Part shown: positions 1 to 64,000 of the stretch, in pieces
How positions within the stretch are numbered: position 1 is the stretch's first letter
How the letters are laid out: the number at the start of each line of letters is the position of its first letter
Assembly (NCBI GenBank): GCA_033763575.1
Contig: JANRKF010000013.1
Location: 17,396 to 81,395 of the forward strand
Direction: 5' to 3'
DNA: 64,000 nucleotides
DNA from: Alphaproteobacteria bacterium
GTDB lineage: Bacteria > Pseudomonadota > Alphaproteobacteria > Rickettsiales > SXRF01
Made by a program: the position numbers and the translations under genes
The notes under the pieces: generated by a model
Seen by the model: the letters and a program-made list of their open reading frames with translations, nothing else
What the model was told of the DNA's origin: nothing
Databases searched by the model: none

Positions 1-1455
1 TTTAATGCGCCCGCCGATGACACCACCGAGGAGGGTAAAATTTCGCTCTACCGGCAGGGTGAGGGCGAGGGGGCGTTTATTGACCTTTGCCGTGGCCCGC
101 ACGTGCCGAATTTTTCGCATCTTTCGCCTGCCTTCAAGCTCATGCGCGTGGCCGGGGCCTATTGGCGGGGTGATGCTAAAAACAAACAGCTCACCCGTAT
201 TTACGGCGTGCAGTTCGCCACCGAGAAAGAGCTGAAACAATATCTGCTGCAACTCGAAGAGGCCGATAAGCGCGACCACAGGAAACTAGGGCGGGAGCTG
301 GATTTATTCCACATCGAGGAGCATTCGCCGGGCATGATTTTCTGGCACGATAAAGGCTGGACGATTTACCGTATCCTGGAAAATTTCATCCGCGATAAAA
401 TCCGCGCGAAGGGCTATATCGAAGTGAAAACGCCAATTCTTGTGGATCGCAGCCTGTGGGAAGCCAGCGGCCACTGGGAAAAATTCCGCGAAAATATGTT
501 TGTGGCGCCGAGCGATGAAGATAAATTCCTCGCCGTGAAGCCGATGAACTGCCCCTGCCACGTGCAGATTTTCCGCCAAGGCCTCAAAAGCTACCGCGAC
601 CTCCCATTACGCATGGCCGAATTCGGCACCTGCCACCGCAATGAATCGAGCGGCAGTATGCACGGCATCATGCGCATTCGCGGCTTCACGCAGGATGATG
701 CGCATATTTTCTGCACCGAAGACCAGATCACGTCGGAGACCATCGCCTTCTGCGAGTTGCTGATGGAGGTTTACAAGGCGTTCGGGTTTACCGAGGTGCA
801 GGTGAAATTTTCCGACAGGCCGCCGGTGCGGGCGGGCAGCGATGAAACATGGGACAAGGCCGAGGCCGCGCTCAAGGAAGCGGTCATGGCGGCGGGGCTG
901 GAATATACGCTCAACCCCGGCGAGGGCGCTTTTTACGGCCCGAAGCTGGAATTCGTGCTGCGTGACGCCATCGGGCGCGATTGGCAGTGTGGCACGCTGC
1001 AGGTGGATTTCGTGCTGCCGGAGCGGCTGGACGCCAACTATATCGCCGAGGACGGCAACAAGCGCCGCCCGGTCATGCTCCACCGTGCCATTCTTGGCTC
1101 GCTTGAACGGTTTATCGGCATATTGATCGAGGAATATTCGGGCAAATTCCCGCTGTGGCTCGCGCCTGTGCAGGTGGTGGTCGCGACCATTACCGATGCC
1201 GCCATTCCTTATGCCGGAGAGGTGCTGGCCAGGCTCAAAGCCGCCGGAATCCGCGCCGAGCTGGACGACCGCAACGAGAAGATCAACTATAAAATCCGCG
1301 AGCATAGCCTCCAGAAAGTCCCGCTCATCTTCGTTGTCGGGGCGAAAGAGGCCGAGGGCGGCATGGTCAATATCCGCAAGCTCGGCAGCGAACAGCAGGA
1401 GCTGGTTGCGCTCACCGACGCCATCGCGGAATTGCAGGCGGCGACCCGCCCGTAA
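1..1455 (+). CDS. thrS: threonyl-tRNA synthetase, 5'-truncated by window edge
   Basis: Frame-1 ORF is open to the window edge ([21 protein letters not shown]...). ThrRS class II core motifs are readable ([43 protein letters not shown]), plus the C-terminal anticodon-binding domain. The ATG at 103 is internal. Confidence 0.95.
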
Positions 1456-1558
1456 TTTCCTATAAAAATACTGTTTTTTGCTGTTGACTTCATAACTCTC
1501 TTGAATTAGCTTGCGCATCCCAAAAGACCGAATTTTAACTGGAAAACTTGAGTACGCT

Positions 1559-2020
1559 ATGTCAACCTATTCTGCTAAGCCTAAGGAAGTAACTAAGAAA
1601 TGGCTTGTGATCGACGCTGAAGGCGTGGTCCTTGGCCGTCTTGCTTCGGAAGTGGCGAAATTGCTGCGCGGCAAACATAAAACCATCTTCACCCCGCATA
1701 TCGATACGGGTGACAATGTGGTGGTTATCAATGCCGACAAGGTGAAAATCACCGGCAAAAAACTCACCGACAAGGTGTATTACCGCCATACCGGCCACCC
1801 AGGCGGCGTGAAAAGCGCAACGCCGGAATTCATTTTGAACAGCGCCTATCCTTCCCGCGTGCTGGAAAAAGCCGTTGAGCGCATGTTGCCGAAAGACAGC
1901 CCGCTGGCGCGTGACCAGTTTGCCAAGCTGCGTGTCTATGCCGGTGCCGAGCATCCGCATATCGCACAAAATCCTGAAATATATGACTTCGCGAAAAAGA
2001 ATCCTAAAAACAAGAGATAG
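1559..2020 (+). CDS. rplM: 50S ribosomal protein L13
   Basis: [30 protein letters not shown]...[10 protein letters not shown] is a typical L13 sequence. The start at 1559 fits the family N-terminus better than the ORF-track start at 1511. Confidence 0.93.
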
Positions 2021-2025
2021 AGACC

Positions 2026-2553
2026 ATGGCCACTGAGAAAAAAGCACCTGCGAAAACCGCTGCGACCAAAGCTCCTGCTAAAGCTGCCGCCCCAAAGGCG
2101 AAAGCGGCCCCCAAGGCACCTGTTGCGGCAAAACCAAAAGCGCCTAAGGCGGCCAAAAGCAAAAATGTTGCGCTGGCTTATGGCACCGGTCGCCGTAAAT
2201 CGTCGGTGGCGCGTGTGTGGCTGAAACAGGGTTCCGGTAAAATCACCGTGAATGGCCGCGACCTCGAAGTATATTTTGCGCGCCCGGTGCTGCGCATGAT
2301 CATCAACCAGCCTTTCGCGACCATTGATCGCATTGGCAACTATGATATCGAATGCACCGTTGAAGGCGGCGGCCTTTCCGGCCAGGCCGGTGCGGTTCGC
2401 CTCGGCATCAGCCGTGCGCTTGACCTGCATGATGAAACCTACCACAGCGCACTGCGCAAGGGCGGCTTCCTCACCCGCGACAGCCGCGTGGTTGAACGTA
2501 AGAAATACGGCCATAAAAAAGCCCGCCGTTCCTTCCAGTTCAGCAAACGTTAA
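2026..2553 (+). CDS. rpsI: 30S ribosomal protein S9 with Ala/Lys/Pro-rich N-terminal extension
   Basis: The C-terminal ~130 aa is a typical S9 ([46 protein letters not shown]). It lies 5 nt after rplM, the conserved rplM-rpsI operon order. Confidence 0.93.
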
Positions 2554-2673
2554 TCGTTTTATCTCGCTATTACCGCTATTTCCCGGCGCATTGCCGTGCT
2601 GCAACCAGTGTTTGCATCGCGCTGCTTTTGCTGTATAGTTTTTTCCTCTTTTTCAATTTAACAGTGAGCCATT

Positions 2674-3390
2674 ATGAGCAATCAGGATAACCATCTACTC
2701 GAAACCATCAAAGCGGTACTGGTGCCGATTCACCCGGCGGGCTGGATGTTTGTCGCCATTTTTGCCGTGACCACACTGGTCCTCGGCCTGCTTTCTACCG
2801 CATTCCTGTGGATCGGCCTGATTGCGACCGGCTGGTGCCTGTATTTCTTCCGCGATCCGGTGCGGGTCACGCCGATCCGCGAAGGGCTGATGGTGAGCCC
2901 GGCCGATGGCGTGGTGCAAAAAATCACGAATGTGGTGCCACCGGCGGAGATGATGCTGGGAAGCGAGGAGCGTGTGCGCATCAGCATTTTTCTGAATGTT
3001 TTCGACGTGCATGTGAATCGTATTCCGATGGAAGGAAGTGTCACCAAGATGCATTACCATCCGGGCCGTTTTTTCAACGCGTCGCTCGATAAGGCGAGCG
3101 AAGAAAACGAGCGTCAGGAAATCACCGTCACCATGCCGGATGGCGACAAATATGGCGTGGTGCAGATTGCCGGGCTGGTGGCGCGGCGCATTTTATGCGA
3201 TTTGCATGAGGGCGAATCGGTGCGCACCGGCGAGCGTTTCGGCATCATCCGTTTCGGCAGCCGCGTTGACATCTACCTGCCGGTGAGCGCCATTCCGATG
3301 GTGATCGAAGGCCAGCGCTCCGTCGGCGGCGAGACCATCATCGCCGACCTGAAAAGCCGCGAAGATGCAAGGGTAGGGAACAAGCATTGA
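2674..3390 (+). CDS. psd: phosphatidylserine decarboxylase proenzyme (short type)
   Basis: N-terminal TM helices, then the FLNVFDVHVNR, IAGLVARRI and FGSRVD (G-S self-cleavage) motifs typical of short-form Psd. Confidence 0.85.
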   Translation: MSNQDNHLLETIKAVLVPIHPAGWMFVAIFAVTTLVLGLLSTAFLWIGLIATGWCLYFFRDPVRVTPIREGLMVSPADGVVQKITNVVPPAEMMLGSEERVRISIFLNVFDVHVNRIPMEGSVTKMHYHPGRFFNASLDKASEENERQEITVTMPDGDKYGVVQIAGLVARRILCDLHEGESVRTGERFGIIRFGSRVDIYLPVSAIPMVIEGQRSVGGETIIADLKSREDARVGNKH

Positions 3391-3391
3391 T

Positions 3392-3805
3392 ATGCATCAA
3401 GGTACATGGATAGAAAAAATAATGATAATGAAGCACGATCTGTTCACCTATGCAGCGGTGCATGCGGAGTCTGAGTACGTATCTATGATAAATGTAGCGC
3501 TTGAGAAATGTGACAAAGATTGGGAAAATACCAGACAAGCCTTATATGAAATAGCTAACACCCAACAACTCGACCTGGACGGCAATCTGCCGGATCTGGA
3601 TGAGCTGATTCCACGTTATCCTGCGTTGGAATCCCTCAAACAGATCGTCGCTCTCCATGCTCGTTTTTTTCAGCAAACACCAAGTTCTGAGGTAGTACCT
3701 CCCGATGCATCTTTTTCTCCACCCAAGCCGCTTGGCAGGTGGACGGCAGAACAACTTTTTTCTCCGGCTGACCCCGCAGCCATCGATCGTTCACGCGACA
3801 ACTAA
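3392..3805 (+). CDS. hypothetical protein (orphan ORF between psd and pssA)
   Basis: 137-aa ORF starting 1 nt after the psd stop. It is visibly AT-richer than its neighbours and has no recognisable motif. Confidence 0.4.
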   Translation: MHQGTWIEKIMIMKHDLFTYAAVHAESEYVSMINVALEKCDKDWENTRQALYEIANTQQLDLDGNLPDLDELIPRYPALESLKQIVALHARFFQQTPSSEVVPPDASFSPPKPLGRWTAEQLFSPADPAAIDRSRDN

Positions 3806-3810
3806 CCCCC

Positions 3811-4572
3811 ATGCCCACCCCACACAAACCGCGCCTGCGCGAACAGCCGATCAGCCGGATTTTCCCGAACATGATTACGCTGGCGGGCATGTGCTGCGGG
3901 CTGTCGGCGATTCGTTTTGCCATCGGCGAGCGCTGGGAGCTGGCGGTGGCGTTCATCATCGCGGCGGCGATCATCGACGGCATGGACGGGCGGGTGGCGC
4001 GGCTGCTCGGTGCGACCAGCGAGTTCGGCGCGCAGCTTGATTCGCTTTCCGATTTTGTGTGTTTCGGCGTCGCCCCAGCGCTGGTGATGTATATCTGGCT
4101 GCTGCATGATATTCGCGGCATCGGCTGGGCGGTCACGCTGTTTTACGTCATTTGCGCGGCGCTGCGGCTTGCGCGGTTCAACACCGCGCTCACCAACACG
4201 CCCAAATATCCATGGAGCAACCAGTTTTTCACCGGCGTGCCGTCACCGGCGGGCGGGATTTTATGCCTGCTGCCGATGATCTTTTTCCTGCAAATAGGTG
4301 AAGAGCTTCAGCTGACGCCGGCGCTGGTGGCGGTGCATGTGGTGATGGTAGGAGCGCTGATGGCCAGCCGCCTGCCGACATTTGCCGGAAAAAACCTTCG
4401 CATCCCGCACGAGCATATCCTGCCGTTCATGATCGGAGCGAGCTTCCTGATGGTGCTGCTCATCATCGAGCCGTGGCTGATGATTTCAGTGTTTGGTATC
4501 GCCTATATTGTGTCGATTTATTTCAGCATGCGCCGCTACCGCAAGCTTGCCCGCGCCGATGAAGGCAAGTGA
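3811..4572 (+). CDS. pssA: CDP-diacylglycerol--serine O-phosphatidyltransferase
   Basis: CDP-alcohol phosphatidyltransferase signature DGMDGRVAR...GAQLDSLSD and multiple TM segments. It is the pathway partner of psd. Confidence 0.85.
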   Translation: MPTPHKPRLREQPISRIFPNMITLAGMCCGLSAIRFAIGERWELAVAFIIAAAIIDGMDGRVARLLGATSEFGAQLDSLSDFVCFGVAPALVMYIWLLHDIRGIGWAVTLFYVICAALRLARFNTALTNTPKYPWSNQFFTGVPSPAGGILCLLPMIFFLQIGEELQLTPALVAVHVVMVGALMASRLPTFAGKNLRIPHEHILPFMIGASFLMVLLIIEPWLMISVFGIAYIVSIYFSMRRYRKLARADEGK

Positions 4573-4767
4573 TGCCGGTTTACATTATTTGCAAAGAATG
4601 ATAGCACATCGTGCTGCGGGCAGTGGAATAAGGGAGTGGCCGCTGCGCCCCCCGAAGCCTTAGCGAAGGCGGAAGTCTTGATCCAAAGGGCACGAAGCCA
4701 GTAGGCCAAGTGTCAAAACAGTCGTAGGTTGGCGTGATTTTTTAACGCCGAAAGGCAAATTTTATGT

Positions 4768-4809
4768 GGAAGAGTGGCCGAGTGGTTTAAGGCAGCAGTC
4801 TTGAAAACT
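4768..4809 (+). pseudogene. tRNA-Ser 5' half (fragment A): acceptor strand through anticodon loop
   Basis: GGAAGAGTGGCCGAGTGGTTTAAGGCAGCAGTCTTGAAAACT is identical to the intact tRNA at 4911 except for two nt in the acceptor strand. Similarity stops 3 nt after the anticodon loop. Confidence 0.85.
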
Positions 4810-4823
4810 AGTGCCAAAGGTAT

Positions 4824-4872
4824 GGAAGGGTGTCCGAGTGGTTTAAGGAACCGGTCTTGAAAACCGGTGAAG
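4824..4872 (+). pseudogene. tRNA-Ser-like 5' fragment B (acceptor strand to anticodon arm)
   Basis: GGAAGGGTGTCCGAGTGGTTTAAGGAACCGGTCTTGAAAACCGGT carries a complete anticodon arm with TGA but no T arm or 3' acceptor strand. Confidence 0.75.
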
Positions 4873-4910
4873 TTGGAGTGATTTTTTAACCCGGATTTGG
4901 GTAGCGATAT

Positions 4911-5000
4911 GGAAGCTTGGCCGAGTGGTTTAAGGCAGCAGTCTTGAAAACTGCCGAGGGGGCAACTCCTCCGTGAGTTCGAATCTCACAGCTTCCGCCA
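4911..5000 (+). tRNA. tRNA-Ser (anticodon UGA), intact
   Basis: The cloverleaf folds by hand: acceptor GGAAGCT/AGCTTCC, anticodon arm GCAGT-CTTGAAA-ACTGC, long variable arm, T arm GTGAG-TTCGAAT-CTCAC, discriminator G and an encoded CCA. Confidence 0.9.
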
Positions 5001-5437
5001 CCACCCAGTTCGAATGCCAAAAACGTCCATGGGACAATTCTGGGACAGTTCAAAACAACAGGTGGCAAAAAATGAAATATAATATTCCCACTTCCAGTTA
5101 AGCATCACATGAGCCAATGTAATCCTGATCCTATAACAGGAGGAAATATGTACGAACAGATATGTTATGAGTCACCATTCTTAAAAGAAGTCGTTGTACG
5201 CATTCTCGATAAGCGGTACAAACTTGAAACCGTCATCAAATGGGTAGCAGAAGTAGATCCCCGTGCACCAGAAAAGAAGCGCGGAAGACCCCGTAAGGCA
5301 AAGATTTAACTCAATAATAATACCTGCTCCTCGCAATGCTGTTGTGGAAGGGATATTACTGATCACATAGATCAATACACTGCTCCGTATCCAGCAATAT
5401 TGCTGGGTTTTACGCAACACACTACGGAGCAACACCT

Positions 5438-5656
5438 ATGGACACGAACGATTCACCCAAGCAGCAAACGCGCCTCATCCCCGTCACGAAGTGGAATGAA
5501 TACCATCAATGGCCACCCGTCGGCGGGATGCGTCATCTCATCTTTTTTGCGAAAAAGAACGGCTTTGAAAAAGTCATCCGCCGCTGCGGTCGGCGCGTGC
5601 TGATTGACGAAGCCGCGTTCTTCGCATGGATGGAGGAGCAAAATGCAAAACGCTAA
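5438..5656 (+). CDS. excisionase/AlpA-like helix-turn-helix DNA-binding protein
   Basis: 72 aa. VTKWNEYHQWPPVGGMRHLIFFAKKNGFEKVIRRCGRRVLIDEAAFFAWMEE resembles excisionase-family DNA-binding domains. It sits next to the tRNA attachment site. Confidence 0.55.
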   Translation: MDTNDSPKQQTRLIPVTKWNEYHQWPPVGGMRHLIFFAKKNGFEKVIRRCGRRVLIDEAAFFAWMEEQNAKR

Positions 5657-5914
5657 ATTCAGACAGGTTGCTGCGCGGGCTGGATATAATTGCTCGCCAC
5701 CTCGAGCGCATGGGAGATTTGCTTATGAGTAAAATCCCGATGCAGCCATGGTATCCTGATGCGCATATAGGCGCGCCATTTCGCTAGATTCAGCGTCCAG
5801 ATATTCATTTCGTTTCGCAAGTATTGGGATGAAATGTTGGATTTGCTGGGCTTCCAGCTGATACGCACCCGCCCAAAAAGCGAAATGCGGGGTGGTGCAA
5901 ACTACGCAGCGAAA

Positions 5915-6253
5915 TCAGTATTCGCTGGCGAGCATGATTGTCAGCACTCGTGTGGTGTTGTGGTTGTCGGAGGGGTCATCCGCGCCGAAGCACAAAGTGT
6001 GGTCGTAATAGTCGATTTTCCAGAAAAACGTGCACGATCCGAACATAATCCGACCGAAATCATGTTCGCGGTGTGGATCGTTGTCATCGGTGAAGTCATC
6101 AAATTCCGAAACGGCACGGAATAATTTCTCGCGTGTGGTATCGGGCAGTTCCTGCACCCCCTGTGTCATCATCACCTTGCCACCCCAGAACGTCTGCCGG
6201 AACCGATCATTCAGCGCCGCAATCTGTTCGGCCTTGTCCATCATTTGCTGCAT
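5915..6253 (-). CDS. DUF3768 family protein
   Basis: LNDRFRQTFWGGKVMMTQGV...FDDFTDDNDPHREHDFGRI...FFWKIDYYD matches my recollection of DUF3768, a family common on plasmids and ICEs. Confidence 0.55.
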   Translation of the reverse strand: MQQMMDKAEQIAALNDRFRQTFWGGKVMMTQGVQELPDTTREKLFRAVSEFDDFTDDNDPHREHDFGRIMFGSCTFFWKIDYYDHTLCFGADDPSDNHNTTRVLTIMLASEY

Positions 6254-6356
6254 ATTTCCTCCATAAAAAACAGCTGGTTACTGTCTCAAGGGGATAACAA
6301 GCTGGCAGCTGCAATCAATAGTCTTTTTGATGGAAGTACAGGTGGTTAGATAATAT

Positions 6357-6417
6357 TAGTATATTCTATATGCAGAAAACTCGTAAAAATCTAGTTTATT
6401 ACATATAGAATATACTA
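6357..6417. promoter_or_regulatory. perfect 16-bp inverted repeat (TAGTATATTCTATATG / CATATAGAATATACTA); putative AbiEi operator
   Basis: Arms at 6357-6372 and 6402-6417, 29 bp apart, in the AT-rich gap upstream of abiEi. Two further degenerate copies lie near 6442-6454 and 6489-6501. Confidence 0.55.
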
Positions 6418-6501
6418 TGCGCCTTGCAAATAGGCATTAGTTAGTATATTGTATCCGTAGATAACAACTAAAAACAAAGTTTTCTACAGGTAGAATATAT
6501 C

Positions 6502-7308
6502 ATGCTCGTTAACCAGATAGAATTAAGCTCCAAGGCTTATTTGGCCAAGGTAGTTCAAGCTGCTGGCAGCGTCATCTCAATAGAAGATGCCGCCGCTGCT
6601 TTGGATATTGATAATGTCGCGGCAAGCAGGCGTCTTTCTCTCTGGTCGCAACAGGGGTGGCTACGGCGAATCAAGAGAGGCATGTACACCCCCATTTCGA
6701 TTGCATCTGGCGGCGGCGAACAGGTGGTGGAAGATCCTTGGGTTCTAATTCCTGACTTATTCGGAGATGCCTACATAGGCGGATGGAGTGCTGCCGAATA
6801 TTGGGAACTTACAGAGCAAATTTTTCGGGGAATATGTGTATTCACTACAAAACAGGTTCGTGAGAAAGAGGAAGTTATTCAAGGCATCACTTTCGTTACA
6901 AGGCAAATCAAACCAGAAAAATTGTTTGATCTGAAGCCTGTGTGGAGAGAGCAAACGAAGGTTTTTATCTCCAGCCCAGAAAAAACAATCATCGATATGT
7001 TGGATACACCAGAAATCGGTGGTGGAATCCGCCATATCTCAGACTGTCTAAAAATATATCTGCAGCGTGATAAAGCAGATGTAGCAGCATTGATAAAAAC
7101 AGCGCTGCAGCAGAATAATGGCGCTGTCCTGAAGCGCCTCGGCTTTTTGTTAGAGAGAATTGGCTCAGATGAATCAGTGCTCAATACTCTCCGCGAACAG
7201 TTAACCCAAGGAAATGCAAAACTTGACCCCGCGCTTAACTGCCCAAGGCTAATCAGTCGCTGGCGTTTGCTGGTGCCAGAAAATTGGCTGGAAGGTGATA
7301 GAGCATGA
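6502..7308 (+). CDS. abiEi: AbiEi-family type IV antitoxin / transcriptional regulator
   Basis: N-terminal winged-helix segment (ISIEDAAAALDIDNVAASRRLSLWSQQGWLRRIKRGMYTPI) typical of AbiEi. A 4-nt ATGA overlap links it to the downstream AbiEii gene. Confidence 0.8.
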   Translation: MLVNQIELSSKAYLAKVVQAAGSVISIEDAAAALDIDNVAASRRLSLWSQQGWLRRIKRGMYTPISIASGGGEQVVEDPWVLIPDLFGDAYIGGWSAAEYWELTEQIFRGICVFTTKQVREKEEVIQGITFVTRQIKPEKLFDLKPVWREQTKVFISSPEKTIIDMLDTPEIGGGIRHISDCLKIYLQRDKADVAALIKTALQQNNGAVLKRLGFLLERIGSDESVLNTLREQLTQGNAKLDPALNCPRLISRWRLLVPENWLEGDRA

Positions 7309-8771
7309 TTCGCCGCGAAGAAATTCTTGAACTGGCCAGCGAACTTGGCTTGCGCCCACAAGTGGTGGAAAAAGATTATGTGCTTGGCTGGATTTTGGCG
7401 GGCATTGCGCGTGATGAAGAATTGCATAACGCTTGGGTGTTCAAAGGCGGAACTTGCCTTAAAAAATGCTACTTCGAGACATACCGTTTTTCTGAGGATC
7501 TCGATTTTACCATAAAATCCACTGATCACTTAAATTCAGATTTCCTAATCGGGCGTTTCTCTGCGCTTTCAGAGTGGCTGTACGATGAAACGGGTGTAGA
7601 GCTCCCTGCGGATAAACTACGATTTGACGTATGGGACACCGATAGAGGCAGTCGCGCAGGACAAGGGCGAATTGCTTATCGTGGTCCGATAGCGCCAAAA
7701 TCGGGAGACTTGCCGCGCATTAAGCTCGACCTAACCGCAGATGAGAAATTGGTGCTGCCACCAGCATTAAGGCCAGTTGCCCATCCCTATAGCGATTTTC
7801 CTGGCGATGGCATTAACGTTCATTGCTATTCCTTTGAAGAAGTGTTCGGCGAAAAAGTGCGGGCATTGGGCGAGCGGGCACGACCGAGAGATTTGTATGA
7901 TGTGATAAACCTGTTCCGCAACGATGATTTCCAAGTCACGGCATCCGTGATTATGGATGTGTTAAAGCAAAAATGCGCCTTCAAAAACATTGCTATTCCT
8001 AGTTTGGCCACGCTGTTGTCACACCGCGATGAATTGTTCGCGGATTGGGAAACGATGCTTTCCCACCAGCTGCCTTTTTTACCTCCGGCACAAAGTTTCT
8101 GGGATGCATTGGAAACGTTCTTTAATTGGTTAAATGGCGCAGCTGCACGGACGCATCTGGCGGCATATCCGATGAAGGTTGGTGAATCCGTGCTACGCTC
8201 ACCCGTGGGCGGGCTACCTGTACCTGCAAGAATTGCCAATCATATTGAGGTTATCCGTTTTGCAGCCAGCAACAGGCTGTGCGTGGATTTAGAATATGAG
8301 GATGAGAACGGTAACCGTAAGAAGCGACTGATTGAGGCATATTCCTTACGCCGCACCAGCGATAACAACATATTGCTGCACGCGGTGCGTCATGCTGATG
8401 GTGGTGACAGAACATACAGGGTGGATCGCATTAGAGGTGCTACCATCACCTCGCAGGTATTTACGCCGCGCTATACGATAGAATTAACGCCGACAGGCCT
8501 GCTTTCTGCTCCGCTCACGCAACGCTCCGCTTTTGCTGCACCGAAAATGAACAGTCCATTACGCCCTAAATCCGCGAAGGGATTTGCGGCACCCAAGCCC
8601 GCCAAGATCAAAACGTCAAGCAACACAAAGCATGTGTTCCGCTGCACCGTGTGCGGCAAAACTTTCCGAAAAAGCACCTATGACGGCACATTGGGAGAGC
8701 ATAAAAATAAGCAGGGACAGACATGTTTTGGGAGAATAGGCACTTTTGTAAAGACTGATTATAAATGGTAG
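7305..8771 (+). CDS. abiEii: AbiEii/DUF1814 nucleotidyltransferase toxin with C-terminal WYL-like domain and zinc ribbon
   Basis: N-terminus LRPQVVEKDYVLGWIL...VFKGGTCLKKCY...RFSEDLDFT is typical of AbiEii. The protein is 488 aa, where I recall about 300 for the family. The extension contains RLIEAYSLR...ILLHAV...RTYRVDRIRGATI and CTVCGKTF...H...CFG. Confidence 0.8.
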   Translation: MIRREEILELASELGLRPQVVEKDYVLGWILAGIARDEELHNAWVFKGGTCLKKCYFETYRFSEDLDFTIKSTDHLNSDFLIGRFSALSEWLYDETGVELPADKLRFDVWDTDRGSRAGQGRIAYRGPIAPKSGDLPRIKLDLTADEKLVLPPALRPVAHPYSDFPGDGINVHCYSFEEVFGEKVRALGERARPRDLYDVINLFRNDDFQVTASVIMDVLKQKCAFKNIAIPSLATLLSHRDELFADWETMLSHQLPFLPPAQSFWDALETFFNWLNGAAARTHLAAYPMKVGESVLRSPVGGLPVPARIANHIEVIRFAASNRLCVDLEYEDENGNRKKRLIEAYSLRRTSDNNILLHAVRHADGGDRTYRVDRIRGATITSQVFTPRYTIELTPTGLLSAPLTQRSAFAAPKMNSPLRPKSAKGFAAPKPAKIKTSSNTKHVFRCTVCGKTFRKSTYDGTLGEHKNKQGQTCFGRIGTFVKTDYKW

Positions 8772-10201
8772 GTACAGCCACACCAAAACACATCAAGCCC
8801 AGCGATGCGCGGTCATGGTTATCATGCAGCCGACGTGTATGGTTCGATAATAACTCACCGCCTGGCATGGAACAGGTGGAGGCGAACCCGTTTGACCAGC
8901 TGATCATGACGCTTGGTATGCGCCATGAGTGGAACGTCAAACGCCAGATGGAAAATGAACATCAGGTGGTGGAGGCTGTTTCGCCGGAACATACGAAGGC
9001 GCTGATGGAGGCTGGGGTGGAGATTATCTATCAGCCGAAACTGGTGGATGATGCACTCGGGATTGTCGGTGATCCTGATTTTCTGATCCGCACGCCGTCG
9101 GGCGAATATCAGGCGGCAGATGCCAAGCTCGCCCGCACTGGCGATAAGGATGAAATCCAGATTCAGCTGGCCGTGTATCGTAAAATGCTGGGCAGTACGC
9201 TGCCTGCGCTGGTGATTCACGGCAACGGCACCACCAGCGAGATCGGCGATGATGCCAATAAGCTGGCTGATGAATTCCTGAGTGATATGCGCCAGATCCT
9301 CGCGCAGCCCACCAAACCACCTGCACGCTACAGCCACAGCAAATGCTCGCTCTGCAGCTATGTCGGCATCTGCAAGCCCGAGTTCGAGGCCAAGCAGGAG
9401 CTGACGCTGGTCTATGGCATTGATTCGCGCAACGCGCCGCATTTGGAAGCGCAGGGCATCACCACCATCCACCAGCTGGCCGATAGTGATCCCGAAGCGA
9501 TTGCCGATGTACCTTACCTCAAAGGCACGGATAAGAAACTGCGAGCGGTACTGCAGGCGAAATCTTATTTCACGCATGAGACACACCGCATCGGCGATAT
9601 TCATCTACCCACCGGCACTTGGGTGCATTTTGACATCGAGGCCAATCCGCTCAACGACTCAGGCGAAGACCATGTGTATCTCTGGGGGTTGCTCAAGCCG
9701 CCTTATAACGGCCAGAGCTTCGAATATGTGTGGACGGATGGGTTCGAGCAGGATCAGCAAGGCTGGCTTGCATTCCTCGACGTGGTGGCGCGGCTGAGTG
9801 CGGAGTATCCCGATCTTATCCTCTGCCATTTCTCGAATTACGAGGTCACCAACATCAAGCGGTATGCCAAGCGTTACGACATGGAAGAACACCCCACGGT
9901 GGCGTGGCTGCTGGGCGATGACTCACCGCTGTTTGACATCCAGAAGCCGATCAAAGAAGCGCTGGTGCTGCCGGTAATGGGCTATGGCCTGAAACCTATC
10001 TGTAAAAACGAGGGGCTGGTGAATTTCCAGTGGCAGGATGACGAATCCGGCTCGCAATGGTCGGTCGTGCAATACGTCAATTACCTGATCGAACCCCTGA
10101 AAGGCCGCCGTGAGCAGATGAAAAAAGACATCCTCACCTACAACTTTGATGACGTGATGGCGACGCGAAGGCTTGAGGAGTGGTTGCGGCGACTAGCCTA
10201 G
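8765..10201 (+). CDS. RecB-like nuclease, TM0106-type (PD-(D/E)xK Cas4-like N-domain plus RNase H-like C-domain)
   Basis: GDPDFLIR...ADAKLAR nuclease motif, Cys cluster (C at aa 21, CSLCSYVGIC), then HFDIEANP...YLWG typical of the family's exonuclease-like half. Its start overlaps the abiEii stop by 7 nt. Confidence 0.7.
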   Translation: MVGTATPKHIKPSDARSWLSCSRRVWFDNNSPPGMEQVEANPFDQLIMTLGMRHEWNVKRQMENEHQVVEAVSPEHTKALMEAGVEIIYQPKLVDDALGIVGDPDFLIRTPSGEYQAADAKLARTGDKDEIQIQLAVYRKMLGSTLPALVIHGNGTTSEIGDDANKLADEFLSDMRQILAQPTKPPARYSHSKCSLCSYVGICKPEFEAKQELTLVYGIDSRNAPHLEAQGITTIHQLADSDPEAIADVPYLKGTDKKLRAVLQAKSYFTHETHRIGDIHLPTGTWVHFDIEANPLNDSGEDHVYLWGLLKPPYNGQSFEYVWTDGFEQDQQGWLAFLDVVARLSAEYPDLILCHFSNYEVTNIKRYAKRYDMEEHPTVAWLLGDDSPLFDIQKPIKEALVLPVMGYGLKPICKNEGLVNFQWQDDESGSQWSVVQYVNYLIEPLKGRREQMKKDILTYNFDDVMATRRLEEWLRRLA

Positions 10202-10745
10202 TCCTTATACTCCCTGAATTGCTGAACCAACGCTTCAAAAGAAGCGGGTTTGTACTTATCAAAGCTCTCCTCATCCACATATACAAAATCATACTTTATG
10301 GTTGCAGATGATTTATTCACGTCCTCGCACCACTGCTTCAGGCGTTTGGTTTTTAGAGGCACGTCTAAATCCTCAAGCCCCTTGGTTTCCACGACATAAA
10401 TCTCAGTCGGGGATTTTTTTACCAGAAAGTCGGGATAGTAGTTTGAGATGTCGCCGTCAGCATTGATGTAGTCCAGCTTGAAATTCACGGCAAAATAGTT
10501 TTTTGCATAGGAAACTACGTCTTTGCAATCCTCTAAGAAGCTTGCAAAACGCAGTTCCAAATGGCTATCGCCAATAACTTTGTTGAAGATGCTTTTCTGT
10601 GGAACAAGATAGCCTTGCTCTTTCACGACGAATGGGCGTGTCTTGCGGAGCTTGATATAATCCCTGATTTCCGCATCGCCCTTAGCTGGTATGCGATTCG
10701 TATCGCCGGTGGTAAGCTGGATAAAATCAAGTTCATCGCCGCCTA
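10198..10745 (-). pseudogene. C-terminal fragment of a type III restriction enzyme Res subunit / helicase-associated endonuclease domain
   Basis: SHLELRFASFLEDCKDVVSYAKNYF...YYPDFLVKK...YVVETKG is the Res C-terminal endonuclease-like domain. Upstream, the reading frame is read-through of antisense hipA-like sequence, with no helicase part. Confidence 0.6.
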
Positions 10746-11041
10746 AAGCTTCAGTGATCGACCGTGATGGAAGTCTAGCAATCGCTAAGTTTCCCCAAGC
10801 CGATGATTTATGGCAGGTGCCGCTATGGGAGGTTGTTGCGCTCGATTTAGCAGAGCGCGCAGGTATCACAGTTGCTGGCCGACGAATCGAGAAAGTTGAT
10901 GGTAAGCCCGTGCTGATAGTAAGTCGCTTCGACCGGCAGAGTGCAACGCGCATTCCTTTCTTGTCTGCCATGAGCATGTTGACGGCGGCAGACAATGAAG
11001 ATCATAGCTATCTTGAAATCGCCGATGTTCTCCGCACCTAT
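10739..11041 (+). pseudogene. internal fragment of a HipA-family kinase toxin
   Basis: KASVIDRDGSLAIAKFPQADD...EVVALDLAERAGI...PVLIVSRFDR...YLEIADVL matches the middle of HipA. It lacks the N-terminal domain and the catalytic C-terminus. Confidence 0.6.
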
Positions 11042-11050
11042 CGGCAGGCG

Positions 11051-11267
11051 CTGGGCGCAGGATGGGCTTGATGGTCGGTTGGCCGTACGAGCGTTTCGCC
11101 CAGTAGCCACGCGGCGGGCGCGGGATTTTCATCTTGGTGCAGATTTTGGCGAGGCCGACATCCGAGAGGCCATATTGTTTCGCCAGCTGGAGGATGGGCA
11201 CCGACCAGATTTCATCATAGAGCTGGTCGCGTTGGAAGGTAATGACTTGGGCAATCTCGCGTTTCAT
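11051..11267 (-). pseudogene. N-terminal fragment of a conserved hypothetical gene
   Basis: MKREIAQVITFQRDQLYDEIWSVPILQLAKQYGLSDVGLAKICTKMKIPRPPRGYWAK looks protein-like, then the frame runs into antisense hipA-fragment sequence. Confidence 0.4.
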
Positions 11268-11382
11268 TCTCTATCGGATAAGCTACTGGCAGCTGAGGTC
11301 AAGGCTGTTTAGTTAGAATATCGAAAAAAATACATAGCATTTCAGATTTCATAGCGTGCAGGCGAAGAACATATACAGCATG

Positions 11383-12357
11383 CTATAGCGTTACACTTTG
11401 CTCAGAGTCTTTTGTTTGGGTTCTTTCTGACCAACTGGCCTGACGGATCTGGTGATCCTTTTCCACCATGCGCTCGACATCTTCCTCTTTTACACCGAAT
11501 AGCTTGCCCACGGCTTTGGTGGCTGGGAGGATGGCTTTCTCTCCTGTCCATGTATCGAAGGAGTGCATTTTATTGGGTGCAAGGGCACGGGCGGCAACCA
11601 CGACACCTGCGGTCACCAATATGCCGGAAAGCACGGAGGTGCTTTTGAGGAGGAATTTTTGGCTGAATGGAATCGGGCTTTTATCCGCCCACATTTGATA
11701 GCCGGTGTTGAGGCCGAGTGAAAAGCCCGTCCACACCACTGCCTGCGGGAAGTGGCTCATTTCATATTCATACACTTTTGATGCGTGATCCTTGTATTCC
11801 TGCGAATCAGCGGCCACGTTGTGTTTCTTTGCCCAGTCTTTATTGTCGCGCTCCACGCCCCACTTAAAAAGCGGACGCATGATCGGTTCGCAGAGCTTGC
11901 GAACGCCGTTCATGAAATTCGGGAACATGCGCTGCACGCCAATGGTCAACGGCACAGCACCGAAATCACCGATGAACTCGCCCTTGGCATATTGAACAAA
12001 ACGCTCTTTCGAGAATGCCTGTTTGCTTGCGGCCTTTACTTTTTCCCAGCGTGTTTTTGGGGCTTCGTGATGATGGTGTTTGCAGCTTGCCCCATGCTCA
12101 TGATGATGATCGTGGTCGTGATGGTGGTGGTGACCGCCATCCTTGCTATGGTCATGCCCGCAGCCAGGAATCAGCCAGCGTAGCCACCCATCCGTTGCCG
12201 CATTGATCGGCGGGTTTAGAAAATCAGTGAGCGTGCAATAGAGCGAGTGATTGATGGTGTACGCAATGTCTTCCGCCCGCTGCTGCTCGGTTTTGCGCTG
12301 CTCTGATTGCTCTATGGTAGGATTATTCATGGCTGTGACGCTTTTTATATTTCTCAA
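11383..12357 (-). CDS. His-rich membrane-associated protein, unknown function
   Basis: 324-aa ORF (an alternative start at 12330 gives MNNPT). It has the tract CGHDHSKDGGHHHHHDHDHHHEHGASCKHHHHE and C-terminal hydrophobic helices. It is divergent from a Fur-family regulator gene. Confidence 0.6.
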   Translation of the reverse strand: MRNIKSVTAMNNPTIEQSEQRKTEQQRAEDIAYTINHSLYCTLTDFLNPPINAATDGWLRWLIPGCGHDHSKDGGHHHHHDHDHHHEHGASCKHHHHEAPKTRWEKVKAASKQAFSKERFVQYAKGEFIGDFGAVPLTIGVQRMFPNFMNGVRKLCEPIMRPLFKWGVERDNKDWAKKHNVAADSQEYKDHASKVYEYEMSHFPQAVVWTGFSLGLNTGYQMWADKSPIPFSQKFLLKSTSVLSGILVTAGVVVAARALAPNKMHSFDTWTGEKAILPATKAVGKLFGVKEEDVERMVEKDHQIRQASWSERTQTKDSEQSVTL

Positions 12358-12721
12358 CCCATGCGCTAATGCCGCTTGCCGCGATCAAGCTGCTGGCAAG
12401 GGATAACCACCACCCTTCCACATGCGGAATGCTAAATACATGCAGCAACCCGTCTGCGCCTATTAGTGCAAAGATCATTAGTGCTGCAATCACGCGATAT
12501 AGCTTGTTTCCTAGCCACAGCAGATAGTGACTGAACTGTTTACAAAACACCGCAAGCAGTGTGCCGACTGCGATGATGACCTCGCCTCGTGGCAGCATAT
12601 AATACGGCCACTGCCGAAACCGAACAATATCAGCAAGCGTGAGCATATACAGCCCGAGCGTCATCAGCATCAGTGCAAAAAGCAGCGTGAGTAGCAGAGA
12701 AATCTTGTGTTGTTTAGACAT
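12323..12721 (-). CDS. small integral membrane protein, unknown function
   Basis: 132 aa with four obvious hydrophobic helices. It is the first gene of the minus-strand unit that is divergent from the Fur-family regulator. Confidence 0.55.
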   Translation of the reverse strand: MSKQHKISLLLTLLFALMLMTLGLYMLTLADIVRFRQWPYYMLPRGEVIIAVGTLLAVFCKQFSHYLLWLGNKLYRVIAALMIFALIGADGLLHVFSIPHVEGWWLSLASSLIAASGISAWVEKYKKRHSHE

Positions 12722-12730
12722 TGGCCTTAT

Positions 12731-12807
12731 TTGTTGTAATGTAACAAACGTAGGTTTTTAATGAGAAACCAGTTGCATGTAAAGAAGTTTGTTGTAGTGT
12801 AACAAAC
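12731..12807. promoter_or_regulatory. two copies of a 19-bp AT-rich imperfect palindrome (TTGTTGTAATGTAACAAAC / TTGTTGTAGTGTAACAAAC); putative Fur/Zur-type boxes
   Basis: Copies at 12731-12749 and 12789-12807 in the 107-bp divergent intergenic region between the membrane-protein genes and the Fur-family gene. Confidence 0.5.
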
Positions 12808-12828
12808 CTATTTTGATGGAGCAACCCA

Positions 12829-13233
12829 ATGGCTAGACCTTCCACCCTTCCTAAACCAGCAGATGCGCTGGTCTTAAGCTGCTTGCAGAAGAGCGGGCAG
12901 CCGATGAGCGCCTATGCTATTTTAGAAAAAGTGAAAAAGTTCGGGATTAAAAGCTCCCCAATTGTCTACCGTGCGCTGGAAACGTTGATGAAAAACGGCT
13001 CCGCGCATAAAATTAATGAGTTGAATGCGTTTGTGGCTTGCGCGTGTACAGCGGATCATCACCATGATGTATCGGTGCTTACCGTGTGTAAGGGCTGCAA
13101 GCGGGTGGATGAATTACATGACCATGCAGTGATCCACCACCTGACCAAACTCCGTAAACTACATGTGAACCTTAGTAAATCAGCCGTTGTGGAACTTCCT
13201 GTCACCTGCGAAAACTGCGTGGAGGCGGCATGA
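12829..13233 (+). CDS. Fur-family metalloregulator (Zur-like)
   Basis: N-terminal winged helix (MSAYAILEKVKKFGIKSSPIVYRALETLMKNG), then His/Cys ligands (HHHD, CKGCKRV, HDH, CENC). It is the first gene of an ATGA-coupled operon. Confidence 0.7.
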   Translation: MARPSTLPKPADALVLSCLQKSGQPMSAYAILEKVKKFGIKSSPIVYRALETLMKNGSAHKINELNAFVACACTADHHHDVSVLTVCKGCKRVDELHDHAVIHHLTKLRKLHVNLSKSAVVELPVTCENCVEAA

Positions 13234-13880
13234 TAGAAATCAAAAATCTTTCTTATCATATTGGGGGCGCAACCATTCTGGATACGCTTAACTGGAAGGT
13301 GGAAAAAGGCCAGCACGCGCTGATGCTTGGCGCTTCCGGCAGTGGTAAAACGACACTGTTGCACCTATTAGCAGGGTTGCTAACGCCGAGCAGCGGGACG
13401 ATAGAAATCGATGGCCAGAATATGGCCGCACTTTCTGGTGCAGCACTGGATAGCTGGCGCGGACGCAATATCGGCATGGTGTTTCAGACGCTCCATCTGG
13501 TGAAGGCTCTCACTGTGCGAGATAATTTGCGGCTGGCACGCACGATGGCTAGTTTGCCTGCCGATGATGCACGGATTGCCCATTTGCTCGACAAGCTAGG
13601 GCTTGCGGATAAAGCCGAACGCTATCCGCACCAGCTGAGCGTTGGTCAGGCGCAGCGTGTGGCGATTGCACGCGCGGTAGTAAATAAACCGAAATGGATT
13701 TTAGCGGATGAGCCAACAAGCGCACTGGATGACGCGCATTGCGAGGAAACCCTGAATCTGCTGGAAGCGCAAGCCAAAGAATGCGGCGCAACACTGGTGA
13801 TTGCAACGCACGATGGGCGCATTAAAACCCGCTTTGTGCACCGACTTGAATTACAAAATAATGTGAGGCAGGCAGCATGA
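13230..13880 (+). CDS. ABC transporter ATP-binding protein (FtsE/LolD/MacB-like)
   Basis: Walker A GASGSGKTT, Q-loop, signature LSVGQAQR and Walker B ILADEPTSALD. Confidence 0.9.
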   Translation: MIEIKNLSYHIGGATILDTLNWKVEKGQHALMLGASGSGKTTLLHLLAGLLTPSSGTIEIDGQNMAALSGAALDSWRGRNIGMVFQTLHLVKALTVRDNLRLARTMASLPADDARIAHLLDKLGLADKAERYPHQLSVGQAQRVAIARAVVNKPKWILADEPTSALDDAHCEETLNLLEAQAKECGATLVIATHDGRIKTRFVHRLELQNNVRQAA

Positions 13881-15172
13881 ATCTTTTCACCTTAAGCCTC
13901 TCTTACATCCGCGCCCGTACGCTTACCAGCACGCTGCTTGTGGTGCTACTTGCGCTTGGCGTCGCGACGATTTCACTGTTGCTGCATTTTAATCATCAAG
14001 CAGAAGAGCGGCTCTCGCGGGATGCGCGTGGTTTTGATCTTGTCGTGGGCGCGAAAGGCAGCCCGCTGCAACTGATTCTATCCTCCATCTACCACATAGA
14101 TATTCCCACCGGAAATATTCCCATTACCGAGGCTGAGAACTTACGCAAACACAAGCAGATAAAACAAGCGATTCCGCTGGCATTGGGTGACAGCTATCGC
14201 GGTTTTAGAATTGTAGGCACAGAAGCCAGCTACATCAAGCATTATCAGGCCGAACTCGCTGAAGGTGAAGTGTTCACGAAGCCCATGCAGGCAGTGGTGG
14301 GCGCACGCGTGGCGGCTGAAACAGGGCTTAAGATGAATGCGAGTTTTGCCGGAAGCCACGGTCTAACGGAAAGTGATGATGTGCATGCCGATACGCCGTA
14401 TCACGTGGTTGGCGTGCTGAAACCAACTGGTACAGTGCTTGATCGCCTGATTATTACACCTGTAGAAAGCGTGTGGAAAGTGCATGGTAGCGAGGCGCAT
14501 CAACACCACGGCGAGCATAAAGAGGAAGCGCACGAAGAACACGAACATCATGACGAACATGAGCATGAGAAACATGCAGATCACGATGAAAATAAGCATG
14601 AGAAGCATGGGAATGACATCGAAGCCAGCGACGAGATCACGGCACTGCTCATCACCTTTAACAGCAAGATAGCCGCCATGTCGCTGCCGCGTGAAATCAA
14701 CCGTGGCACCTCTATGCAGGCCGCAAGCCCAGCTTTTGAAACGGCACGGTTACTCTCGCTGCTTGGCATGGGGCTGGACACGCTTAAATTCTTTGGTGCA
14801 TTGCTGATGGCAAGCGCGGTGATCGGTATGCTGGTTGCGATCTATCAGTCAATGCAGGAACGTAAATATGATGCGGCGTTGATGCGTGTGATGGGTGCAT
14901 CCAGAGGAACGCTCGTCAAACAAATCCTGATTGAAGCGGGACTATTGCTGGCTGCGGGTATTATTGGCGGCTTGCTGATGAGTCATCTGACGCTGGCGGC
15001 ACTACCTATGCTGGCTCATGGCTTGAAAGATATTGGCTTTGCGCCACTTCACTTCCTCACGGCAGAAATTTCTGTTGCGGTTGGGTTGTTCGTTGCAGGG
15101 CTTTTGGTCGCACTGCTTCCAGCACTGGCGGCGTACCGCGTGGATGTCAGTCGCACGCTGGCGAGGGGATAA
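13877..15172 (+). CDS. FtsX-like ABC permease with His/Glu-rich periplasmic insert
   Basis: N-terminal TM helix, a large loop containing HQHHGEHKEEAHEEHEHHDEHEHEKHADHDENKHEKHG, and a C-terminal three-helix FtsX domain. Confidence 0.8.
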   Translation: MNLFTLSLSYIRARTLTSTLLVVLLALGVATISLLLHFNHQAEERLSRDARGFDLVVGAKGSPLQLILSSIYHIDIPTGNIPITEAENLRKHKQIKQAIPLALGDSYRGFRIVGTEASYIKHYQAELAEGEVFTKPMQAVVGARVAAETGLKMNASFAGSHGLTESDDVHADTPYHVVGVLKPTGTVLDRLIITPVESVWKVHGSEAHQHHGEHKEEAHEEHEHHDEHEHEKHADHDENKHEKHGNDIEASDEITALLITFNSKIAAMSLPREINRGTSMQAASPAFETARLLSLLGMGLDTLKFFGALLMASAVIGMLVAIYQSMQERKYDAALMRVMGASRGTLVKQILIEAGLLLAAGIIGGLLMSHLTLAALPMLAHGLKDIGFAPLHFLTAEISVAVGLFVAGLLVALLPALAAYRVDVSRTLARG

Positions 15173-15173
15173 T

Positions 15174-15671
15174 ATGCGCCGCCTGTTGCTGGTTTTCCTG
15201 TTGCTTCTGGCAAGCCCAGCACTGGCGCTAACGGTGCAGGATGCGCCGGATTCCATTCCGAAGATGCCACCACTTCCCAAAGTGAAGGGCGATGCGCTGC
15301 CGTGGGACATTTTTCTGGAGACGAAAGAAAAGCAGAAGAAGGTCACGTTTCCGGGAGGTGGGTATTCGTTCGAGGTGACGCCCATCTTTACCGATAAGAT
15401 GAAAGAATTAAACGGCAAGGAAGTAACGCTCTATGGCTTCATGTTCCCGCTGGAGCAATCCGAAAAACAGGCCAATTTTTTGATTGGTCCGTTTCCGCCA
15501 TCCTGCCCGTTTCATTATCACATTCCACCGTCACTGGTGGTCGAAGTCCGCACCAAAAAGCCTATAGCTTTCTCATGGGATGAAATCACCCTCAAAGGCA
15601 CGCTGGAACTGGCAGATAAAGACCCTAACGGCGTGTATTATTTCCTCAAAAATGCCGAGGCGGTAAAGTGA
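15174..15671 (+). CDS. secreted DUF3299-like protein
   Basis: Signal peptide MRRLLLVFLLLLASPALA. KELNGKEVTLYGFMFPLE...NFLIGPFPPSCPFHYH...V matches my recollection of DUF3299, which usually follows this ABC pair. Confidence 0.6.
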   Translation: MRRLLLVFLLLLASPALALTVQDAPDSIPKMPPLPKVKGDALPWDIFLETKEKQKKVTFPGGGYSFEVTPIFTDKMKELNGKEVTLYGFMFPLEQSEKQANFLIGPFPPSCPFHYHIPPSLVVEVRTKKPIAFSWDEITLKGTLELADKDPNGVYYFLKNAEAVK

Positions 15672-15919
15672 AGGACTACACATCGGTATTCACAAAATCG
15701 GCGTTGCTTGGAACAACTCGCACATTTCCTTGATACGAACCGCAAGTTTGGCATTCAAACCAACTGTCCCGCAAACGGCTCTATGGGACACTGGTGGGAC
15801 ACTCGGGCGCAAAACCTCACAAATTTTGACAATCGCGCACAAAACGCATAATCTAAAAATGTGACGGTGAGGCTGTCGCAGTGTTTTGTAACCAGCTGTA
15901 ATAAATGGTGAAAAACCGC

Positions 15920-15977
15920 CTTGAAAACTGCCGAGGTGGCAACGCCTCCGTGAGTTCGAATCTCACCTCTTCCGCCA
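15920..15977 (+). pseudogene. displaced 3' half of tRNA-Ser (anticodon loop to CCA); right island boundary
   Basis: CTTGAAAACTGCCGAGGTGGCAACGCCTCCGTGAGTTCGAATCTCACCTCTTCCGCCA. Its acceptor strand CTCTTCC pairs perfectly with fragment A (GGAAGAG) at 4768. Confidence 0.85.
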
Positions 15978-16140
15978 TTGTTCGAACAACTATATCATTG
16001 ATATATAGCGATTATAGCTTGTTTTGGTAGGGTAGTGCACTTGAGACAGTCGAACCTACATTAAATTAGTTGCTTGAGTGCATAATTTAATCTCGTGCGG
16101 TCACTGCCTTATTAGGTCATGTAATCGACACATCGTCTTG

Positions 16141-16506
16141 TTATGCTGCGTTTTGTATTTCACTCATTTTTCGGCAGCTTTCAGCACACCTGCGACATAT
16201 TTCAGCACATTGCTTCATTTCTTCGCCCTCAATACGCGCACAAGATTCAGCACAGGCCTCACATATTTCGGCACAAGTAGCACATTCGGAAGCGGAAAAC
16301 TGTGAACCACGAACCATAAAATCAGCTGCAGTCTGACAAGCCTGAATACAATCGGCTATGATACGCACATGTTCAGCGGCAACATGCGCACCCCCCACTT
16401 CAATACAATGATTGAACAGCACACTCTGGCATTCGTGACGCGCCTCCCAGCAATGTTGCATACATTCATGCATTTGTTTTTCATTAAGTTGCATAAAATT
16501 CTCCAT
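16141..16506 (-). CDS. four-helix-bundle Cys-rich copper-binding protein (DUF326-like)
   Basis: Repeated CxxxC spacing (CMQHC, CIQAC, CATCAEICEACAESC, CAEICRRCAESC), as in the DUF326/Csp-like family. Confidence 0.65.
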   Translation of the reverse strand: MENFMQLNEKQMHECMQHCWEARHECQSVLFNHCIEVGGAHVAAEHVRIIADCIQACQTAADFMVRGSQFSASECATCAEICEACAESCARIEGEEMKQCAEICRRCAESCRKMSEIQNAA

Positions 16507-16785
16507 TTATTTGGTTCACGGTGAGTGCGCTCATATGGAATGAGGCCAGTCTAACAACGCTAGGCTCACCAGCATCATGAAGCGATGCAGTTTATCCGTT
16601 GATGAATAAGGAAGTCGTAAACCTATATGCGGCGAGAACATGGCATCATCATGTGCACTTAAATAATAGAGCAGCAGAAGATCCAGCTATTCTTGAGCGT
16701 TGCACAATACCGCCATGTTTTGTAGTCTTTCGGCCATTACTTATTCGCGCATTTTTTTATAAAAAATGCTGGGGAGGCGCACCAC

Positions 16786-18063
16786 ATGGCAAATCATTTG
16801 ACGAAACAACGCATTGCGATTATTGGCACCGGCATATCCGGCATGGGGGCTGCATCGATTCTGCATCCGCACCATGAGATTGTCTTATATGAAAAAAATG
16901 AACGTATTGGCGGGCATAGCCGTACAGTCAATGTGTCGACGGCAGATGGCAGCATTCCTGTCGATACCGGTTTTATTGTGTTTAATAAGCGCAATTACCC
17001 CTTGCTCACCAAACTGTTTGAGCATTACGAAGTGCCGATTGCCAAAAGCGATATGTCGTTTGGCGCGAGCATTGAGGACGGCTGGCTGGAATATGGCACA
17101 CAACACCTAAGCAATATTTTTGCGCAAAAACGCAACCTGCTGAGGCCTCAATTTTGGGGCATGGTTTGTGATGTGTGGCGTTTTAATAAACAGGCGAGGT
17201 CATATCTCGAAAAAGATCCTTTTATTTCGCTTGGCGCATGCCTTGATGCGCTCGGCATGGGGAGTTGGTATCGCAACTATTTCATCGTGCCGATGGGGGC
17301 TTGTATCTGGAGCACACCGCTTGCGCAGATGCTTGATTTCCCGGCCAGCAGCTTCCTGAGGTTCTTTGAAAATCATGGACTGTTATCGGTGAATGACCAG
17401 CCGCAATGGTACACCATACAAGGTGGCAGCAAGGAATACATCGCAAGACTCACCGCGCCTTACGAAGACCGTATTAGGCTTAATTGTGGCGCAACCGAGG
17501 TTAAACGGGTGCCAGATGGTGTGATGGTGCATGACACGCAGGGTGGAAGCACATTGTTCGATCAGGTCGTGTTTGCCTGCCATGCGGATCAGGCACTGGC
17601 CATGCTACAAAACCCTTCTGCCGATGAGGCGCGTATACTTGGGCAATTCAGATACCAACCCAACCGCATGGTACTGCATAGTGATGTCAGTTTTATGCCA
17701 AGAAACAAGAGTGCATGGGCAAGCTGGGTCTATTTATCAGATGCAAAAACCGACGATAAACCTTATGTTTCTTTAAGCTACTGGATGAACAATTTGCAAC
17801 CGCTACCGACCCAAACACCAATGATCGTAACGCTAAACCCCAGCCGCGAGCCAGCAAAAGAGCTGGTGCATGATGCAGCAAATTTCGAGCATCCGCTATT
17901 TGATGAAGCGGCGATTCGTGCACAGGCGGAAATTCCAACCATTCAGGGTGTTGACAGGCTGTGGTTTTGCGGTGCATATCAGCGTTATGGCTTTCATGAA
18001 GATGGGTTGCGGAGCGCAGTGGAGATGGTAAAACAAATGGGGATTGAACCTGCATGGATATAG
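16786..18063 (+). CDS. FAD/NAD(P)-binding amine-oxidase-like oxidoreductase
   Basis: N-terminal Rossmann motif IAIIGTGISGMGAA...YEKNERIGGH. It is the first gene of the conserved cfa-associated cluster. Confidence 0.75.
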   Translation: MANHLTKQRIAIIGTGISGMGAASILHPHHEIVLYEKNERIGGHSRTVNVSTADGSIPVDTGFIVFNKRNYPLLTKLFEHYEVPIAKSDMSFGASIEDGWLEYGTQHLSNIFAQKRNLLRPQFWGMVCDVWRFNKQARSYLEKDPFISLGACLDALGMGSWYRNYFIVPMGACIWSTPLAQMLDFPASSFLRFFENHGLLSVNDQPQWYTIQGGSKEYIARLTAPYEDRIRLNCGATEVKRVPDGVMVHDTQGGSTLFDQVVFACHADQALAMLQNPSADEARILGQFRYQPNRMVLHSDVSFMPRNKSAWASWVYLSDAKTDDKPYVSLSYWMNNLQPLPTQTPMIVTLNPSREPAKELVHDAANFEHPLFDEAAIRAQAEIPTIQGVDRLWFCGAYQRYGFHEDGLRSAVEMVKQMGIEPAWI

Positions 18064-18851
18064 CTCCCCAGATTTACACCGCTAAGGTAATGCATAAGCG
18101 GCTATTTCCGAAGATCAATCAATTCACCTACGGTGTGTATTATCTCGCATTGCCACTGCCTGCGCCAAAGCTCCCAAGCCGATTGCTTTCGTTTCATGAA
18201 AAAGACCATGGCGCGCGTGATGGGAGCAGTAGCCAGGCATGGGCGCGAAATATTCTTGTCGATTATGGCATCGGTGATAATGTGCAATATATCACGCTTG
18301 TCACCATGCCGCGTGTGCTTGGCTATGTCTTCAACCCGGTGAGTTTCTTTCTCTGCCTGGATGATGAGCGTAAATTGCGCGCGGTGATATGCGAAGTGCA
18401 TAACACTTTTAGCGAACAGCACAGCTATCTGTGCGCTCGCGCCGATCATGCGCCTATTTCGCCGGATGAATGGCTGAGTGCCGACAAACTCTTTCATGTC
18501 TCGCCGTTTCTGCCGCGGGAAGGGAATTATAAATTTCGCTTTGCTCTTGCCGGTGAGCAGCTCGGCATCTGGATTGATTATTATGATAAGGAAAACAATA
18601 AACAGCTCATCACCACGCTCACGGGTAAATTGACGCGGCTGAATGCTACTTCACTCCGCCACGCCTTCTGGTCGCACCCACTAGTGACATTCAAGGTTAT
18701 CACCTTGATTCACTGGCAGGCTGTAAAGCTGATGAGTAAAGGGATACGCTATATTGTGAAGCCATCACAGCGCGATGAAACAATAAGCGCAACGTGCGAC
18801 CTTACAAAAGGTAAGGCGTGGGCAAATAACCTGTTGGAAAGGAGACAATAA
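18054..18851 (+). CDS. DUF1365 family protein
   Basis: IYTAKVMHKRLFPKINQFTYGVYYLALPL...GYVFNPVSFF matches the DUF1365 N-terminus. It overlaps the upstream gene by 10 nt. Confidence 0.7.
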   Translation: MDIAPQIYTAKVMHKRLFPKINQFTYGVYYLALPLPAPKLPSRLLSFHEKDHGARDGSSSQAWARNILVDYGIGDNVQYITLVTMPRVLGYVFNPVSFFLCLDDERKLRAVICEVHNTFSEQHSYLCARADHAPISPDEWLSADKLFHVSPFLPREGNYKFRFALAGEQLGIWIDYYDKENNKQLITTLTGKLTRLNATSLRHAFWSHPLVTFKVITLIHWQAVKLMSKGIRYIVKPSQRDETISATCDLTKGKAWANNLLERRQ

Positions 18852-18859
18852 GAGAAGTT

Positions 18860-20020
18860 ATGCTAGAAAAAAACATCACCATGCAATTCCTGAAATCCCT
18901 CGAACACATCGAGTTTGGGGCGATGCATGTTACCACGCCGGATGGTAGGCAATATTCTTTCTACGGCAAGCAGCCGGGTGCACATGCAAATCTTCACCTG
19001 CATGACTGGCGCGTCATCCGTCAATTTGCGAGCAAAGGTGACGCGGGATTTGCGGAAGCCTACAGCGACGGTTGGTGGGATAGCAGTGATCTCGTCGCGC
19101 TCATGACCATGGGTTTGCAAAACGAAAAAGCTCTGGGTAGCTATATTTACGGCGGCATTTTTGGTCGTATCGCTGCCCGTATTTCTTATCTATTTACGCG
19201 CAATACCATGAGCGGCAGTAAGAAGAATATTCACGCGCATTACGATTTGGGTAATGATTTTTACAAACTCTGGCTCGATGACACCATGACCTACTCAGCA
19301 GCATTGTTTGAATCGCCTGAACAAAATCTTGTCGCTGCGCAGCATAATAAATACGACCGCATCTTGAGCAGGCTACCTAATTCAGGTTCATTGCTGGAAG
19401 TGGGCTGTGGCTGGGGCGGATTTGCCGAGCGGGCACTCTGTAAGAATAATTATGATCTGAAAGGGCTCACTATTTCTAAATCACAATATGATTACGCACA
19501 GCAACGCGTGGGTAAAAATGCAACTATCGCACTCGAAGATTACCGTATTCAGCAAGGAAAATACGATAATATTGTCTCTATCGAAATGTTCGAGGCAGTG
19601 GGCGAAAAATACTGGCCGTCCTATTTTGACAAACTGAAGGAATTACTCGCTAACAAAGGCAAGGCTATCATCCAGACCATCACCATCAAAGACGAGTATT
19701 TTGAGAGCTATCGTCGTGGCGGCGATATGATCCGCACTTATATCTTCCCAGGTGGAATGTTGCCATCTCCGACACGATTCGAGCAGGAAGCGAATAAGGC
19801 AGGCTTGCGACTTACAGATTCTCATCAGTTTGGCAAAGACTACGAGCTAACCCTTAAACACTGGCTACATAACTTTGAGGCAAAGCTTGTCGATGTAAAA
19901 AATCTGGGTTTTGACAATGCATTTATTCGCATGTGGCGGTTTTACCTCACCTGCTGCATCGCCAGTTTTAATGTCGGGCGCACCGATGTCATACAGATGG
20001 AGTTGCAGCATGCGGCATAG
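18860..20020 (+). CDS. cfa: cyclopropane-fatty-acyl-phospholipid synthase-like SAM methyltransferase
   Basis: HYDLGNDFYKLWLDDTMTYS, the SAM motif LLEVGCGWGGFA, and SIEMFEAVG...FPGG are typical of the CFA synthase family. Confidence 0.8.
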   Translation: MLEKNITMQFLKSLEHIEFGAMHVTTPDGRQYSFYGKQPGAHANLHLHDWRVIRQFASKGDAGFAEAYSDGWWDSSDLVALMTMGLQNEKALGSYIYGGIFGRIAARISYLFTRNTMSGSKKNIHAHYDLGNDFYKLWLDDTMTYSAALFESPEQNLVAAQHNKYDRILSRLPNSGSLLEVGCGWGGFAERALCKNNYDLKGLTISKSQYDYAQQRVGKNATIALEDYRIQQGKYDNIVSIEMFEAVGEKYWPSYFDKLKELLANKGKAIIQTITIKDEYFESYRRGGDMIRTYIFPGGMLPSPTRFEQEANKAGLRLTDSHQFGKDYELTLKHWLHNFEAKLVDVKNLGFDNAFIRMWRFYLTCCIASFNVGRTDVIQMELQHAA

Positions 20021-20525
20021 TGCGTTCATTATGATTCTTGCGTTCTTCTTTGCTCCACTCGCTATTGCATCTGAAATAGCAATGCAGCAGATTCCGAACG
20101 CAAAGAAAGTGGGTGAAGGCAGGCTTTCAGTCGTGTTTTGGGACGTATATGATGCCACGCTTTATGCGCCAAATGGCCAGTGGCACCCAGAGAAACCCTA
20201 TGCACTTTCCATCCGCTATTTCCGCGAAATCGAAGGGGGTGATATTGCCGACCGCTCTATCGCAGAGATAAAGAAGCAAGGTTTCTCAGATCAAGAAATG
20301 CTTGAAGACTGGCACAAGCAGATGCTTGATATTTTGCCAAACGTGAAAAATGGAACAGAGCTGACCGCGTTATTTACCGATAAGGAAACCACTGATTTTT
20401 ACCATAGCGGAAAACGCATCGGCACTATTAATGACCCACTATTCGGCAAGCATTTCTTCGGCATCTGGCTGAATGAAAATACTTCCGAACCGACTTTACG
20501 CAGAGCGTTGTTGGGGCAGTCATGA
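20010..20525 (+). CDS. chalcone isomerase-like family protein, secreted
   Basis: Signal peptide MRHSAFIMILAFFFAPLAIA, then FWDVYDATLYAP...ALSIRYFREI, which resembles chalcone-isomerase-like periplasmic proteins found in this cluster. Confidence 0.55.
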   Translation: MRHSAFIMILAFFFAPLAIASEIAMQQIPNAKKVGEGRLSVVFWDVYDATLYAPNGQWHPEKPYALSIRYFREIEGGDIADRSIAEIKKQGFSDQEMLEDWHKQMLDILPNVKNGTELTALFTDKETTDFYHSGKRIGTINDPLFGKHFFGIWLNENTSEPTLRRALLGQS

Positions 20526-21847
20526 CCTCTACAGCCATTCAGAAAATGGCCCTGGTGCAGTATGGTTTTCTGGCATTGCCCATCGCCTTTGCGGGCTTTC
20601 CACTTTATATACTCGCCCCCGATTTTTACGCGGCTGAGCACGGTGTTTCACTGACGGTTCTTGGTGTGGTGTTGCTTGCACTTCGCTTATTTGACGCGGT
20701 GCAAGACCCATTGATTGGCAGTTTAAGCGATCGCTTTTCGCATAAATCCTTCATCATCATGCTGATAAGCGCGGCAGTGCTGGTGGGCAGTGTTTTTGCA
20801 CTGTTTCATCCTTCCAGTGAACACGCAGTCACTTGGTTTACTGTTTCTATGGCATGCGCCGTGACTGCGTTTAGTGTCTTAAACATCAATCTCGCCATGC
20901 TCGGTGCGCTATGGACAAATCATAGCCCCGATCAAACCCGCATCAGTGGTATGCGCGAAGCCTTCGGCCTTATTGGATTGCTACTTGCTGTAAGCCTTCC
21001 GCCGCTGCTTAAAGCAACGCTGCCTGCAGTGCAGGTTTATGCCGCGTTCAGCGTCATTCTTTTTGTAATTATGTTGTTTGCTTTAGCATTTTTTTATCGC
21101 TGGTTTACTAAAAATCTTTCCGCTTTCCAGCGCGCCTCTAAAGCTCAGCCTAGCATATTTCAAACACTTCGTGCGCTGCCCACAAAAACACGGCAACTGT
21201 TTTTCGTCTATGGCTTAAGCGTTCTGGCTTCCAGCATTCCGGCGATACTCGTGATCTTTTTTGTGCGTGATCGGTTGAATGCAGAAAGCTATCTGGGTCT
21301 ATTTCTTTTGCTCTATTTCCTCTCCGGCGCGCTTGCTATGGCTTTGTGGAAACGTCTTGCTGAAGAACACGGTAAATATCGTGCATGGCTTTTTTCAACA
21401 TTGCTCGCAATTGCTAGCTTCATTTGGGCATTTTTCTTAAGCGAAGATGATGTGGTTGCGTACGGAGTAATCTGCCTGATTTCTGGCATTGCGCTCGGTG
21501 CTGACCTCGCGCTGCCGCCTTCAATTCTTGCCGATAACATCCACCAGAGCAGCGCGCAAGACAGCACTGCTACACAATTCTCTGTCCTCACCTTGCTTTC
21601 AAAAGCAGCGCTGGCGATGGCTTCGGCTATAGCCTTTCCATTGCTTGATTTTGTAGGATTTATACCCGCATCGTCTAACTCATCGTCCGCATTATTAAGC
21701 CTCAGCGTGGCCTATGCACTGATTCCGTGCGTCATAAAACTAGCTGCGGCGTATCTGATGTATCGCTTTTTCATTCAACCAGAAGGATATTCTTATGACA
21801 TTCTTACGAAAAATAACCCTGATCGGAGTCGCCATCATGCTCAGTAG
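20522..21847 (+). CDS. MFS-type transporter
   Basis: 441 aa with about 12 hydrophobic helices and an RLFDAVQDPLIGSLSDR loop motif, as in GPH/MFS transporters. Confidence 0.7.
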   Translation: MTSTAIQKMALVQYGFLALPIAFAGFPLYILAPDFYAAEHGVSLTVLGVVLLALRLFDAVQDPLIGSLSDRFSHKSFIIMLISAAVLVGSVFALFHPSSEHAVTWFTVSMACAVTAFSVLNINLAMLGALWTNHSPDQTRISGMREAFGLIGLLLAVSLPPLLKATLPAVQVYAAFSVILFVIMLFALAFFYRWFTKNLSAFQRASKAQPSIFQTLRALPTKTRQLFFVYGLSVLASSIPAILVIFFVRDRLNAESYLGLFLLLYFLSGALAMALWKRLAEEHGKYRAWLFSTLLAIASFIWAFFLSEDDVVAYGVICLISGIALGADLALPPSILADNIHQSSAQDSTATQFSVLTLLSKAALAMASAIAFPLLDFVGFIPASSNSSSALLSLSVAYALIPCVIKLAAAYLMYRFFIQPEGYSYDILTKNNPDRSRHHAQ

Positions 21848-22331
21848 CTGCGCTGGAAATACGCTGGATTATTACAAAGGAACAACCCCCAAGGTTGATA
21901 TTAAAGAGTATTTTAATGGTTCGATTAAGGCGTGGGGCATCGTGCAGGATTGGCGTGGGCGCGTGGTCAGCCAGTTCGATATTGAAATGGTTGGTAAATG
22001 GGATGGCGATACAGGCACACTCACAGAAAAGTTCACCTACTACGATGGCAAAAAACAAGAACGTGTGTGGACGATTAATAAACTGGCTGATGGCACGTAT
22101 GAAGGCACCGCCGCCGATATTTTGGATAAAGCAACGGGTGCAGTGGAGGGCAATGCCGCACGTTGGAATTATGTGATGGATTTGCCAGTGGGTGACACCA
22201 CCTACCGCATCCGCTTCGATGACTGGATGTGGCAGATGAACGACGGTGTGCTCATCAACCGTTCTTATCTTAAAAAATTCGGCATCACCGTCACCGAACT
22301 CACCATCTTCATGCAAAAACAAAAACCATGA
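21795..22331 (+). CDS. DUF3833-like lipoprotein
   Basis: Lipobox MTFLRKITLIGVAIMLSSC. FNGSIKAWGIVQDWRGRV...WDGDTGTL.E.F.Y.DG matches my recollection of DUF3833. Confidence 0.6.
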   Translation: MTFLRKITLIGVAIMLSSCAGNTLDYYKGTTPKVDIKEYFNGSIKAWGIVQDWRGRVVSQFDIEMVGKWDGDTGTLTEKFTYYDGKKQERVWTINKLADGTYEGTAADILDKATGAVEGNAARWNYVMDLPVGDTTYRIRFDDWMWQMNDGVLINRSYLKKFGITVTELTIFMQKQKP

Positions 22332-23080
22332 AAAAGGCTAACTTTAAGAATGAAGTGATCTGGATTATCGGCGCCAGCAGTGGCATCGGCAAAGCACTTG
22401 CCTTTGAACTGGCAAACGCTGGCGCGAACGTGGTGATTTCCGCGCGGCGAATGGACGAGTTGGAGCAGCTCAAAACTGAGCTTGCGGGTTCGCCGCTGGT
22501 CTTTCCTCTGGATGTGACAGATAGCGATATGATGACCCGCACAGCCCAAGCTATTCGAGCAGCCGTTGGGCATATTGATCGGGTGATTTTCATGTCGGCG
22601 GCCTACACACCGATGCAGCTAGGGGCGCTTGATCTCACCATCACCCGTAATATGATTGAGGTAAATATTCTGGGCGCATTCCATGTGATTCATGCAGTGC
22701 TGCCAATTCTTAAAGAACAAACACATGGGCAAATCGCGCTGTGCGGCAGTGTAGCGGGTTATATCGGTCTACCAGATGGGCAGCCTTATAGTGCGACTAA
22801 AGCAGCGGTTGCTAACCTTGCCGAAAGCCTCCACGCCGAGTGTCCCCTGCATATCAATGTAAAACTCATCAGCCCGGGGTTTGTTCGCACACCCCTGACT
22901 GAAAAAAATGAGTTTAAGATGCCAATGATTATTACGCCCGAACGCGCTGCGCAAGAAATTGCCGCAGGTTTGCAGTCAAATGCATTTGAAATTCATTTTC
23001 CAAAACGCTTCACTCTATTTCTAAAATTATTGCGATGGCTCCCATACTGGGTCTCGCTTCACATCACCAGAATACTCTAA
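22328..23080 (+). CDS. short-chain dehydrogenase/reductase
   Basis: TGxxxGIG-type motif IIGASSGIGKA and catalytic YSATK. ATGA overlap with the upstream gene. Confidence 0.85.
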   Translation: MKKANFKNEVIWIIGASSGIGKALAFELANAGANVVISARRMDELEQLKTELAGSPLVFPLDVTDSDMMTRTAQAIRAAVGHIDRVIFMSAAYTPMQLGALDLTITRNMIEVNILGAFHVIHAVLPILKEQTHGQIALCGSVAGYIGLPDGQPYSATKAAVANLAESLHAECPLHINVKLISPGFVRTPLTEKNEFKMPMIITPERAAQEIAAGLQSNAFEIHFPKRFTLFLKLLRWLPYWVSLHITRIL

Positions 23081-23095
23081 CCTGACGGAGAAAAT

Positions 23096-23209
23096 ATGAC
23101 TACTCTGTTTGATACACTTGCGCTTGGTGATATCGCGCTAAAAAACCGCATCATTGTGGCGCCGCTTACGCGTATGCGTTGTGTGCCATCGGGTCGCGAT
23201 TATCCCTAG
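23096..23209 (+). pseudogene. 37-codon N-terminal stub of an NADH:flavin oxidoreductase (Old Yellow Enzyme family)
   Basis: MTTLFDTLALGDIALKNRIIVAPLTRMRCVPSGRDYP* is the typical OYE N-terminus (LKNRIxMAPLTR), followed by an immediate stop. It is not in the ORF track because it is under 60 aa. Confidence 0.7.
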
Positions 23210-23343
23210 ACATATCCCCTCGTTTGCTGAATAATGGCCCACCTTTTTACAGCTTCAGAATAACACAGCGGCGCGGCGCAGGCCGTGCGTAATTTATGAC
23301 AATTGGGCGACAGGCGGCGGCTTGATAACCTACTGAGAGGATT

Positions 23344-26250
23344 ATGAAAGATTCCCATATTATCGTGCGTGGTGCGAAGGAGCACAACCTCAAGAATATC
23401 GACGTGGAGATTCCGAAGAACCGGCTGGTGGTGATTACCGGGCCGTCCGGTTCGGGCAAGTCCAGCCTTGCGTTCGATACGATTTACGCCGAGGGCCAGC
23501 GCCGCTATGTCGAGTCGCTTTCGGCCTATGCGCGGCAGTTCCTGAACATTCAGGACAAGCCGGATGTCGAGAGCATCGACGGGCTTTCGCCTGCGATTGC
23601 GATCGACCAGAAGACCACCTCGCGCAATCCGCGCTCCACGGTGGGCACCGTCACCGAGATTTACGACCATCTGCGGCTGCTGTATGCGCGGGCGGGCATT
23701 CCCTATTCCCCGGCGACCGGCCTGCCGATTGAGAGCCAGACCGTCTCGCAGATGACCGACCGCATCATGGAGCTGCCGGAGGGCACGAAGATTTACCTGA
23801 TGGCGCCGATTGCGCGTGGCCATAAGGGCAGCTACGCCAAGGAGCTGGAGGCCTTGCGCAAGAAGGGGTTCACCCGCGTAAAGATCGACGGTGAGATTTA
23901 CGAAATGGATGAGCTGCCGACGCTCGACAAAAACAAAAAGCATGAAATCAAGGTGGTGGTGGATCGCCTTGTCGTGAACAAAGAACTCGGCAACCGTTTG
24001 GCGGATTCGCTGGAAACGGCACTGGGATTGGGCGAGGGGCTGATCGAAGTGGAGGTGACAGATGGTCTTTCGTCTTTGGTCGATGGTAAAAAATCACCAA
24101 AGACCAGGGACCAGGGACTAAAGACCAGCTTCACCATGTCCAGCAAATTCGCCTGCCCGGTCTCCGGCTTCACCTTGTCGGAAATCGAGCCGCGCCTCTT
24201 TTCGTTCAACAGCCCTTACGGCGCCTGCCAGACCTGCGACGGGCTGGGCACGCAGATGTTTTTCGATCCCGACCTGGTGGTGCCGGATACGGCGCTCTCG
24301 CTCTCTGACCGGGCCATTGCGCCATGGGCGAACAGCACCAGCAAATATTACATGCAGACGCTCGAAGGGTTGGCGGCGCATTATAAATTCAGCCTCTACA
24401 CGCCGTTTTCCGGTTTATCGAAAAAGATTCAGGAGATGATTCTCTATGGCTCCGGTGACGAGCCGGTGCGGATTCAATATACCGATGGCGCCCGCAGCTA
24501 CATCGCCAACAAGCCCTATGAAGGGGTCGTCACCAACCTTGAGCGCCGCTGGAAGGAAACCGAATCCGACTGGATGCGCGAGGAGCTGGCGAAATATAAA
24601 AGCGAGCATAAATGCGAGGACTGCGGAGGTTCGCGCCTGAAGCCGGAAGCGCTCTGCGTCAAGGTCGGCGGCAAGCATATCGGCGAGATCACCGAAATGC
24701 CGATCGATGTTGCGCATGAATGGTTTGAAAAGCTGGAGAAAAAACTTTCCAAAAAACAGCAGAGCATCGCGCAGAAGGTGCTGAAGGAAACCCGTGAGCG
24801 GCTGCAATTCCTGATGAATGTCGGGCTGGAATACCTCACGCTGGCGCGTGAATCGGGCACATTATCCGGCGGCGAGTCGCAGCGCATCCGCCTTGCATCC
24901 CAGATTGGCAGCGGATTATCGGGCGTTCTTTATGTGCTGGATGAGCCCTCCATCGGCCTGCATCAATCGGATAACGAGCGCTTGCTCACCACCCTTAAAC
25001 ACCTGCGTGAACTCGGCAACACGGTGATCGTGGTCGAGCATGACGAGGATACGATGCGCGCCGCCGACCATCTCATCGATATGGGTCCCGGCGCCGGGGT
25101 GCATGGCGGAATCGTCGTGTCAGAGGGCACGCCCGCCCATGTCGCCAAGGATAAAAAAAGCCTCACCGGGCAATATCTCTCCGGCACGAAATTTATTCCG
25201 GTTCCGGAACAACGTCGCACCGCATCGAAAAATAAACGGATCGTGATTAAAAATGCGCGGGGCAATAACCTGCAGAATATCACCGCTGAAATTCCGCTCG
25301 GCACCTTCACGGCGGTGACCGGCGTCTCCGGCGGCGGCAAATCGACGCTGGTGATCGAGACGCTGTATCGCGCTGTGGCCAAGCATCTGCACGGATCACG
25401 CGCCAACCCGGAACCGCATGATTCCATCACCGGCCTTGAATTCATCGACAAGGTGATCGAGATCGATCAGTCGCCGATCGGGCGCACGCCGCGCAGCAAT
25501 CCCGCCACCTATACGGGTGCCTTCACGCCCATCCGCGATTGGTTTGCGGCGCTGCCGGAAGCCAAGGCGAGGGGCTACGAGGCCGGGCGTTTTTCCTTCA
25601 ACGTCAAGGGTGGGCGCTGCGAAGCCTGCCAGGGCGACGGCATGATAAAAATCGAGATGCACTTCCTGCCGGACGTCTATGTGAAATGCGATGTCTGCCA
25701 CGGGGCGCGCTATAACCGCGAAACGCTCGATGTGAAATACAAGGACAAATCGATTTCCGATGTGCTGAAAATGACGGTGGATGAGGGCGCCAGCTTCTTC
25801 TCCGCCCAGCCGAGCGTGCGCGAAAAGTTGCTCGCCATGCAGGAGGTGGGGCTGGGTTACATCGCCATCGGCCAGTCGGCGACGACACTCTCCGGCGGCG
25901 AGGCGCAGCGCATCAAGCTCGCCAAGGAACTCTCCAAACGCGCCACCGGCCGCACGCTCTACATCCTCGACGAGCCGACGACGGGGCTGCATTCCGACGA
26001 CATCAGGAAGCTGCTGGTCGTGCTCCACAAGCTGGTGGATGCGGGTAACACGGTGGTCGTCATCGAACATAATCTCGACGTCATCAAGACCGCCGACCAC
26101 ATTATCGACATCGGCCCCGGCGGCGGCAATAAAGGCGGCAAAATCGTGGCGTCCGGCACACCGGAAGAGGTGGCCAAAAGCAAAAGCTCCATCACCGGGA
26201 AATATATCGCGCCGCTGCTTTCAAAAAAGAAAGCCGGGAAAGCCGCCTAG
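23344..26250 (+). CDS. uvrA: excinuclease ABC subunit A
   Basis: 968 aa. Two ABC modules ([22 protein letters not shown]), LSGGE signatures and zinc-finger Cys pairs. The N-terminus [18 protein letters not shown] is typical. Confidence 0.97.
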
Positions 26251-26819
26251 CGCTGAATCATCTCGGCGGCGTCGCGCTGGCGGGCGGCGATAATCTCCTG
26301 CGCGTGGTTTTTCGTATGGCCTTTTTCTTCGGCCATCGCCTGTTGCGGTTCCTGTGCGTGGCTGCGGCCTGCCTGTTCATGCGATTGCACGGCGGCCATG
26401 GTATATTCCTGCAGCATGCGCTCTTTCCCGGCATCGCCGCCGAGGAAAACGCCCGTCACCAATCCGGCCAATCCGCCGGCGGCAAGCAGCAATCCGGCGC
26501 CCTCGGCCACTGCAGGCGCGATCACCGGCATAAAGGGTGCCGCCGCGACGACCGCAAGCATAGCGATAGCCCCCAACGCCTGTCCGAGCAGCCCGCCGAG
26601 CAGCGCGTCTTTATTCCAGAACGTCGGCTCACCGACCGGCTTTCCGACGGCGGCTTCTTTTTCCATACGGTCTTTGCCGATGAACGCGCCGACCACAGCG
26701 CCAATAATCCCAATGCCGGGAATCAATAGGCCGATGGCGGCATCCTTATTGAAATAGGTGGGTGTCTGGTTGGTCTTGAGAATCAGTGTTTCAGCCATAA
26801 ATCCATCCTTTGCGTCCAT
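26247..26819 (-). CDS. hypothetical glycine-zipper membrane protein
   Basis: 190 aa with Gly/Ala-rich helices ([40 protein letters not shown]). Convergent 4-nt overlap with the uvrA stop. Confidence 0.5.
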
Positions 26820-26867
26820 ATTATCATAAATTCCCGCAAGAAATATGACAATTTGATGAAGGCTGGG

Positions 26868-27302
26868 TTAGGCTTTTACAACCCCAGCGGCTGGCGTGGC
26901 AGGGGTCGTGTTCTCAGCTACAACCGAGCCGGGAACATTGCCTACCTCCGGCTTCTCTTTCACCTGGCCTGCAACGCGCCCGAACACATAATCCAGCACT
27001 TGCGCTATGGGTTCTCCGCCCTCGCCAACGGAGGTCCTATAGATTTCATTTTGCAGGCCCTTACCAGAAATAGTCACGTTCAAATCAAACACCGGAGCAT
27101 TTTTACTCCGCGGCTCTCCCTCAAATTTAATATTCATGCCGTCAACCCGACCACCATCCACGATTTTAAGTAAAACACTAATTTTTTTTGTACTTTGGTC
27201 AAAACTGACTGAAGACAAGTTCATTGCAAACCCTGTCCTATCCACTGCATCTAAAATTGCGTCGTAAATTTTTAAAGCATCCATTTCCGTCATATCCTCC
27301 AT
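26868..27302 (-). CDS. hypothetical protein
   Basis: 144-aa ORF on the strand opposite a poorer shadow ORF. No motif recognised. Confidence 0.45.
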   Translation of the reverse strand: MEDMTEMDALKIYDAILDAVDRTGFAMNLSSVSFDQSTKKISVLLKIVDGGRVDGMNIKFEGEPRSKNAPVFDLNVTISGKGLQNEIYRTSVGEGGEPIAQVLDYVFGRVAGQVKEKPEVGNVPGSVVAENTTPATPAAGVVKA

Positions 27303-27335
27303 AAAATAAAAGGGAGGCGGTGAGGCCTCCCTTTT
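27302..27335 (-). terminator. rho-independent terminator downstream of the CarD-family gene
   Basis: GGGAGGC-N6-GCCTCCC stem (27312-27331) followed on the minus strand by TTTTATTTTAT. Confidence 0.65.
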
Positions 27336-27353
27336 ATCGTTAGCGTGTTGAAC

Positions 27354-28244
27354 TCACGCCGCTTCTTTGAGTGCGGCGGCAGCGGCCACTTTGGCGCGCA
27401 GCAGCTTCATCAGCTTGTCGTAGGCGGCCTTGGTATCGGTGCCTTCGGCAGCGGCCACTTCACCGACGAGGCGGCCAAGCGCGTTTTCATAAATCATCCG
27501 CTCGGAGTAAGAACGCTCGGACTGGTCAACGTTCTGGTGCAGGTCGCGCACCACTTCCGAGATGAGGATGATGTTGCCGGAGTTGATTTTTGTTTCATAC
27601 TCCTGGGCGCGGCGCGACCACATGCCGCGGGAAATTTTCGCTTTGCTTTTCAGCGAGGCGTAGACTTCCTTCATTTTGTCGCTGCCGCTGATCGGGCGGA
27701 GGCCCGCAGCAGAAGCCCGTTGCATCGGCACGCGCAGGGTCATCTTATCTTTTTCAAAATTGATGACGAGCAGGCGCAGCTCGATATCGCCGATCATCTG
27801 CGTTTCCTCGGCGATGATTTTGCCGACGCCGTGCGTGGGATACACCACATAATTGCCGACCTTATAGAGCGCTTTCTGCTCTTTCGCGGTTTGCACCGGG
27901 AATACCACCGGCACTTTGCGGTTGGATTTCGGGGCCGGGCGTTTGGCCACAGCGACCTTCGCGACCGGAAGTTTTTTTGCCGCAGGCTTCACAACCGCTT
28001 TAGCCACCGGTTTTTTCGCAGGCGCTTTTTTAGCGACAACCTTCTTCACTGCGGCTTTTTTCACCGGCAGTTTTTTGACAATTTTCTTAGCAAGCACTTT
28101 CCTGGCGCTGTTTTTTTTGACCGGTGCTTTTTTAGCCGCGGCTTTTTTGGCCACTTTCTTCACCGATGTTTTTTTCGTAGTTTTAGCAGCCGTTTTTTTA
28201 GCGACGATCTTTTTTGCTATTTTTTTAGGTTGTGCTTTGGCCAT
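27354..28244 (-). CDS. carD: CarD/CdnL-family RNA-polymerase-binding regulator with ~115-aa Lys/Ala-rich N-terminal tail
   Basis: Core YKVGNYVVYPTHGVGKI...MTLRVPM...SRRAQEYETKINSG. The N-terminal tail consists of AKK/VKK repeats. The start at 28244 (MAKAQPKK) is preferred, and 28295 is also possible. Confidence 0.8.
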   Translation of the reverse strand: MAKAQPKKIAKKIVAKKTAAKTTKKTSVKKVAKKAAAKKAPVKKNSARKVLAKKIVKKLPVKKAAVKKVVAKKAPAKKPVAKAVVKPAAKKLPVAKVAVAKRPAPKSNRKVPVVFPVQTAKEQKALYKVGNYVVYPTHGVGKIIAEETQMIGDIELRLLVINFEKDKMTLRVPMQRASAAGLRPISGSDKMKEVYASLKSKAKISRGMWSRRAQEYETKINSGNIILISEVVRDLHQNVDQSERSYSERMIYENALGRLVGEVAAAEGTDTKAAYDKLMKLLRAKVAAAAALKEAA

Positions 28245-28470
28245 GTTTCCCAACTTTCCGTTGCGTGGCGTCCATTTTTTTGAGGATTGAGCCACAAAGT
28301 TAAAAACTAGATTTAGTAGAGTTTTAAATAAACACCCACAAAATATGGTTGTTTTTCATTAAAACAAGTCGCACATTATCACAATCTTAAGGGAAAAGAA
28401 AGGGTTTATTTATTAAATACCCCAGCGGGGCATATTCGGGGCATATATCAAGGCCGTGCGGGCATTCACG

Positions 28471-29025
28471 CTACGGCGCGGTGAGCACCTTGGGCGGCGG
28501 CGCGAAGAACTCGCTGCTCACGATTTTATCGCCGGGACGGATCGACTGCGCGTCGGTCACACCGCCTGCCAGCAGCAGAATCGCCTTGCTGGGCTTGGAA
28601 TCGGCCAGCGGTTCGCTTAGCTCGGAAAGGTTGAGCAGCGGCGCGATGGAGGTGATTTTTCCGTTCTCGTCGATCCACAGCACATCGAGCGGCTGGTAAT
28701 ATTTCATCGGGGCGATCGGGGCGGGCTGCGGCGGGTTGAACAGGAAAAACATGCCGTTTAAGCCGCTCAGGCTGCCCATATTCACCCAGCCCTCCTGCCG
28801 GTAGAGGCTGTCGGCCGGGCGGATATCGACCTCGACCTGCACCAGCGGATTGGTGGGTTGCGCTGTCGCGTCCTCGCCTTCCCAAGGCAGGGCGGGGGCC
28901 GCCGGGGGGTGGGCGCGCAGAAGCTGCAGCGTGCCGCGCTGATAGGCGAAGGTGGCCAGCCCCTGCGCCTGGGCGCTTTCGGTGCAGCAGAAACTAGCGC
29001 ACAGGATGAGAAACAAATACCGCAT
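28471..29025 (-). CDS. DUF192-like secreted protein (divergent copy)
   Basis: Signal peptide MRYLFLILCASFCCTESAQA. ...GMFFLF...PLDVLWIDENGKITSI resembles DUF192. Confidence 0.5.
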   Translation of the reverse strand: MRYLFLILCASFCCTESAQAQGLATFAYQRGTLQLLRAHPPAAPALPWEGEDATAQPTNPLVQVEVDIRPADSLYRQEGWVNMGSLSGLNGMFFLFNPPQPAPIAPMKYYQPLDVLWIDENGKITSIAPLLNLSELSEPLADSKPSKAILLLAGGVTDAQSIRPGDKIVSSEFFAPPPKVLTAP

Positions 29026-29473
29026 GTTTGACCTTATCTCCGACTTTGATGTGTTTTTTTTCGGCGGTTCCGGCGGCCAGTTCAAGCACCGCTTTCACCG
29101 GCTCCGGCGAGCTTATGATGGCGGGCGATTCGGGCGTGGTATTGTGTTCGATAGTGACGATCCTGCCCTTGGCGTCGATGAAGATCATATCGAGCGGGAT
29201 CAGGGTGTTTTTCATCCACATGCGGGCGAGGGTAGGCTGGTGGTAGACGAACAGCATGCCGTGGTCGGGCGCGAGATAATTGCGGAACATCAGCCCATGT
29301 TCGAGCTGCACATTGCTGGTCGCCAGTTCAATGGTGAAGTGGTGTTTGCCGATTTCAATCATTGAGGTGGAGAAGGCGATGTCCTTCGCCTGCGCCGGAA
29401 ACCCTAGGAAAAGCAGAGATAGCAGAATTGTGACAGTTTGAAGAAATCTGCGCGAAGCGCCTAGCTTTTGCAT
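28994..29473 (-). CDS. DUF192 family secreted protein
   Basis: Signal peptide, then EHGLMFRNYLAPDHGMLFVY...MWMKNTLIPLDMIFIDAKGRIV, the DUF192 signature. Confidence 0.7.
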   Translation of the reverse strand: MQKLGASRRFLQTVTILLSLLFLGFPAQAKDIAFSTSMIEIGKHHFTIELATSNVQLEHGLMFRNYLAPDHGMLFVYHQPTLARMWMKNTLIPLDMIFIDAKGRIVTIEHNTTPESPAIISSPEPVKAVLELAAGTAEKKHIKVGDKVKHAVFVSHPVR

Positions 29474-30553
29474 GAAAATTACCGTATAATGAGTCCCATG
29501 AGCACCATACGACACTTTAGCGGCAGCCGGGAATCAAGCAAGCATTCTGTGGCCAAGGAAATTTTGCAGCTCGAAATGCAGAAGAAGGGCAAGCTGCCCG
29601 CCGAGCTGCGCTATAAGATCATTTTCAAGCGCAAGCAGGAAGAAGCCAAGGAAAAGGCGTTGAAGGCCATGAACCAGGACGGTTTCTCCGCCTCGGGGAA
29701 GATGGTGTCGCAGCGTAAGATGTCCGAGCGCGCCGAGCACGCGCTCAAGGAAATGGCGATGAAGAAGGCGGCCAAGGAGCAGAAAAAACTCCGCAAGATG
29801 GTCATCGTGCAGCCGCAGCATTTTTCCAACGGCCATATCGACAAGAAGGGCCAGATCTTCGATATCGCCGGGAACATGGTCGGCAAGGTCAACACCAAGA
29901 ACGGCGCGATGTCGCTCAACAGCGGCTGGAGCATCGGCAAATACAAACCGAAATCCTATATGACCAAGCTGCTCATCGAGCAGGCGATCAACAAGCACAG
30001 CCCGTATTTCATCAAACAACGGCTGATGCAGGCACAACAGGCGTCGCTCAGCAACGTCCACGGCATGTTCACCGATCCGAACGTGGTGAACGTGCAGGGC
30101 GTGTCGGCGCAGGCGGCGATGCATGGCGGCGGCATATATGGCGGCGCGGCGCACGGGGATTACGGCGTGCACGGCTACGACGAGCATCTTCACCAGTCGG
30201 GCTTCCCGCAGAATTTCAACGTCACCGCCTGGGGCGCGGTCAGCAACAACGCCTGGGGGACGTTCAGCAACAACGTCCACGGCACGCTGGCCGATAACGT
30301 GCACGGCACCATGAACACCGACGTCTGGGGCGGCGCCGGCAGCAGCGGCATGTGGGGCCAGCGCGGCGTGCGCATGTTAGGCACCGGCAGCGGTGCGAAC
30401 CATCTCACCGGCATCACCAAATGGATCCTCGGGCTGTTCGGCTATCAGAGCAAGGCGGCGCGTGAGGCGCTGCGCCAGTCACGCGCCCTGCGCGCAGCCG
30501 GTGTCGGCGGCGGTGGCGGCGGCGCGCCCGTCATCCGCGGCGGCAGGCGGTAG
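29468..30553 (+). CDS. hypothetical protein with Lys-rich N-half and WG/HG repeat, Gly-rich C-half
   Basis: 361-aa ORF. Degenerate repeats NVTAWGAVSNNAWGTFSNNVHGTLADNVHGTMNTDVWGG. It ends GVGGGGGGAPVIRGGRR. The start is uncertain. Confidence 0.5.
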   Translation: MHENYRIMSPMSTIRHFSGSRESSKHSVAKEILQLEMQKKGKLPAELRYKIIFKRKQEEAKEKALKAMNQDGFSASGKMVSQRKMSERAEHALKEMAMKKAAKEQKKLRKMVIVQPQHFSNGHIDKKGQIFDIAGNMVGKVNTKNGAMSLNSGWSIGKYKPKSYMTKLLIEQAINKHSPYFIKQRLMQAQQASLSNVHGMFTDPNVVNVQGVSAQAAMHGGGIYGGAAHGDYGVHGYDEHLHQSGFPQNFNVTAWGAVSNNAWGTFSNNVHGTLADNVHGTMNTDVWGGAGSSGMWGQRGVRMLGTGSGANHLTGITKWILGLFGYQSKAAREALRQSRALRAAGVGGGGGGAPVIRGGRR

Positions 30554-30563
30554 GCGGGGGTAT

Positions 30564-30665
30564 AATCCCCGCATTTATTGCGGGGTCCCGTCATTGCGAG
30601 CGCATGCGAAGCAATCCAGCGACCTGAAAATAGATTGCTTTGTCGCTTACGCTCCGCGCAATGAC
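30564..30665. repeat. REP hairpin (AATCCCCGCATTTATTGCGGGGTC) plus 76-bp palindromic MITE-like element (GTCATTGCGAGCG...CGCGCAATGAC)
   Basis: Hairpin at 30564-30587. The element at 30590-30665 has complementary termini. The hairpin recurs near-identically at 43021 and 45649, and inverted at 43119. Confidence 0.75.
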
Positions 30666-30707
30666 ATCACTGCTGCACCAACGAGAAGTAACGCCTGCAT
30701 CACCCTA

Positions 30708-31862
30708 TCACGGAGAGCCTATGCCGGATGCCGGTGATAAAATAGCGGCGGGCACCAGCGAGGCAGCAGCGCGGATTGCGGCGTCTTTGCTTTGCATCCG
30801 CACCAGCCGCACATCCCCGCAACTCGCCTGCAATTCTGGATTACTACGCATTTCCTCGCCGGCATATTGAATAAGTTTTTCGCCGATTACCGGCAATTGC
30901 CCGGTGCCGCCGCTAATCAGGAAAATAGTGGCGGGCTTGGCGGCGGCCTTGTAATCATCGCTCCAGCCATTGGCGGGATTGACGTCGCGTGATACGCCGG
31001 ATTTCACCAGCCCGATGGTTCGCGCCAGGTATTTTCCGGCAAATTTGAGGGCCTTTTCCACTGCCTCTGTCGGCGGGTCGGGATAATTATCCTGCTCACC
31101 CATACCGGCGAGCGCTTTAATCACCGGGCCGCTGAACAAATCTTCCGCACGCACTTCACGCTCTTCCGGAAACTCCACAGGCACTATATCTGCTGCTGCG
31201 AGGCACTGATGCAGATACTCCCAGTCTTCATCGTCTATCCCGACGCGAAATTCGCCGATTTCCCCGTCAGTGACGAAATTTTTCTGGTCTCCACGCTCAT
31301 TCGTTTGCACGAAGGCGTTACCGATGCCGGTGCCGATGCCGATATAACCGACCAGCTTGTTGGCAAAATCCCTTTTTTCCATCGATGCGCCGGATTGGTC
31401 GGTATATGTCGTGCCGTCGGGAGCGGTTTTGATACTCTCCACCAGTCCCGCTGCCATGGTGTGCCCATCGTTGGCGACAAAAACGGGCAGGGGGGTATCG
31501 TTTAACGCCTCGGCATAAATCGCCTGTAAATTCACATTGTCAAAAGCATCCGTGGTCGGGCCGACATTCGGACTGCTGCCGGGCATCAACGTGCCATCGG
31601 CCCTGAAGCGTCCGGGAGCGCCGACACCTACCGCCACCAACGCACCTTCTCGCGCCCATCGCCTGGCTTCCTTTATCAAACCCGCTATTTGCGCGGCATG
31701 GTCAGCCGGAAGGCGGCCGCCTGTCTCGACCACTCCAAAGATTTTGGCGGGTTCTTGCTTGATACGGCTATTGTCCACCTCGTACAATGCCGAGGCAATT
31801 TTGGTGCCGCCGATATCAATACCCATCACATATTTTTTTGCTTTGCTTGTTGGTACTGTCAT
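30708..31862 (-). CDS. ROK-family sugar kinase-like protein
   Basis: GIDIGGTKIA near the N-terminus, then VGAPG and VANDGHTMAAG. Overall this is the ROK/ASKHA layout, and the substrate is not inferable. Confidence 0.6.
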   Translation of the reverse strand: MTVPTSKAKKYVMGIDIGGTKIASALYEVDNSRIKQEPAKIFGVVETGGRLPADHAAQIAGLIKEARRWAREGALVAVGVGAPGRFRADGTLMPGSSPNVGPTTDAFDNVNLQAIYAEALNDTPLPVFVANDGHTMAAGLVESIKTAPDGTTYTDQSGASMEKRDFANKLVGYIGIGTGIGNAFVQTNERGDQKNFVTDGEIGEFRVGIDDEDWEYLHQCLAAADIVPVEFPEEREVRAEDLFSGPVIKALAGMGEQDNYPDPPTEAVEKALKFAGKYLARTIGLVKSGVSRDVNPANGWSDDYKAAAKPATIFLISGGTGQLPVIGEKLIQYAGEEMRSNPELQASCGDVRLVRMQSKDAAIRAAASLVPAAILSPASGIGSP

Positions 31863-31913
31863 ATATTCACCCCGTTTGTTTTTTGCCGCCCCAGCAGCCT
31901 TAATCTTAGCACA

Positions 31914-32213
31914 TCAGGCCGGGCGGTTTTCGACAGCGCTCACATATTGCCGGAGCGCGGCATTGACCGAATTATCGACATTGAGATGATGAGAATGCAT
32001 ATACTCGACCAGATCACCGTCCAGATGCACGATTATTTTCCGGCGCGGCGCGGCATCCTCTCGCACAAATTCGGCGTCTTCCTCATCGGCCAGACGTTCA
32101 ATTTCCGCATCGGTCATCGTGTAGAATTTTTCGCCGGGCTTGATATTTTCCCTGGCGATTTTTTCTAATACCTCATCCATGGTATATCTTACGATATTCT
32201 CTTTTTTCTGCAT
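31914..32213 (-). CDS. brnA: BrnA-family antitoxin
   Basis: C-terminal ribbon-helix-helix-like IVHLDGDLVEYMHSHHLNVDNSVNAALRQYV. It lies immediately downstream of brnT and overlaps it. Confidence 0.7.
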   Translation of the reverse strand: MQKKENIVRYTMDEVLEKIARENIKPGEKFYTMTDAEIERLADEEDAEFVREDAAPRRKIIVHLDGDLVEYMHSHHLNVDNSVNAALRQYVSAVENRPA

Positions 32214-32463
32214 TTCGAGTACTCCTTAGAGAGATAATTCTAAGCGATTTCCTGCGATATGTAAAGACCGCCGTAGCGAGTTTTCCGCCGATCAAACCCG
32301 TTGCAAGCCAGCGCTCGTCATCATTACCGCTCAAGCTACTCCGCTGTATCACCATCTTGGATTCTTTAAACATTTGCACTGCAAGCTCGAAAGAAAGGCC
32401 ATGTTTCTGTTGATTTATCAGATTTTTCGCCTCATCCCATTCGAACGTTGACGTAAGGTTCAT
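32173..32463 (-). CDS. brnT: BrnT-family (DUF497) toxin
   Basis: [26 protein letters not shown]...[16 protein letters not shown] is typical of BrnT. Confidence 0.8.
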
Positions 32464-33662
32464 GATTTTAGCAACCGCAGCCTGAGCGCATTCAGCTTGA
32501 TGAATCCGGCGGCGTCTTTCTGGTCATAGGCCCCGGCGTCGTCCTCAAACGTCACATGTTTTTCGGAATAAAGCGATTTGGCGGATTTGCGGCCATCCAC
32601 GCTCACGCTACCCTTAAACAGCTTCAGCCGCACCGTGCCTTCCACATTTTTCTGCGATTCATCAATCAGCGCTTGCAGCATTTTGCGCTCCGGCGACCAC
32701 CAGTAGCCGTTATAAATCAGCTCGGCGTAGCGGGGCATCATCTCATCTTTCAAATGCATGGCGCCGCGGTCGAGTGTGATGCTTTCAATCCCGCGATGCG
32801 CCGCGAGCAGGATGGTACCGCCCGGTGTTTCATACACGCCGCGGCTTTTCATGCCGACATATCGGTTTTCGACCAAATCCAGCCGCCCAATGCCGTGCTT
32901 GCCGCCCAGCTCATTGAGCCTGGTAAGCAGCATAGCGGGCGATAATTTCTGGCCATTCACGCCCACCGCGTCGCCCCGCGCAAATTCCACCTCGATGAAT
33001 TCGGCCTTATCGGGCGCTTGCTCCGGCGCCACCGAGCGCGTGAACATATCCTCATGCGGGGCCACCCACGGGTCTTCCAGCACTTTGCCCTCATAGGAAA
33101 TATGCAGCAGGTTGGCGTCGGTGGAGTAGGGGGCTTCGCCGCGCTTATCCTTGGCGATGGGGATCTGGTGTTTTTCCGCGTATTCAATGAGCTTGGTGCG
33201 GCTGGTTAAATCCCATTCACGCCACGGGGCGATGACTTTAATATCCGGATTCAGGCCGTAATAGCCCAGCTCAAACCGCACCTGATCGTTGCCTTTGCCG
33301 GTGGCGCCGTGGGCGACCGCATCCGCCCCGGTTTCCTTAGCAATTTCGATCTGGCGCTTGGAAATCAGCGGCCTGGCGATGGAAGTTCCAAGCAAATAGA
33401 CGCCCTCATACAGCGCGTTGGCGCGAAACATGGGGAACACGAAATCCCGCACGAATTCCTCGCGCAGGTCCTCGATAAAGATTTCTTTCGCGCCCATCAT
33501 TTTGGCTTTGGCGCGGGCGGGTTCAATTTCTTCGCCCTGGCCCAAATCCGCCGTGAACGTTACCACCTCGCAGCCATATTGCTCCTGCAACCAGCGCAGG
33601 ATGATCGATGTATCCAGCCCGCCGGAATAGGCAAGCACCACTTTCTTGATATTATTTTTCAT
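32460..33662 (-). CDS. argG: argininosuccinate synthase
   Basis: [12 protein letters not shown] (N-type ATP-PPase motif), then [13 protein letters not shown] and GRLDLVENR. Confidence 0.97.
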
Positions 33663-33788
33663 AATGTATCCTTGTCATTCCGACCGCAGTGGAGGAATCC
33701 TAGGATCCCTCGGCGTTGCTCGGGATGGCAGTTTAGGATTCGACGGCGCCAGACATAACCCAACCCGCCGCCAAACACAAGCGGGAGA

Positions 33789-34637
33789 TTAATTGGGCGA
33801 GCGGGCGGGGCCGGGGCCACCATGTTCGAGATAGAGTTTTTCCACCGCCTCGAAGATATTTTCGATTGCCTTGTCACGATCCACATGGGTTATCTGATCC
33901 ATCGGCACGCCGTTTAGCTCATCGGAGATGATCAGATAGAGTGGATTATCAAGCAGCTTATCCTTTTTCTCCGTACCGCGCTTGCTTCGATCGAGCTTCA
34001 CGCCGCTTTCGTATAGCTGCATCACGCGGTCGGCGATATGCTGCGCTCTATTTTCTCCCATATCCTCACCACGTACTGTGTTCCCCCGGACTTTTTCTCG
34101 TAATTCCTCCATCACCAGACCCTCGATATAATCATTATTGAGGCCCCGAACGGGAACACGGCGAGCGACTCCGCCCACTTGCGTTGATGGCTCATCGTCG
34201 TCTCCGAGAAATACAGCATGCATTGGAAGTTTCTCAAGCTCGGCTGCCTCTTTAGCCATTACTTGGATAAAAATATCCAGCAACATATCCGATACCGCAT
34301 CAGCCATCTGTATTTTTTTGGCTTCTACATATTCCTTCAATTCTCCCAACACCTTGACGGCGGAATCAAACATCAACTTGTTATCGACGTTTTTTTGCTG
34401 AGGCGGCGCTGCGGTAATCATCCGGATACCATCGCCACCACTGATAGCATCTGCCATAACCCCGGATTCAAAGAGCCGCAATCGAACAAGCTTCGCAATG
34501 TCTTCCATTTCCTTATCCGGAAGCGCCGGCGATGACACAAGACAAAGTTGCGCATTGTTTTGGTAATACGTAACCAGTTGGATAGCCTGACTGCCAATCT
34601 TAATAGTATACAAATTGCTCGGTTTGGGGTCGCTCAC
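33789..34637 (-). CDS. hypothetical protein downstream of hfq
   Basis: 282-aa ORF lying 27 nt downstream of hfq on the same strand. It has no P-loop, so it is not HflX, and no motif was recognised. Confidence 0.55.
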   Translation of the reverse strand: MSDPKPSNLYTIKIGSQAIQLVTYYQNNAQLCLVSSPALPDKEMEDIAKLVRLRLFESGVMADAISGGDGIRMITAAPPQQKNVDNKLMFDSAVKVLGELKEYVEAKKIQMADAVSDMLLDIFIQVMAKEAAELEKLPMHAVFLGDDDEPSTQVGGVARRVPVRGLNNDYIEGLVMEELREKVRGNTVRGEDMGENRAQHIADRVMQLYESGVKLDRSKRGTEKKDKLLDNPLYLIISDELNGVPMDQITHVDRDKAIENIFEAVEKLYLEHGGPGPARSPN

Positions 34638-34664
34638 GCCGGGTGCATCCTCTGATTTTCGTTT

Positions 34665-34925
34665 TTACGCTTCCGACGCCAGCGCTTCTTCCACGCCTTC
34701 TTCATCCTGCAATGTGACAGTGGCGCTCGGCACCACGGTGGCGATGGTATGTTTATACACCAGCTGCACCTGCGGGCCGCGGCGCAGCAGCAGCGAGAAA
34801 TTATCGAAGCTGGTGATATTGCCCTGCAGCTTCACGCCGTTGGCGAGGAATACGGTAACGGGCACGCGTTTTTTACGCACCGTGTTGAGGAATACATCCT
34901 GCACATTTTGCGGTTTGTCGGCCAT
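34665..34925 (-). CDS. hfq: RNA chaperone Hfq
   Basis: [58 protein letters not shown] contains the Sm1 and Sm2 motifs. Confidence 0.95.
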
Positions 34926-35042
34926 ATCGCCCCCCTTTTTCTTTTACGAATAGCCCTTGGCGGCACTCCATGCAAGATGTTTTACTTGATAAAGCTATAT
35001 TAACCGCTGCATAATGGCGCGATCACACACGGAATCCCAGCA

Positions 35043-36752
35043 TTGGCTTCGCTTCAAGAAATCCTCACGCCGCTGCAATCGCAGCGTATACTGCCGGAAT
35101 ATGCAAGCCGCGCCGAGGGCAGCTTGCAGGTGCTGTTTCCATACTCGGACAGCGTGATACCCGACGTGCAGTGGGACGACCAATTCTATCAATGGGAAGG
35201 TGATGATTATCTTTGGAGAATTTACAAGGATGGTGCGTATCATAGCCTTGGAAGGAAAGGTTCCGGAGCGTATTATCACCCGCTGGATAATAACTACCAA
35301 GAACCATATTTAGCACAACTTGCCGCCCGCCGCGCAGAATTTGAACCGACCCTGTTTTTTGGCGTCGCGGGCGGGGTGATTACGCTGGATAGTGTGGCCA
35401 ATGGCCGTTTCTCCGGTGCTATTTTGGCGGGCATCGATCCTTATCAGCGCAATCTATGGCGCAGCATTATTGAATGTGTTGCGGAATCGGATGGCGATCG
35501 TCATCGCGTGCCGGAGCTTTTGCTGCGCTACAATCAACCCAATTATCTAAACGATGGCTATTTCACAGGATATGATCCGGAGTTGTTTGCCGCAGAAATG
35601 CGAAAAGACCTCAAACGCCCATCGAGTTGGCTCGGCAGCGACGAGAATTTTCAGCATATTTACCGGCTGGTGCAAGAGGGCAATATCGTTCCGATTATTG
35701 CCGATGCGGTGGATATGAAGCGCTATATGAGCATGCGCAATCTTTTGCAGGCGGGCGAGGCGCCGCCGATCGGCCTGATCTATGGCTCCAACGTTGCTTT
35801 GATAATCGGCGACAAAGTAGATTATATAAGAGCAAGAGAGTATAGAGATAATTCACAGGAAATTTATTTTACCAATCTCGCCATTCTAAGCGGCAATCCT
35901 GAAGTTCCTATGGCCGATGGAAAAGAAAACCCCAAAATATACTTGGGAGGGGACATGGCGCTTGAAGAACTCAACATATTACCGCTTAGCCAGGCCCGCG
36001 ATTTGATGGTGCCTCCACCCGCCGCTGTGACCACGACCACTCCTGTACCAAGCTTACGTGAATGGGGGGATTTGCCTGCGCAGCAAGCGTTTGCCTCAGG
36101 GCATATAGGGCGGCTTCAAGCGATTGCGGATAACACCGAGCAGTCCGCTGCCGAGGCGGCGGCCTATGCGCGGCTTCTCATCGCGGTGCATAACAATGAT
36201 AACGAGGAGGCCGGGCGCATCATGCAGCAGCAAGGCTGGCGGGCGGACAGTGTGACGACGCTTTCCAGCCACCACTGGCCGCTATTGGCCCAGAGCTGCG
36301 ACGGCAATGGCGGCGTCACCGCCGTTTTTAATGATCGACTGTTCCTATGGCTGGCCGATCGTGAACCGGCAGCGGTGGTAGCGCTGGAACTTCCTGAGAG
36401 TGAAGGCGGCGGCAGCCTCCTGCATGCGACGCTTAAAGGCCCGCCCAATCCCTCCATGATCAAGGAATTGCTGGAGCGCGGCGTGGATCCGTACCGGCGC
36501 GACCGTGGTCACCAGACCTATCTGGATAAATTGCAGGCTTACCATCGTGAGCATCCGCATATTCCAAATGCGACCTCGGCCATTGATATCGAGGCCAATG
36601 CACGTCTTCTCAAGCGCGAATCGATCATCGCCATGGTGCAGCAATTCATGGCGGAGCATCCTGAAACGGAATACACAGCGCGGCACGAACAAAACTGGGT
36701 ATCGCGCACCGACCCGATGAGCGGGCCTGAGCGCCTGCCGCCGCTGCCTTAA
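35043..36752 (+). CDS. large hypothetical protein (569 aa), possible single ankyrin-like repeat near C-terminus
   Basis: Long ORF with a non-ATG (TTG) track start, so the true start is uncertain. LHATLKGPPNPSMIKELLERGVDPYRRD is ankyrin-like. There are no other motifs. Confidence 0.55.
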   Translation: MASLQEILTPLQSQRILPEYASRAEGSLQVLFPYSDSVIPDVQWDDQFYQWEGDDYLWRIYKDGAYHSLGRKGSGAYYHPLDNNYQEPYLAQLAARRAEFEPTLFFGVAGGVITLDSVANGRFSGAILAGIDPYQRNLWRSIIECVAESDGDRHRVPELLLRYNQPNYLNDGYFTGYDPELFAAEMRKDLKRPSSWLGSDENFQHIYRLVQEGNIVPIIADAVDMKRYMSMRNLLQAGEAPPIGLIYGSNVALIIGDKVDYIRAREYRDNSQEIYFTNLAILSGNPEVPMADGKENPKIYLGGDMALEELNILPLSQARDLMVPPPAAVTTTTPVPSLREWGDLPAQQAFASGHIGRLQAIADNTEQSAAEAAAYARLLIAVHNNDNEEAGRIMQQQGWRADSVTTLSSHHWPLLAQSCDGNGGVTAVFNDRLFLWLADREPAAVVALELPESEGGGSLLHATLKGPPNPSMIKELLERGVDPYRRDRGHQTYLDKLQAYHREHPHIPNATSAIDIEANARLLKRESIIAMVQQFMAEHPETEYTARHEQNWVSRTDPMSGPERLPPLP

Positions 36753-36780
36753 AGCAACCCCTTCACGCCCCGGCTGGCTC

Positions 36781-36866
36781 ATGTCACCCCCGACTTGATC
36801 GGGGGTCTAGGGCAGCTTGCTCAGGCGGTGGATAGGCTCTGGATCCCCGCTCGGAGGCGGGGACGA
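36781..36866. repeat. pair of REP-type hairpins between convergent genes
   Basis: ACCCCCGA-CTTGA-TCGGGGGT and CCCCGC-TCGGAG-GCGGGG. They are flanked by an imperfect 32-bp duplication of the malonyl-CoA decarboxylase 3' end (36749-36780 versus 36867-36898, 24/32 identical). Confidence 0.6.
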
Positions 36867-38237
36867 CTACAACAATCCCTTCACAGCCCGGCTGGCGGCG
36901 ATTTTCCCGCTCTCTGCGAAGGCTTCGTGGTTTTCGTCGATCTCGTCGAGCTTGTAATAATAATTGGCCATGATGCCCGCCGATTGCTTCATGCCCTTGG
37001 CCGAGCTATCGCCCAGCCAGTTCAGCCGCTCCAGGCGGGCGCCGTTGAACAGGTGGAAATTCGCCACCGGGTCGAGCGGGCGCTTATGTTTCTTTTCCTT
37101 CAGCAGGTAATGGGCGCAGAGTTTCAGCAGCAGCGGCTTCATTTTCTCGGCTTTTTTGGCGTCTTTGGCCCAGTCGCCGTCCAGCTCCTTGAGTTTGGCG
37201 ATGTCGTCTTTGCCCAGCAAATCTCCCGGCCCGGCGACGATCAGCGGGTCGAGCCATGCGCGCAGTCCCGGCACCGGGGAGAGGGTGGCGTAGGTTTTGA
37301 TATTTTTCATTTCGGCGGAGAGTTTTTCGACCACGCGCTTAATCAGGAAATTACCGAAGCTGATACCGGCAAGGCCTTTCTGCGCGTTGGAGATCGAGTA
37401 GAAAATGGCGGTGTCGGCTTCTTTCGTATCGAAGACCGGCGATTTCTCGTCGAGCAGCTTCTGCACATTGTCGCTCATGCCGGAGACCAGCGCCACATGC
37501 ACGAAGATCAGCGGCTCGGCGGGCATTTTATGGTGGAAAAAGGCGAAGACGCGGCGGTCGGCGTCGAGGCGGTTTTTCAAATCCTCCCACGAGGCGACGC
37601 GATGCACTGCCTCATATTCAATCAGCTTCTCAAGAATGACGGCGGGCGAGTTCCACGAAATCTCCACGAGGTCGAGCAGCGCCACGTCGAACCAGCTTGC
37701 AAGAATCTGTTTCAGGTCGAATTCGAGGGCTTTGAGCTTGGCGTCATTTCCAAGCAGCGGCAGCAGGTCGGCGCGCATATTCACCAGGAACTTGAAGCCG
37801 TCGGGCAGGGCGGTGAACTGCCGCAGGATGGTGCTGCGCGGGGTGGCGAGCGCCTCGCGCATGGCCACTTCCAGCGCCAGTTTTTCGTCGGGTTTGGCGA
37901 TGGTGTATTTGTGCGAAAGCTTCAGCAGCGATTCATGGTTCATGTCAAAATCACCGGCCAGCATGGTAAGAAATTTCTTGCGGCCGGATTCATTAAGGCT
38001 CAGGTAAATCCGCCCAAGGGCTGCGGTGTTGGCCCGCGCCGTCACTTCGCCGCCGGGCGAGTCGAGGCAGAGCATCATCCGCGCCCGCAATTCGCCTTCA
38101 TCTTCTTTGGGCACGCCGGGCCGTATATCGCTGGAAAAGACATGGAACGCGGTTTCGCGCACCTCTTCCCAGGTGCGAAGGAGGCTGTCTACGGTGCGTT
38201 TGCGGAGTTGGCCGAGGCCGCTGGAGGAATCGCTCAT
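36867..38237 (-). CDS. malonyl-CoA decarboxylase
   Basis: Family-typical segments (FYSISNAQKGLAGISFGNFLIKRV, NGARLERLNWLGD). The start at 38237 (MSDSSSGL) is preferred over 38300. Confidence 0.8.
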   Translation of the reverse strand: MSDSSSGLGQLRKRTVDSLLRTWEEVRETAFHVFSSDIRPGVPKEDEGELRARMMLCLDSPGGEVTARANTAALGRIYLSLNESGRKKFLTMLAGDFDMNHESLLKLSHKYTIAKPDEKLALEVAMREALATPRSTILRQFTALPDGFKFLVNMRADLLPLLGNDAKLKALEFDLKQILASWFDVALLDLVEISWNSPAVILEKLIEYEAVHRVASWEDLKNRLDADRRVFAFFHHKMPAEPLIFVHVALVSGMSDNVQKLLDEKSPVFDTKEADTAIFYSISNAQKGLAGISFGNFLIKRVVEKLSAEMKNIKTYATLSPVPGLRAWLDPLIVAGPGDLLGKDDIAKLKELDGDWAKDAKKAEKMKPLLLKLCAHYLLKEKKHKRPLDPVANFHLFNGARLERLNWLGDSSAKGMKQSAGIMANYYYKLDEIDENHEAFAESGKIAASRAVKGLL

Positions 38238-38319
38238 GCGTTTGTTATACATCAAAAATGCTGCGCGGTCATGCAGATTTTTTGCAGTGCGGCAATGCAA
38301 CCTGCAAAAAAATATTCAG

Positions 38320-38350
38320 AAAAATGCATGTTACCCCCTTCCGTGACACA
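38320..38350 (+). promoter_or_regulatory. 31-bp element AAAAATGCATGTTACCCCCTTCCGTGACACA, copy 1 (upstream of first GTA gene)
   Basis: Near-identical copy at 41030-41060. It ends 38 nt upstream of the first head-module ORF. Confidence 0.5.
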
Positions 38351-38388
38351 CGCGAACAGCAATATCCTTGAATATTGGGAGGAAAAAC

Positions 38389-38805
38389 ATGAGCAACGAC
38401 AAACAAAACAACCAACAAAATTTCGACAATATTGATTTTATCCGGTTCCTGAATCGCATCATCCTGGAGGAGGCGTTCAAGATGATCACCGAGGGGCTGC
38501 CTTGCGATAACAAGATCACGCCCGGAAACCAGCAAGACGCCCAAAAAGCAAATGATCCAAAATGGTCGGTGGAGGAGCGTGAGCGCAACGCACAGCGCAA
38601 CATCCTTATTCATCGCCATATGCGTATGTGGGGCAAAGATAAACCCGCCACCGACACGCTGGGCGACATCGCCGATACCGAGCTTAAGATCGAGAAATAC
38701 CGTCCGTCGCAGCCGGAGCGCCAGCCGAATAAGCCGCCGCCGCTCGACGAGCGCGAGCGGGAACTTTTTCGCGAGCTGCTGCGCCGGGAGGATTACGATG
38801 CGTGA
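38389..38805 (+). CDS. hypothetical protein in the small-terminase (g1) position
   Basis: GGGAGG RBS 8 nt upstream of the ATG. An 8-nt overlap links it to the terminase gene. No motif recognised, so the call rests on position only. Confidence 0.5.
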   Translation: MSNDKQNNQQNFDNIDFIRFLNRIILEEAFKMITEGLPCDNKITPGNQQDAQKANDPKWSVEERERNAQRNILIHRHMRMWGKDKPATDTLGDIADTELKIEKYRPSQPERQPNKPPPLDERERELFRELLRREDYDA

Positions 38806-40246
38806 TTTTGATGAGGAGCTCGCCGCCGCGCTCGATGAAAAAACGCGGAAACATTTCAGGCATTTTATCGGAAGAACCCTGCTCACCGCCGATCCCGACG
38901 CGCATTTCCAGAAGAACTGGCATATCGATCTGATTGCCGAGCATCTGGAGGCGGCGCGTCTGGGCAAGCTCACAAGGCTCATCATCAACATGCCGCCGCG
39001 TGCGCTCAAAAGCCAGTGCGTGAGCATTGCGTGGCCGGCGTGGATTCTGGGGCATGATCCGAGTGCGCGCATCATGGCGGCGAGCTATTCGGCGCAACTC
39101 GCCATCCGCCATTCGCTCGATTGCCGTCAGGTGGTGACGAGCGCGTGGTATCAGCGTTTGTTTCCGGATACGCGGATCGCCCGCGACCAGAATGAAAAAC
39201 ATAAATTCATGACGACGCGGCGCGGCTTTCGCTTTGCCACCAGCGTCGGCGGCACGGCCACGGGCGAGGGTGGAAATTTCCTCATCATCGACGATCCGAT
39301 GAACCCGTCCCAGGCGATGAGCGCGGCGGCGCGGGCGCAGGTCAAGCGCTGGTACGACCATACGTTTTCCACGCGCCTCAACGATAAGAAGCGTGGGGTG
39401 ATCGTGCTGGTCATGCAGCGGCTGCATATGGACGACCTCACCGCGCACCTGCTGGAGAAGGGCGGATTCACTCTATTATCGCTGCCGGCGATCGCCACCG
39501 GAACGGATTATTTTCATTTCGGTAGCGTAACGAAAAATCGCGGGGAGAAAGAGGCGCTGCACCCGGCGCGGGAGGATACGGCGCTCATCGAACGGGCGAA
39601 GATCGAGCTGGGCGCGCAGGCGTTCTCGGCGCAATACCAGCAGCAGCCCTTGCCGGAGGAGGGCGGCATGCTGAAGCGCCCGTGGCTTCGCCGTCACAAT
39701 ATTCCCTCCCCCCTTGAGGGGGAGGGCAGGGTGGGGGGTGGTGAGGAAAGGCACCATGAGCGCATCGTGCAGAGCTGGGATACGGCGATCAAGGCCGAGA
39801 ACCATCACGATGCGAGCGTGTGCCTCACCTTTGTGGAAAGCGGCAACGTCGCGCATCTCATCGATGCGCGGGTCGAGCGGCTGGAATATCCGGAGTTGAA
39901 GCGGCGCGTGCGCGAGCTGGCGGAGAAATTCAAACCACATGCGATACTGGTGGAAGACAAGGCCAGCGGCCAGCAGCTTTTGCAGGATTTGAAGCGCGAA
40001 ACCTCGCTGCCGCTGGTGGCGGTGCAAAGCAGTGCGAACAAGGTCACGCGCTTTGCGGCGGTGTCGGCGATGATTGAAGCGGGGCGGCTGTCGCTGCCGC
40101 ATAACGCGCCGTGGCTGGCGGCCTTCGAGCAGGAGATTTTAGAGTTTCCGCACGGAAAACACGACGATCAGGTCGATGCGCTGACCCAATATCTCGATTT
40201 TCTGCGGAAATCTTCGTTCGATAGATTAAGCATGCGCCGCATTTAA
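38798..40246 (+). CDS. phage terminase large subunit
   Basis: WHIDLIAEHLE...RLIINMPPRALKSQ (deviant Walker A), FLIIDDPMNP (Walker B), and a C-terminal nuclease-like half (SWDTA...DASV...VEDKASG...HDDQVDA). Confidence 0.8.
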   Translation: MRDFDEELAAALDEKTRKHFRHFIGRTLLTADPDAHFQKNWHIDLIAEHLEAARLGKLTRLIINMPPRALKSQCVSIAWPAWILGHDPSARIMAASYSAQLAIRHSLDCRQVVTSAWYQRLFPDTRIARDQNEKHKFMTTRRGFRFATSVGGTATGEGGNFLIIDDPMNPSQAMSAAARAQVKRWYDHTFSTRLNDKKRGVIVLVMQRLHMDDLTAHLLEKGGFTLLSLPAIATGTDYFHFGSVTKNRGEKEALHPAREDTALIERAKIELGAQAFSAQYQQQPLPEEGGMLKRPWLRRHNIPSPLEGEGRVGGGEERHHERIVQSWDTAIKAENHHDASVCLTFVESGNVAHLIDARVERLEYPELKRRVRELAEKFKPHAILVEDKASGQQLLQDLKRETSLPLVAVQSSANKVTRFAAVSAMIEAGRLSLPHNAPWLAAFEQEILEFPHGKHDDQVDALTQYLDFLRKSSFDRLSMRRI

Positions 40247-40413
40247 ACGGCTCAATAGATTGATTTATAATGATTCAATGGCTTAAATTCGCGCCATTTC
40301 ATGTTTACCTATTATTAAATTCGCTGTGTTATTTTACTTAATAACGGCACAATAGTTAATAAGAAACGGACCGGCCGCAACGGGGCTAACATAAGAATAA
40401 AAGGTACAGGGTT

Positions 40414-40713
40414 ATGACAACAGATAATATCAACGAATGGGTGGACAAGGCCAAGCAATCCGAGGCCGATGATTCCTCCGCATCTTCGTCGGGCGGTGTG
40501 CGCGTCGTGCGCAACCAGCCGCAACATCAAAGCATCGGCAACATGATTATGGCGGTCGCCGATAAAATCCGCCCGCATATTGCCGCCATGTGCGATGGCG
40601 TGCGCAATAATGAAGGTATGCTCATTCAGCCTGCGCATATCCGTGGTATCGCGCTCGAAATGGCAGAGGGTCTGGTGAAAGACCATCAACGTAACAGTAA
40701 AAAATCAGCATAA
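40414..40713 (+). CDS. hypothetical protein
   Basis: 99-aa ORF in the insert between terminase and portal. No motif recognised. Confidence 0.4.
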   Translation: MTTDNINEWVDKAKQSEADDSSASSSGGVRVVRNQPQHQSIGNMIMAVADKIRPHIAAMCDGVRNNEGMLIQPAHIRGIALEMAEGLVKDHQRNSKKSA

Positions 40714-40725
40714 TAGGGAACGGCC

Positions 40726-40887
40726 ATGAAAATCACTCCTGAAGACATCCAGCAAAGATTTTCGGCAACTATGGAAAACCGTGGCGTCGATCCCAATAAA
40801 TGCAACAACACTGCACACCATCTCGATGTGATTGGCAGAGACCTGAAAGGTTTTGATCTCGATAAAACGCAAGGCATGGCGCTCTAA
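40726..40887 (+). CDS. small hypothetical protein (53 aa)
   Basis: Hand-translated as MKITPEDIQQRFSATMENRGVDPNKCNNTAHHLDVIGRDLKGFDLDKTQGMAL*. It is followed by a strong terminator and is below the ORF-track length cutoff. Confidence 0.3.
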   Translation: MKITPEDIQQRFSATMENRGVDPNKCNNTAHHLDVIGRDLKGFDLDKTQGMAL

Positions 40888-40915
40888 AAAATACAAAAGT
40901 TTATTCCCAGAGGCG

Positions 40916-40947
40916 AAAAACCGGCATTCATAGGCCGGTTTTTTGTT
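40916..40947 (+). terminator. rho-independent terminator inside the head module
   Basis: AAAAACCGGC-ATTCATAG-GCCGGTTTTT stem-loop followed by a T-run. Confidence 0.7.
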
Positions 40948-41029
40948 TGCGGGTGATGCGAACGCAGCGGATTTCACGAAAAAACGCATAAATAAATATT
41001 GCAATACAATCGCTTGTCATTTTTTTCAA

Positions 41030-41060
41030 AAAAAATGCATTTCCCCCCTTCCGTGACACA
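41030..41060 (+). promoter_or_regulatory. 31-bp element AAAAAATGCATTTCCCCCCTTCCGTGACACA, copy 2 (upstream of portal)
   Basis: Matches 38320-38350 apart from about three positions. It lies downstream of the terminator and 128 nt upstream of the portal start. Confidence 0.5.
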
Positions 41061-41188
41061 TTCTTCTCGGCAAATCTATAAATGTAAGCTCGAAGAAGTG
41101 TGACGAATCACTGCCGCTTCCGACGCATCCGTTTTTTTATTTTTCCATTTCATTTTTCAATTTCCAATTTCAACCTCAGGGGGGACGC

Positions 41189-42391
41189 ATGAAACTTTTC
41201 CGCAAATCCACGACAAAAGCCGCTGCCAAAAAATCGCACCCATCTTATCTCGCGGGTAGTCTCATGCGTTCCTACATGGTGATGCCCGGCCAGCCGGTAT
41301 GGACGCCACGCGACTATTTTCAGTTTTCGCAGGAGGCCTATGCGAAGAACGTGGTGGCCTATCGTGCGATCGGCATGGTGGCGTCGGCGGCGGCGACGAT
41401 TCCCTACATCCTCTACCAGAAAAACCGCAACGGCAAGCGCGAGATCATGACGCATCCAGTGTTATCGCTGCTTTCGCGCCCGAACCCGACGCAGTCGTTC
41501 AATGATTTTCTGCAGGCGCTTTATCACTATAAAATGATTTCGGGAAATGCCTTCATACAGGCGGTGATGCCTTCCGGCGAGGCCCCGCGTGAGCTGTATC
41601 TCCTGCGGCCCGACCGCATGCAGATCATCGCCGGGAAAAATGCCATGCCTGCGGCGTATCGTTACACCGTGGATGAAAAAACCGCCGATTTTCCGGTGGA
41701 CCGCCTCACGGGCCGTTCGCGCATACTGCATCTCAAAACGTTCCATCCGACCAACGACTGGTATGGCCTCTCGCCCATCGAGGCGGCGGCCTACAGCATC
41801 GACCAGCATAACCAGGCGAGCACGTGGAACCAGTCGCTCATGCAGAATGGGGCGCGTCCTTCGGGGGCGCTGGTGGTGCGCGGGGAAAATGGCGGCGGCG
41901 TGCTTTCCGAGGAGCAATATAATCGCATGAAAATTCAGATCGACGAGCAGTTTTCCGGCAGCATCAATGCCGGGCGGCCGCTGTTGCTCGAAGGCGGGCT
42001 GGAGTGGAAAGAGATGAGCCTTTCGCCGAAAGACATGGATTTCATCGCCAGCAAAAATGCCAGTGCGCGGGATATTGCGCTGGCGTTCGGCGTGCCGCCG
42101 CAGCTGCTCGGCATTCCCGGCGACAGCACCTATAATAATTTGCAGGAGGCGCGGGTGTCGCTCTGGGAGCAGACGATATTGCCGCTTGCGGCCAGCACCG
42201 CCGAGTCGCTCAACCACTGGCTGCTGCCGCTGTTCGGCGAGGGGCTGGAGCTGGTGCCGAATACCGATGACATTTTGCCGCTCGCCATCCGCAACCAGGC
42301 GATCTGGGACCGCGTCGAAAAAGCATCCTTCCTCACCGACGATGAAAAACGCGCCGCCGTCGGCTATCCGCCCGCCAATCCTCGGGCGTGA
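41189..42391 (+). CDS. phage portal protein, HK97 family (RcGTA g3 homologue)
   Basis: 400 aa. WTPRDY..F..EAY.KN..V...I......A...P....Q..., NGKREIMTHPVLSLLSRPNP and WNQSLMQNGARPSGAL are typical of HK97-type portals. Confidence 0.9.
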   Translation: MKLFRKSTTKAAAKKSHPSYLAGSLMRSYMVMPGQPVWTPRDYFQFSQEAYAKNVVAYRAIGMVASAAATIPYILYQKNRNGKREIMTHPVLSLLSRPNPTQSFNDFLQALYHYKMISGNAFIQAVMPSGEAPRELYLLRPDRMQIIAGKNAMPAAYRYTVDEKTADFPVDRLTGRSRILHLKTFHPTNDWYGLSPIEAAAYSIDQHNQASTWNQSLMQNGARPSGALVVRGENGGGVLSEEQYNRMKIQIDEQFSGSINAGRPLLLEGGLEWKEMSLSPKDMDFIASKNASARDIALAFGVPPQLLGIPGDSTYNNLQEARVSLWEQTILPLAASTAESLNHWLLPLFGEGLELVPNTDDILPLAIRNQAIWDRVEKASFLTDDEKRAAVGYPPANPRA

Positions 42392-42482
42392 CCCGATGAT
42401 CCATAATCACCCTAGCATAAGTCAATTGCGAGAATGAAAGGAATGAAGTATCGTCGGTGAAGTTTAAACGAGCGTATTTCCT

Positions 42483-43022
42483 ATGGCCCTCAAAAACACT
42501 TCCGATTCTTTCGGCTGGCTAGCGAAGTTGTTTCACTGGCTGATTGCGGCGTGCATCATTACGCTGTGGATCGTTGGCAGCCTGATGGGCGATATGGAAA
42601 ATTCACCCACTAAATTCCAGATTTATTTCCTGCATAAATCCACCGGCATCATGGTGCTGGCGCTGGCGGTTCTGGCATTTACGTGGCGTGCGGCCAATAA
42701 AAAACCGGGTTTGCCTCCGCATGTCGGCAAAGCGCAAAAAGCGGCGGCGAGCGCGGTGAAATATGGGCTGTATCTCTGCATGATCTTGATGCCGATGAGC
42801 GGCTGGGTGATGAGCTCGGCGGCGGGATACCCCGTATCGGTATATGGGTTGTTCACGCTGCCCGATCTGGTGGCGCCCGACAAAGCGCTGGCGGAGAGCA
42901 TGAAAGAGCGTCACGAAGCGACCGGCAACATCCTCCTCGTGCTGTTCTGCCTGCATGCGGGTGCGGCCCTGCTGCACCATTTCTACCATAAGGACGGCGT
43001 CCTGAGAAGGATGTTGCCTTAA
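42483..43022 (+). CDS. cytochrome b561 family protein
   Basis: Four TM helices with conserved His ligands (KLFHWLIA, YFLHKSTG, HEATGNIL, LHHFY), the CybB-like layout. Confidence 0.8.
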   Translation: MALKNTSDSFGWLAKLFHWLIAACIITLWIVGSLMGDMENSPTKFQIYFLHKSTGIMVLALAVLAFTWRAANKKPGLPPHVGKAQKAAASAVKYGLYLCMILMPMSGWVMSSAAGYPVSVYGLFTLPDLVAPDKALAESMKERHEATGNILLVLFCLHAGAALLHHFYHKDGVLRRMLP

Positions 43023-43142
43023 TCCCCGCATTTATTGCGGGGTCCGGTCATCACCGATGTTTCGGTGAGTGGACCTTACAAAAATTCCCTACCCCCTGTT
43101 CGGAATAACCAACTACCAGACCCCGCAACAAGTGCGGGGATA
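43021..43142. repeat. REP cluster: AATCCCCGCATTTATTGCGGGGTC, a central hairpin, and the inverted copy GACCCCGCAACAAGTGCGGGGAT
   Basis: Hairpins at 43021-43044 and 43119-43142 in opposite orientation, with TCACCGA-TGTT-TCGGTGA in between. Confidence 0.75.
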
Positions 43143-43159
43143 ATCACGAGGAACTACCA

Positions 43160-43735
43160 ATGACCTACAAAAAGATTAGCGCTTCCATGCGGGAGCGCAA
43201 ACGAATGGCGTTTGCCTTACAGGTAAAATCCATGGGCGCCGACGGCCGTTTCGCGGGCTATGCCAGCGTGTTCGACATCGTTGATAACCAGAAGGATATC
43301 ATCATGAAGGGCGCGTTCGCAGGAGCGCTTAAAAACGGCCCCGGCGCGATCAAGCTGCTATGGCAACATCAGCAGGACGAGCCGATTGGCATCTTCGACC
43401 ATATTTTCGAGGACGCGTTCGGGCTGTATGTCGAGGGGCGGTTGCTGCTCGATGTGCAACAGGCGAGGGAGGCGCACGCGCTGCTCAAGGCGGGTGCGGT
43501 TTCGGGCCTCTCCATTGGCTATTCGCCGGTGCGCTACCGTATCGACGGGGATACCGGGGTACGGTATCTGGCGGCGGTCGATCTCTTTGAGATCAGCCTC
43601 GTCACCTTTCCCGCCAACGACGCCGCGAAAGTGACGGTGGTGAAGGGCACTCCCTCCCCCCTCAATGGGGGAGGAACAGAGATGATCGCCCTGCAAGACG
43701 CTCTCGACAAGGCCATCTTGACGTTGCGTTTTTAA
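43160..43735 (+). CDS. HK97-family prohead protease (RcGTA g4 homologue)
   Basis: FAGYASVFDIVDNQKDIIMKGAF...LLWQHQQDEPIG...GLSIGY...EISLVTFPAN. GAGGAA RBS. Confidence 0.9.
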   Translation: MTYKKISASMRERKRMAFALQVKSMGADGRFAGYASVFDIVDNQKDIIMKGAFAGALKNGPGAIKLLWQHQQDEPIGIFDHIFEDAFGLYVEGRLLLDVQQAREAHALLKAGAVSGLSIGYSPVRYRIDGDTGVRYLAAVDLFEISLVTFPANDAAKVTVVKGTPSPLNGGGTEMIALQDALDKAILTLRF

Positions 43736-43780
43736 TAGGTTATAATAGGTCTTATTGAATTATAATAGGATCTATTAACT

Positions 43781-44002
43781 ATGGAAACGTTATCCTTTCA
43801 GGCACCGGCGGCGATGAAGAAAAAGCTGGAGCGTTTTGCCGGCCAGCTTGATCGCAGCAAGGGCTACCTTATCCGCGAGGCGCTCGCCGACTACCTGGAA
43901 GATCTGGAGGATTATGTAGCGGTCATGCGCGACCGGAAATCGCATGATCCGAAGCGGAATCTTTCGCTTGCGGCGGTCAAACGCAAATACAAGCTTAAAT
44001 AA
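43781..44002 (+). CDS. ribbon-helix-helix antitoxin (RelB/ParD/CopG-like)
   Basis: LSFQAPAAMKKKLERFAGQLDRSKGYLIREALADYLEDLED is an RHH fold signature. It shares 1 nt with the toxin start (TAATG). Confidence 0.75.
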   Translation: METLSFQAPAAMKKKLERFAGQLDRSKGYLIREALADYLEDLEDYVAVMRDRKSHDPKRNLSLAAVKRKYKLK

Positions 44003-44265
44003 TGGCGTGGCAGGTTGAGTTTACGGCAAAGGCGGACAAGCAGTTCGCCAAGCTCGACCGGCACACGCAGCAAGCCATCGTGAAGTATCTTGAACGCGTC
44101 ATCGAGAGTGACGACCCCACATTATTCGGTAAAGCGCTGGTCGGTGAATTTTCCGGCCTGTGGCGTTACCGCGTGGGCAAATACCGCATCATCTGCGACC
44201 TTCAGCAACAACGGCTGATTGTCGAGGTGGTACGCATCGGTAAACGCAACAGCGTTTACGATTAA
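44002..44265 (+). CDS. relE: RelE/StbE-family mRNA interferase toxin
   Basis: WQVEFTAKADKQFAKLD...LWRYRVGKYRIICDLQQQRLIVEVVRIGKR is typical of RelE/ParE-superfamily toxins. Confidence 0.85.
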   Translation: MAWQVEFTAKADKQFAKLDRHTQQAIVKYLERVIESDDPTLFGKALVGEFSGLWRYRVGKYRIICDLQQQRLIVEVVRIGKRNSVYD

Positions 44266-44448
44266 CCAAACCACCAACCAACTTTTTTTTACCAACTCAT
44301 TCCCGATTAGTGCCAAGCAGTACTAGGAAGGCAAGGCGAGGTGGAGGGAGCGTACATGAGAGTACGTGACCGATACCGAGTCCGCCGCCTGACGACGTAA
44401 TGCGACGGCAATAGGAGGGAATTTTATCAACCAACAAAGGAATGAAAT

Positions 44449-45645
44449 ATGACTATTTCTGAAATCACTGAACGCGTCTCGCACCTGGGACATGCATGGG
44501 AAGAATTCAAGCATGTGAACGATGCGCGCCTGCGTGAGATCGAGACCAAAGGCTCTGCCGACGGCCTCTATAACGAGCACCTGAACAATATCAGCCGTGC
44601 GCTCGACAACTACAAATCGCGTCTCGACACCATCGAGACGGCCTATGCGCGTCCGGAACTGGGCGCCGAGCTGGAAACCAAACATACCCATGCCGGGTAT
44701 AGCGAATACAGCAAGGCCTTCCGCAATTACCTGCGTAAAGGCATGGATGCGGGTTTAGAGCAGCTTTCGACCAAGACACTTTCGGTCGGTTCCGATCCCG
44801 ATGGCGGTTACCTGGTGACGCCGACCATGAGCGGCAAGATCGTGAAATCGGTGTATGAAACTTCGCCGATGCGCCAGGTCGCTTCGGTGGAAACCATCAC
44901 CTCCGATTCGCTGGAACTGATCGACGACCACGACCAGGCCTCGGCGGGGTGGACTTCGGAAACCGGCGCCATTTCGGAAACCAATACGCCGCAAATCGCC
45001 AAGCGCAACATCCCGACCCATGAACTTTATGCACAGCCGAAGGCGACGCAGAAGCTGGTAGACGATGCCGCGATCGATATCGAAGCATGGCTTGCCGATA
45101 AAATTTCCGACATCTTCGCCCGCAAGGAAAATACGTCCTTCATCAGCGGCAACGGTTCGGGCCAGCCACGCGGTATCCTCACCTACGCGGCGGGCACCGA
45201 CTGGAACCAGATCGAGCAGATCGATTCCGGCACCAGCGGATCGGTCACTGCCGACGGCCTCATCAAAGTATTTTATGCGCTGAAAGATGCCTATACCCGC
45301 AACGCCAGCTTCATGATGAACCGGGCGACCGTGCAGGCGGTGCGTCTCCTGAAAGAGGCGACCACCAACCAATATCTGTGGCAGCCGGGCCTTGCGGCCG
45401 GTGCGCCGGATACCCTCATGGGGGTACCGGTGATGATGGCGTCCGACATGCCGACGGCGGCGGCGGATTCGCTTTCGGTCGCGGTGGGTGATTTCAAGGC
45501 GGCGTACCAGATTGTTGATCGCCGTGGCATCAGCATCCTGCGCGATCCGTTCACAGAAAAACCGTTCGTGAAATTCTACGCCACCAAGCGCGTCGGCGGC
45601 GATGTCATCAATTTTGAAGCCATCAAGCTGTTGAAGCTTGCTTAA
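44449..45645 (+). CDS. HK97-family major capsid protein (RcGTA g5 homologue)
   Basis: N-terminal delta-like coiled region, then GSDPDGGYLV, SGNGSGQPRGIL, QYLWQPGL..G.PDTLMGVPV and GISILRDPFT. Confidence 0.92.
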   Translation: MTISEITERVSHLGHAWEEFKHVNDARLREIETKGSADGLYNEHLNNISRALDNYKSRLDTIETAYARPELGAELETKHTHAGYSEYSKAFRNYLRKGMDAGLEQLSTKTLSVGSDPDGGYLVTPTMSGKIVKSVYETSPMRQVASVETITSDSLELIDDHDQASAGWTSETGAISETNTPQIAKRNIPTHELYAQPKATQKLVDDAAIDIEAWLADKISDIFARKENTSFISGNGSGQPRGILTYAAGTDWNQIEQIDSGTSGSVTADGLIKVFYALKDAYTRNASFMMNRATVQAVRLLKEATTNQYLWQPGLAAGAPDTLMGVPVMMASDMPTAAADSLSVAVGDFKAAYQIVDRRGISILRDPFTEKPFVKFYATKRVGGDVINFEAIKLLKLA

Positions 45646-45648
45646 CCT

Positions 45649-45714
45649 AATCCCCGCACTTGTTGCGGGGTCTGGTACTTAAAAAACACCGGACCCCGCC
45701 ATTCGGCGGGGATT
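45649..45714. repeat. two REP hairpins after the capsid gene
   Basis: AATCCCCGCACTTGTTGCGGGGTC (45649-45672) and GGACCCCGCCATTCGGCGGGGATT (45691-45714). Confidence 0.75.
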
Positions 45715-45734
45715 ATCATTTCGGAGAAAATTTT

Positions 45735-46148
45735 ATGAGAGACCTTTACCGCAATATACTGGTGACGCAGCATCTTGACCCTGCGACCGCCACCACCACC
45801 AGAACCTCCACCACCGTCGACCTTCAGGGCTATGACAGCGCGAATCTTCTGTTTGCCGTCGGGCAGTCGGGCGATACCTTGTCCGGCTCGGTGTACTGGA
45901 CGCTGAAACTCACCCACAGCGACGACGATTCGAGCTATTCGGATGTCACGCTCGCCGAACTCAACAACACGGCGGCGACCGTGGTGATCGATTCCGGCAG
46001 TGAGGACGGCACGGTTTACGGCTTCGGCTATAATGGGGCGAAACGTTACCTGCGCGCCGTGGCCACCCCGACCGGCACCCATAGCAACGGCACCCCGCTC
46101 GCGATCATCGCCCTGCGCGGCACGCCTGCCTATGCCCCGGTGAATTAG
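45735..46148 (+). CDS. phage-associated hypothetical protein downstream of capsid
   Basis: 137 aa (VDLQGYDSANLLFAVGQSGDTLSGSVYWTLKLTHSDDDSSYSDV). It resembles small proteins I recall after HK97-type capsid genes, and it is not part of the RcGTA core set. Confidence 0.55.
   Translation: MRDLYRNILVTQHLDPATATTTRTSTTVDLQGYDSANLLFAVGQSGDTLSGSVYWTLKLTHSDDDSSYSDVTLAELNNTAATVVIDSGSEDGTVYGFGYNGAKRYLRAVATPTGTHSNGTPLAIIALRGTPAYAPVN
46113..46148 (+). repeat. 36-bp direct repeat, left copy (CTGCGCGGCACGCCTGCCTATGCCCCGGTGAATTAG)
   Basis: This is the 3' end, including the stop, of the 45735 gene. It is 35/36 identical to 48101-48136. Confidence 0.9.
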
Positions 46149-46272
46149 TTTACATCCCCGGCAAGCCGAAGGCGCGACCGGGGATCTTGTGGTCGCCACA
46201 CATCGTAGCTTCTACAGGATCCCCGCCTTCGCGGGGATAAACTAGGAATATGACATTCTTCCCATACATGCT

Positions 46273-47046
46273 ATGACATGTCTTATGTCGACCAAAACAA
46301 ATATTGAATGGACGGAAATGACGTGGAATCCGACAACGGGTTGCACGAAAATTTCACCTGGATGTAAATATTGTTATGCGGAAGTAATGGCGAACAGGCT
46401 GCAGGCGATGGGCGCTGCGGGATACGAACAAGGCTTTAAACTACAACTCCATCCCGATCGCCTGAAACAGCCGCTTGCGCGTAAAAAATCGACCACCTAT
46501 TTTGTCAATTCCATGAGCGATTTATTTCATGAAGAGATTCCGTTTGCTTATCTCGATCAGGTATTTGCCATCATTCGTCAAACGCCACAGCATACGTATC
46601 AAATTCTGACAAAACGCCCGGAACACATGGAAAATTATTTTAAAACGCGCATGGTGCCTGTCAACGCATGGCTTGGTGTGTCAGTAGAAGACAGAAAATA
46701 TGGGCTTCCCCGTATTGACATTTTACGACGTATCAATGCCTCCACACGCTTTCTTTCTATTGAACCGTTGCTGGAAGATCTTGGAGAATTTAATCTTCAA
46801 GGCATTCAATGGGTGATTGTTGGCGGAGAATCGGGTGCAAAAGCGCGTCCGATGCAAGAAGCATGGATAGGGCATATTGCCAACCAATGTTCTAAAAATG
46901 GCGCTGCCTTTTTCTTCAAACAATGGGGCGCGTGGGGTGCGGATGGAGTTAAGCGCTCCAAATCCGCTAATGGCCGTGAATTTCAAGGAAGAATCTGGGC
47001 TGCGACTCCTTCAGATACGCAAATGGATCTGGCGCTAAAATATTAA
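46273..47046 (+). CDS. DUF5131 / phage Gp37-Gp68 family three-Cys-motif protein
   Basis: IEWTEMTWNPTTGCTKISPGCKYCYAE...YFVNSMSDLFHE...LTKRPE...SIEPLL...WVIVGGESG is the PF07505 pattern as I recall it. The start may be 46285. Confidence 0.75.
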   Translation: MTCLMSTKTNIEWTEMTWNPTTGCTKISPGCKYCYAEVMANRLQAMGAAGYEQGFKLQLHPDRLKQPLARKKSTTYFVNSMSDLFHEEIPFAYLDQVFAIIRQTPQHTYQILTKRPEHMENYFKTRMVPVNAWLGVSVEDRKYGLPRIDILRRINASTRFLSIEPLLEDLGEFNLQGIQWVIVGGESGAKARPMQEAWIGHIANQCSKNGAAFFFKQWGAWGADGVKRSKSANGREFQGRIWAATPSDTQMDLALKY

Positions 47047-47099
47047 TCTTAACAATTTTTTAGTTATTAGAAAATCGAGAAAGGGACAGGAATGATGCC

Positions 47100-48092
47100 G
47101 TGCCGCACCATTTTTATGACTGGTCTAATCCACGCAAACCACCGCTTTTACAACTCCATAGCATTGCAAAGCACGAGGTAATAAAAACATATCTTGAACA
47201 CCATATTGAACGGTTGACCGCCCATTCTCGAATGGCACGCCTTAGGCTTACTATCGTTGATGGATTTGCTGGTGGCGGCATATATCGCCATGCGGAAACA
47301 GATAAATTATGTGCCGGTTCTCCTTTTATTTTTCTTGAGACCGTCCATCGAATGGAAAGAAAGATACGCAAAAAACGCACCAAAAAATTTTGCATTGATG
47401 CAGCGTATTATTTTATTGATAGAGACAATGATGCTCTATCTTTTTTACGCTCGCAATTGCATAAAAAAGGATACGGCGACCTGATTGGTGAACGCGTTTT
47501 CTTACTGCACGGATCTTTTTCCAATCTTTTCGCAGGACTAATGGAAATTGTTCGCTCACGCGGTGGGCGCGCATTCTTTTTATTGGATCAATATGGTTAT
47601 AAGGATATACCTTTGTCGCTTATTAAACAAATATTCACCCGCCATCCAAGCGCTGAGGTGTTGTTTACATTTGCGGCAGATGCGCTGGTCAATTATATGG
47701 CTCATCGCAAGCAATATTACAAATGCGTACACAACATTGATCCCAGCGGTCGTTTATTGCCTCGTGAAGACATAGTAAAACTAAATAGACTTAAAAACCG
47801 TTCGGCATATAAAACAAAAATAACCGAATGGCGTTTAATGACTAAACATAAGTTACTGTGTCGCCTTATTCGGCTTTGTGGTGTGCGCTATTGCGTTCCA
47901 TATTTTATCGTTTCCCCAAAAAGCAATCGTGCATATTGGTTTTTACATTTTTCAAATCATTTGAAATCTCGAAATCAAATGCTCAAGTTGTGTGGTCGCA
48001 ACCACAATGTTGTAGTGCGACATAAAATGTCTGGATTCAATATGTTTGGATATGCCCCTCGTAAACACTCAGCCACAGAAATCGATTATTAG
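47100..48092 (+). CDS. three-Cys-motif partner protein TcmP-like
   Basis: GTG start. LLQLHSIAKHEVIKTYLEHHI...IVDGFAGGGIY fits my recollection of TIGR04474, which is defined by adjacency to PF07505 genes. Confidence 0.6.
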   Translation: MPHHFYDWSNPRKPPLLQLHSIAKHEVIKTYLEHHIERLTAHSRMARLRLTIVDGFAGGGIYRHAETDKLCAGSPFIFLETVHRMERKIRKKRTKKFCIDAAYYFIDRDNDALSFLRSQLHKKGYGDLIGERVFLLHGSFSNLFAGLMEIVRSRGGRAFFLLDQYGYKDIPLSLIKQIFTRHPSAEVLFTFAADALVNYMAHRKQYYKCVHNIDPSGRLLPREDIVKLNRLKNRSAYKTKITEWRLMTKHKLLCRLIRLCGVRYCVPYFIVSPKSNRAYWFLHFSNHLKSRNQMLKLCGRNHNVVVRHKMSGFNMFGYAPRKHSATEIDY

Positions 48093-48100
48093 AAAACGGG

Positions 48101-48136
48101 CTGCGCGGCACGCCTGCCTATGCCCCGGTGAACTAG
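48101..48136 (+). repeat. 36-bp direct repeat, right copy (CTGCGCGGCACGCCTGCCTATGCCCCGGTGAACTAG)
   Basis: Begins 8 nt after the TcmP-like stop. It has one mismatch to the left copy. Confidence 0.9.
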
Positions 48137-48382
48137 CAACAGAAAGTGGAATTGGGGAGTTGGGGAAATGAGGAATTGGGGAAATTCTCCAGTTCTTCAA
48201 TTCTTCAGTTCGCCAATTCCCCTCCCTTCTCTATGGCAAAAAAGCCACACCCGCCCCCAAAAACGCGGGCCATATTCTCACTTTTTCTCGTATTATTTCC
48301 TTCTTTAATGGTTTTTTAAGTCACTTGACCTAATGTCAGGTGATAGGTTAAACTATTGAGACTACGGGAGAGTGAGGAATTT

Positions 48383-48751
48383 GTGGGTAAGCTGACGACA
48401 TCTGAGCAGATCATTGCAGAAAAAACGGTGTGCATTCTTCTGATTCGTGGTGAAAGCCCCGATGGCGGGAAGATGTATGCCTATGTCGCTGTTCGCGCCG
48501 ACAAGCTCGAAGGCTTCATGGAAGCGCAGAAATCCGGCACGTTCTTCCCGGAAGATTACGGGATGATACTGGAGGCGGGCGAAGGCGAGCCGTCGGACGA
48601 AGTCAAAACCAAGATGACGCAGGAATATGGCTTCAATCATGATTCGATGATGGATATCGAAGGCTCCAAAGGCGCCCATGATATCGCCAGCAATATTTCC
48701 GGCATCGTTCAGGCCGCGTCGAAAAACAAAAAAGACGGCGACGCCGAATAA
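48383..48751 (+). CDS. hypothetical acidic protein
   Basis: GTG start with a GAGGAA RBS (48374-48379). A possible promoter has TTGACC (48325-48330), an 18-nt spacer and TAAACT. No motif recognised. Confidence 0.45.
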   Translation: MGKLTTSEQIIAEKTVCILLIRGESPDGGKMYAYVAVRADKLEGFMEAQKSGTFFPEDYGMILEAGEGEPSDEVKTKMTQEYGFNHDSMMDIEGSKGAHDIASNISGIVQAASKNKKDGDAE

Positions 48752-48781
48752 TTCTCCATCCTCATTACACCCAATCATTTA

Positions 48782-48882
48782 TAGAGTGCTTCCGCTTTAG
48801 TCTTGTGCTAGGCAGCCGAGACCGAAACCTTTAGCCCCGGCGAAGGCCGGGGAACGCACAAGGCTAAATGGGAAGCGCTCTA
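48782..48882. repeat. 101-bp palindromic element between convergent genes
   Basis: 27-nt arms at 48782-48808 and 48856-48882, complementary with about 5 mismatches. An inner CCCCGG-CGAAGG-CCGGGG hairpin is present. The element overlaps the stop of the 48880 gene. Confidence 0.65.
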
Positions 48883-49752
48883 ATGGGCGACGGCTTTTGC
48901 TGCGGCGGGATCGTGGATAATCCCCAGGCCTTTGGCGATCTTGAGCATACCCTCGGTCATGCCGCCCAATTCCCCGGGGGCGGCTTTTTTCCCGGTGAAT
49001 TCGAAATGATGTTCCGGCGTTCCAAACAAACTCTTTTGCCCTTTATCTATGAGCACGCCCTTGCTCTCCGCCTTGTATAGCCCCGCCATCATACCCGCGG
49101 TGGGTATCAACGTAAGGTAGTTGGGGAGGATATAGGCAATGGCGAAACGGGAATCCTGCTCGGCCTTCTCTTCGCTCCATCCGGCGGCCTTCATGATGTT
49201 CTTGGTGGTATCCTTGATACTTCCGGTCACCGGCTGCATGGCGCTGGTGCCGAGGAACCATGCCGTGCCCAGATGCACGGGCAGATCGAGGCGCGTCCAC
49301 ATCCTGCCGGGAAGTTCCTTGGTGCCCGTGGCGCGGCTTAAGCCTTTTTCCGCCAGCACCAGGCTGCCCCAACCGACCGCAAGCGCCGCCGAGTAGTGAT
49401 ATCCGCTGTTAAGCAAACCATCGAGCCTCTGCTCCTCTGTCTGGTGATGCCGGAGTTCGCGCCCTTCCTCGCCCTCGATACTGCCGGCGAGATTATCGAT
49501 TGCCCATTCGATCGGCTTTTGCAGCATCTTGACCGGGGTATACATCGCGGTCTTGAACGCGGATTTCAGGAAGGGGAACGCTTTGTCGAAAGGCTCCTGG
49601 TAGCGCAGGAAAATGATCTCCGTCGCGTTACCCACCATATCGGCAATGAGCATCTGGGACGACTTGGTCCAGCTCTTTTTAACCCAGTTATTGTTACTGC
49701 CGTCACTCATTGCAGACACACTTCTCCTATTTATACCTTCTAAGTATAGCAA
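48880..49752 (-). CDS. hypothetical membrane-associated protein
   Basis: 290-aa ORF (an alternative start at 49710 gives MSDGSNNNW) with hydrophobic helices. It lies on the strand opposite the GTA genes. Confidence 0.5.
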   Translation of the reverse strand: MLYLEGINRRSVSAMSDGSNNNWVKKSWTKSSQMLIADMVGNATEIIFLRYQEPFDKAFPFLKSAFKTAMYTPVKMLQKPIEWAIDNLAGSIEGEEGRELRHHQTEEQRLDGLLNSGYHYSAALAVGWGSLVLAEKGLSRATGTKELPGRMWTRLDLPVHLGTAWFLGTSAMQPVTGSIKDTTKNIMKAAGWSEEKAEQDSRFAIAYILPNYLTLIPTAGMMAGLYKAESKGVLIDKGQKSLFGTPEHHFEFTGKKAAPGELGGMTEGMLKIAKGLGIIHDPAAAKAVAH

Positions 49753-49820
49753 ATTTTACATCCAGAAATGTGACAATTCTGTGAAATCACCAACCCATAC
49801 AACCGAAAATAAGGAGTTTT

Positions 49821-50366
49821 ATGACCCATTTCCGCCATCGCGGGCTGGTGCGGGTGACGCCCCCCACCGCCGAGCCGCTAACCCTTCAGGAAACAAAGGA
49901 ATTCTTGCGGATTCCGCATAATGACGACGATTCCCGCATCAACGATATGATCGTCACCGCCCGTTCGCTGGCCGAGCAATGGCTCAGGCGGTCACTCATC
50001 ACCCAGGGCTGGAAGGTATCTTTCGAGGACGCCATTACCGGCACGATCCGCCTGCCGATGGGTCCGGTCCAGTCCATCACTTCGGTGGTGACGACGACCG
50101 TGGACGGGGTTCCGCTCACCATCCCCACCACCGCCTACCTGCTCTCGGTGACACAGGATGCGATCGTGGTGGACAACATCATCAGCGGCCATCGCATCGA
50201 CATCACCTATGTCGCAGGGTACGGCTCCGGCAGCCAGCTTCCGAAACCGATCAAGCTCGGCATGCTGCAACATATCGCCGCCATGCTCGACAGCGAAATG
50301 ACGCTGGCGCCGATTCCCGACAGCGTGCTGCCGTTTTACACGCCGTTTCGGGAGCTGGCCCTATGA
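49821..50366 (+). CDS. head-tail connector protein, gp6-like (RcGTA g6 homologue)
   Basis: EPLTLQETKEFLRIPHNDDDSRINDMIVTARSLAEQWLRRSLITQGW is the family signature. Confidence 0.85.
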   Translation: MTHFRHRGLVRVTPPTAEPLTLQETKEFLRIPHNDDDSRINDMIVTARSLAEQWLRRSLITQGWKVSFEDAITGTIRLPMGPVQSITSVVTTTVDGVPLTIPTTAYLLSVTQDAIVVDNIISGHRIDITYVAGYGSGSQLPKPIKLGMLQHIAAMLDSEMTLAPIPDSVLPFYTPFRELAL

Positions 50367-50692
50367 AAATGTTCAATGCCAGTCTGCGCCACAAGGTGTT
50401 CCTTGAGCGCAAAATCCAAACCACAGATGGGGCGGGGGGGTATACGGACGCATGGGAAACGATAGCGACATTATGGGCGGGAATCAGCCGCCTGCGCGGC
50501 GGCGAGAAATTTTCCGCCGGGCAACTCTCCGCCAGTTCCACTCATGTGTTCCGCCTGCGTTACAACCACAACATTACCACCGACATGCGTTTTTCCTATG
50601 ACGAGCGGCTGTTCAATATCCGTGCGCTTCGCAATGTCGATGAGAGGAAACGGATACTCGATGTTTACGCCGAGGAGGGCGTGGCCATATAA
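50363..50692 (+). CDS. head-tail adaptor / head closure protein, SPP1 gp16-like (RcGTA g7 homologue)
   Basis: LRHKVFLERKIQTTDGAGGYTDAWETIATLWAGI...THVFRLRY. ATGA overlap with g6. Confidence 0.85.
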   Translation: MKMFNASLRHKVFLERKIQTTDGAGGYTDAWETIATLWAGISRLRGGEKFSAGQLSASSTHVFRLRYNHNITTDMRFSYDERLFNIRALRNVDERKRILDVYAEEGVAI

Positions 50693-51120
50693 TTGACGCC
50701 CATCGCAGGCAAGCGGCCAGGCGACAGGTTGAGCGCCGTCATCAGCAGATGCACATGGGCGCGGAATTTGGCGTGCCACTCGCGTTCGGTGCGGATGCCG
50801 ATGGTACTGCAGATTTCGTCGAGGAAATACACCGAGCTATCCATGGAGAAAACCTGCAGCGCCTCGCCGAGTAATTCCTTGTCGGGTTTCGCGGCTTCCT
50901 TGGAAAGCAGGAAAGTGCCATGCACCAGGTCGTGAACCGCTTTCTGCCACGGTTTATAGCCCTCGGCATACGGGTCGCCGGCTTCTTCGATCACATGGTC
51001 CAGATGCTGCTCGATGCGTATCAGCGTGACCTGATACACCTCGACAAAGGTCTGCGCCATGCGCGTGGCCTGCAACGCGTTTTCATCGCCGTTTCCGGCT
51101 ATGCCATCAACCGTTTCCAT
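50665..51120 (-). CDS. hypothetical protein (antisense to the GTA operon)
   Basis: 151-aa ORF. Its 3' end overlaps the g7 3' end by 28 nt. No motif recognised. Confidence 0.4.
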   Translation of the reverse strand: METVDGIAGNGDENALQATRMAQTFVEVYQVTLIRIEQHLDHVIEEAGDPYAEGYKPWQKAVHDLVHGTFLLSKEAAKPDKELLGEALQVFSMDSSVYFLDEICSTIGIRTEREWHAKFRAHVHLLMTALNLSPGRLPAMGVNYMATPSSA

Positions 51121-51153
51121 GCAAACACCTTAACATTTTATTGTGACAGTTTT

Positions 51154-51558
51154 ATGACATATTTCAGCCAATTTTCACTTCAGCAAAGTTTATACCAGCA
51201 GCTCACCGGGGATACGACCCTGATGGCACTGGTTTCGGGGATTTTCGACCATGTGCCGCAAGGCACGGCCTATCCCTTTGTAACCATAGGAGAAGCCGCC
51301 ATCCGCGATTTTTCCAATGCCGAAAAACAGGGCACCGAGCAGCAGGTCACCCTGCGTATTTACAGCCGCGAGGCGGGCCGCAAGCAGGCTTCCGCCATCA
51401 TGGAGCGCATCGTCACGCTGCTTAATAGCGCTGACCTCACGGTGAGCGGGCAAACGCTGCGCTCGCTGCGTTTTTTATCCAGCAATATCGTGTTGCAGGA
51501 TGACGGGCTGACCTATCGCGGCACCCTTATTTTCCGGGCGCTCCTGAACGAGGCCTGA
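51154..51558 (+). CDS. DUF3168 tail-completion protein (RcGTA g8 homologue)
   Basis: LQQSLYQQLTGDTTLMALVSGIFDHVPQGTAYPFVTIGE...VTLRIYSR is typical of DUF3168. Confidence 0.8.
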   Translation: MTYFSQFSLQQSLYQQLTGDTTLMALVSGIFDHVPQGTAYPFVTIGEAAIRDFSNAEKQGTEQQVTLRIYSREAGRKQASAIMERIVTLLNSADLTVSGQTLRSLRFLSSNIVLQDDGLTYRGTLIFRALLNEA

Positions 51559-51559
51559 A

Positions 51560-52144
51560 TTAACGAGGTAGAAATTCCCCGGCGATGCCGTCGATGAAGG
51601 TCTGGTAGCGGGTTTGCAGCGGGTCGATGATGGCGGCGTCGCAGGTGCCGCTAGCATATAATTCCTTATACGAGCCCTGCGCCGAAGTCAGAATATCGTA
51701 TTGCAACCGGCCGGGCGCGTTCACCGAGGCCATTTCCTGCGCCAGCGCCGAGATGATGATATGGTAATCGGCGGGTTGTATTTTCGCGCATTGCCGCAGC
51801 ACGAAATAGGTCACAAGAATATCTTCGTAACGTTTTTTGAGCGTGTCGATAGCGGCCTGGGTATCGCCTTGCCCTTGAGGCGCGGGGTCGAGCACCGATT
51901 GCAGCTCGCTTTGCGGCCCGACGGGCGGCAGGGCGGGCGGGGGATCGCACTCGATTTTTTCGGCGGTTTTCGCCTTCAGCGTATCGCGTTCATTGGCCAG
52001 CATGGCATTTTCAGCCTGCAGGGCGGTGATCCGGCCTGCAAGCTCGTGGTTTTGCTCTTTGGTGCGCAGCATGCTGAAAAGCGCGCCGATGATGATCGCC
52101 GCCACGCATACCGCCACCAGCCCGTTCAGCTTTTTGCCCAGCAT
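51560..52144 (-). CDS. hypothetical membrane-anchored coiled-coil protein
   Basis: N-terminal TM helix (LVAVCVAAIIIGALF), then a heptad-like segment (ELAGRITALQAENAMLANERDTLKAK). It is antisense to the GTA operon. Confidence 0.45.
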   Translation of the reverse strand: MLGKKLNGLVAVCVAAIIIGALFSMLRTKEQNHELAGRITALQAENAMLANERDTLKAKTAEKIECDPPPALPPVGPQSELQSVLDPAPQGQGDTQAAIDTLKKRYEDILVTYFVLRQCAKIQPADYHIIISALAQEMASVNAPGRLQYDILTSAQGSYKELYASGTCDAAIIDPLQTRYQTFIDGIAGEFLPR

Positions 52145-52185
52145 TTTTCCATTTTCCCTTTGAGGGGGTTTTTTGAAGGAGTTTT

Positions 52186-52533
52186 ATGACAGACAATGTA
52201 ACATTTTCCAATGATTTACAAAATACGCAGGCCATCGACGCCGCGCTGGCCGATATCGAGCAGGCAGTGGTGCGTTTCGAGGGTATTCTTTCCCGTCATG
52301 CGCGATCTTTGAATGCTATATCTGGTATATCTGGCCGGAGAACATCTACAGGCAGACTCATTGCCGGGAGCCTTGCCCGGCTGGGCGGGCTGCTTTCCGG
52401 GCGGGATTTGCCGGATTCCCGCACCGTCTTCAACCCAACCCTAGAGAAAACCAATCGTTTTCCCGCTTCGAGCGGACAGTTCATGGCCGACCTGGCCAGC
52501 GCCATCCAGCGAATTGGCGGCAGAAACCTTTAA
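52186..52533 (+). CDS. hypothetical protein; possibly a degenerate GTA tape-measure-like (g11) remnant
   Basis: 115 aa. Only position and an Ala/Gly/Leu-rich helical character (RLIAGSLARLGGLLSG) suggest this. It lacks the family's C-terminal GPELF-type motif. Confidence 0.3.
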   Translation: MTDNVTFSNDLQNTQAIDAALADIEQAVVRFEGILSRHARSLNAISGISGRRTSTGRLIAGSLARLGGLLSGRDLPDSRTVFNPTLEKTNRFPASSGQFMADLASAIQRIGGRNL

Positions 52534-52646
52534 ATTGTAACCAAAATGTCATAAAAATAGCCTAGGGTGGAGGGGTGAAAATTGGTACAATGCAAGCAGG
52601 TGGAACATGCGTTCCGCCCGCTGGCAAATCGTAGCACGTTAGGGAT

Positions 52647-54791
52647 ATGGACAATTACGGTAATCATAACGCCCCACCCGGCATGACTCTCGACCAGGCG
52701 AAAAAGCTGGGGGAGCAGACCTACGAAAAAAATCAGAAAGAATTAGCCAAAGGCCTGCAATTGACCGCCGATGAGGACGGGAAATATAACGTCTTCGGCG
52801 TGGAAGTTCCTAAAACGCTGGCGCCCGCCATCAACGTCGCGATCGATACGTTGATTACCCCGTTCAGCGGCATGGTCGCCGATGTCGTCTACCAGCACAC
52901 CAGAAAAATCGCCGCCAATAATTTCAAGGCGACGGCGGAAAGTGCGCACGGCACTGCGCTCACCGCCGAACTGATTGCGCGCTGGGGGATCATCCTCGCC
53001 AACCCGATCGGGAAATTCGTAAGCGCCAATGCCAATTACGGGCAGGAAATATTCAAGCTGCACGGCGAATTGAAATCGGTGTGCGAGGCCACGAGCGCGG
53101 ACTACCAGCACAACAAGGTGGTAAGTGGCGCGCTGCATGAAGCCTCCGAGCGCTATACCGAGCGGCTGACACTGATACTCCCCAGCCTGATGGCGCTGAT
53201 CCCGCAGGTGGTGTGGGGGATGCAGATGCAGCACAACACCGCCGCCAAGCGTGCGGCGGAATTCGGCGGCGGCAATGCGGTCAGCTCGGCGGTGGACGAT
53301 GTCGTGAAAAAACGCCTGGAGAGCGTGACCAGCAAAATCAACCTCCAGCTCGAACAGGAAAAGCTGCACGAGGAACAATATAAAGTTTTCAAAAAAACCC
53401 GGGCGAAGGACGTCTATAAACTGCTCGACCAGCAAAACGCCAATCCCAATGCCCCGGAGGGCTATGGTGGTTACAACAAGGACTACCAGACCAGTGACCA
53501 ACGCGAACGGAAACTGCGCGAATGGTTCGATAGGAACGTATGGCAGGAAGCGCTGAACCACATCAAGGAAGAGGAAAAAGCGCTCAGGACCAAAACAGCT
53601 AAAGGCAGTGACGGGCATTCCCCAGATAAACCGACCGACAACATGCTCTTAAACCAGCTCTTCTTTGCCGCCCCGGCCTTGTCGGCGGCGGGGCAGGGGA
53701 TCCAGAGCAGCATGGCCGAGGCGCAGAAAAAGCAGCGTGGGCAGGCGTCATCCTACAAGCTGATCCTTGGCCTCAAAGAACATATGCAGGGCAAGCAGAG
53801 TGTCGAGTGGGTGCAGGAACAGGTCATCGAAATCTTCCAGAAAGTCGAGGAAGAAATCGGCGGCGGGAATACGCGCTTCTCCGGCGGGCTGCTTGAGCGC
53901 CTCAAGGATTCGATCAGGCCGGTTGCCGAACATATCGCATCGGGCAAGCTCGATCCGCTGTCGCTGGTGAAGCTCGCCGGCGAGGATATGATTATCGAGC
54001 ACAAGCACAAAACCAAGACATTCCGCAGCGAAGCATCGATCCAGAAAACCCTGGACGATATGTGCTGCACGCAGTTGATCGCCGGCAGCGAAACCTCGGA
54101 GAAAGAATTCCTTGGCCGCTTTGCCGCCGACCACGCCCATGTGAAAGAAGCGATAAAGAAAACGCTGGCGGACATGCCCGCAGGGCCGGAGAAAGGCTTC
54201 ATGGCATCGATTCTTCCGGCGGAAGTGCTCAAAGAAGCGGGAATTTCGAAAGAGGAAATCCGCGATTTGCGCAAGAGTGCGCGGGAGCATCTCCATGATC
54301 AGGTTGCCGCCGCCATCCTCCACATCGCCGCGATGGATGAGGAAATGCTCAAGGAGCATGGCGTCTCGACCAAGGAAATCGAGCAGATTAAAAAACTCAA
54401 CGACAGCATCCTGCAGGGCAACCGGGAAGCGCTGGAGCAGCTGGTCGATAGCAAAAATGAAATCATCACGGTGGTCGCCGCTGAGGGCCTGAACGAACAA
54501 CTGGCCGGTAACGCGATGGTGTGGACAGAGCGTGTCGGCGAAGCGAAAAAACTCGAGTCTATTATCGAGGCGGCGAAACAGAAAAAAGAAGAAAGAACCG
54601 CGCCCCGCGATGAGCATGGGAGCCAACATGCGGACGAGCATGGGCAGGAGATGCCGCCGGAGGAACACGAAAAACCGATGCTCGGCAAGCACGATGAGCA
54701 CGGCCACGCGCATAAGCATAAACATCCGAAATCGCCGCTCGATCACGCCCGGCGTGACGCGGGCGCGTCACATTTTGAGCAGGGGGCCTAG
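52647..54791 (+). CDS. large orphan protein A (714 aa), helical, His-rich C-terminus
   Basis: Long ORF with host-like composition. The C-terminus is DEHGSQHADEHGQEMPPEEHEKPMLGKHDEHGHAHKHKHP. No catalytic motif recognised. Confidence 0.6.
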   Translation: MDNYGNHNAPPGMTLDQAKKLGEQTYEKNQKELAKGLQLTADEDGKYNVFGVEVPKTLAPAINVAIDTLITPFSGMVADVVYQHTRKIAANNFKATAESAHGTALTAELIARWGIILANPIGKFVSANANYGQEIFKLHGELKSVCEATSADYQHNKVVSGALHEASERYTERLTLILPSLMALIPQVVWGMQMQHNTAAKRAAEFGGGNAVSSAVDDVVKKRLESVTSKINLQLEQEKLHEEQYKVFKKTRAKDVYKLLDQQNANPNAPEGYGGYNKDYQTSDQRERKLREWFDRNVWQEALNHIKEEEKALRTKTAKGSDGHSPDKPTDNMLLNQLFFAAPALSAAGQGIQSSMAEAQKKQRGQASSYKLILGLKEHMQGKQSVEWVQEQVIEIFQKVEEEIGGGNTRFSGGLLERLKDSIRPVAEHIASGKLDPLSLVKLAGEDMIIEHKHKTKTFRSEASIQKTLDDMCCTQLIAGSETSEKEFLGRFAADHAHVKEAIKKTLADMPAGPEKGFMASILPAEVLKEAGISKEEIRDLRKSAREHLHDQVAAAILHIAAMDEEMLKEHGVSTKEIEQIKKLNDSILQGNREALEQLVDSKNEIITVVAAEGLNEQLAGNAMVWTERVGEAKKLESIIEAAKQKKEERTAPRDEHGSQHADEHGQEMPPEEHEKPMLGKHDEHGHAHKHKHPKSPLDHARRDAGASHFEQGA

Positions 54792-54793
54792 TC

Positions 54794-56011
54794 ATGGAAC
54801 CATCTGCGCACGATCAGAAGAAAAAAAATCAATATCAGGAGATCGCCCATCCGGACGACATCGCCATACAAAGCAGCAACACCATTCCGCTGCGCCCGCT
54901 CGACCAGTTCCGCTCGTCCTACTGGTCGGGTGCGGTAGCCGCGCTGGGACTTCGTTACCTGCCGAAAATATTTTCCCGCAATTTCTTCAAAACACAGGCA
55001 GATGTCTCCTACAATCAGCAACATGCTTATTCCGCGGTGACCGGCAGCATCCTGATGGGGATGACGGGTTTCTACGCCAACAAAACCTATAGCGACATCA
55101 AGGCCATCTTCTCGGAAGCGGTCGGCTGGGAGATGGGGAAAGACCCCGAAAATATAGGGTTCATGGATTTGTGGAACAGTAAAAACAGCATGGTGCAGCA
55201 GACCATGCGTAATTATGTATGGTTCAATTTGCGCCGTGTTGGCGTGAATATGGCGTTTTTCCTGCCTTTCATGCCCGGTTTCAAGCAGGGCGTCGAGGGG
55301 CTGGAAAAGGGCTTCAGCACCAAAATCAATGACGGCGAACTGGGCGTGGATTTAGGGGTGAGCGCCAATGCCGCCTATCTGCTCAGCGACGTGCTCAACC
55401 GCAAGCAGACACCGTTCGAGGCGCTGCAATCGCTCATCAACGCCAAGATCAACCACCTTGAGCATTTCTCCGACCGCTTTGTCGGCACCGACCTCCTCAA
55501 CATCTATGAGCGCCACGCCGTCCACGATAAAAACGAATCCTTCCTGTCGCTGCGCGGCACGGAGAAATGGGATGAAGCGATGGAGCTGTTCGACCGGATG
55601 GCCGAGCTGCTGAATGAAAAATACCGCAACGAAGTGCCGCACGAAGAAGCGCGTTTCGGCTTCTCGAAATTCATCCACCTGCTCGGCACGCAGAAAATCG
55701 ACCCCGATCACATCAAGCTCTCGCGCATCTACGTCGAGATCGCCAACCAATATGGCGTGAAGGAGGTGGATATCGCCGCCGAGCAGATCGCCCAGGGAAA
55801 ATCACTGGAAAAGGTGATGGCCCGCTATCCGCTGGTAGCGCAGGCGGCGGTGACGGCGGCGGAAATCGCGGAAAAAGAAAACCCTGCCGAGGCGCGCACC
55901 CCGGCCCATGCGAAAATTATAGAGAAAAAACAGCCCGTTGAAAGCCATGCCGAGCGCTATGCCGCGCAAAGCCAGGAAGCGCACGCGCAGCCATCTACGC
56001 TCTCTATTTGA
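54794..56011 (+). CDS. orphan protein B (405 aa), membrane-associated
   Basis: Starts 2 nt after A. It has hydrophobic segments (GSILMGMTGFY, VGVNMAFFLPFMPGF). Confidence 0.6.
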   Translation: MEPSAHDQKKKNQYQEIAHPDDIAIQSSNTIPLRPLDQFRSSYWSGAVAALGLRYLPKIFSRNFFKTQADVSYNQQHAYSAVTGSILMGMTGFYANKTYSDIKAIFSEAVGWEMGKDPENIGFMDLWNSKNSMVQQTMRNYVWFNLRRVGVNMAFFLPFMPGFKQGVEGLEKGFSTKINDGELGVDLGVSANAAYLLSDVLNRKQTPFEALQSLINAKINHLEHFSDRFVGTDLLNIYERHAVHDKNESFLSLRGTEKWDEAMELFDRMAELLNEKYRNEVPHEEARFGFSKFIHLLGTQKIDPDHIKLSRIYVEIANQYGVKEVDIAAEQIAQGKSLEKVMARYPLVAQAAVTAAEIAEKENPAEARTPAHAKIIEKKQPVESHAERYAAQSQEAHAQPSTLSI

Positions 56012-56084
56012 GGCTGTCACATAATCTTAATACAAAACCCATGTAACCCCTTGCCCGGATAGGCTATATTTAAAGGGTGGAGAA

Positions 56085-57629
56085 GTGTGGATTATGGTAG
56101 GATCACCAAAGATAAGACCGATGAAGCCTGTAAATCGATTGGATTCGATCGGGGAGACGGTGGCCGAGGCGCGCCCGGATACGCTTGTCCGCAAAGCTGG
56201 GCAGGCTTCGGAAAAAGCCCAGGACTGGATGGAAAAATACCTGTATCGTCCGGGCCAGAAAAAAGCGCCCGCACCTGCAATCGAAACGCCACCCGCACCG
56301 GCGGCAAAATCCAAATCATCGTCATACTCATCGGGATATTCACGCAGCGACGAATTTGCCCCCGTTGCATCCCCGGCAAAACCGGCAGGCGAAGGAGAGA
56401 TCGATCCGGCTTATCTGGTGGCGGGTGCGGCGGCGGCGGGTCTGGGCGCGGCGGCATTGCGCCCGCGCTCGGATGAAAAACATAAACCCACGGAGCTGGA
56501 AGCGCTCGGCAACACCGTCATCGGCGGGTTGGATGCGGCGGCGGGCACACTCGGCAGCGTCACCGGCATGACCGGCATGGTGCTGGGCCTCGGCGGGCAG
56601 ATGGTTGTTCCGACATTGGCGGGTGGCCTGGGGCTGGTGGGAGCGAAGGGCGCATCAAGAACCATCATGAAGCCGCTGGATTACCTGAACGAAACCACCG
56701 TGGAAGCCTTCGCGGCCAAACATATTCCCACCCATATCAGCGCGAATGTCAGCAAGGCCTCGAATACGCTGGCCGGGGTGGCGTCCGTGCCGCTGGGCAC
56801 GATGTCGAAACTGCCGCTGCTCGGTTCGCTCAAAGCGGAAAATATCAAATCGCTGCCCACGCAAATCAAGCAATCCTCGCTGATGCATGCAACGCTCAGC
56901 AGCTCCTTCATCGCCATGGGCGGGCTGCAGATGTATGGCGTCGCCCGCGAATTCTCCGGCATGGTACAGGCGATGGAAGAGCTGGAACACGATCTCACCG
57001 GCAAGAAAGTGTCGGCGGCGGGCGTGCTGCTTGGCAATGTCTCCAAGCCGGTGGCGGCCCTTCGCACGCAGTTGCTGCAAACCGACGGCACGCACATGCT
57101 GGCGGCGATGGCCAATCTCGGTATCAACATCGCCATGGCCTTTTCCAACCGCCTGGGGTTCATGTCGAGTATGTTGATGTTCCAGGCACCGGAACTCATC
57201 AACACCGTGGCGGAAGGCGTCTTCGGGCATTCGCCGCTGCCTGTCTATTCCGGCCTGCGCGCCGCCTACAACGCCGGGCAGGAGATTCCGGCGGAAGCGT
57301 ACGCCGAATTCCTGCTGCTTTCCAGCAAGGAGCTGCGCGATCATGGTTCCCGCGGCAAACGCATGGCTTCGGAGATCGCCAAGGAATATGCCGGGCAGCA
57401 TGTATCTCCGGCGGAAGTGCTGCGGAAAGTCTATAACGGCGAGATGAAAGCGCGGATGGAGGCGATCGTCGACAGCCAGCCTCAAGTTTCGCACGTCGAT
57501 CGCCTGAAAAATAAAGCGCGCACGGTGGCGGCGGAAAAATTTCCGCAGCCGGTGGGCAACTTCACCAGCCGCCTGCATGAACAGGCGCAGCTGGCGGAGA
57601 TGACGCCGCCTTCGCCATCACTCAATTAA
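56085..57629 (+). CDS. orphan protein C (514 aa) with glycine-zipper hydrophobic core
   Basis: Non-ATG track start (an ATG at 56121 is also possible). It contains GGLDAAAGTLGSVTGMTGMVLGLGGQMVVPTLAGGLGLVGAKG. Confidence 0.6.
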   Translation: MWIMVGSPKIRPMKPVNRLDSIGETVAEARPDTLVRKAGQASEKAQDWMEKYLYRPGQKKAPAPAIETPPAPAAKSKSSSYSSGYSRSDEFAPVASPAKPAGEGEIDPAYLVAGAAAAGLGAAALRPRSDEKHKPTELEALGNTVIGGLDAAAGTLGSVTGMTGMVLGLGGQMVVPTLAGGLGLVGAKGASRTIMKPLDYLNETTVEAFAAKHIPTHISANVSKASNTLAGVASVPLGTMSKLPLLGSLKAENIKSLPTQIKQSSLMHATLSSSFIAMGGLQMYGVAREFSGMVQAMEELEHDLTGKKVSAAGVLLGNVSKPVAALRTQLLQTDGTHMLAAMANLGINIAMAFSNRLGFMSSMLMFQAPELINTVAEGVFGHSPLPVYSGLRAAYNAGQEIPAEAYAEFLLLSSKELRDHGSRGKRMASEIAKEYAGQHVSPAEVLRKVYNGEMKARMEAIVDSQPQVSHVDRLKNKARTVAAEKFPQPVGNFTSRLHEQAQLAEMTPPSPSLN

Positions 57630-57644
57630 CGGGAAGACCGGATT

Positions 57645-58583
57645 GTGAACGATAAAAAACAAGAGATGCAGGATAGGGGACTGACCGGGCTTGGCACCGA
57701 TAACGAGGTGCTGGCCGCGCAGCTTGCCACCAATACGCTGGGCCATATGGCCGCGCCCGCCGGACTTGCGGTGGATCTCTATGCGGCGGATGTCGAGCTG
57801 CACCGGAATATCCAGGCGGCCACCAGCATGATGGGCGAGGATACGCGGACGCTGAAAGCCGGAAGCCCCGCCTTCCGCAAATATATCAAAGAGGAATTGC
57901 CGGAAGTCTATGGCGACCGCGCCATGGGTTTTGTCGCGGCCATCACCGGCGGTGCGGTAGCGCTTGGCCTCGCCGGTATGGTCTTCGGCCTGCCCGGTGG
58001 ATTCCTGGGGATGCTGGCCGGACTCACCATTGGCGCGGTCGGTTCGATCGGCGGGAATTATATCAAGAACCAGTTTTTTCCCAGCGACTATAATACATTC
58101 CTCGATTTTGCCGCCAACCTGCAAAATCTCGGACAGCAGAAACAAATGACGCCGGAAACGGCGTTCGTGGCGCTGGTGATGAATATGCCGGATGAGCGTT
58201 CACGAAAAGACGTGATGGCGACATTGCCGAAACGCCTGCGCGTCAAAAATGAAAAAGACCTGATCCGCCTGCTGGCCAGCGACGAAGGGCGGGAGGCGCT
58301 GCGCATGGCCATGGTGGAGAACGACGCGGCCCTGCGGGCGGGTGTGGGCGCGCTCAGCACCTCGCCGCAGGTCACCATTTCCGAACAGTTCGCACAGCTC
58401 GTCAACCAGCAGCAGGTCGCCGGGGTGGATTTGCTCAATGGCGAAAAAACCGGGCATATCGGCATGCTGATCGCCAACCACGAGACGATGCAATTCCAGC
58501 AATCGCAGGAACCGCAGGACATGGCGCAAGCCAATCCGAATACCCATCTTCCCACGCCCAAAGCAAACCAGCTCGGCGTTTAA
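57645..58583 (+). CDS. orphan protein D (312 aa) with glycine-zipper TM hairpin
   Basis: GTG start 15 nt after C. It contains GFVAAITGGAVALGLAGMVFGLPGGFLGMLAGLTIGAVGSIGG. Confidence 0.6.
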   Translation: MNDKKQEMQDRGLTGLGTDNEVLAAQLATNTLGHMAAPAGLAVDLYAADVELHRNIQAATSMMGEDTRTLKAGSPAFRKYIKEELPEVYGDRAMGFVAAITGGAVALGLAGMVFGLPGGFLGMLAGLTIGAVGSIGGNYIKNQFFPSDYNTFLDFAANLQNLGQQKQMTPETAFVALVMNMPDERSRKDVMATLPKRLRVKNEKDLIRLLASDEGREALRMAMVENDAALRAGVGALSTSPQVTISEQFAQLVNQQQVAGVDLLNGEKTGHIGMLIANHETMQFQQSQEPQDMAQANPNTHLPTPKANQLGV

Positions 58584-58652
58584 TCTACTCGCAGGCCGCA
58601 TCCGCTGCCGCAATTTCACTTTTATTTTCATCGTATTTTTTGGAGTCATCAC

Positions 58653-59252
58653 ATGGCGTTTATCGAAACACGCTTTCCTACGGACATATCTTTTGGTTCC
58701 GCAGGCGGGCCGGAATATTCCACCGACATCATCATTACCCAGGGGGGGTATGAGCAGCGCAACATCAACTGGGCAGCGGCGCGGGCGCGTTACAACGTCG
58801 CCTACGGCGTCCGCACGCAGGAGCAGCTCGATGCGCTGATCGCCTTCTTCCGCGCCCGCAAAGGCCGGGCCGACGGTTTCCGCTTCAAGGACTGGACGGA
58901 TTACCAGGCGACCGGGCAGCTGATCGGCACGGGCGACGGCAGCACCACCCAGTTCCAGCTGGTGAAAAACTATACGAGCGGCAGCATCACCGATAGCCGC
59001 ACCGTTACCAAGCCGGTCTCGGGCAGCGCGTCCATATACCTCGCCGGGGTATTGCAGACAACCGGCTATTCGCTTTCCACCACCACCGGCATCGTCACCT
59101 TCAGCAGCGCCCCCGCAGGCGGCGTCGCCATTACCGCCACCTTCGATTTCGACGTGCCGGTGCGCTTCGATACCGACCGGCTCTCCGCCTCGCTCGACAG
59201 CTACGGCCTTTCCAGCATCAGCGACATTCCGCTGGTGGAAGTGAGGGTGTGA
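58653..59252 (+). CDS. DUF2460 distal-tail protein (RcGTA g12 homologue)
   Basis: MAFIETRFPTDISFGSAGGPEYSTDIIITQGGYEQRNINW...GFRFKDWTDY is the typical N-terminus of the family. Confidence 0.88.
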   Translation: MAFIETRFPTDISFGSAGGPEYSTDIIITQGGYEQRNINWAAARARYNVAYGVRTQEQLDALIAFFRARKGRADGFRFKDWTDYQATGQLIGTGDGSTTQFQLVKNYTSGSITDSRTVTKPVSGSASIYLAGVLQTTGYSLSTTTGIVTFSSAPAGGVAITATFDFDVPVRFDTDRLSASLDSYGLSSISDIPLVEVRV

Positions 59253-59391
59253 TACATCAAACCATTGAATATGATAATATAAATAGATATATTTGGTTAA
59301 GATATATCTATTATTTAATATTTATAATGATTTTGCCATTGTAAGAAAATAGTTGTATTATATAAACATTACTGATAGTAGGAGTACCCTT

Positions 59392-59664
59392 ATGGCTACA
59401 AAGAATCCTAAGCAAGAAGCTGTCGATAGCAATTATGAGGCGTTTAAGCGCCTTTTACCTGCGATTATCGGTGTTCACGCTAATCAATACGCACTCATGC
59501 GGAATGGAGATGTAGTAGAGTATTTTGACACGGCAAAAGATGCTTTCTCAGCGGGAAGTAAAATTTTTGAAGATGGCTTGTTTTCCGTTCAGAAGGTGAC
59601 TGATTCAATCTCTGATCTGGGTTATTATTCGCATGCCATGCCTAACTGGTGTACTCAACAATAG
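59392..59664 (+). CDS. small protein, DUF5678-like partner of the aspartic protease
   Basis: AGGAG RBS. HANQYALMRNGDVVEYFDTAKDAFSAG...FSVQKV resembles the small proteins I recall upstream of bacterial retropepsin-like genes. Confidence 0.45.
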   Translation: MATKNPKQEAVDSNYEAFKRLLPAIIGVHANQYALMRNGDVVEYFDTAKDAFSAGSKIFEDGLFSVQKVTDSISDLGYYSHAMPNWCTQQ

Positions 59665-60031
59665 TTTACAAGCCATTATCGATGTTGCAGTAGCTCCCAC
59701 TAGTGGACAGGCTCATGCGAAGCTGCAAAATTTCCGAGCGCTGATTGATACGGGAGCGAATCGTACTTGTATTACTGCGCATGTCGTTCAAGCATTATCA
59801 TTAAGTCCGATAGGTAAATTGCCGATGCGTTCTGCTAGCCATACCATTGACACCAATATTTATATGGTGGACTTGGGATTACCATTTGGCGGTATAATGC
59901 GCCTTGATAAAGGCAAGGAGGTGATGGAATGTTGTGATAATAGCGAATTTGAAATTATTATAGGCATGGACATTATTTCTCAGGGAACGTTGACCGTATC
60001 TCCTGATAATCGTTTTATTTTCTGCCTTTAA
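59633..60031 (+). CDS. retropepsin-like (clan AA) aspartic protease
   Basis: Catalytic ALIDTGANRTCI (D-T-G-A) and the flap/dimer motif IIIGMDIISQG. 132 aa and strongly AT-rich. Confidence 0.7.
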   Translation: MPCLTGVLNNSLQAIIDVAVAPTSGQAHAKLQNFRALIDTGANRTCITAHVVQALSLSPIGKLPMRSASHTIDTNIYMVDLGLPFGGIMRLDKGKEVMECCDNSEFEIIIGMDIISQGTLTVSPDNRFIFCL

Positions 60032-60086
60032 AATCACAATTCATACCTCATCACACAATGAGCTCCTGCTTTCGCGAGAAAATTCT

Positions 60087-60137
60087 ATGAAAACCATCTC
60101 CTCCCCACTCGCCGCGCATATCGCGAACCAAGATTAG
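60087..60137 (+). pseudogene. decayed duplicate of the g13 5' end (MKTISSPLAAHIANQD*)
   Basis: CTATGAAAACCATCTCC...CATATCGCG parallels the true g13 start at 60232-60275 (MKTISNELSQHIAGE). Confidence 0.65.
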
Positions 60138-60138
60138 C

Positions 60139-60216
60139 GTCATTCCCGCGCAGGCGGGGATCTCTTTCACCACTTGAGCGAAGGGGCAGGGGGATTCCCG
60201 CCTTCGCGGGAATGAC
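60139..60216. repeat. 78-bp MITE-like palindromic element (GTCATTCCCGCG...CGCGGGAATGAC)
   Basis: The termini are complementary, with internal CCCGC/GCGGG hairpins. It belongs to the same family as 30590-30665 and a degenerate copy near 33675-33740. Confidence 0.75.
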
Positions 60217-60233
60217 ACAAAAAGGACAACCCT

Positions 60234-61100
60234 ATGAAAACCATCTCCAATGAACTCAGCCAGCATATCGCGGGTGAGGTGACGACGCTTGCCACCTGCT
60301 GGAAGCTCACCCGCCGCGATGCGACCGTCATGGGCTTCACCGACCACGACCGCGACATCGCCTATGAATCGCTTACCTACAAGGCCGCCACCGGGTTTTC
60401 GCCGAGTGCGGTGGCGAATTCGGCCAATCTGCAGGTCGATAACCTCGATGTCGAGGGCATGCTCGCGGCGGAGAGTATTTTAGAGGCCGATATACTGGCC
60501 GGGCTCTACGACTTCGCGGAAATCGAAATTTTCCAGATCAACACCGCCGATACCGCGCAGGGCATCCTCAAAATGCGGCGCGGCTGGCTCGGTGAAGTAT
60601 CGCTCACCCGCCAGCATTTCGTGGCCGAGGTGAGGGGGCTTTCGCAGTTGCTCTCGCAGGATATCGGCGAATATTTCTCGCCCTCCTGCCGCGCCGCGCT
60701 GGGCGATTCGCGCTGCAAGGTAAGCCTGGGCTCCCACACCGTGACCGGCACGGTCACCTCAGGCGCCTCGCGTCTCGGCTTCACCGATAGCTCGCGCAGC
60801 GAAACCAGCGCCATTTTCACCGGCGGGAAAATCACCTTCACCTCAGGGGCGAATGATGGCATTTCGATCGAGGTGAAGGAATATATTTACCGCGCTGGCA
60901 CCGGCGGCATCCTAAGCTTCGTGCTGCCGCTGCCCTACAGTCTCGCCGCCAGCGACAGCTATTCGCTCGTCAAGGGCTGCGACAAGACCATCGGCACCTG
61001 TTTTTTGCGCTTCAACAATGTGGCGAATTTCCGTGGCGAACCGCATGTTCCGGGCGTCGACCGCATGCTGGAGACGGCGGGCACACGCTCGGAATGGTAA
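60234..61100 (+). CDS. DUF2163 / BR0599-domain tail hub protein (RcGTA g13 homologue)
   Basis: LATCWKLTRRDATVMGFTDHDRDI...YKAATGFS...NLDVEG, then the C-terminal CDKT...C..RFNN..NFRGEPHVPG. Confidence 0.88.
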   Translation: MKTISNELSQHIAGEVTTLATCWKLTRRDATVMGFTDHDRDIAYESLTYKAATGFSPSAVANSANLQVDNLDVEGMLAAESILEADILAGLYDFAEIEIFQINTADTAQGILKMRRGWLGEVSLTRQHFVAEVRGLSQLLSQDIGEYFSPSCRAALGDSRCKVSLGSHTVTGTVTSGASRLGFTDSSRSETSAIFTGGKITFTSGANDGISIEVKEYIYRAGTGGILSFVLPLPYSLAASDSYSLVKGCDKTIGTCFLRFNNVANFRGEPHVPGVDRMLETAGTRSEW

Positions 61101-61138
61101 TTCACCAATCTTTAACCCATCCGCGCTAGGGTCGCCCC

Positions 61139-61321
61139 ATGCAGATCATGCGTAACTTTACCCATGGTATTTTCACGGTGCTACGGCTGACCGGCGCGCC
61201 GCTATTATACCGCTATCCCCACCGCAATTCAGGCGAAGCGTTGCGCGGCGACTGGCTCAAAATCGCCGGCGACATTGAAAGCGTGATGGGAAAACTGAAG
61301 GACGAACGCCATGGCGGATGA
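61139..61321 (+). CDS. small hypothetical protein
   Basis: 60-aa ORF whose end overlaps the DUF2335 start by 11 nt. Coding status is uncertain. Confidence 0.3.
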   Translation: MQIMRNFTHGIFTVLRLTGAPLLYRYPHRNSGEALRGDWLKIAGDIESVMGKLKDERHGG

Positions 61322-61802
61322 GCCGAATTACACCGACAAGCCCTATAAAACCGGCGGATACCGGGACCCGAAGGCGGCGGGCCGCGAGCGCGTGCAGAAC
61401 CGCACGGTCGAAATCCTGCCGCATCCGGAGGTGCTGGAGAGTTATAATTACGTGGTCGAGGGCTCGGCGAAAATGATCCTCGGCATGTTTGAAAACGAGC
61501 AGAAACACCGCCATGAGTGGGAGCTGCTGGCGTTGCAAATTCATAAATTCTCGTCGATGCTGGGGCAGACGCTGGGGTTCCTGATCGCGGTCGCGGTGTT
61601 CGTCTCCGCCACCTTCATCGGGATTTACGGCAACACCACCATCGCCGCTTTTATCTGGGTGTTCGGCATGTCGATCATCGTGATGGCGGGATTGGTATGG
61701 TCGTATGCAAAATCCATGGGGCAGCGCCCACTTTTCGCAAGGCCCGCCATGCGCACCCATTTCCGGCCGGAAAAAAATCAGGGAGAACCCGCGGCGGAGT
61801 GA
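61311..61802 (+). CDS. DUF2335 membrane protein
   Basis: LPHPEVLESYNYVVEGSAKMILGMFENEQKHRHEWE followed by two TM helices matches the DUF2335 pattern. Confidence 0.6.
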   Translation: MADEPNYTDKPYKTGGYRDPKAAGRERVQNRTVEILPHPEVLESYNYVVEGSAKMILGMFENEQKHRHEWELLALQIHKFSSMLGQTLGFLIAVAVFVSATFIGIYGNTTIAAFIWVFGMSIIVMAGLVWSYAKSMGQRPLFARPAMRTHFRPEKNQGEPAAE

Positions 61803-62387
61803 TTATCTCGGAGGTGGTGGTAGGTCGCCCCCAACGTTTTTCCAGGATCCAACTACTTTATGCATCACCTCCATCGGAATATAGAGTATTTGCTTATCGG
61901 AAGGAACCCGAATAATTTCTGATGCGGGAATAGTTGAAAATAATCTGCTATTGTCCCTCGATGCAGGCACCAGAAATTCACCTTTACCGTCATCTGTATA
62001 GCGCTCAATCATTGTAGCGTCATGATTTGTTAGCTTACGAATCTCACTTCCCAGCAATGCTTCCACCATATCGGAACCATTCGGCACCAATCTGTCAATC
62101 GTAGCAAAACTTAAGGCAACCCTATCGGCATCCGCTGCCTGCACTTGCTCGGTTTGTTCTGTAGTAAAACCCATTTTACCCTCAAGAAAATCAACAGGAT
62201 CAACAGTTTTAGGCAAAAAGACTAAATACTTTGTTTTCCCTGCCGATAAAACGGGGGGAGCCACAAATATCTGGTTTTTTTCTATCCCTCCATCATTGCG
62301 GGCTTTTTTTCTGAATTTATCTGCTGTCTCGGTTAGCGAAACCTTTTGAACAGCGGGTTTTTGATCATCTGCCATTTTTTTCTCCAT
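61803..62387 (-). CDS. hypothetical protein (AT-rich, antisense to GTA genes)
   Basis: 194-aa ORF whose stop abuts the DUF2335 stop. No motif recognised. Confidence 0.45.
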   Translation of the reverse strand: MEKKMADDQKPAVQKVSLTETADKFRKKARNDGGIEKNQIFVAPPVLSAGKTKYLVFLPKTVDPVDFLEGKMGFTTEQTEQVQAADADRVALSFATIDRLVPNGSDMVEALLGSEIRKLTNHDATMIERYTDDGKGEFLVPASRDNSRLFSTIPASEIIRVPSDKQILYIPMEVMHKVVGSWKNVGGDLPPPPR

Positions 62388-62455
62388 ATCTCTGAGCCTG
62401 AATCACGCAAGAAAATTTTATTTAATCGTACTCCAAAAGTCAAACATCTATCTTT

Positions 62456-62938
62456 ATGTTAACCCAACAAAAACACATCATCGCCTGTGCGCGGAGCTAT
62501 ATCGGCACGCGCTTTTCCCATCAGGGCAGGCTCAAAAAAACCGGCAGCCACAAGGGCGGCATCGATTGCCTGGGGCTGCTGGTGTGCGTGGCGGCAGAGC
62601 TTGATCTACGTGGGAAAAACGGCAAGCCGTTCGCCGCGTTCGACGAGCGCGGCTATTCCCACCAGCCGGATACGGACGCATTGCGGCAGCGCTTTGAAAT
62701 GCTTCTCATACCGATACCCATCACGGGTATCAAACCCGCCGACATCGCGCTTTTCACCATCGACGGGGCGCCGCAGCATATGGGTATCCTTGCTTCACCA
62801 CCAACCAGCAACCATCAACGACCAACCAATCTGATCCACGCCTATGCCCCGGCACGCGCCGTGGTCGAACATACCCTCGACGGGTATTGGCAGGAAAAAA
62901 TGACGGCGGCGTTCCGCCTTCCACATATTCACCCCTAA
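62456..62938 (+). CDS. NlpC/P60-family peptidase (RcGTA g14 homologue)
   Basis: ARSYIGTRFSHQGR...GIDCLGLLV (catalytic Cys), then HMGIL (His) and IHAY. Confidence 0.85.
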   Translation: MLTQQKHIIACARSYIGTRFSHQGRLKKTGSHKGGIDCLGLLVCVAAELDLRGKNGKPFAAFDERGYSHQPDTDALRQRFEMLLIPIPITGIKPADIALFTIDGAPQHMGILASPPTSNHQRPTNLIHAYAPARAVVEHTLDGYWQEKMTAAFRLPHIHP

Positions 62939-62953
62939 CCGGACATTATCATC

Positions 62954-64000
62954 ATGGCATCTATTCTTCTAAGCGCGGCGGGCACTGCCGTCGGCGCATC
63001 CACCGGCACGCCGTTTGGCGCGGCACTCGGGCGGCTGGTCGGCCGCACCGCAGGCAGCCTCATCGACAGCAAATTATTCGGCGGCAGCACCAAATTCAGT
63101 GTGCGCGGCTCGCGGCTCGCTGATCTCGCCGTGCAAAGCTCCGCCTACGGGAAAATGATCCCGATCGTCTATGGCAGCGTGCGCCTCGGCGGCAATATCA
63201 TCTGGTCGCAACCGATCCGGGAGACCGCCTCCACCAGCACCAGCTCGGCGGGCGGAGGCGGCAAGGGCGGCGGCGGGCGCGTATCGCAGAGCACCACCAG
63301 CTACAGCTATTCGGTGACGCTCGCGGTTGCCATTTGCGAGGGCGAAATCGACGAAATCCACCGCATCTGGGCCGATGCCAAGCAGCTCGACCTTTCGCAA
63401 TATACCACCCGCAGGTATATGGGCAGCGAAACGCAGGATGCCGATTCGCTGATCGCTTCCATCGAAGGCGCCGATAAAACCCCGGCCTATCGCGGCATGG
63501 CCTATGTCGTGTTCGAGGATTTCCCACTTTCGGATTTCGGCAACCGCATTCCGAATTTCACTTTCGAGATCAGGAAAAAATCGCTCGCGCCGGATTATAA
63601 CGGCGACACGCTGGAAAATGAAATCACCGGCATGGTGATGATTCCGGGCGCCGGGGAATTCGTCTATGACACGCAGGTCGACACGAAAATTTCCGGAGCG
63701 GAAGTGGACGGCCAGTGGGTGCAGCAAGGCAACCAGATGAAAATCAACATGCATAACCCCACGGGCGCGGCCAATGCGCTGCTCGCGCTCGACCAACTGC
63801 AGGCGACCTGCCCGAATATCGAATGGGTATCGGTGGTGGCAAGCTGGTTCGGCGATACCATGGACGCCGGCACCTGCCTCATTACCCCCGGCGTGGAATT
63901 TCAGGCGGATGCGATCATTTCGCCTGCGGAATGGTCGGTCGCGGGATTCACGAGGAGCACCGCCCGCCTCATCACCCAGATAGACGGCGCGCCCCAATAT
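62954..64000 (+). CDS. GTA host-specificity / TIM-barrel-like tail protein (RcGTA g15 homologue), 3'-truncated by window edge
   Basis: Hand-translated as MASILLSAAGTAVGASTGTPFGAALGRLVGR...GSRLADLAVQSSAYGKMIPIVYGSVRLGGNIIWS...YSYSVTLAVAICEGEIDEIHRIWADAK...YRGMAYVVFEDFPLSDFGNRIPNFTFEI. The frame stays open to position 64000. It is absent from the ORF track, presumably because there is no stop codon. Confidence 0.88.
   Translation, partial: MASILLSAAGTAVGASTGTPFGAALGRLVGRTAGSLIDSKLFGGSTKFSVRGSRLADLAVQSSAYGKMIPIVYGSVRLGGNIIWSQPIRETASTSTSSAGGGGKGGGGRVSQSTTSYSYSVTLAVAICEGEIDEIHRIWADAKQLDLSQYTTRRYMGSETQDADSLIASIEGADKTPAYRGMAYVVFEDFPLSDFGNRIPNFTFEIRKKSLAPDYNGDTLENEITGMVMIPGAGEFVYDTQVDTKISGAEVDGQWVQQGNQMKINMHNPTGAANALLALDQLQATCPNIEWVSVVASWFGDTMDAGTCLITPGVEFQADAIISPAEWSVAGFTRSTARLITQIDGAPQY

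Follow-up and report, generated by a model that had tools for sequence, protein, structure and literature searches.

A probably vertically inherited RcGTA-type gene cluster with old accessory genes, recent cargo and lost tail genes in uncultured Alphaproteobacteria

We interrogated a 64,000-nt stretch of DNA (hereafter the window) from a lineage of uncultured Alphaproteobacteria known from MAGs only. Judging from the sequence, its last 25.6 kb probably (probability about 0.7) represent a chromosomal, vertically inherited RcGTA-type cluster that was enlarged by old genes and recent cargo, has lost tail genes and is probably still expressed. Comparison with the clusters of relatives resolves three layers, namely old additions, recent cargo and tail-gene loss. 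The cluster is not simply a relic, and it is not an artefact.

Core genes and selection

The original prediction listed eleven RcGTA-type core genes, separated by other genes, in a cluster of more than 25 kb. All eleven are present at the listed positions and intact with extra genes between them, and the span from g1 to the window end measures 25.6 kb with g15 still incomplete, roughly double the canonical RcGTA size. Gene order is that of RcGTA g1-g15 and includes the RcGTA-specific g12-g15. A malonyl-CoA decarboxylase gene lies directly upstream of the cluster.

38389-38805, + strand: small protein in the g1 position, overlapping the terL start; candidate small terminase, fast-evolving
38798-40246, + strand: large terminase (terL, g2); Terminase_6C 7e-21; 47-72% identity to relatives
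41189-42391, + strand: portal (g3); Phage_portal 5e-88; 53-82% identity, 25 loci
43160-43735, + strand: prohead protease (g4); Peptidase_S78 2e-31; 51-77% identity, 28 loci
44449-45645, + strand: HK97-type major capsid protein (g5); Phage_capsid 5e-88
49821-50366, + strand: g6 head-tail adaptor; Phage_connect_1 4e-8
50363-50692, + strand: g7 head completion/stopper; Phage_HCP 2e-24
51154-51558, + strand: g8 tail terminator; Tail_completion_gp17 4e-26; RcGTA Rcc01690 2e-8
58653-59252, + strand: g12 distal tail protein; DUF2460 2e-76; RcGTA Rcc01695 2.9e-55
60234-61100, + strand: g13 baseplate hub; Phage_phiJL001_Gp84_N 6e-58; Phage_BR0599 1e-23
62456-62938, + strand: g14 cell-wall peptidase-like tail protein; sub-threshold NlpC_P60; phrog_329 minor tail protein 1.5e-7
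62954-64000, + strand: g15 ("megatron" host-attachment protein); phrog_4271 1.5e-101

The g12 and g8 products match the solved RcGTA structure chains Rcc01695 and Rcc01690. The N-terminal 348 aa of g15 fall inside the window and the remainder lies beyond its end; in the close relative L118, the g15 orthologue (82% identity) carries GTA_TIM, Phage-tail_3 and Rcc01698_C, and g13 is 83% identical. The capsid protein is 89% identical to its best database relatives, g14 shows 28-57% identity across 35 loci, and the g6-g7 junction is tight in 36 loci. Core-gene GC is about 0.57-0.62. The g1-position protein has no family match, and its sole detectable homologue, in L004, is 35% identical and equivalently placed.

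Related loci used for comparison numbered about 115; they come from alphaproteobacterial MAGs of uncultured bacteria, placed according to their submitters' labels as Rickettsiales or Alphaproteobacteria. Relatives that share the conserved genes are 13-35 species-level MAGs with a capsid identity of 61-89%. In the core genes pN is far below pS, but synonymous sites are near saturation (pS 0.53-0.86), so that dN/dS values are qualitative only. The lowest pN values (0.08-0.15) belong to the capsid (0.09), g12 (0.08-0.13), and the accessory genes postcap and o48356. The core genes are intact and constrained.

Old, clade-wide accessory genes

Extra genes in almost every gap had been read as insertions that expanded a formerly compact cluster. 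The extra genes are real, but most of the blocks are not specific to this genome: seven whole blocks out of eleven and some of an eighth are made up of conserved genes found in 13-35 MAGs. About 15 accessory genes keep the same position and strand in 13-35 relatives, with pN far below pS, indicating that these genes are an old, fixed part of the cluster in this clade. This shows that the non-RcGTA accessory genes were fixed in the clade ancestor and that their place and orientation have been kept under purifying selection. Purifying selection is also stated for the genes described in PMC9254644. The old additions are as follows.

40414-40713, + strand: o40414, 99 aa, in the terminase-portal gap; same position in 13-14 loci, 38-53% identity
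42483-43022, + strand: cytochrome b561-family membrane protein, in the portal-protease gap; Ni_hydr_CYTB 8e-33
45732-46148, + strand: cement-like post-capsid protein (postcap); phrog_5707 7e-24
48383-48751, + strand: o48356, small acidic protein, a clade signature gene; 59-85% identity in 34 loci
48880-49752, - strand: o48880, fast-evolving partner of o48356
50665-51120, - strand: o50665m, antisense, in the g7-g8 gap; 14-18 loci, always - strand, 29-69% identity
51560-52144, - strand: o51560m, antisense, adjoining g8; 21-24 loci, always - strand
52186-52533, + strand: o52186, 115 aa; conserved C-terminal motif S.GQ..A..A..I.R...R.L
52647-58583, + strand: four large helical proteins (714, 405, 514 and 312 aa), fast-evolving, before g12
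61139-61802, + strand: o61139 (60 aa) and an overlapping DUF2335 two-TM membrane protein, between g13 and g14

The cytochrome b561 gene occupies the same position in 15 loci (44-76% identity), with pN of 0.18-0.34 vs pS of 0.54-0.63. Postcap is found in 21-24 loci, including the compact L070, always within 164 nt of the capsid gene, and has a pN of 0.08-0.15. From its phage family and a weak profile match to the BPP-1 cementing protein (3j4u_H, E=0.044), it is likely a head cement or decoration protein. The earlier listing of block 45735-46148 as non-GTA needs correction, this protein being of phage type.

The o48356 protein (pN 0.08-0.14) gives a sub-threshold KTSC match, and its domain also occurs at the C-terminus of STAND/NLR-like proteins; its AF2 model (pLDDT 66) has no fold match. 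A jackhmmer search places o48880 directly after it in 34 loci. Most of these carry o48880 on the + strand; the window, L004, L005 and L007 have it on the - strand, an inversion within this subclade. Neither o40414 nor o50665m (pN 0.18-0.33) has a family match. The o51560m protein has an N-terminal membrane anchor (one TM-like segment, residues 8-26) and a coiled coil.

Families of the four large proteins occur in 24, 9-12, 32 and 35 loci, in the order given above, and the 312-aa family is always directly upstream of g12. Their pN (0.30-0.47) is below pS, and they contain Gly-rich hydrophobic segments. Nothing rose above noise for them in Pfam, PHROG, NCBIfam, PADLOC or PDB; the AF2 model of the 312-aa protein is confident for residues 150-288 only and has no fold match. 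The o61139/DUF2335 pair (DUF2335 4e-12, phrog_3996 6e-18) occurs in 23-25 loci, the median spacing of its two genes being -5 nt (an overlap), and is 92% identical in L118.

Recent cargo and hotspot junctions

Three AT-rich blocks are confined to this window, with a GC of 0.40-0.45 (46273-48092), 0.40-0.42 (59353-60031) and 0.43 (61803-62387), while a RelB/ParE pair is common to the window and one relative, L007.

43781-44265, + strand: RelB-like antitoxin and ParE/RelE-family toxin at the protease-capsid junction; RHH_1 8e-7, ParE_toxin 1e-11
46149-48136, + strand: mobile cassette with REP hairpins, DUF5131, TcmP and a 36-nt duplicate of the postcap 3' end
46273-47046, + strand: DUF5131 three-Cys protein; DUF5131 5e-106
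47100-48092, + strand: TcmP partner; TcmP TIGR04474 1.5e-51
59253-60233, + strand: recent AT-rich insertion at the g12-g13 junction, with two ORFs, a g13 5' relic and a REP hairpin pair
59392-59664, + strand: 91-aa ORF in this insertion
59633-60031, + strand: clan AA aspartic protease-like ORF; Asp_protease_2 7e-7
60134-60221: REP hairpin pair in this insertion
61803-62387, - strand: o61803m, antisense AT-rich ORF, window-specific cargo at the DUF2335-g14 junction

The original prediction anticipated AT-rich blocks, opposite-strand genes, duplicated gene termini, REP elements, and cargo that includes a toxin-antitoxin module and possible defence genes, and each of these is borne out. The toxin-antitoxin pair also matches NCBIfam RelB-like (3e-11) and RelE/StbE (2e-8). 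The TcmP/DUF5131 pair matches the PADLOC candidate defence system PDC-M30 (PDC-M30B 1e-111, PDC-M30A 2e-18), and its cassette is absent from all relatives compared. On the opposite strand lie 48880-49752, 50665-51120, 51560-52144 and 61803-62387, the last of which has no homologue in any locus compared.

Insertions are accompanied by duplicated gene ends and REP hairpins, and the adjacent core reading frames are whole. The last 36 nt of postcap (46113-46148) recur at 48101-48136 with 97% identity, and a 48-nt relic of the g13 5' end (60078-60125, 75% identity) lies 147 nt before the real g13 start. The REP-like element ATCCCCGC-N7-GCGGGGTC has four copies vs 0.07 expected, three of them inside the cluster.

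43020-43141: two REP-like hairpins, one in each orientation, between cytochrome b561 and the protease
45648-45680: third REP-like hairpin copy, 3' of the capsid gene
46150-46245 and 60134-60221: further hairpins

In L118 different genes are found at g12-g13, DUF2335-g14 (a 687-aa autotransporter gene) and g14-g15, which makes them genuine hotspots. Extra sequence of more than 400 bp is present at protease-capsid in 10 of 29 loci, at g12-g13 in 15 of 72 (median gap 6 nt) and at g14-g15 in 8 of 31. Together, these comparisons show that the protease-capsid, postcap-o48356, g12-g13, DUF2335-g14 and g14-g15 junctions repeatedly accept small mobile cargo, which here consists of the RelB/ParE pair, the TcmP/DUF5131 (PDC-M30-like) pair, an Asp-protease-like pair and one orphan ORF.

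Loss of tail-tube genes and the terminase insertion

Among the related loci, g8 is followed by g9 in about 21, by g10 in about 11 and by g10.1 in six. Clade HMMs for g9 and g10 found nothing in the window, the g9-g11 search having covered these 64 kb of a 176-kb contig. By the same approach, g9, g10 and g10.1 are absent from the window and its four closest relatives, L001, L004, L005 and L007, five genomes that share the tube-less arrangement with capsids about 83-86% identical and other genes intact. In a capsid NJ tree, the window subclade and a second subclade (L015, L019, L020) both lack these three genes, and g9-bearing lineages fall between them. Thus, g9 (tail tube) and two chaperone genes, g10 and g10.1, were cleanly lost in the window subclade. 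The original core list omits g9, g10, g10.1 and g11 without remarking on their absence.

No credible tape-measure protein was recognised in the cluster by family, PHROG or PDB comparisons. By position, o52186 is an unproven candidate, as it occupies the place expected of a tape-measure protein; homologues sit at the same position in L001, L004, L005, L007, L014, L038 and others, and it has no PDB or family match. In L014 and L038 the large helical proteins are found together with g9 and g10. With tube and chaperones missing in cis and no credible tape measure, a working tailed particle is putative.

The terminase carries a 13-aa in-frame insertion (39701-39739), a perfect GC palindrome right before the nuclease domain. 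It is absent from 14 relatives, and the palindrome occurs nowhere else in the window (0 expected). This insertion could impair packaging.

Alternative explanations

The accessory genes might be ordinary chromosomal neighbours, without a functional link to the particle, that stay where they are only because rearrangement is rare or would break up the GTA operon. Seven accessory genes or families (o48356, o48880, o51560m, 672-like and 405-like proteins, o61139 and DUF2335) do cluster in L026, where no core GTA gene is present, the o48356/o48880 pair stands alone in L025 and L028, and cytochrome b561 and DUF2335 are generic membrane proteins. The L026 arrangement is equally compatible with a GTA-linked and an independent function. 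However, position and orientation are kept over 13-35 species-level genomes while adjacent strain-specific cargo turns over, the capsid-postcap, o50665m-g8 and o61139-DUF2335 (median -5 nt) junctions are tight or overlapping, and postcap has phage homologues, making mere entrapment unlikely. Less probable still is a defunct GTA or the remains of a prophage, in which mobile DNA simply lands and whose apparent integrity is transient. The missing g9, g10 and g10.1, the unrecognised tape measure, the palindromic terL insertion, the REP hairpins with three to four recent AT-rich inserts, and the widespread junction variability would suit such decay, whereas none of the eleven remaining core ORFs is shortened and each can be aligned with relatives over its whole length, pN stays far below pS even with synonymous sites saturated, five genomes share the tube-less arrangement with their other genes intact, and insertions duplicate gene ends rather than truncating genes. 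Of the two options originally posed, a relic acting as an integration hotspot or a functional cluster with cargo, the hotspots and the cargo are real, while the relic is contradicted by the intact, constrained core. The loss of g9-g10.1 and the in-frame terminase palindrome partly echo the relic idea.

Two further readings are very improbable. Every core gene has phage homologues, and morons, toxin-antitoxin pairs and defence genes are what prophages typically carry, which would suit an active or recently active temperate phage with morons. Yet neither the cluster nor the 38 kb upstream contains an integrase, repressor, replication or lysis module, and the nearest att-like repeat, at tRNA-Ser, brackets another island at 5-16 kb; the RcGTA gene order with its specific g12-g15, an architecture conserved over deep divergence and the missing tube gene also speak against a phage. 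Slimmer again is the chance of a chimeric contig joining GTA fragments to unrelated DNA through misassembly or misbinning, even though the relatives are all MAGs or metagenome contigs and the AT-rich blocks differ compositionally from their surroundings. The suspicion that the inserts are assembly artefacts fails because more than 30 assemblies made independently (NCBI, JGI, ENA, Logan) show the interleaved architecture, and duplicated gene ends and hairpins lie at the borders of the window-specific blocks, as expected of real insertions.

Proposed working and promoter-like elements

The vertically inherited cluster is most likely still expressed and would yield a DNA-packaging HK97-type head with neck proteins. 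Since g12-g15 are retained, either a tube protein would come from elsewhere in the genome or the particle would be stubby and tube-less, as has been suggested before for GTAs of Rickettsiales and Holosporaceae. The old accessory genes, many of them encoding membrane proteins, may function in concert with the particle and not be passive cargo. Expression would involve at least two units sharing a conserved promoter-like element, which precedes both g1 and the portal gene.

38315-38350, + strand: copy 1, TGCAT..TTACCCCCTTCCGTGACA, then TAAATA about 20 nt on; about 40 nt upstream of g1
41025-41060, + strand: copy 2, about 130 nt upstream of the portal gene

The two copies form a 36-nt direct repeat whose exact 16-mer has no third occurrence in the window, and the motif is found at the two equivalent places in the relative L004.

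An expanded RcGTA-type cluster in ordinary chromosome

Using ORF listing, translation and family scans, we placed all of the core genes at the positions where the original prediction had put them.

Core genes of the cluster, with their positions in the window
38798-40246, large terminase (terL, g2)
41189, portal
43160, S78 protease
44449, HK97 capsid
49821, g6
50363, g7
51154, g8
58653, g12
60234, g13
62456, g14
62954 to window end, g15, incomplete

The cluster runs for 25.6 kb from g1 to the window end, where g15 is still incomplete, which bears out the expansion that had been described; four genes in the cluster lie on the opposite strand, also as described. Its 11 RcGTA homologues (terL, portal, protease, capsid, g6, g7, g8 and g12-g15) lie in one region together with an ORF at the g1 position, and solved chains of RcGTA, the gene transfer agent (GTA) of Rhodobacter capsulatus, were matched by g12 (distal tail chain Rcc01695, 2.9e-55) and g8 (tail terminator chain Rcc01690, 2e-8). 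A 'large cluster' has been defined as one with at least nine RcGTA homologues, neighbouring regions being merged if they are fewer than 15 ORFs apart (Shakya et al. 2017, PMC5721377); with 11 homologues against the nine required, the cluster in the window is a large cluster. A tally of gene coordinates assigns ~36% of the 25.6-kb stretch to core genes, ~41% to clade-conserved genes and ~16% to recent cargo, the last counting three window-only blocks and a toxin-antitoxin pair.

The surroundings are ordinary chromosome. Upstream genes encode a class II aminoacyl-tRNA synthetase, UvrA and an MFS transporter, and the gene for malonyl-CoA decarboxylase lies directly upstream. We saw no integrase, repressor, replication or lysis genes in Pfam, PHROG and NCBIfam searches of every ORF between 38 and 64 kb and of the main upstream ORFs.

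The head-tail cluster of R. capsulatus (g1-g15; structures in PDB 6TBA, 6TEH and related entries) occupies about 15 kb. The cluster in the window resembles it in that all recognised core genes are co-linear with the g1 to g15 order (g1, terL, portal, protease, capsid, g6-g8, g12-g15) and in having no phage replication or lysogeny genes. Unlike RcGTA, it is about twice as long and holds ~15 extra clade-conserved genes, of which four are antisense in the window. It also differs in that g9, g10 and g10.1, which are present in other clade members, are absent and no g11 is recognisable.

The window proteins are singletons at 90% identity, and exact look-ups with the capsid, g12, g13 and g14, aimed at sequence past the window's edge, gave no matches. 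As a query on its own, g7 found no match in a scan of genome contigs and only the window's own protein in a word-index search; since g7 is too divergent, the capsid, the accessory ORF o48356 and g12 were used as queries instead. Relatives of the capsid number in the thousands; the best are 89% identical, all are from metagenomes or MAGs, and the named close ones are MAGs labelled Rickettsiales, Alphaproteobacteria or Pseudomonadota bacterium. We compared 118 related loci (numbered L001 onwards, from uncultured alphaproteobacterial MAGs) in synteny tables built by tblastn and jackhmmer. The loci were gathered around four query types: capsid homologues, o48356 in GTDB species genomes, g12 in metagenomes and a homologue of the 312-aa protein encoded before g12.

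Accessory genes fixed across the clade

The cluster had been described as carrying insertions in almost every gap. The synteny tables correct this picture, as most of the inserts are old and recur throughout the clade with place and strand unchanged.

Clade-conserved accessory genes, with their place in the cluster and the number of loci that carry them
o40414, between terL and portal, 13-14 loci
Cytochrome b561, between portal and protease, 15 loci
Post-capsid protein (postcap, 45732-46148), after the capsid, 21-24 loci, the otherwise compact L070 included
o48356 (48383-48751), after postcap, 34-37 loci
o48880, directly after o48356, 34 loci, mostly on the plus strand but inverted in L004, L005, L007 and the window
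o50665m, antisense, between g7 and g8, 14-18 loci
o51560m, antisense, after g8 or g9-g10, 21-24 loci
Four large-protein families (714, 405, 514 and 312 aa, 52647-58583), before g12, 24, 9-12, 32 and 35 loci
o61139 and the DUF2335 protein, between g13 and g14, 23-25 loci

This architecture is common to more than 30 MAG species. The 312-aa family is directly upstream of g12 in every case, and the junctions capsid-postcap (at most 164 nt), o50665m-g8 and o61139-DUF2335 (median overlap 5 nt) are tight in all genomes. A further ORF, o52186, holds the same position in the four closest relatives, and L014, L038 and several further loci probably contain counterparts of it. By Nei-Gojobori counts against four relatives, pN is 0.08-0.15 for the capsid, g12, postcap and o48356, 0.11-0.30 for g6 to g8, 0.18-0.34 for cytochrome b561 and o50665m, and 0.30-0.47 for the big proteins, with a pS of 0.53-0.86 that is near saturation, so that dN/dS is qualitative only. 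Since pN is well below pS, the accessory genes are real genes under selection and the core genes are not decaying. In qualitative terms, the architecture shared by more than 30 species, with pN far below pS, argues for vertical inheritance and purifying selection.

For the four big proteins, Pfam, PHROGs, NCBIfam, PADLOC and PDB yield no relatives, and paralogy among them is unsupported (BLASTP E-values 0.07-0.1; hhalign probability 2%). We considered a likeness of the 312-aa protein to alpha-pore-forming toxins and dropped it: the match to YaxA reached only E=0.3, and AF2 followed by Foldseek gave no fold match below E=2. The homologue search for this family gave 7 proteins, which limited the depth of the AF2 alignment, and the model is confident for residues 150-288 only. 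The 714-aa protein has a C-terminus rich in histidine (..HGHAHKHKHP.., window 54600-54790), as does the sole ORF between g9 and g12 (9513-9971) in the compact L070; the two proteins have no significant sequence similarity.

Accessory genes also occur apart from the core. Positions 1-10961 of L026 carry about six of them in the usual order (o48356, o48880, o51560m, 672-like, 405-like, o61139, DUF2335) and no core GTA gene by clade HMMs, and the o48356/o48880 pair is present alone in L025 and L028.

Postcap matches a PHROG of unknown function (7e-24). Like the cementing protein of the Bordetella phage BPP-1 (PDB 3J4U chain H), it is ~140 aa long and encoded directly after the gene for an HK97-fold capsid. 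A comparison of its profile with 3J4U chain H gave E=0.044 over 45 residues, below significance, and a role as a head decoration or cement protein is plausible as a lead.

The o48356 family comprises 451 cluster representatives. In many of them, the o48356 domain forms the C-terminus of large STAND/NLR-like proteins (P0132-P0176) that contain NACHT or NB-ARC, plus CHAT, DUF4062, HEAT or TPR. These STAND-borne domains are 51-68% identical to o48356, with 66% over the last 85 residues of P0139 (1075 aa); a single-sequence AF2 model of o48356 (pLDDT 66) gave no fold match. The domain could be a sensor that STAND proteins borrowed from a particle-associated protein, or the borrowing could have gone in the reverse direction. 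In a tentative reading, o48356, encoded next to the capsid gene, may act as a particle-associated factor, its domain having been taken up at the C-terminal sensor position of STAND/NLR-type immune proteins or, conversely, being a free-standing mimic of theirs. The fusion of the domain to STAND NTPases is a separate, unexpected lead on bacterial immune sensing of virus-like particles.

Loss of the tail tube and its chaperones

L070 has a textbook g9, the tail tube gene, after g8. With this g9 as query, we found g9 after g8 in ~21 loci, the tail chaperone gene g10 in ~11 and the second chaperone gene, g10.1, in 6. Clade HMMs detect neither g9 nor g10 in the whole 64-kb window, and the window is not among the six loci in which tblastn finds g10.1. 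The relatives L001, L004, L005 and L007 likewise have no g9 by HMM and no g9, g10 or g10.1 by tblastn, and their g8 adjoins o51560m. In L014 (11384-13084) and L038 (4683-7373), g8 is still followed by g9, g10 and g10.1, and none of the four big-protein families is missing; these two loci are the complete form of the clade's cluster. We had considered the four big proteins as replacements for the tube and chaperones, an idea that we rejected because L014 and L038 carry these proteins together with g9 and g10.

In a neighbour-joining tree of the capsid, the window forms one subclade with L001, L004, L005 and L007, while L015, L019 and L020 form a second tube-less subclade, with g9-bearing lineages between the two. 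Because the tube-less subclades are separated, this rough tree suggests that the tail tube was lost at least twice.

No tape-measure protein (g11) is recognisable in the window, Pfam, PHROGs, NCBIfam and PDB profile searches giving noise only. The window is therefore without a complete tail module (g9, g10, g10.1 and g11) within its 64 kb. As tape-measure candidates we considered o52186, the 514-aa protein and the 312-aa protein, and Gly-rich hydrophobic segments are present. The first of these lies at the expected tape-measure position and has a conserved C-terminal motif and no search match; in L014 and L038, it is the first plus-strand gene after g10/g10.1, with only the antisense o51560m between. 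The 514-aa protein matches phrog_305 at noise level (E=0.0055).

Recent cargo at particular junctions

The AT-rich blocks, duplicated gene termini and REP elements of the original prediction are all present. GC is 0.40-0.45 at 46273-48092, 59353-60031 and 61803-62387, the postcap 3' end and the g13 start are duplicated, and REP-like hairpins number 4 copies against 0.07 expected.

Recent cargo in the window
43781-44002 and 44002-44265, RelB-like antitoxin and ParE/RelE-fold toxin, 1-nt overlap
46149-48136, DUF5131 and TcmP block, GC 0.40-0.45, with REP hairpins and a 36-nt copy of the postcap 3' end at its bounds
59253-60233, insertion between g12 and g13 with two ORFs, one orphan and one aspartic-protease-like, in a block of GC 0.40-0.42
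61803-62387, minus strand, antisense ORF, GC 0.43

The TcmP protein matches TIGR04474 (1.5e-51) with 175.9 bits against an NCBIfam cut-off of 53, and the adjacent DUF5131 and TcmP genes match components B (1e-111) and A (2e-18) of the PADLOC system PDC-M30. With both components of this two-gene system present and adjacent, the pair is a candidate defence system. To our knowledge, PDC-M30 is itself still a candidate system, with a putative activity in defence. The pair differs from the TcmP-DUF5131 'three-Cys-motif' pair of PDC-M30 in its order, B then A, and in its insertion within a GTA cluster. The toxin-antitoxin genes match RHH_1, ParE_toxin, RelB-like and RelE/StbE families, the RelB-like NCBIfam match of the antitoxin scoring 43.4 bits, below the 50-bit cut-off. 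Positions 43781-44265 have the predicted layout of a type II toxin-antitoxin module, in which a small RHH antitoxin gene overlaps a downstream toxin gene of ~90 aa, and the RelB/ParE pair is common to the window and L007 only. The insertion between g12 and g13 also holds a 75%-identical relic of the g13 start and a REP hairpin pair. For the antisense ORF at 61803-62387, no relative was found among the compared loci.

The original prediction proposed that the cluster acts as an integration hotspot, which holds for particular junctions and not for the cluster as a whole. L118, a close relative (identity 87% for g12, 83% for g13 and 92% for DUF2335), carries a 368-aa antisense gene (3743-4849) between g12 and g13, a 687-aa autotransporter gene (7393-9456) between DUF2335 and g14, and a 136-aa antisense gene (9989-10399) between g14 and g15; two of these three junctions carry different cargo in the window. 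Across the clade, more than 400 extra bp are found at protease-capsid in 10 of 29 loci, at g12-g13 in 15 of 72 and at g14-g15 in 8 of 31.

Hotspots of the P2/P4 type and phage morons place cargo and defence genes at fixed junctions of prophages and satellites. The junctions described here are similar in that varied small cargo (a toxin-antitoxin pair, a candidate defence pair, an autotransporter, orphans) occupies the same junctions in relatives, and the cargo is AT-rich with short repeats at its bounds. They differ in that the host element is a non-replicating GTA-type cluster and no mobile phage. Since cargo cannot spread with such an element, it would have arrived by chromosomal recombination.

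Elsewhere in the window, two incomplete copies of the 5' half of tRNA-Ser (4911-5000) lie ahead of the gene (window 4764-5000), and the 3' 58 nt of tRNA-Ser are repeated at 15920-15977 with 93% identity. The ~11 kb between the repeats encode an AbiEii-WYL protein and a PD-(D/E)XK/RNase H-like protein and, being bracketed by tRNA-Ser-derived repeats, are probably an integrated island.

Origin and possible role of the cluster

The locus is best explained as a vertically inherited RcGTA-type cluster in three layers: an old, clade-conserved accessory gene set is the first, recurrent small cargo at defined junctions the second, and loss of g9-g10.1 in the window's subclade the third. The expansion first noted is confirmed and its interpretation partly supported, while what we say of function is inferential. 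GTAs are a major gene-exchange route in Alphaproteobacteria, and in our literature searches we did not find a conserved accessory set, or cytochrome b561 inside GTA clusters, described. A GTA cluster, it appears, can take up a stable non-viral gene set, antisense genes included, and with these additions still be a hotspot for toxin-antitoxin and defence-type cargo, which broadens what GTA detection tools should expect.

Other origins fit the cluster less well. A simple relic, a pseudogenised GTA or prophage, would be expected to show frameshifts, premature stops or relaxed selection in its core genes. Compared with relatives, no core ORF is shortened, pN is 0.08-0.29 with pS of at least 0.53, and lineages without the tube have lasted through deep divergence; the only lesions are a clean deletion of g9-g10.1 and the 13 aa inserted in frame in TerL. 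The decaying relic that was at first envisaged therefore fits less well. Inserts created during assembly, which had also been considered, do not agree with an architecture that recurs in more than 30 independent assemblies. An active prophage would be expected to carry lysogeny or replication genes, yet there are none between 38 and 64 kb or among the main upstream ORFs, and the tube gene is missing from the window as well.

A different question is whether the accessory genes are merely trapped neighbours that do no work with the particle. L026 argues for some independence of these genes; their tight, conserved interleaving with the core argues for a link to the particle. Trapping may fit less well. 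That the clade-conserved accessory genes, the o48356 strand included, are working parts of a remodelled GTA-derived machine and not passengers is a tentative reading, to which we give a probability of about 0.2. Such a machine would couple an HK97-type DNA-packaging head and the RcGTA distal tail to dedicated membrane and helical proteins (cytochrome b561, the o51560m anchor, the four large proteins and DUF2335), and this coupling may have enabled the lineage to lose its tail tube on at least two occasions.

[quoted passage not shown] 2022, PMC9254644). Judged from its sequence, the window shows the same tube-less end state within a co-linear locus. [quoted passage not shown] Unlike them, the window has a single co-linear locus with at least 11 RcGTA homologues in place of scattered small clusters, and a GC of 55-60% with no sign of genome reduction. 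Its sister lineages, again unlike the reduced sets, still have g9, g10 and g10.1, which allows the loss to be dated inside the clade.

What maintains GTA heads and distal tails in host-associated lineages that have no tube is a standing question (PMC9254644). The clade shows a series of complete (L014, L038), tube-less (the window and four relatives, plus the second subclade) and accessory-only (L026) members, and because the whole series lies in one syntenic locus, the order and consequences of tail loss are open to comparative study. If the accessory genes are indeed parts of a remodelled machine, these loci would be a natural series of intermediates linking a tailed GTA with the GTAs of Rickettsiales and Holosporaceae, which have no tube. 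Large clusters have been found confined to five orders, 'Clade 1' (Shakya et al. 2017, PMC5721377). Should the 'Rickettsiales' label of these MAGs be correct, a large cluster outside these orders bears on when RcGTA-like elements arose (PMC5721377).

A repeated upstream element and an insertion in the terminase

A 36-nt element, TGCAT..TTACCCCCTTCCGTGACA followed by TAAATA ~20 nt on, lies upstream of g1 (38315-38350) and of the portal gene (41025-41060), and its 16-mer core occurs in the window at these two sites only. L004, whose capsid is 83% identical, has the same motif in the same two places, near 4821 and near 7475. We infer that at least two transcription units may share the element as a promoter or activator site, and it is a candidate target for binding by a GTA regulator. 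The cluster would thus have at least two promoter-like elements, compared with the one operon promoter of RcGTA. A generic sigma-70 and terminator scan did no better than on shuffles and was uninformative, so the conserved motif is our sole guide to operon structure.

The in-frame insertion of 13 aa in TerL, IPSPLEGEGRVGG (window 39701-39739), is encoded by a perfect GC palindrome, CCCTCCCCC-N5-GGGGGAGGG. It is located just before the nuclease-domain motif QSWDTA and is missing from 14 relatives. An insertion of this kind recalls the in-frame palindromic elements of Rickettsia genes.

Follow-up and report, generated by a model that had tools for sequence, protein, structure and literature searches.

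How does a pair of AT-rich genes come to lie between two copies of the end of a neighboring gene, and what might the pair do there? The question is posed by the RcGTA-like head gene cluster in a 64,000-nucleotide (64 kb) stretch of DNA, here called the window. An earlier note on this DNA had described a DUF5131-TcmP pair bounded by a 36-bp direct repeat, and had suggested site-specific integration of the pair or its import by recombination, and a candidate role in phage defense or anti-defense.

The repeat and the insert

The repeat is CTGCGCGGCACGCCTGCCTATGCCCCGGTGAA(T/C)TAG, with 35 of 36 positions identical between the copies and a start-to-start spacing of 1988 (Table 1), as the earlier note had recorded. 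That note took the first copy for the true end of the gene starting at 45735 and placed the second 8 nt after the second cassette gene. Both readings held: copy 1 closes the 137-aa p137 ORF, stop codon included, and copy 2 begins 8 nt past the TcmP stop codon (48090–48092). The 64 kb window contained these two copies only, where none would be expected by chance. We therefore rejected a dispersed repeat in the window; the note had named such a repeat as a finding that would speak against its reading.

Table 1. Features of the p137–p131 region; positions count from the first nucleotide of the window.
Feature	Position	Strand	Description
Target gene p137, 137-aa protein	45735..46148	+	ORF; conserved just downstream of the HK97/RcGTA-type capsid gene
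Repeat copy 1	46113..46148	+	functional final 11 codons and stop codon of p137
Hairpin element, 97 nt	46149..46245	+	MITE- or REP-like, palindromic, GC-rich; between p137 stop and cassette
Cassette left end or 5' leader	46240..46284	+	motif GACATTCTTCC..ATGCTATGAC
DUF5131 (Gp37/Gp68 family)	46285..47046	+	predicted radical-SAM-superfamily protein
Short TcmP, 330 aa	47100..48092	+	predicted class-I SAM-methyltransferase-like core without C-terminal wHTH domain
Repeat copy 2	48101..48136	+	displaced non-coding p137 3' end, continuous with ancestral intergenic DNA
p137–p131 ancestral intergenic region	48137..48355	+	aligns with L002, L003 and L004 intergenic regions
p131	48356..48751	+	conserved gene directly after p137 in relatives; gap usually 150–320 bp

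The DNA between the copies measures 1,952 nt and consists of the two genes and the hairpin element. Its GC content is 0.39–0.46, compared with 0.55–0.63 in the flanks, and the cassette genes have a GC3 of 0.35–0.41 versus 0.71–0.75 in the protease and capsid genes, which bears out the AT-richness reported earlier. The ORF list and Pfam revealed no recombinase or integrase between the repeats, as had also been noted, and no ORF of at least 50 aa lay outside the span of the two genes. With neither a tyrosine nor a serine recombinase gene between its repeats, the insert does not qualify as an integrase-mediated integrative element. The left junction was matched exactly over 1445 nt by an independent Logan contig (L001), and the right junction is seen in the window assembly alone. 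Only one genome and this one 1.4-kb Logan contig carry the insertion in the p137 slot.

The hairpin element has TAG at either side and a predicted RNA fold of −52.8 kcal/mol (z = −5.2). Its exact sequence is single-copy within the window, and the element was absent from the L002–L004 intergenic regions. The left-end motif of the cassette is, by reading, similar to the left end of cassettes found in a second slot (see below), GACATTTTCC..GCTATGCTAT. We take 46240–46284 to be a putative promoter of the cassette; a consensus scan found no sigma-70 site there.

The host cluster and its empty sites

The host cluster follows the RcGTA-like order of terminase, portal, protease, capsid, connector, head completion and tail completion. 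The best PDB match of its capsid is the RcGTA capsid (E = 1.6e-81), and the synteny of the cluster is kept across dozens of species. A megablast of positions 43000–52000 against GenBank phages found no phage relatives, and Pfam matched only one of six downstream ORFs that were scanned. The target protein p137 matches phrog_5707, with no Pfam match and no sequence similarity to any solved structure; among 80 related loci, roughly 40 have a homologue of it behind the capsid gene.

The earlier note had proposed a search for an empty site in relatives, and such sites proved common. Approximately 36 related loci have p137 and then p131 within 150–320 bp, the repeat sequence is single copy in the uninserted L002–L004, and the DNA past copy 2 aligns with the p137–p131 intergenic region of relatives. 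Because more than 35 related species carry p137 directly before p131, the empty site is the norm, and the concern that the pair might sit at this position in all relatives can be set aside. We concluded that the cassette was inserted behind p137, and the comparison of sequences supports its reading as a foreign, AT-rich, two-gene insert. At the strain level no empty site was found, since a look-up of the exact p137 protein returned a single 1.4-kb contig identical to the window. A conserved promoter-like site, TTGACC-N18-TAAACT, was found by consensus scan at 48325–48354.

The cassette genes

The ORF of the DUF5131 gene opens at 46273, and homologues begin at the ATG at 46285. The protein scored 354.1 bits on PF07505 (cut-off 28.9) over profile positions 1–243 of 243, and 370 and 361 bits on the PADLOC models PDC-M30B and M41B. 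Three cysteines (C20, C27 and C30; CX6CX2C) were invariant in 31 homologues, in agreement with the earlier description of a three-Cys-motif Gp37/Gp68-family protein, and a GGE motif (G180-G181-E182) was invariant among DUF5131 homologues as well. Both this family and that of TcmP are very abundant; DUF5131 has more than 8,000 clusters at E below 1e-10. A separate candidate assignment, TIGR04471 (radical SAM mobile pair protein A), was rejected at 94 bits, below its cut-off of 355.

No sequence similarity to any PDB chain was detectable for DUF5131. The structure model (pLDDT 79) had its best PDB fold match in spore photoproduct lyase, a moderate match with non-canonical Cys spacing (probability 1.0, TM ~0.5, Foldseek E ~1e-3). 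Spore photoproduct lyase is a radical-SAM DNA-repair enzyme. It is the nearest solved fold, and the Cys triad and GGE motif add to the likeness, but DUF5131 has CX6CX2C rather than CX3CX2C, aligns at a TM of ~0.4–0.5, and lies outside that family. The predicted fold, together with the Cys triad and the GGE motif, makes DUF5131 a probable radical-SAM-type enzyme; a search for such a fold by structure prediction had been proposed in the earlier note. RadicalSAM.org likewise puts DUF5131 in megacluster 5-2, beside spore photoproduct lyase (PMC9477430).

The TcmP gene lies directly downstream of the PF07505 gene across a 53-nt gap, an order that recurs in approximately 60 other loci. Its product scored 175.9 bits on TIGR04474 (cut-off 53), so the partner is indeed the protein that defines this family. 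Against the PADLOC A component it scored 64 bits on PDC-M30A and 24 and 22 bits on two M41A models, and it covers that profile only over positions 10–262 of 372. The model of TcmP (pLDDT 84, pTM 0.85) had RlmJ as its best PDB match, and no sequence similarity to any PDB chain was detectable. RlmJ is the 23S rRNA m6A2030 methyltransferase. It is the nearest solved fold, and TcmP has a methyltransferase motif I (DGFAGGG), but the variant motif IV (LDQYGY) reads DQYGY rather than DPPY, the TM is a moderate ~0.4–0.5, and TcmP lies outside that family. Structure prediction of this partner, also proposed earlier, thus gives a class-I SAM-methyltransferase fold nearest to RlmJ.

The window TcmP is a shortened form, a point on which the earlier note was silent. 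Homologues in ordinary DUF5131-TcmP pairs are typically ~420 aa long (~415–445 aa) and carry PF22560, a GMT-like wHTH domain present in nearly all full-length members, whereas the 330-aa window protein had no Pfam match. It stops ~13 residues past the MFGY motif, where homologues run on for ~95 aa. Two comparisons bear on whether this truncation arose independently or is shared. By pairwise identity, the window TcmP is nearer to the full-length P0002 and P0003 (62%) than to the short form of L007 (50%). A neighbor-joining tree joined the short forms, with the window and L007–L009 together in only 51 of 200 bootstraps; this grouping may reflect long-branch or compositional attraction.

Recurrence in a second slot

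A DUF5131 and short-TcmP cassette was also found between the protease and capsid genes of at least four other species (L007, L008 (= L090), L009 and L148/L162). These cassettes have a sharp left boundary and are flanked by 76–97-nt repeats of the protease 3' end, a sequence that is single copy in L010, L013, L015 and L025. Comparing L007 with L008, the cassette dS was 0.005–0.04 versus 0.28–0.36 in the flanks; by this measure, the cassette was exchanged recently between species. Between L007 and L009 the cassette dS was about equal to the flank dS, and dN/dS was 0.12–0.13 in both genes, values which indicate that the gene pair is under purifying selection. AT-richness was still present in cassettes resident for a dS of ~1, and is therefore not proof of recent arrival.

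The two repeat copies were 83–96% identical within a genome, compared with 72–78% between positional counterparts in the other clade. Translation of copy 2 as a protease C-terminal peptide was considered for L007–L009; by reading, a TAA just upstream closes the protease frame in L007, and the frame lacks a start codon.

Other DUF5131-TcmP and phage loci

The earlier note had asked whether other DUF5131-TcmP pairs have similar repeats. Among approximately 60 full-length metagenome loci we found no flanking repeats beyond three weak matches in AT-rich intergenic DNA (L159, 40 nt, 85%; L160, 53 nt, 77%; L130, 25 nt, 84%), and there were none in L082, L084 and L086 or in 49 phage DUF5131 loci. Flanking repeats as a general trait of DUF5131-TcmP pairs were rejected on the evidence of the ~60 loci and L082, L084 and L086. 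A duplicated upstream-gene end was found in all five genomes with DUF5131/short-TcmP cassettes, and only in these.

The pair had been described as widespread in phages and islands. The second part of this statement stood, since the pair occurs mostly in cellular, defense-island-like contexts; the first did not, since 49 of 51 IMG/VR DUF5131 loci lacked TcmP. Recurrent neighbors were AlkB-like dioxygenases, DUF488, HNH and type I R-M genes. At one locus (L164), a 78%-identical DUF5131 was paired with ParB_N plus an N6/N4 DNA methyltransferase, not TcmP. The window pair differs from these ordinary pairs in its location, which is a head-gene operon and not a defense island, and in its flanking target duplications.

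Discussion

With moderate confidence, we read positions 46149–48136 as an R-M-like module for nucleic-acid modification, acquired horizontally through "insertion with long target duplication" (Furuta et al. 2010; PMC2853133), a mode that the earlier note did not name. A two-gene cassette would have entered the intergenic slot after p137 with no recombinase gene aboard, and the final 36 nt of p137, up to and including the stop codon, would thereby have become the direct repeats flanking the insert. The repeats would be held similar through gene conversion, or through repeated excision and re-entry, and homologous recombination would swap the cassette between related clusters.

The precedent comes from R-M systems, for which recombinase-free insertion has been described with direct target duplications above 30 bp that in some cases overlap a gene's 3' end (PMC2853133); the same paper cites Nobusato et al. 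2000 (its ref. 37) on this insertion type. Like those insertions, the cassette is a small defense-type unit of deviant GC without transposase or integrase, and it lies between direct repeats of variable length, above 30 bp, which may take in the upstream gene's 3' end. At 1,952 nt and free of mobility genes, it falls within the class of mobility-free inserts shorter than 20 kb that Furuta et al. 2010 considered, and its repeats (36 nt in the window; 76–97 nt in L007–L009 and L162) are single copy in uninserted relatives. The cargo differs: Furuta et al. 2010 called for R and M homologues, whereas here there is no restriction-nuclease homologue and TcmP is only methyltransferase-like, and non-canonical at that. 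Other differences are the host locus, a GTA-like structural cluster, the occurrence of one cassette type at two slots, and the concerted evolution of the repeats over long residence. The cassette also resembles phage morons and accessory cassettes, being a small autonomous unit of deviant composition amid conserved head genes, with toxin-antitoxin and other accessory genes in neighboring slots. Classical morons are not known to be bracketed by duplicated upstream-gene ends.

The same arrangement could result from Campbell-type integration, in which a circle with the cassette and one target-gene 3' end recombines into the chromosomal gene end. RecA acting on 36–97 nt of homology, or a site-specific recombinase encoded elsewhere, would regenerate the gene and displace the native end as copy 2, and excision via the same repeats would close the life cycle. 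We regard this route as unlikely, though it deserves serious attention. The functional protease copy of L007 and L008 closes with ~seven codons (ending GALRL*) that match neither copy 2 nor the orthologues without an insert (…LQV*, …LHQ*) and that look cassette-borne, a mismatch that fits an element-borne gene end better than simple duplication of recipient sequence. The recent exchange between these two species, the continued homogenization of the repeats, and the confinement of repeat-flanked cassettes to homologous GTA-like clusters agree with it too. Conversely, no integrase lies in or adjoining the insert, genome-specific variants in L009 and L162 are common to both repeat copies, and the use of two target genes with differing repeat lengths means that pre-existing homology cannot explain the first entry into each slot. 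Classical site-specific integration, as suggested in the earlier note, is unsupported because there is no integrase, the repeat varies from 36 nt to 76–97 nt, and two genes serve as targets.

It is very improbable, in our judgment, that the duplications are a property of the locus, with the head-cluster slots as general hot spots where any insert gains duplicated gene ends through cluster-specific recombination or through selection that keeps regulatory signals in gene ends. The slots are certainly variable: the protease–capsid interval can be as short as 8 bp or as long as 5.6 kb, depending on the species, and holds many different genes, the p137–p131 slot elsewhere holds a toxin-antitoxin-like pair (L006) or a 222-aa ORF (L027), and the window cluster also has cytochrome b561 and RHH/ParE inserts. 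Yet none of these other inserts (RHH/ParE, cytochrome b561, L006 pair, L027 ORF) lies between copies of the upstream gene's 3' end, and the duplications are confined to the DUF5131/short-TcmP cassettes (5 of 5 genomes). Moreover, past copy 2, p131 is preceded by a conserved promoter-like site of its own, so its expression does not obviously depend on the 36 nt. Barely credible is an ancestral cassette lost elsewhere through its repeats, or a chimeric metagenome join at the shared 36-mer. Direct repeats do permit precise deletion, which would leave an apparently empty site, and the window is probably a metagenome assembly whose closest relatives are all MAGs. However, the cassette is missing from this slot in ~36 species and present only in the window, the cassette GC3 is ~0.35 below that of neighboring genes, the left junction is identical in an independent Logan assembly, and the same architecture occurs at the protease slot in five independent assemblies.

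Returning to insertion with long target duplication, we may ask what the cargo would do. DUF5131 and TcmP would jointly install or process a covalent modification of nucleic acid, most probably DNA, and the pair would act as a selfish R-M-type or defense-island gene unit, serving either in defense or to mark, and so protect, the DNA of GTAs or phages. RlmJ acts on RNA, so an RNA substrate is also possible, and since the wHTH domain is the DNA-binding argument in the full-length family, its loss makes the case for a DNA substrate weaker for the window copy. In the searched literature there was no functional study of DUF5131, TcmP, Gp37/Gp68, PF07505, PF22560, TIGR04474 or PDC-M30/M41, and there were no biochemical or phage-challenge data on the pair. 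The earlier suggestion of a phage-defense candidate, to be sought in the PADLOC lists, had already been made there: the adjacent genes match both component HMMs of PDC-M30/PDC-M41, in the order DUF5131 then TcmP and with the three-Cys motif. PDC systems in PADLOC are "guilt-by-embedding" candidates, and this pair was counted in 32 of 100 P. aeruginosa strains (PMC10855318). The pair is thus a candidate phage-defense module, listed by embedding only.

Taken together, the predicted folds, the neighboring AlkB-like and DUF488 genes and, in L164, the replacement of TcmP by a genuine DNA methyltransferase point toward a new nucleic-acid modification that a radical-SAM enzyme and a methyltransferase-like partner would make. 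The repeat-flanked copies in GTA-like clusters indicate that purifying selection maintains the core pair even where the wHTH domain is missing. Bolder, and improbable in our estimate, is the idea that the pair is itself an autonomous recombinase-free mobile element working through its own DNA chemistry, and/or a GTA-recruited marker of packaged DNA. If it were such an element, a radical-SAM/methyltransferase lesion or staggered break would be repaired into a long target duplication at GTA head-gene 3' ends; if it were such a marker, marked particle DNA would be protected from restriction in recipients, which would lead to repeated recruitment into GTA clusters. On the reading that we favor, "insertion with long target duplication", hitherto associated with R-M systems, would reach a further class of defense-island genes and GTA loci.

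The cassette and its target duplication

We found that a foreign two-gene unit, a DUF5131 gene (PF07505) followed by a TcmP gene (TIGR04474), was inserted directly after p137, the gene just downstream of the capsid gene, and that 36 nt of the target were duplicated. The 36-mer CTGCGCGGCACGCCTGCCTATGCCCCGGTGAA(T/C)TAG occurred exactly twice in the window (46113-46148 and 48101-48136), where no chance matches are expected. Its two copies differed at one position (35/36 identity), their starts lay 1,988 nt apart, and GC was 0.39-0.46 between them versus 0.55-0.63 outside; thus, both the long repeat and the AT-richness claimed in the earlier note were borne out. GC3 was 0.35-0.41 in both cassette genes, whereas the protease and capsid genes nearby had 0.71-0.75. 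Copy 1 comprises the final 11 codons plus stop codon of p137 (a 137-aa ORF), and copy 2 starts 8 nt past the second cassette gene's stop codon. A contig from the independent assembly source Logan (run DRR729080) matched 45526-46970 base for base, left junction included.

Features of the head cluster in the window
Feature	Position	Remark
Large terminase	38552-40246	
Portal	41189-42391	
Cytochrome b561	42483-43022	between portal and protease genes
S78 prohead protease	43160-43735	
RHH antitoxin and ParE toxin	43781-44265	between prohead protease and capsid genes
HK97-type capsid	44449-45645	
p137	45735-46148	
Cassette	46149-48136	
Palindromic GC-rich element, 97 nt	46149-46245	inside insert, directly after p137 stop codon; TAG on each side
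p131	48356-48751	
290-aa ORF	48880-49752	reverse strand
gp6-like connector	49821-50366	
Head completion	50363-50692	
Tail completion gp17	within 50920-51558	

The palindromic element (-52.8 kcal/mol, z = -5.2) looks like a separate, secondary insertion of MITE-like or REP type or, alternatively, like a terminator insulating the cassette. Once it is subtracted, the cassette leader GACATTCTTCC..ATGCTATGAC lies within a few bases of the p137 stop codon.

The surrounding head cluster

The window capsid's best solved relative was the Rhodobacter capsulatus GTA capsid Rcc01687 (E = 1.6e-81). Scanning GTDB with the capsid, one genome per species, yielded 80 loci (L-numbers below denote loci from other genomes or metagenomes), nearly all from uncultured "Rickettsiales" or alphaproteobacterial MAGs, with a top capsid identity of 87%. 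The order protease, capsid, p137, p131, variable stretch, connector was conserved in dozens of species, which argues that the cluster is vertically inherited and GTA-like, and not a recently arrived prophage. Of six ORFs scanned beyond the connector, five had no Pfam match.

Several other features of the cluster were observed. Homologues of the RHH/ParE pair (64% and 74% aa identity) lie upstream of the capsid gene in L002, and a REP-like hairpin, present twice, bounds the cytochrome b561 gene on its right. This hairpin, GACCCCGCAAYAARTGCGGGGAT, has four copies in the window (30565-30587, 43022-43044, 43119-43141 and 45650-45672), and an identical 21-mer of it is found in the protease-capsid intergenic region of L008/L090 (L008 9939-9959), a much AT-richer species whose capsid is only 78% identical to the window's; it may belong to a family of REPs or terminators spread across the clade. 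Another motif, TGCATnTnnCCCCCTTCCGTGACAC, precedes the terminase and portal genes (38323-38350 and 41033-41060), and the same 15-mer, CCCCTTCCGTGACAC, is found about 75 nt upstream of a DUF5131-TcmP pair in the unrelated contig L082 (7031-7045); this may be a shared promoter or operator. The AT-richer gap between terminase and portal (40247-41188, GC 0.41-0.49) holds a 124-aa reverse-strand ORF (40315-40689) and may be another accessory insert.

The empty site in relatives

The empty site for which the earlier note proposed a search was indeed present in relatives, with p131 starting 150-320 nt after p137 in about 36 loci having both genes. Among such loci, the only other exceptions to the short gap were L006, whose two small ORFs (97 and 96 aa; 3633-4220) look like a putative HigB/HigA-type toxin-antitoxin pair, and L027, which carries a 222-aa ORF (10070-10738). 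The sequence after copy 2 (48137-48355) aligned with the DNA between p137 and p131 in L002, L003 and L004, and the aligned stretch includes a conserved promoter-like TTGACC-N18-TAAACT shortly before p131. Because the single p137 3' end of these three loci aligned with both repeat copies, the insert consists of one repeat copy plus 1,952 nt.

A second slot between protease and capsid

The same type of unit, with the same signature of target duplication, occupied a second slot in other species. Cassettes of DUF5131 and a short TcmP lie between protease and capsid in L007, L008 (same source as L090), L009 and L148/L162; their proteins share 70% (DUF5131) and about 50% (TcmP) aa identity with those of the window, and their GC is 10-16 points below that of their flanks. 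Every one of them was bracketed by a direct repeat of the upstream protease gene's 3' end: 76 nt at 95% identity in L007, 97 nt at 85% in L008, 83 nt at 88% in L009, and 83 nt at 83-84% in L162, which has the most diverged copy 2. Start-to-start spacing was 1,838-1,884 nt. The left boundary is sharp (AAAT[C/A/T]AC…), and copy 2 starts in TcmP's last codons and leads on through the native protease end and native intergenic DNA to the capsid gene. In L162 (= L148), labelled a viral contig in IMG/VR, TcmP is split into two ORFs (1472-2312) beside an intact DUF5131 and appears to be decaying. A p131 paralogue of about 90 aa (…IFLVRG.D..G..AWYYVMVD.GKR…) also recurs in this slot on the opposite strand (L022, L024, L026-L028, L030, L064, L073), usually accompanied by an ORF of about 200 aa.

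The flanking repeats are specific to this cassette lineage rather than a feature of the locus or of the DUF5131-TcmP family at large. No convincing bracketing repeat was found in about 60 metagenomic loci with a full-length pair, where L159, L160 and L130 gave weak AT-rich intergenic matches; nor was one found when sought in L082, L084 and L086. TcmP was absent from 49 of 51 IMG/VR DUF5131 loci, the other two being the GTA-like contig again and L167, which has the pair; within this set, only the GTA-like contig had flanking repeats. Gene-end duplications were likewise absent from the window's cytochrome b561 and RHH/ParE inserts, the L006 pair, the L027 ORF and many other inserts of the protease-capsid slot.

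Selection, exchange and the fate of the repeats

Nei-Gojobori estimates showed that the cassette is under purifying selection and has been exchanged between species. Between L007 and L009, dS was 0.75-0.95 in the cassette, about equal to the flanks (0.78-1.03), and dN/dS was 0.12-0.13 in both cassette genes. These coding-sequence comparisons indicate long residence under purifying selection, and argue that TcmP is functional without its wHTH domain. Between L007 and L008, dS was 0.005-0.04 in the cassette versus 0.28-0.36 in the flanks, and we concluded that the cassette was recently exchanged between these species.

Repeat copies within one genome were 83-96% identical, whereas a copy and its positional counterpart in the other clade were only 72-78% identical. 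With dS close to 1, far more divergence would be expected of a neutral copy 2; therefore, either gene conversion homogenised the copies, or excision followed by re-entry created them anew, or copy 2 is selected. In L007/L008, the functional protease's last ~7 codons (GALRL*) differ from both copy 2 (…VLHQ*) and the uninserted orthologues (…VLQV*), a hint that the cassette brought a replacement gene end with it.

The duplication itself would have arisen through recombinase-free "insertion with long target duplication", a route known from R-M systems of types I-IV, in which some repeats likewise overlap a gene's 3' end (PMC2853133). Staggered breaks with fill-in and template switching during replication are both possible mechanisms, as is Campbell-type entry of a circle carrying a copy of the gene end. 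The last best fits the L007/L008 gene ends, but cannot account for first entry at two different genes.

The cassette proteins and their context

Modelling predicted a radical-SAM-like fold for DUF5131 and a methyltransferase-like fold for TcmP, neither of which had sequence-detectable PDB relatives. The window DUF5131 scored 354 bits on PF07505; C20, C27 and C30 (CX6CX2C) and G180-G181-E182 are invariant among the homologues compared. In the fold search suggested earlier, the top PDB matches of its model (pLDDT 79) were spore photoproduct lyase entries (probability 1.0, TM ~0.5, E ~1e-3), in agreement with RadicalSAM.org, which puts DUF5131 in megacluster 5-2 beside spore photoproduct lyase (PMC9477430). 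TcmP scored 176 bits on TIGR04474, and its model (pLDDT 84, pTM 0.85) had a class-I SAM-methyltransferase fold nearest to RlmJ (E 7e-8, TM 0.41-0.54). Motif I is DGFAGGG, strand β2 ends in an acidic residue, and DQYGY sits where amino-methyltransferases carry (D/N)PP(Y/F). Typical TcmPs are 415-445 aa long with a C-terminal GMT-like wHTH domain (PF22560); those of the window (330 aa) and the protease slot (318-329 aa) lack this domain, stopping ~4-13 residues past a conserved MFG[FY] motif.

Neighbours of full-length pairs include DUF488, AlkB-like 2OG-Fe(II) dioxygenases, HNH proteins, type I R-M systems and HipA. In L164 (6001-11115), a DUF5131 78% identical to the window's is followed not by TcmP but by a ParB_N plus N6/N4 DNA methyltransferase, close to two AlkB-like dioxygenase genes and a DUF488 gene, within a defence island of AbiEii, GIY-YIG, PIF1/WYL and SNF2 genes. 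In Sinorhizobium meliloti, the locus tags of a TcmP gene (SMa2243) and the Hna defence gene (SMa2245) are close in number, and the two stand side by side in a list of genes with raised expression in the nolR+ strain (PMC12445080). Consistent with the candidate-defence status proposed earlier, both window proteins matched PDC-M30 and PDC-M41 in PADLOC, which are unvalidated "guilt-by-embedding" candidates (PMC10855318). No functional study of the pair was found in the literature searched. We infer that DUF5131 and TcmP together modify nucleic acid, most probably DNA, and that they serve a defence-type or epigenetic-marking role.

Taken singly, the gene families, their standing as defence candidates and the insertion signature were all known before; what is new is their combination. 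It comprises a wHTH-less DUF5131-TcmP lineage resident in GTA-like head clusters, long target duplications flanking its cassettes at two slots, and homogenised repeats together with recent exchange of the cassette between species.

Follow-up and report, generated by a model that had tools for sequence, protein, structure and literature searches.

The four + strand open reading frames (ORF1-ORF4) at positions 52647-58583 of the window, the whole 64,000-nt stretch of DNA that was analyzed, are real genes under purifying selection. They form a lineage-specific module of three to four genes (ORF1, usually ORF2, ORF3, and ORF4) that is inserted between a shrunken tape-measure gene and the distal tail gene g12 of a GTA cluster and has been maintained across a clade of uncultured Alphaproteobacteria labeled "Rickettsiales". 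By analogy with the ejection proteins of podoviruses, the four products are tentatively read as possible particle-associated, ejected membrane-penetration proteins of a GTA whose gene content points to a short-tailed or tube-less particle.

Location and Gene Order of the Module

The coordinates and lengths of the four ORFs in the preliminary description were reproduced (Table 1), together with spacers of 2, 73, and 15 nt and a direction shared with the GTA genes. Terminase, portal, protease, capsid, g7, and g8 were identified upstream and g12, g13, and g14 downstream using Pfam and PHROG, all in the order of an RcGTA-type cluster. The g15 gene lies beyond the end of the window; it was found in L161 and L162, and g15 with GTA_TIM/Rcc01698_C was found in relatives. 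The block covers ~6 kb and encodes 1,945 aa in total. Its GC content of 0.57 is close to that of the remainder of the window and differs from that of the AT-rich inserts at 47-48 kb and 59-60 kb, in agreement with the host-like composition described earlier.

Table 1. Features from g8 to g12 in the window
Feature	Positions	Strand	Evidence
g8 tail completion/terminator protein, upstream border	50920..51558	+	Pfam Tail_completion_gp17 E=3.6e-26; PHROG tail terminator
Conserved reverse-strand gene, 194 aa	51560..52144	-	tblastn full-length matches in 13 loci
Predicted miniature tape measure, g11 equivalent, 115 aa	52186..52533	+	C-terminal motif HMM, HHalign
ORF1, 714 aa	52647..54791	+	Homologue clusters, AF2 model
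ORF2, 405 aa	54794..56011	+	Homologues, AF2 model
ORF3, 514 aa	56085..57629	+	Syntenic family
ORF4, 312 aa	57645..58583	+	Syntenic family, hydrophobic stretch
g12 distal tail protein (DUF2460), downstream border	58653..59252	+	Pfam DUF2460 E=1.6e-76

In about 30 related alphaproteobacterial MAG contigs (37-64 % GC), syntenic homologues are found at the equivalent location, always within an RcGTA-type head-tail cluster, and the gene order there is g8-(g9-g10)-mini-g11-ORF1-(ORF2)-ORF3-ORF4-g12. The same order, with complete g13-g15 downstream, was obtained for three contigs with independent gene calls. The co-occurrence in relatives that the preliminary description had proposed to check is therefore present, and the block belongs with the GTA cluster as suggested there. 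In the contexts examined, the module was found only within GTA clusters, no homology to housekeeping proteins was detected, and the block is not missing from relatives. The DUF5131 and Asp protease inserts of the window are not common to the relatives, whereas the four-gene block is.

Values of dN/dS of about 0.05-0.38 were obtained for the module genes, similar to those of g7 and g8, with dS saturated. The module genes evolve faster than the head genes. No terminator-like sites were detected on the + strand between the module genes.

The cluster resembles that of RcGTA, the Rhodobacter capsulatus GTA (PMC7296036), in having terminase, portal, S78 protease, HK97-type capsid, g7, g8, g12 (DUF2460), the g13 hub, and g14 in the same order. 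The g11 protein of RcGTA is already short and is a hybrid of a tape measure and a tail needle (PMC7296036). Unlike RcGTA, the cluster described here contains the 6-kb four-gene module between g11 and g12, has a g11 cut to about 115 aa, and is missing g9 and g10 in the sub-clade of the window. It also carries an extra conserved cytochrome b561 gene, a reverse-strand gene, and DUF2335, in addition to the AT-rich inserts specific to the window.

Miniature Tape Measure Upstream of the Module

Tape measures linked to DUF2460-type distal tail proteins end in a conserved motif, D-A-x-S-F-R-x-S-x-x-Q-[IV]-A-x-[DE]-x-A-R...R-R-x-[LM]. An HMM built from the 32 C-terminal residues of phage tape measures was searched against 7,070 background ORFs. 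It matches the exact C-terminus of the 115-aa ORF upstream of the block (...FPASSGQFMADLASAIQRIGGRNL; E=1e-3) and those of its homologues (E=5e-13 for L081), and gave no match to any of ORF1-4 in the same search. An end-to-end HHalign alignment of the 115-aa ORF family with phage tape measures was obtained at 94.8 % and E=5e-8. The ORF has a good RBS (GAAGGAG), and its counterparts across the clade are 92-154 aa long. By these profile comparisons the 115-aa ORF is assigned as a miniature g11, which places the module between this gene and that of the distal tail protein, g12.

The preliminary description had put the block exactly at the tape-measure position of a siphophage. With the miniature tape measure upstream, the block instead lies between the tape measure and g12. 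A tape measure would be expected as the sole gene separating the chaperone from the distal tail protein. Relatives have the order g9, g10 (Phage_TAC_11), the miniature tape measure, ORF1-4, and g12, and the slot adjacent to the chaperone is taken by the miniature tape measure. For a fragmented long tape measure the C-terminal motif is expected in the last ORF, beside g12, and its actual place is upstream of the block. Probabilities of 0.1-0.4 % were obtained when each ORF family was compared with a 41-member family of ~805-aa tape measures using HHalign, and the tape-measure families of Pfam and NCBIfam do not match ORF1-4. ORF3 gave one weak PHROG tape-measure match (E=0.0055), located in a Gly-rich region of low complexity.

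The ~805-aa tape measures of siphophages with a g12/DUF2460 homologue (e.g., the R. capsulatus prophage in L133) also adjoin the distal tail gene, are helical, and contain hydrophobic Gly-rich segments thought to be membrane-active. The module differs from them in showing no sequence or profile similarity, in having the motif in another ORF upstream, and in consisting of four proteins, two of which have compact predicted domains.

Neither g9 (Phage_tail_2) nor g10 (Phage_TAC_11) was detected in six-frame translations of the window, L001, L002, L007, L014, L028, and others (best E=0.25), and both were found in L083, L161, and L022. These searches indicate that the sub-clade of the window is without the tube (g9) and the chaperone (g10) and retains the neck (g7, g8), the miniature tape measure, and the baseplate (g12-g14). 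Because the tube gene is absent in this sub-clade, the tail would have to be very short.

Predicted Properties of the Four Proteins

The four proteins had been described as orphans, which no longer applies. Homologues of ORF1 form 185 representative clusters, nearly all of 550-800 aa; ORF2 has 33 homologues of 362-406 aa, all unannotated; and syntenic relatives were found for all four proteins. ORF1 consists of an N-terminal bundle of very long helices, a compact helical C-terminal domain (residues ~369-651) that is the conserved core, and a disordered tail. The His-rich C-terminus noted earlier for one protein belongs to this tail (residues about 659-714, nt ~54621-54788). The ORF1-ORF2 junction is -4..+3 nt in most loci, which suggests translational coupling, and ORF2 is missing from several lineages.

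ORF1 and ORF2 were modeled with AF2 and the models were compared with known structures using Foldseek, as had been proposed. The ORF1 model is all-alpha with a pLDDT of 82.4 and a pTM of 0.67, and the ORF2 model is compact and all-alpha with a pLDDT of 80.8 and a pTM of 0.76. The helical character predicted earlier is borne out by both. By the rod-versus-compact distinction, ORF2 and the C-terminal domain of ORF1 are modeled as compact, and the N-terminal half of ORF1 is modeled with 50-residue helices. No match to the ORF1 model was found in the PDB or BFVD (best BFVD E 0.14, TM<=0.13), and no fold match to the ORF2 model was found in the PDB, where SmhB, XaxB, and AhlC appear at E>1 and a TM of about 0.13. 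Both proteins are thus confidently predicted to be all-alpha, with modeled folds unlike known structures in the PDB and, for ORF1, also in BFVD.

ORF3 has a Gly/Ala-rich, moderately hydrophobic N-terminal third (aa ~110-212, nt ~56412-56720) and a conserved C-terminal half (aa ~250-500). Its family contains 20 syntenic homologues when the divergent "ORF3b" group is included (HHalign 96.5 %), and one hydrophobic segment is present in most members. An indexed database search with ORF3 returned only itself. The hydrophobic stretch of ORF4 (aa 92-137, nt 57918-58055) has a conserved length of ~40-45 residues, sufficient for a putative two-helix hairpin. The ORF4 family has 16 syntenic homologues, including the "ORF4b" group (HHalign 93 %); the segment is found in every member of the ORF4 group proper and lies nearer the N-terminus in ORF4b members. 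Of the two Gly/Ala hydrophobic hairpins proposed earlier, the one in ORF4 is strongly hydrophobic, but ORF3 of the window falls below the standard transmembrane hydropathy threshold, above which most of its relatives lie. ORF4 is always directly 5' of g12 and is tightly coupled to ORF3, with a junction of -8..+15 nt; in the distant L050 a lone ORF4 homologue is found upstream of g12.

No accepted match for ORF1-4 was obtained in Pfam, PHROGs, NCBIfam, or PDB sequences, and no match to the module proteins was obtained by tblastn of 50,697 phage genomes. PADLOC anti-phage models gave no family at E<=0.1 for ORF1-4 or the neighboring small ORFs. A profile search of the PDB gave nothing above threshold, with AhlB, SlyB, and ExbB below it. 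Similarity to tape measures, ejection or internal virion proteins, translocators, or pore-formers was not found in PHROGs, PDB profiles, or Foldseek searches of the PDB and BFVD. The earlier statement that no enzymatic motif is recognizable was confirmed, since no enzymatic or other curated domain was found in ORF1-4. Judged from the sequences, signal peptides are absent from all four proteins, and the N-termini are hydrophilic.

Possible Role as Ejection Proteins

Of the roles offered in the preliminary description, ejection proteins, membrane effectors, and an unrelated membrane complex are narrowed by these results, which make no choice among them. The ejection sets of podoviruses, T7 gp14-gp15-gp16 and P22 gp7-gp20-gp16, consist of three to four proteins, mostly helical, and some of these have segments that insert into membranes. 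The genes for the T7 and P22 proteins lie between the neck and tail-tip genes, which is the relative position of the module, and a short-tailed particle is suggested here by the genes alone. Hydrophobic segments in at least one member and the absence of signal peptides also fit ejection proteins, as generic rather than diagnostic features. The module differs from the podovirus sets in having no detectable homology to ejection-protein families (no PHROG match, no match in the 50,697 phage genomes, and, for the ORF1 model, BFVD E>=0.14) and no lytic transglycosylase domain.

If the four proteins are ejection proteins, they would be made in the cytoplasm alongside the particle proteins and would then be built into the particle. 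On reaching a target, the particle would expel them before its DNA. The hydrophobic segments of ORF3 and ORF4 would be inserted into the target membrane, and the large, soluble, helical ORF1 and ORF2 proteins would extend or stabilize the conduit. The set would replace, for a very short or tube-less tail, the long tape measure of a siphophage or the ejection proteins of a podovirus (T7 gp14-16; P22 gp7/gp20/gp16).

Uptake of DNA from RcGTA depends on the competence machinery of the recipient. RcGTA ejects its DNA into the periplasm only (PMC7296036), and a particle with the proposed ejection proteins could gain an ability to cross membranes that RcGTA is without. Tail components of Rickettsiales GTAs have been described as "missing or undetected", and the recruitment of unrelated proteins has been proposed (PMC9254644); the four-gene set may explain such missing tail parts.

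Several observations bear on the ejection-protein reading from either side. The tightly joined pairs ORF1-ORF2 and ORF3-ORF4 are kept, which favors it. Also in its favor are the conserved position downstream of the miniature tape measure, purifying selection, the hydrophobic segments of ORF4 and most ORF3 members, the all-alpha models of ORF1 and ORF2, the missing tube gene, and the sharing of the block, unlike other inserts of the window, with relatives. On the other side, no similarity to known ejection or internal virion proteins was found. A short tail could not accommodate all 1,945 aa in its lumen, and the proteins would need to be carried in the small GTA head or on the particle exterior. 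Several lineages do without ORF2. The reverse-strand gene between g8 and the miniature tape measure also counts against this reading, as transcription here may not depend on the head genes. Cytochrome b561, DUF2335, and the reverse-strand gene are other conserved inserts for membrane proteins, and they also fit a role in the membrane of the producer cell.

Alternative Explanations

The main rival, itself rather doubtful, is a co-expressed, moron-like set of accessory membrane proteins that does not belong to the virion and acts in the producer cell, in envelope remodeling or release, assembly docking, or protection. Other non-structural membrane genes are stable in these clusters: cytochrome b561 lies between portal and protease in 23 loci, DUF2335 is present in 15, and a reverse-strand anchored protein in 34. 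A non-virion role is also consistent with the lack of likeness to any virion protein family and with a total size that is hard to accommodate in a small particle, and the hydrophobic stretch of ORF4 could be a plain membrane anchor. Against it, the insertion is always precisely between the tape measure and the distal tail protein, with the last gene abutting g12. Signal peptides are absent, and ORF1 and ORF2 are large, soluble, and without an enzymatic motif. The lysozyme gene is located elsewhere, at the end of the cluster, and holins and lysis proteins are normally far smaller than these proteins.

It is improbable that the four proteins are protein cargo or effectors, with the particle or a tube-less derivative delivering membrane-active toxins or effectors to a bacterial or eukaryotic cell in the manner of an eCIS or tailocin. 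The host lineage is labeled Rickettsiales-like, and Rickettsiales are known mainly as intracellular symbionts. Tripartite alpha-pore-formers (AhlABC, SmhABC), ClyA, and translocators are likewise encoded in operons of several all-helical ~300-400-aa proteins, one or two of which have a central hydrophobic helical hairpin and no signal peptide; ORF4 and, more weakly, ORF3 have such central segments, and AhlB, SlyB, and ExbB were among the sub-threshold matches. The faster evolution of the module genes relative to the head genes would also suit effectors. Roles other than DNA transfer have been discussed for symbiont GTAs by George et al. (PMC9254644). The matches to pore-formers are nevertheless all sub-threshold (E=0.6 for the ORF4 profile with AhlB), no ClyA-like elongated helical bundle with a hydrophobic head was detected for ORF4 by profile or for ORF2 by fold, and the context is a GTA cluster rather than a toxin or secretion locus. 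Searches for toxin, enzyme, or translocator domains and for matching folds were negative. Because the terminase, portal, and capsid remain intact and conserved, the particle presumably still packages DNA. The set is orthologous across the clade, whereas effector genes usually vary between strains.

More improbable still are assembly factors, i.e., scaffolds or chaperones that would build a short or tube-less tail or baseplate and then be discarded. The canonical chaperone g10 is missing in the sub-clade of the window, and the module genes sit, tightly joined, amid the tail-assembly genes; however, relatives with g9 and g10 carry the module too, and a set of four large proteins, two bearing hydrophobic segments, would be unusual for chaperones.

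The fragmented or expanded tape measure of the preliminary description, in which the four ORFs would jointly act as ruler and channel protein of a long tail, is the least credible and already largely refuted: the block adjoins g12, its proteins are helical, tape measures too contain hydrophobic Gly-rich segments, and the weak PHROG match to ORF3 and the long helices of ORF1 point the same way, but the conserved motif is held by the separate miniature tape measure, the C-terminal HMM misses ORF1-4, the HHalign probabilities are all below 1 %, the models show compact folds for ORF2 and the C-terminal half of ORF1, and the tube gene needed by a long ruler is missing from the sub-clade.

Conserved Reverse-Strand Gene

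The 194-aa reverse-strand protein has a hydrophobic anchor at its N-terminus, a coiled coil, and a conserved C-terminal domain. The full-length tblastn matches (Table 1) have E values of 1e-54 to 1e-23, and the + frame gives partial matches only. The + strand ORF at 51701-52189 was considered as g9 and rejected as a shadow of the reverse-strand gene. A minus-strand call was also made in L161 and L163. Because this gene lies between g8 and the miniature tape measure, this part of the cluster may be transcribed independently of the head genes.

Identification of a Miniature Tape Measure

In phages with a homologue of the distal tail protein g12, the tape measure is a single protein of about 805 aa, and conservation is strong over its final 25 residues (DAxSFRxSxxQ[IV]AxDxARAxxxxRRxL). 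Locus L133, one of the related loci (L001–L163) compared with the window, was used as the phage reference for the tape measure. This locus had been considered as RcGTA and is actually a prophage of R. capsulatus whose tape measure has 811 aa. Together with about 40 similar loci, L133:7566-10001 represents Rhodobacterales prophages with a DUF2460 distal tail protein and tape measures of ~805 aa, and the C-terminal motif is nearly invariant among them.

An HMM of the tape-measure C-terminus was searched against 7,070 ORFs, comprising all those of ≥90 aa in all loci. The HMM matches the exact C-terminus of a small ORF directly upstream of ORF1, with E values of 5e-13 in L081 and 1e-3 in the window. 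Matches were also obtained in L083, L001, L002, L007, L024, L082, and others. The 15-member family of this small ORF was aligned with the phage tape measures using HHalign, which gave 94.8 % (E = 5e-8) with the C-termini end to end. The HMM match and the HHalign result therefore identify the 115-aa ORF of the window as a miniature g11. The tape measure of the host lineage is miniaturized, not missing; its C-terminal motif makes it recognizable and can serve in practice as a probe for finding degenerate tape measures of GTA clusters. The coordinates of the features of the window are collected in the table.

Features of the GTA cluster and the four-gene module in the window
Feature	Position	Strand	Length or remark
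Terminase	38552-40246
Portal	41189-42391
Cytochrome b561	42483-43022	+	PF01292, E = 8e-33; between portal and prohead protease genes
S78 prohead protease	43160-43735
Capsid	44449-45645
AT-rich insert	46273-48092		DUF5131 and a 330-aa ORF
g7	49979-50692
g8	50920-51558
Reverse-strand gene	51560-52144	-	194 aa; between g8 and miniature tape measure
Miniature g11	52186-52533	+	115 aa
ORF1	52647-54791	+	714 aa
C-terminal motif example	54740-54788		putative
ORF2	54794-56011	+	405 aa
C-terminal motif example	55940-56008		putative
ORF3	56085-57629	+	514 aa
C-terminal motif example	57500-57560		putative
ORF4	57645-58583	+	312 aa
g12 / DUF2460	58653-59252
AT-rich insert	59353-60031		aspartyl protease and a 103-aa ORF
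g13 hub	60234-61100
DUF2335 predicted membrane protein	61311-61802	+	between g13 and g14
g14-like	62456-62938

The preliminary description had placed ORF1–4 in the tape-measure position. Since the tape-measure C-terminus belongs to the upstream small ORF, the four genes lie between g11 and g12. The proposal that they are a fragmented tape measure is now highly improbable; the location of the motif, the profile comparisons, and the predicted folds all stand against it. The C-terminus HMM matched none of the four proteins in the 7,070-ORF search, and HHalign comparison of each of their families with the tape-measure family gave probabilities below 1 %. A 228-aa ORF (L034:14198-14881), which immediately precedes g12 in a compact arrangement like that of g9-g10, was rejected as a canonical g11; it is without the tape-measure motif and has no Pfam or PDB match.

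Conservation and Selection of the Four-Gene Module

The positions and lengths of the four ORFs were reproduced as first described, with spacers of 2, 73, and 15 nt. The composition of the block is likewise host-like, at 57 % GC as in the rest of the window, with AT-rich stretches at 47-48 kb and 59-60 kb. The term orphan does not hold. By tblastn and clustering over the 163 related loci, syntenic homologues of the block were found in about 30 contigs, so it is neither orphan nor specific to the window. The order g8-(g9-g10)-small ORF-ORF1-ORF2-ORF3-ORF4-g12 is conserved in these contigs, which range from 37 to 64 % GC. The same gene order appears in the independent gene calls of L161, L162, and L163, and in the first two it is followed by g13, DUF2335, g14, and g15 with GTA_TIM/Rcc01698_C domains. 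The block is a stable, selected module of three to four genes inserted at the g11/g12 junction of the GTA cluster.

The family lengths are 560-990 aa for ORF1, 357-415 aa for ORF2, 365-626 aa for ORF3, and 306-385 aa for ORF4. The ORF2 family is absent from some of the syntenic loci; its 33 members of 362-406 aa are all unannotated. In an exhaustive HMMER search, ORF1 had 185 related representative clusters, of which almost all are stand-alone proteins of 550-800 aa. In the more distant loci L084 and L037, g12 is directly abutted by g8, and in L034 the two are separated by a compact interval of 1.6 kb. An ORF4-family protein of 342 aa (E = 8e-16) occurs alone before g12, with no ORF1–3, at 10659-11690 of L050, a MAG labeled 'Azospirillaceae'; of the module genes, ORF4 may be the oldest.

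In the closest pairs that could be compared, dN of all four genes falls far short of dS. The dN/dS ratios, which are approximate because dS is saturated, are 0.17-0.24, 0.05, 0.38, and 0.22 for ORF1 to ORF4, respectively, compared with 0.05-0.25 for g7 and g8 and 0.02 for the capsid. Decay to pseudogenes is ruled out by these low values and by the lengths conserved across 37-64 % GC. In the related loci the ORF1>ORF2 junction is mostly -4 to +3 nt, the ORF3>ORF4 junction mostly -8 to +15 nt, and the ORF2>ORF3 junction 73-190 nt. No terminator-like site was found on the + strand between the module genes.

HHalign comparisons of ORF3 with ORF4 are ambiguous as to paralogy, with 38.7 % (E = 3e-4) in a single comparison and 1 % for the merged families. 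By eye, the C-termini of many members of the four families carry S-[FH]-[AV]-x-R-x-x-x-R followed by ~10 residues ending in a small or aliphatic residue, and ORF3 members additionally carry SHV..L and VVG.HT..L. A C-terminal motif common to the four families is not established, the best cross-family E value being 0.31 for an HMM built from the ORF1 C-termini only.

Absence of Tube and Chaperone Genes from the Cluster, and a Conserved Reverse-Strand Gene

The two ORFs after g8 in L083 were unambiguously identified as the tube protein g9 (Phage_tail_2, E = 4e-30) and the chaperone g10 (Phage_TAC_11, E = 3e-12), and both genes are kept in the sister loci L083, L161, and L022. No g9 was detectable across the window, L001, L002, L007, L014, L028, and others. 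Pfam scans of the g8-g11 interval of the window, and HHalign comparison of its small ORFs with the g10 family, gave no g10. The sub-clade of the window therefore has neck, miniature tape-measure, and baseplate genes and no tube gene in the cluster. The tube gene has been lost in part of the host lineage, and the chaperone gene is lost with it in this sub-clade. The absence of both from the cluster, in the window (50920-52533) and in L001, L002, L163, L007, L014, and L028, points to a tail that is very short or has no tube, provided that g9 does not lie somewhere else in the genome. A + strand ORF at 51701-52189 was rejected as a divergent g9; it is the shadow of a minus-strand gene, and its HHalign probability against g9 is 0.4 %.

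This reverse-strand gene breaks the otherwise uniform orientation of the cluster only 41 nt before the miniature tape-measure gene begins. Its product combines a hydrophobic anchor at the N-terminus with a coiled coil and a conserved domain at the C-terminus. The gene is present in 34 loci, with full-length matches in 13 (E down to 1e-54).

Predicted Structures and Homology Searches

None of the four proteins matched a curated family in Pfam, PHROGs, NCBIfam, or PADLOC. Member-by-member Pfam scans of the families revealed no recurrent domain, profiles of the four families gave nothing significant against PDB sequences, and tblastn against 50,697 phage genomes gave no match. The sub-threshold PDB-sequence matches were to apolipoproteins for ORF3 and to SlyB, ExbB, and AhlB for the hydrophobic stretch of ORF4.

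The AlphaFold2 model of ORF2, built from a 33-sequence alignment, is compact and all-alpha (pLDDT 80.8, pTM 0.76). The best Foldseek match in the PDB has an E value of 1.4 with TM ≤ 0.24. The model of ORF1 (70 sequences; pLDDT 82.4, pTM 0.67) shows a bundle at the N-terminus, whose helices reach 54 residues, and a compact helical domain toward the C-terminus (about 369-651), which is the conserved core. Foldseek found nothing better for ORF1 than E = 1.3 in the PDB and 0.14 in BFVD (TM ≤ 0.13). Both folds are confident and without relatives. The His-rich terminus in the preliminary description is the C-terminal tail of ORF1, which is disordered in the model.

The hydrophobic segments described earlier were recovered at residues 92-137 of ORF4, which are strongly hydrophobic, and at ~110-212 of ORF3, a Gly/Ala-rich region. 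A hydrophobic segment of ~40-45 residues is conserved in the ORF4 family and one such segment is found in most ORF3 members, whereas ORF1 and ORF2 are soluble. These generic segments are the only features found in the module among those by which tape measures, ejection proteins, ClyA-type pore-formers, and defense systems can be recognized. A role in defense was rejected, with no PADLOC match.

Possible Functions of the Module

The module proteins are presumably made together with the particle, and they most likely act at a membrane. The favored reading, a tentative one, is that ORF1–4 are particle-borne proteins ejected for penetration. The module is always inserted at the same point, next to the baseplate genes, and a tail that must be very short requires a conduit from elsewhere. 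In the podoviruses T7 and P22, this problem is solved by three or four ejection proteins, which are helical and have their genes at the equivalent place. RcGTA itself stops at the periplasm (PMC7296036), which also argues for ejected proteins.

The main rival, possible though doubtful, is a membrane module of the producer cell that would be coexpressed with the particle genes and not packaged. It is supported by the absence of any similarity to virion proteins, by the size of the four-protein set, and by further conserved membrane-protein genes that the clade has in its cluster (cytochrome b561, DUF2335, and the reverse-strand gene). Should the four be membrane proteins of the producer cell, they would still be new protein families tied to GTA expression.

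A more far-reaching form of the ejected-protein reading is speculative and unlikely. In uncultured bacteria of this Rickettsiales-like clade, an RcGTA-type particle would have been turned into a short-tailed or tube-less device with its own four-protein 'ejectosome' of new folds, which would cross the target membrane without recipient competence and possibly act on a eukaryotic host membrane. A function as cargo or effectors is quite improbable, and one as assembly factors very unlikely.

Relation to Known GTA Clusters

The window carries an RcGTA-type head-tail cluster, which is a member of that family minus g9 and g10. For Rickettsiales GTA clusters, undetected tail components and unknown genes have been reported, and the recruitment of unrelated proteins was raised as a possibility (George et al. 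2022, PMC9254644). Symbionts of the Rickettsiales and Holosporaceae have GTA clusters that are conserved, expressed, and apparently without tail parts, and their role was left as an open question (PMC9254644). A full-text literature search found no description of the four-gene module, and one GTA co-evolution study nowhere mentions g11 or tape measures. The novelty lies in a conserved accessory module, itself new, and a miniature tape measure within a GTA cluster. At the tape-measure/baseplate junction there is a defined, conserved set of four proteins, two of them with hydrophobic segments. These are specific candidates for the membrane interaction of such particles, which makes the role of symbiont GTAs more tractable.

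Other Features of the Cluster

Capsids 75-87 % identical to that of the window occur in uncultured MAGs labeled Rickettsiales or Alphaproteobacteria. A chromosomal capsid of 67 % identity is found in the complete genome of the planctomycete Limnoglobus roseus (L032), and homologues of g12-g14 lie on a contig binned as archaeal (L092, 'Archaeoglobales' MAG). These two occurrences could be due either to horizontal transfer or to contamination during binning.

The cytochrome b561 gene has a homologue in 23 related loci and is thus a stable membrane-protein gene in the head module. The DUF2335 gene is found at the same position in 15 related loci with 57-78 % identity. The module is common to 33 loci, unlike the AT-rich inserts of the window, of which the DUF5131 insert is common to only 3 related loci and the aspartyl protease insert to none. 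Both inserts look like recent mobile insertions. In L006-L008, unlike in the window, the DUF5131 pair is located upstream of the capsid.
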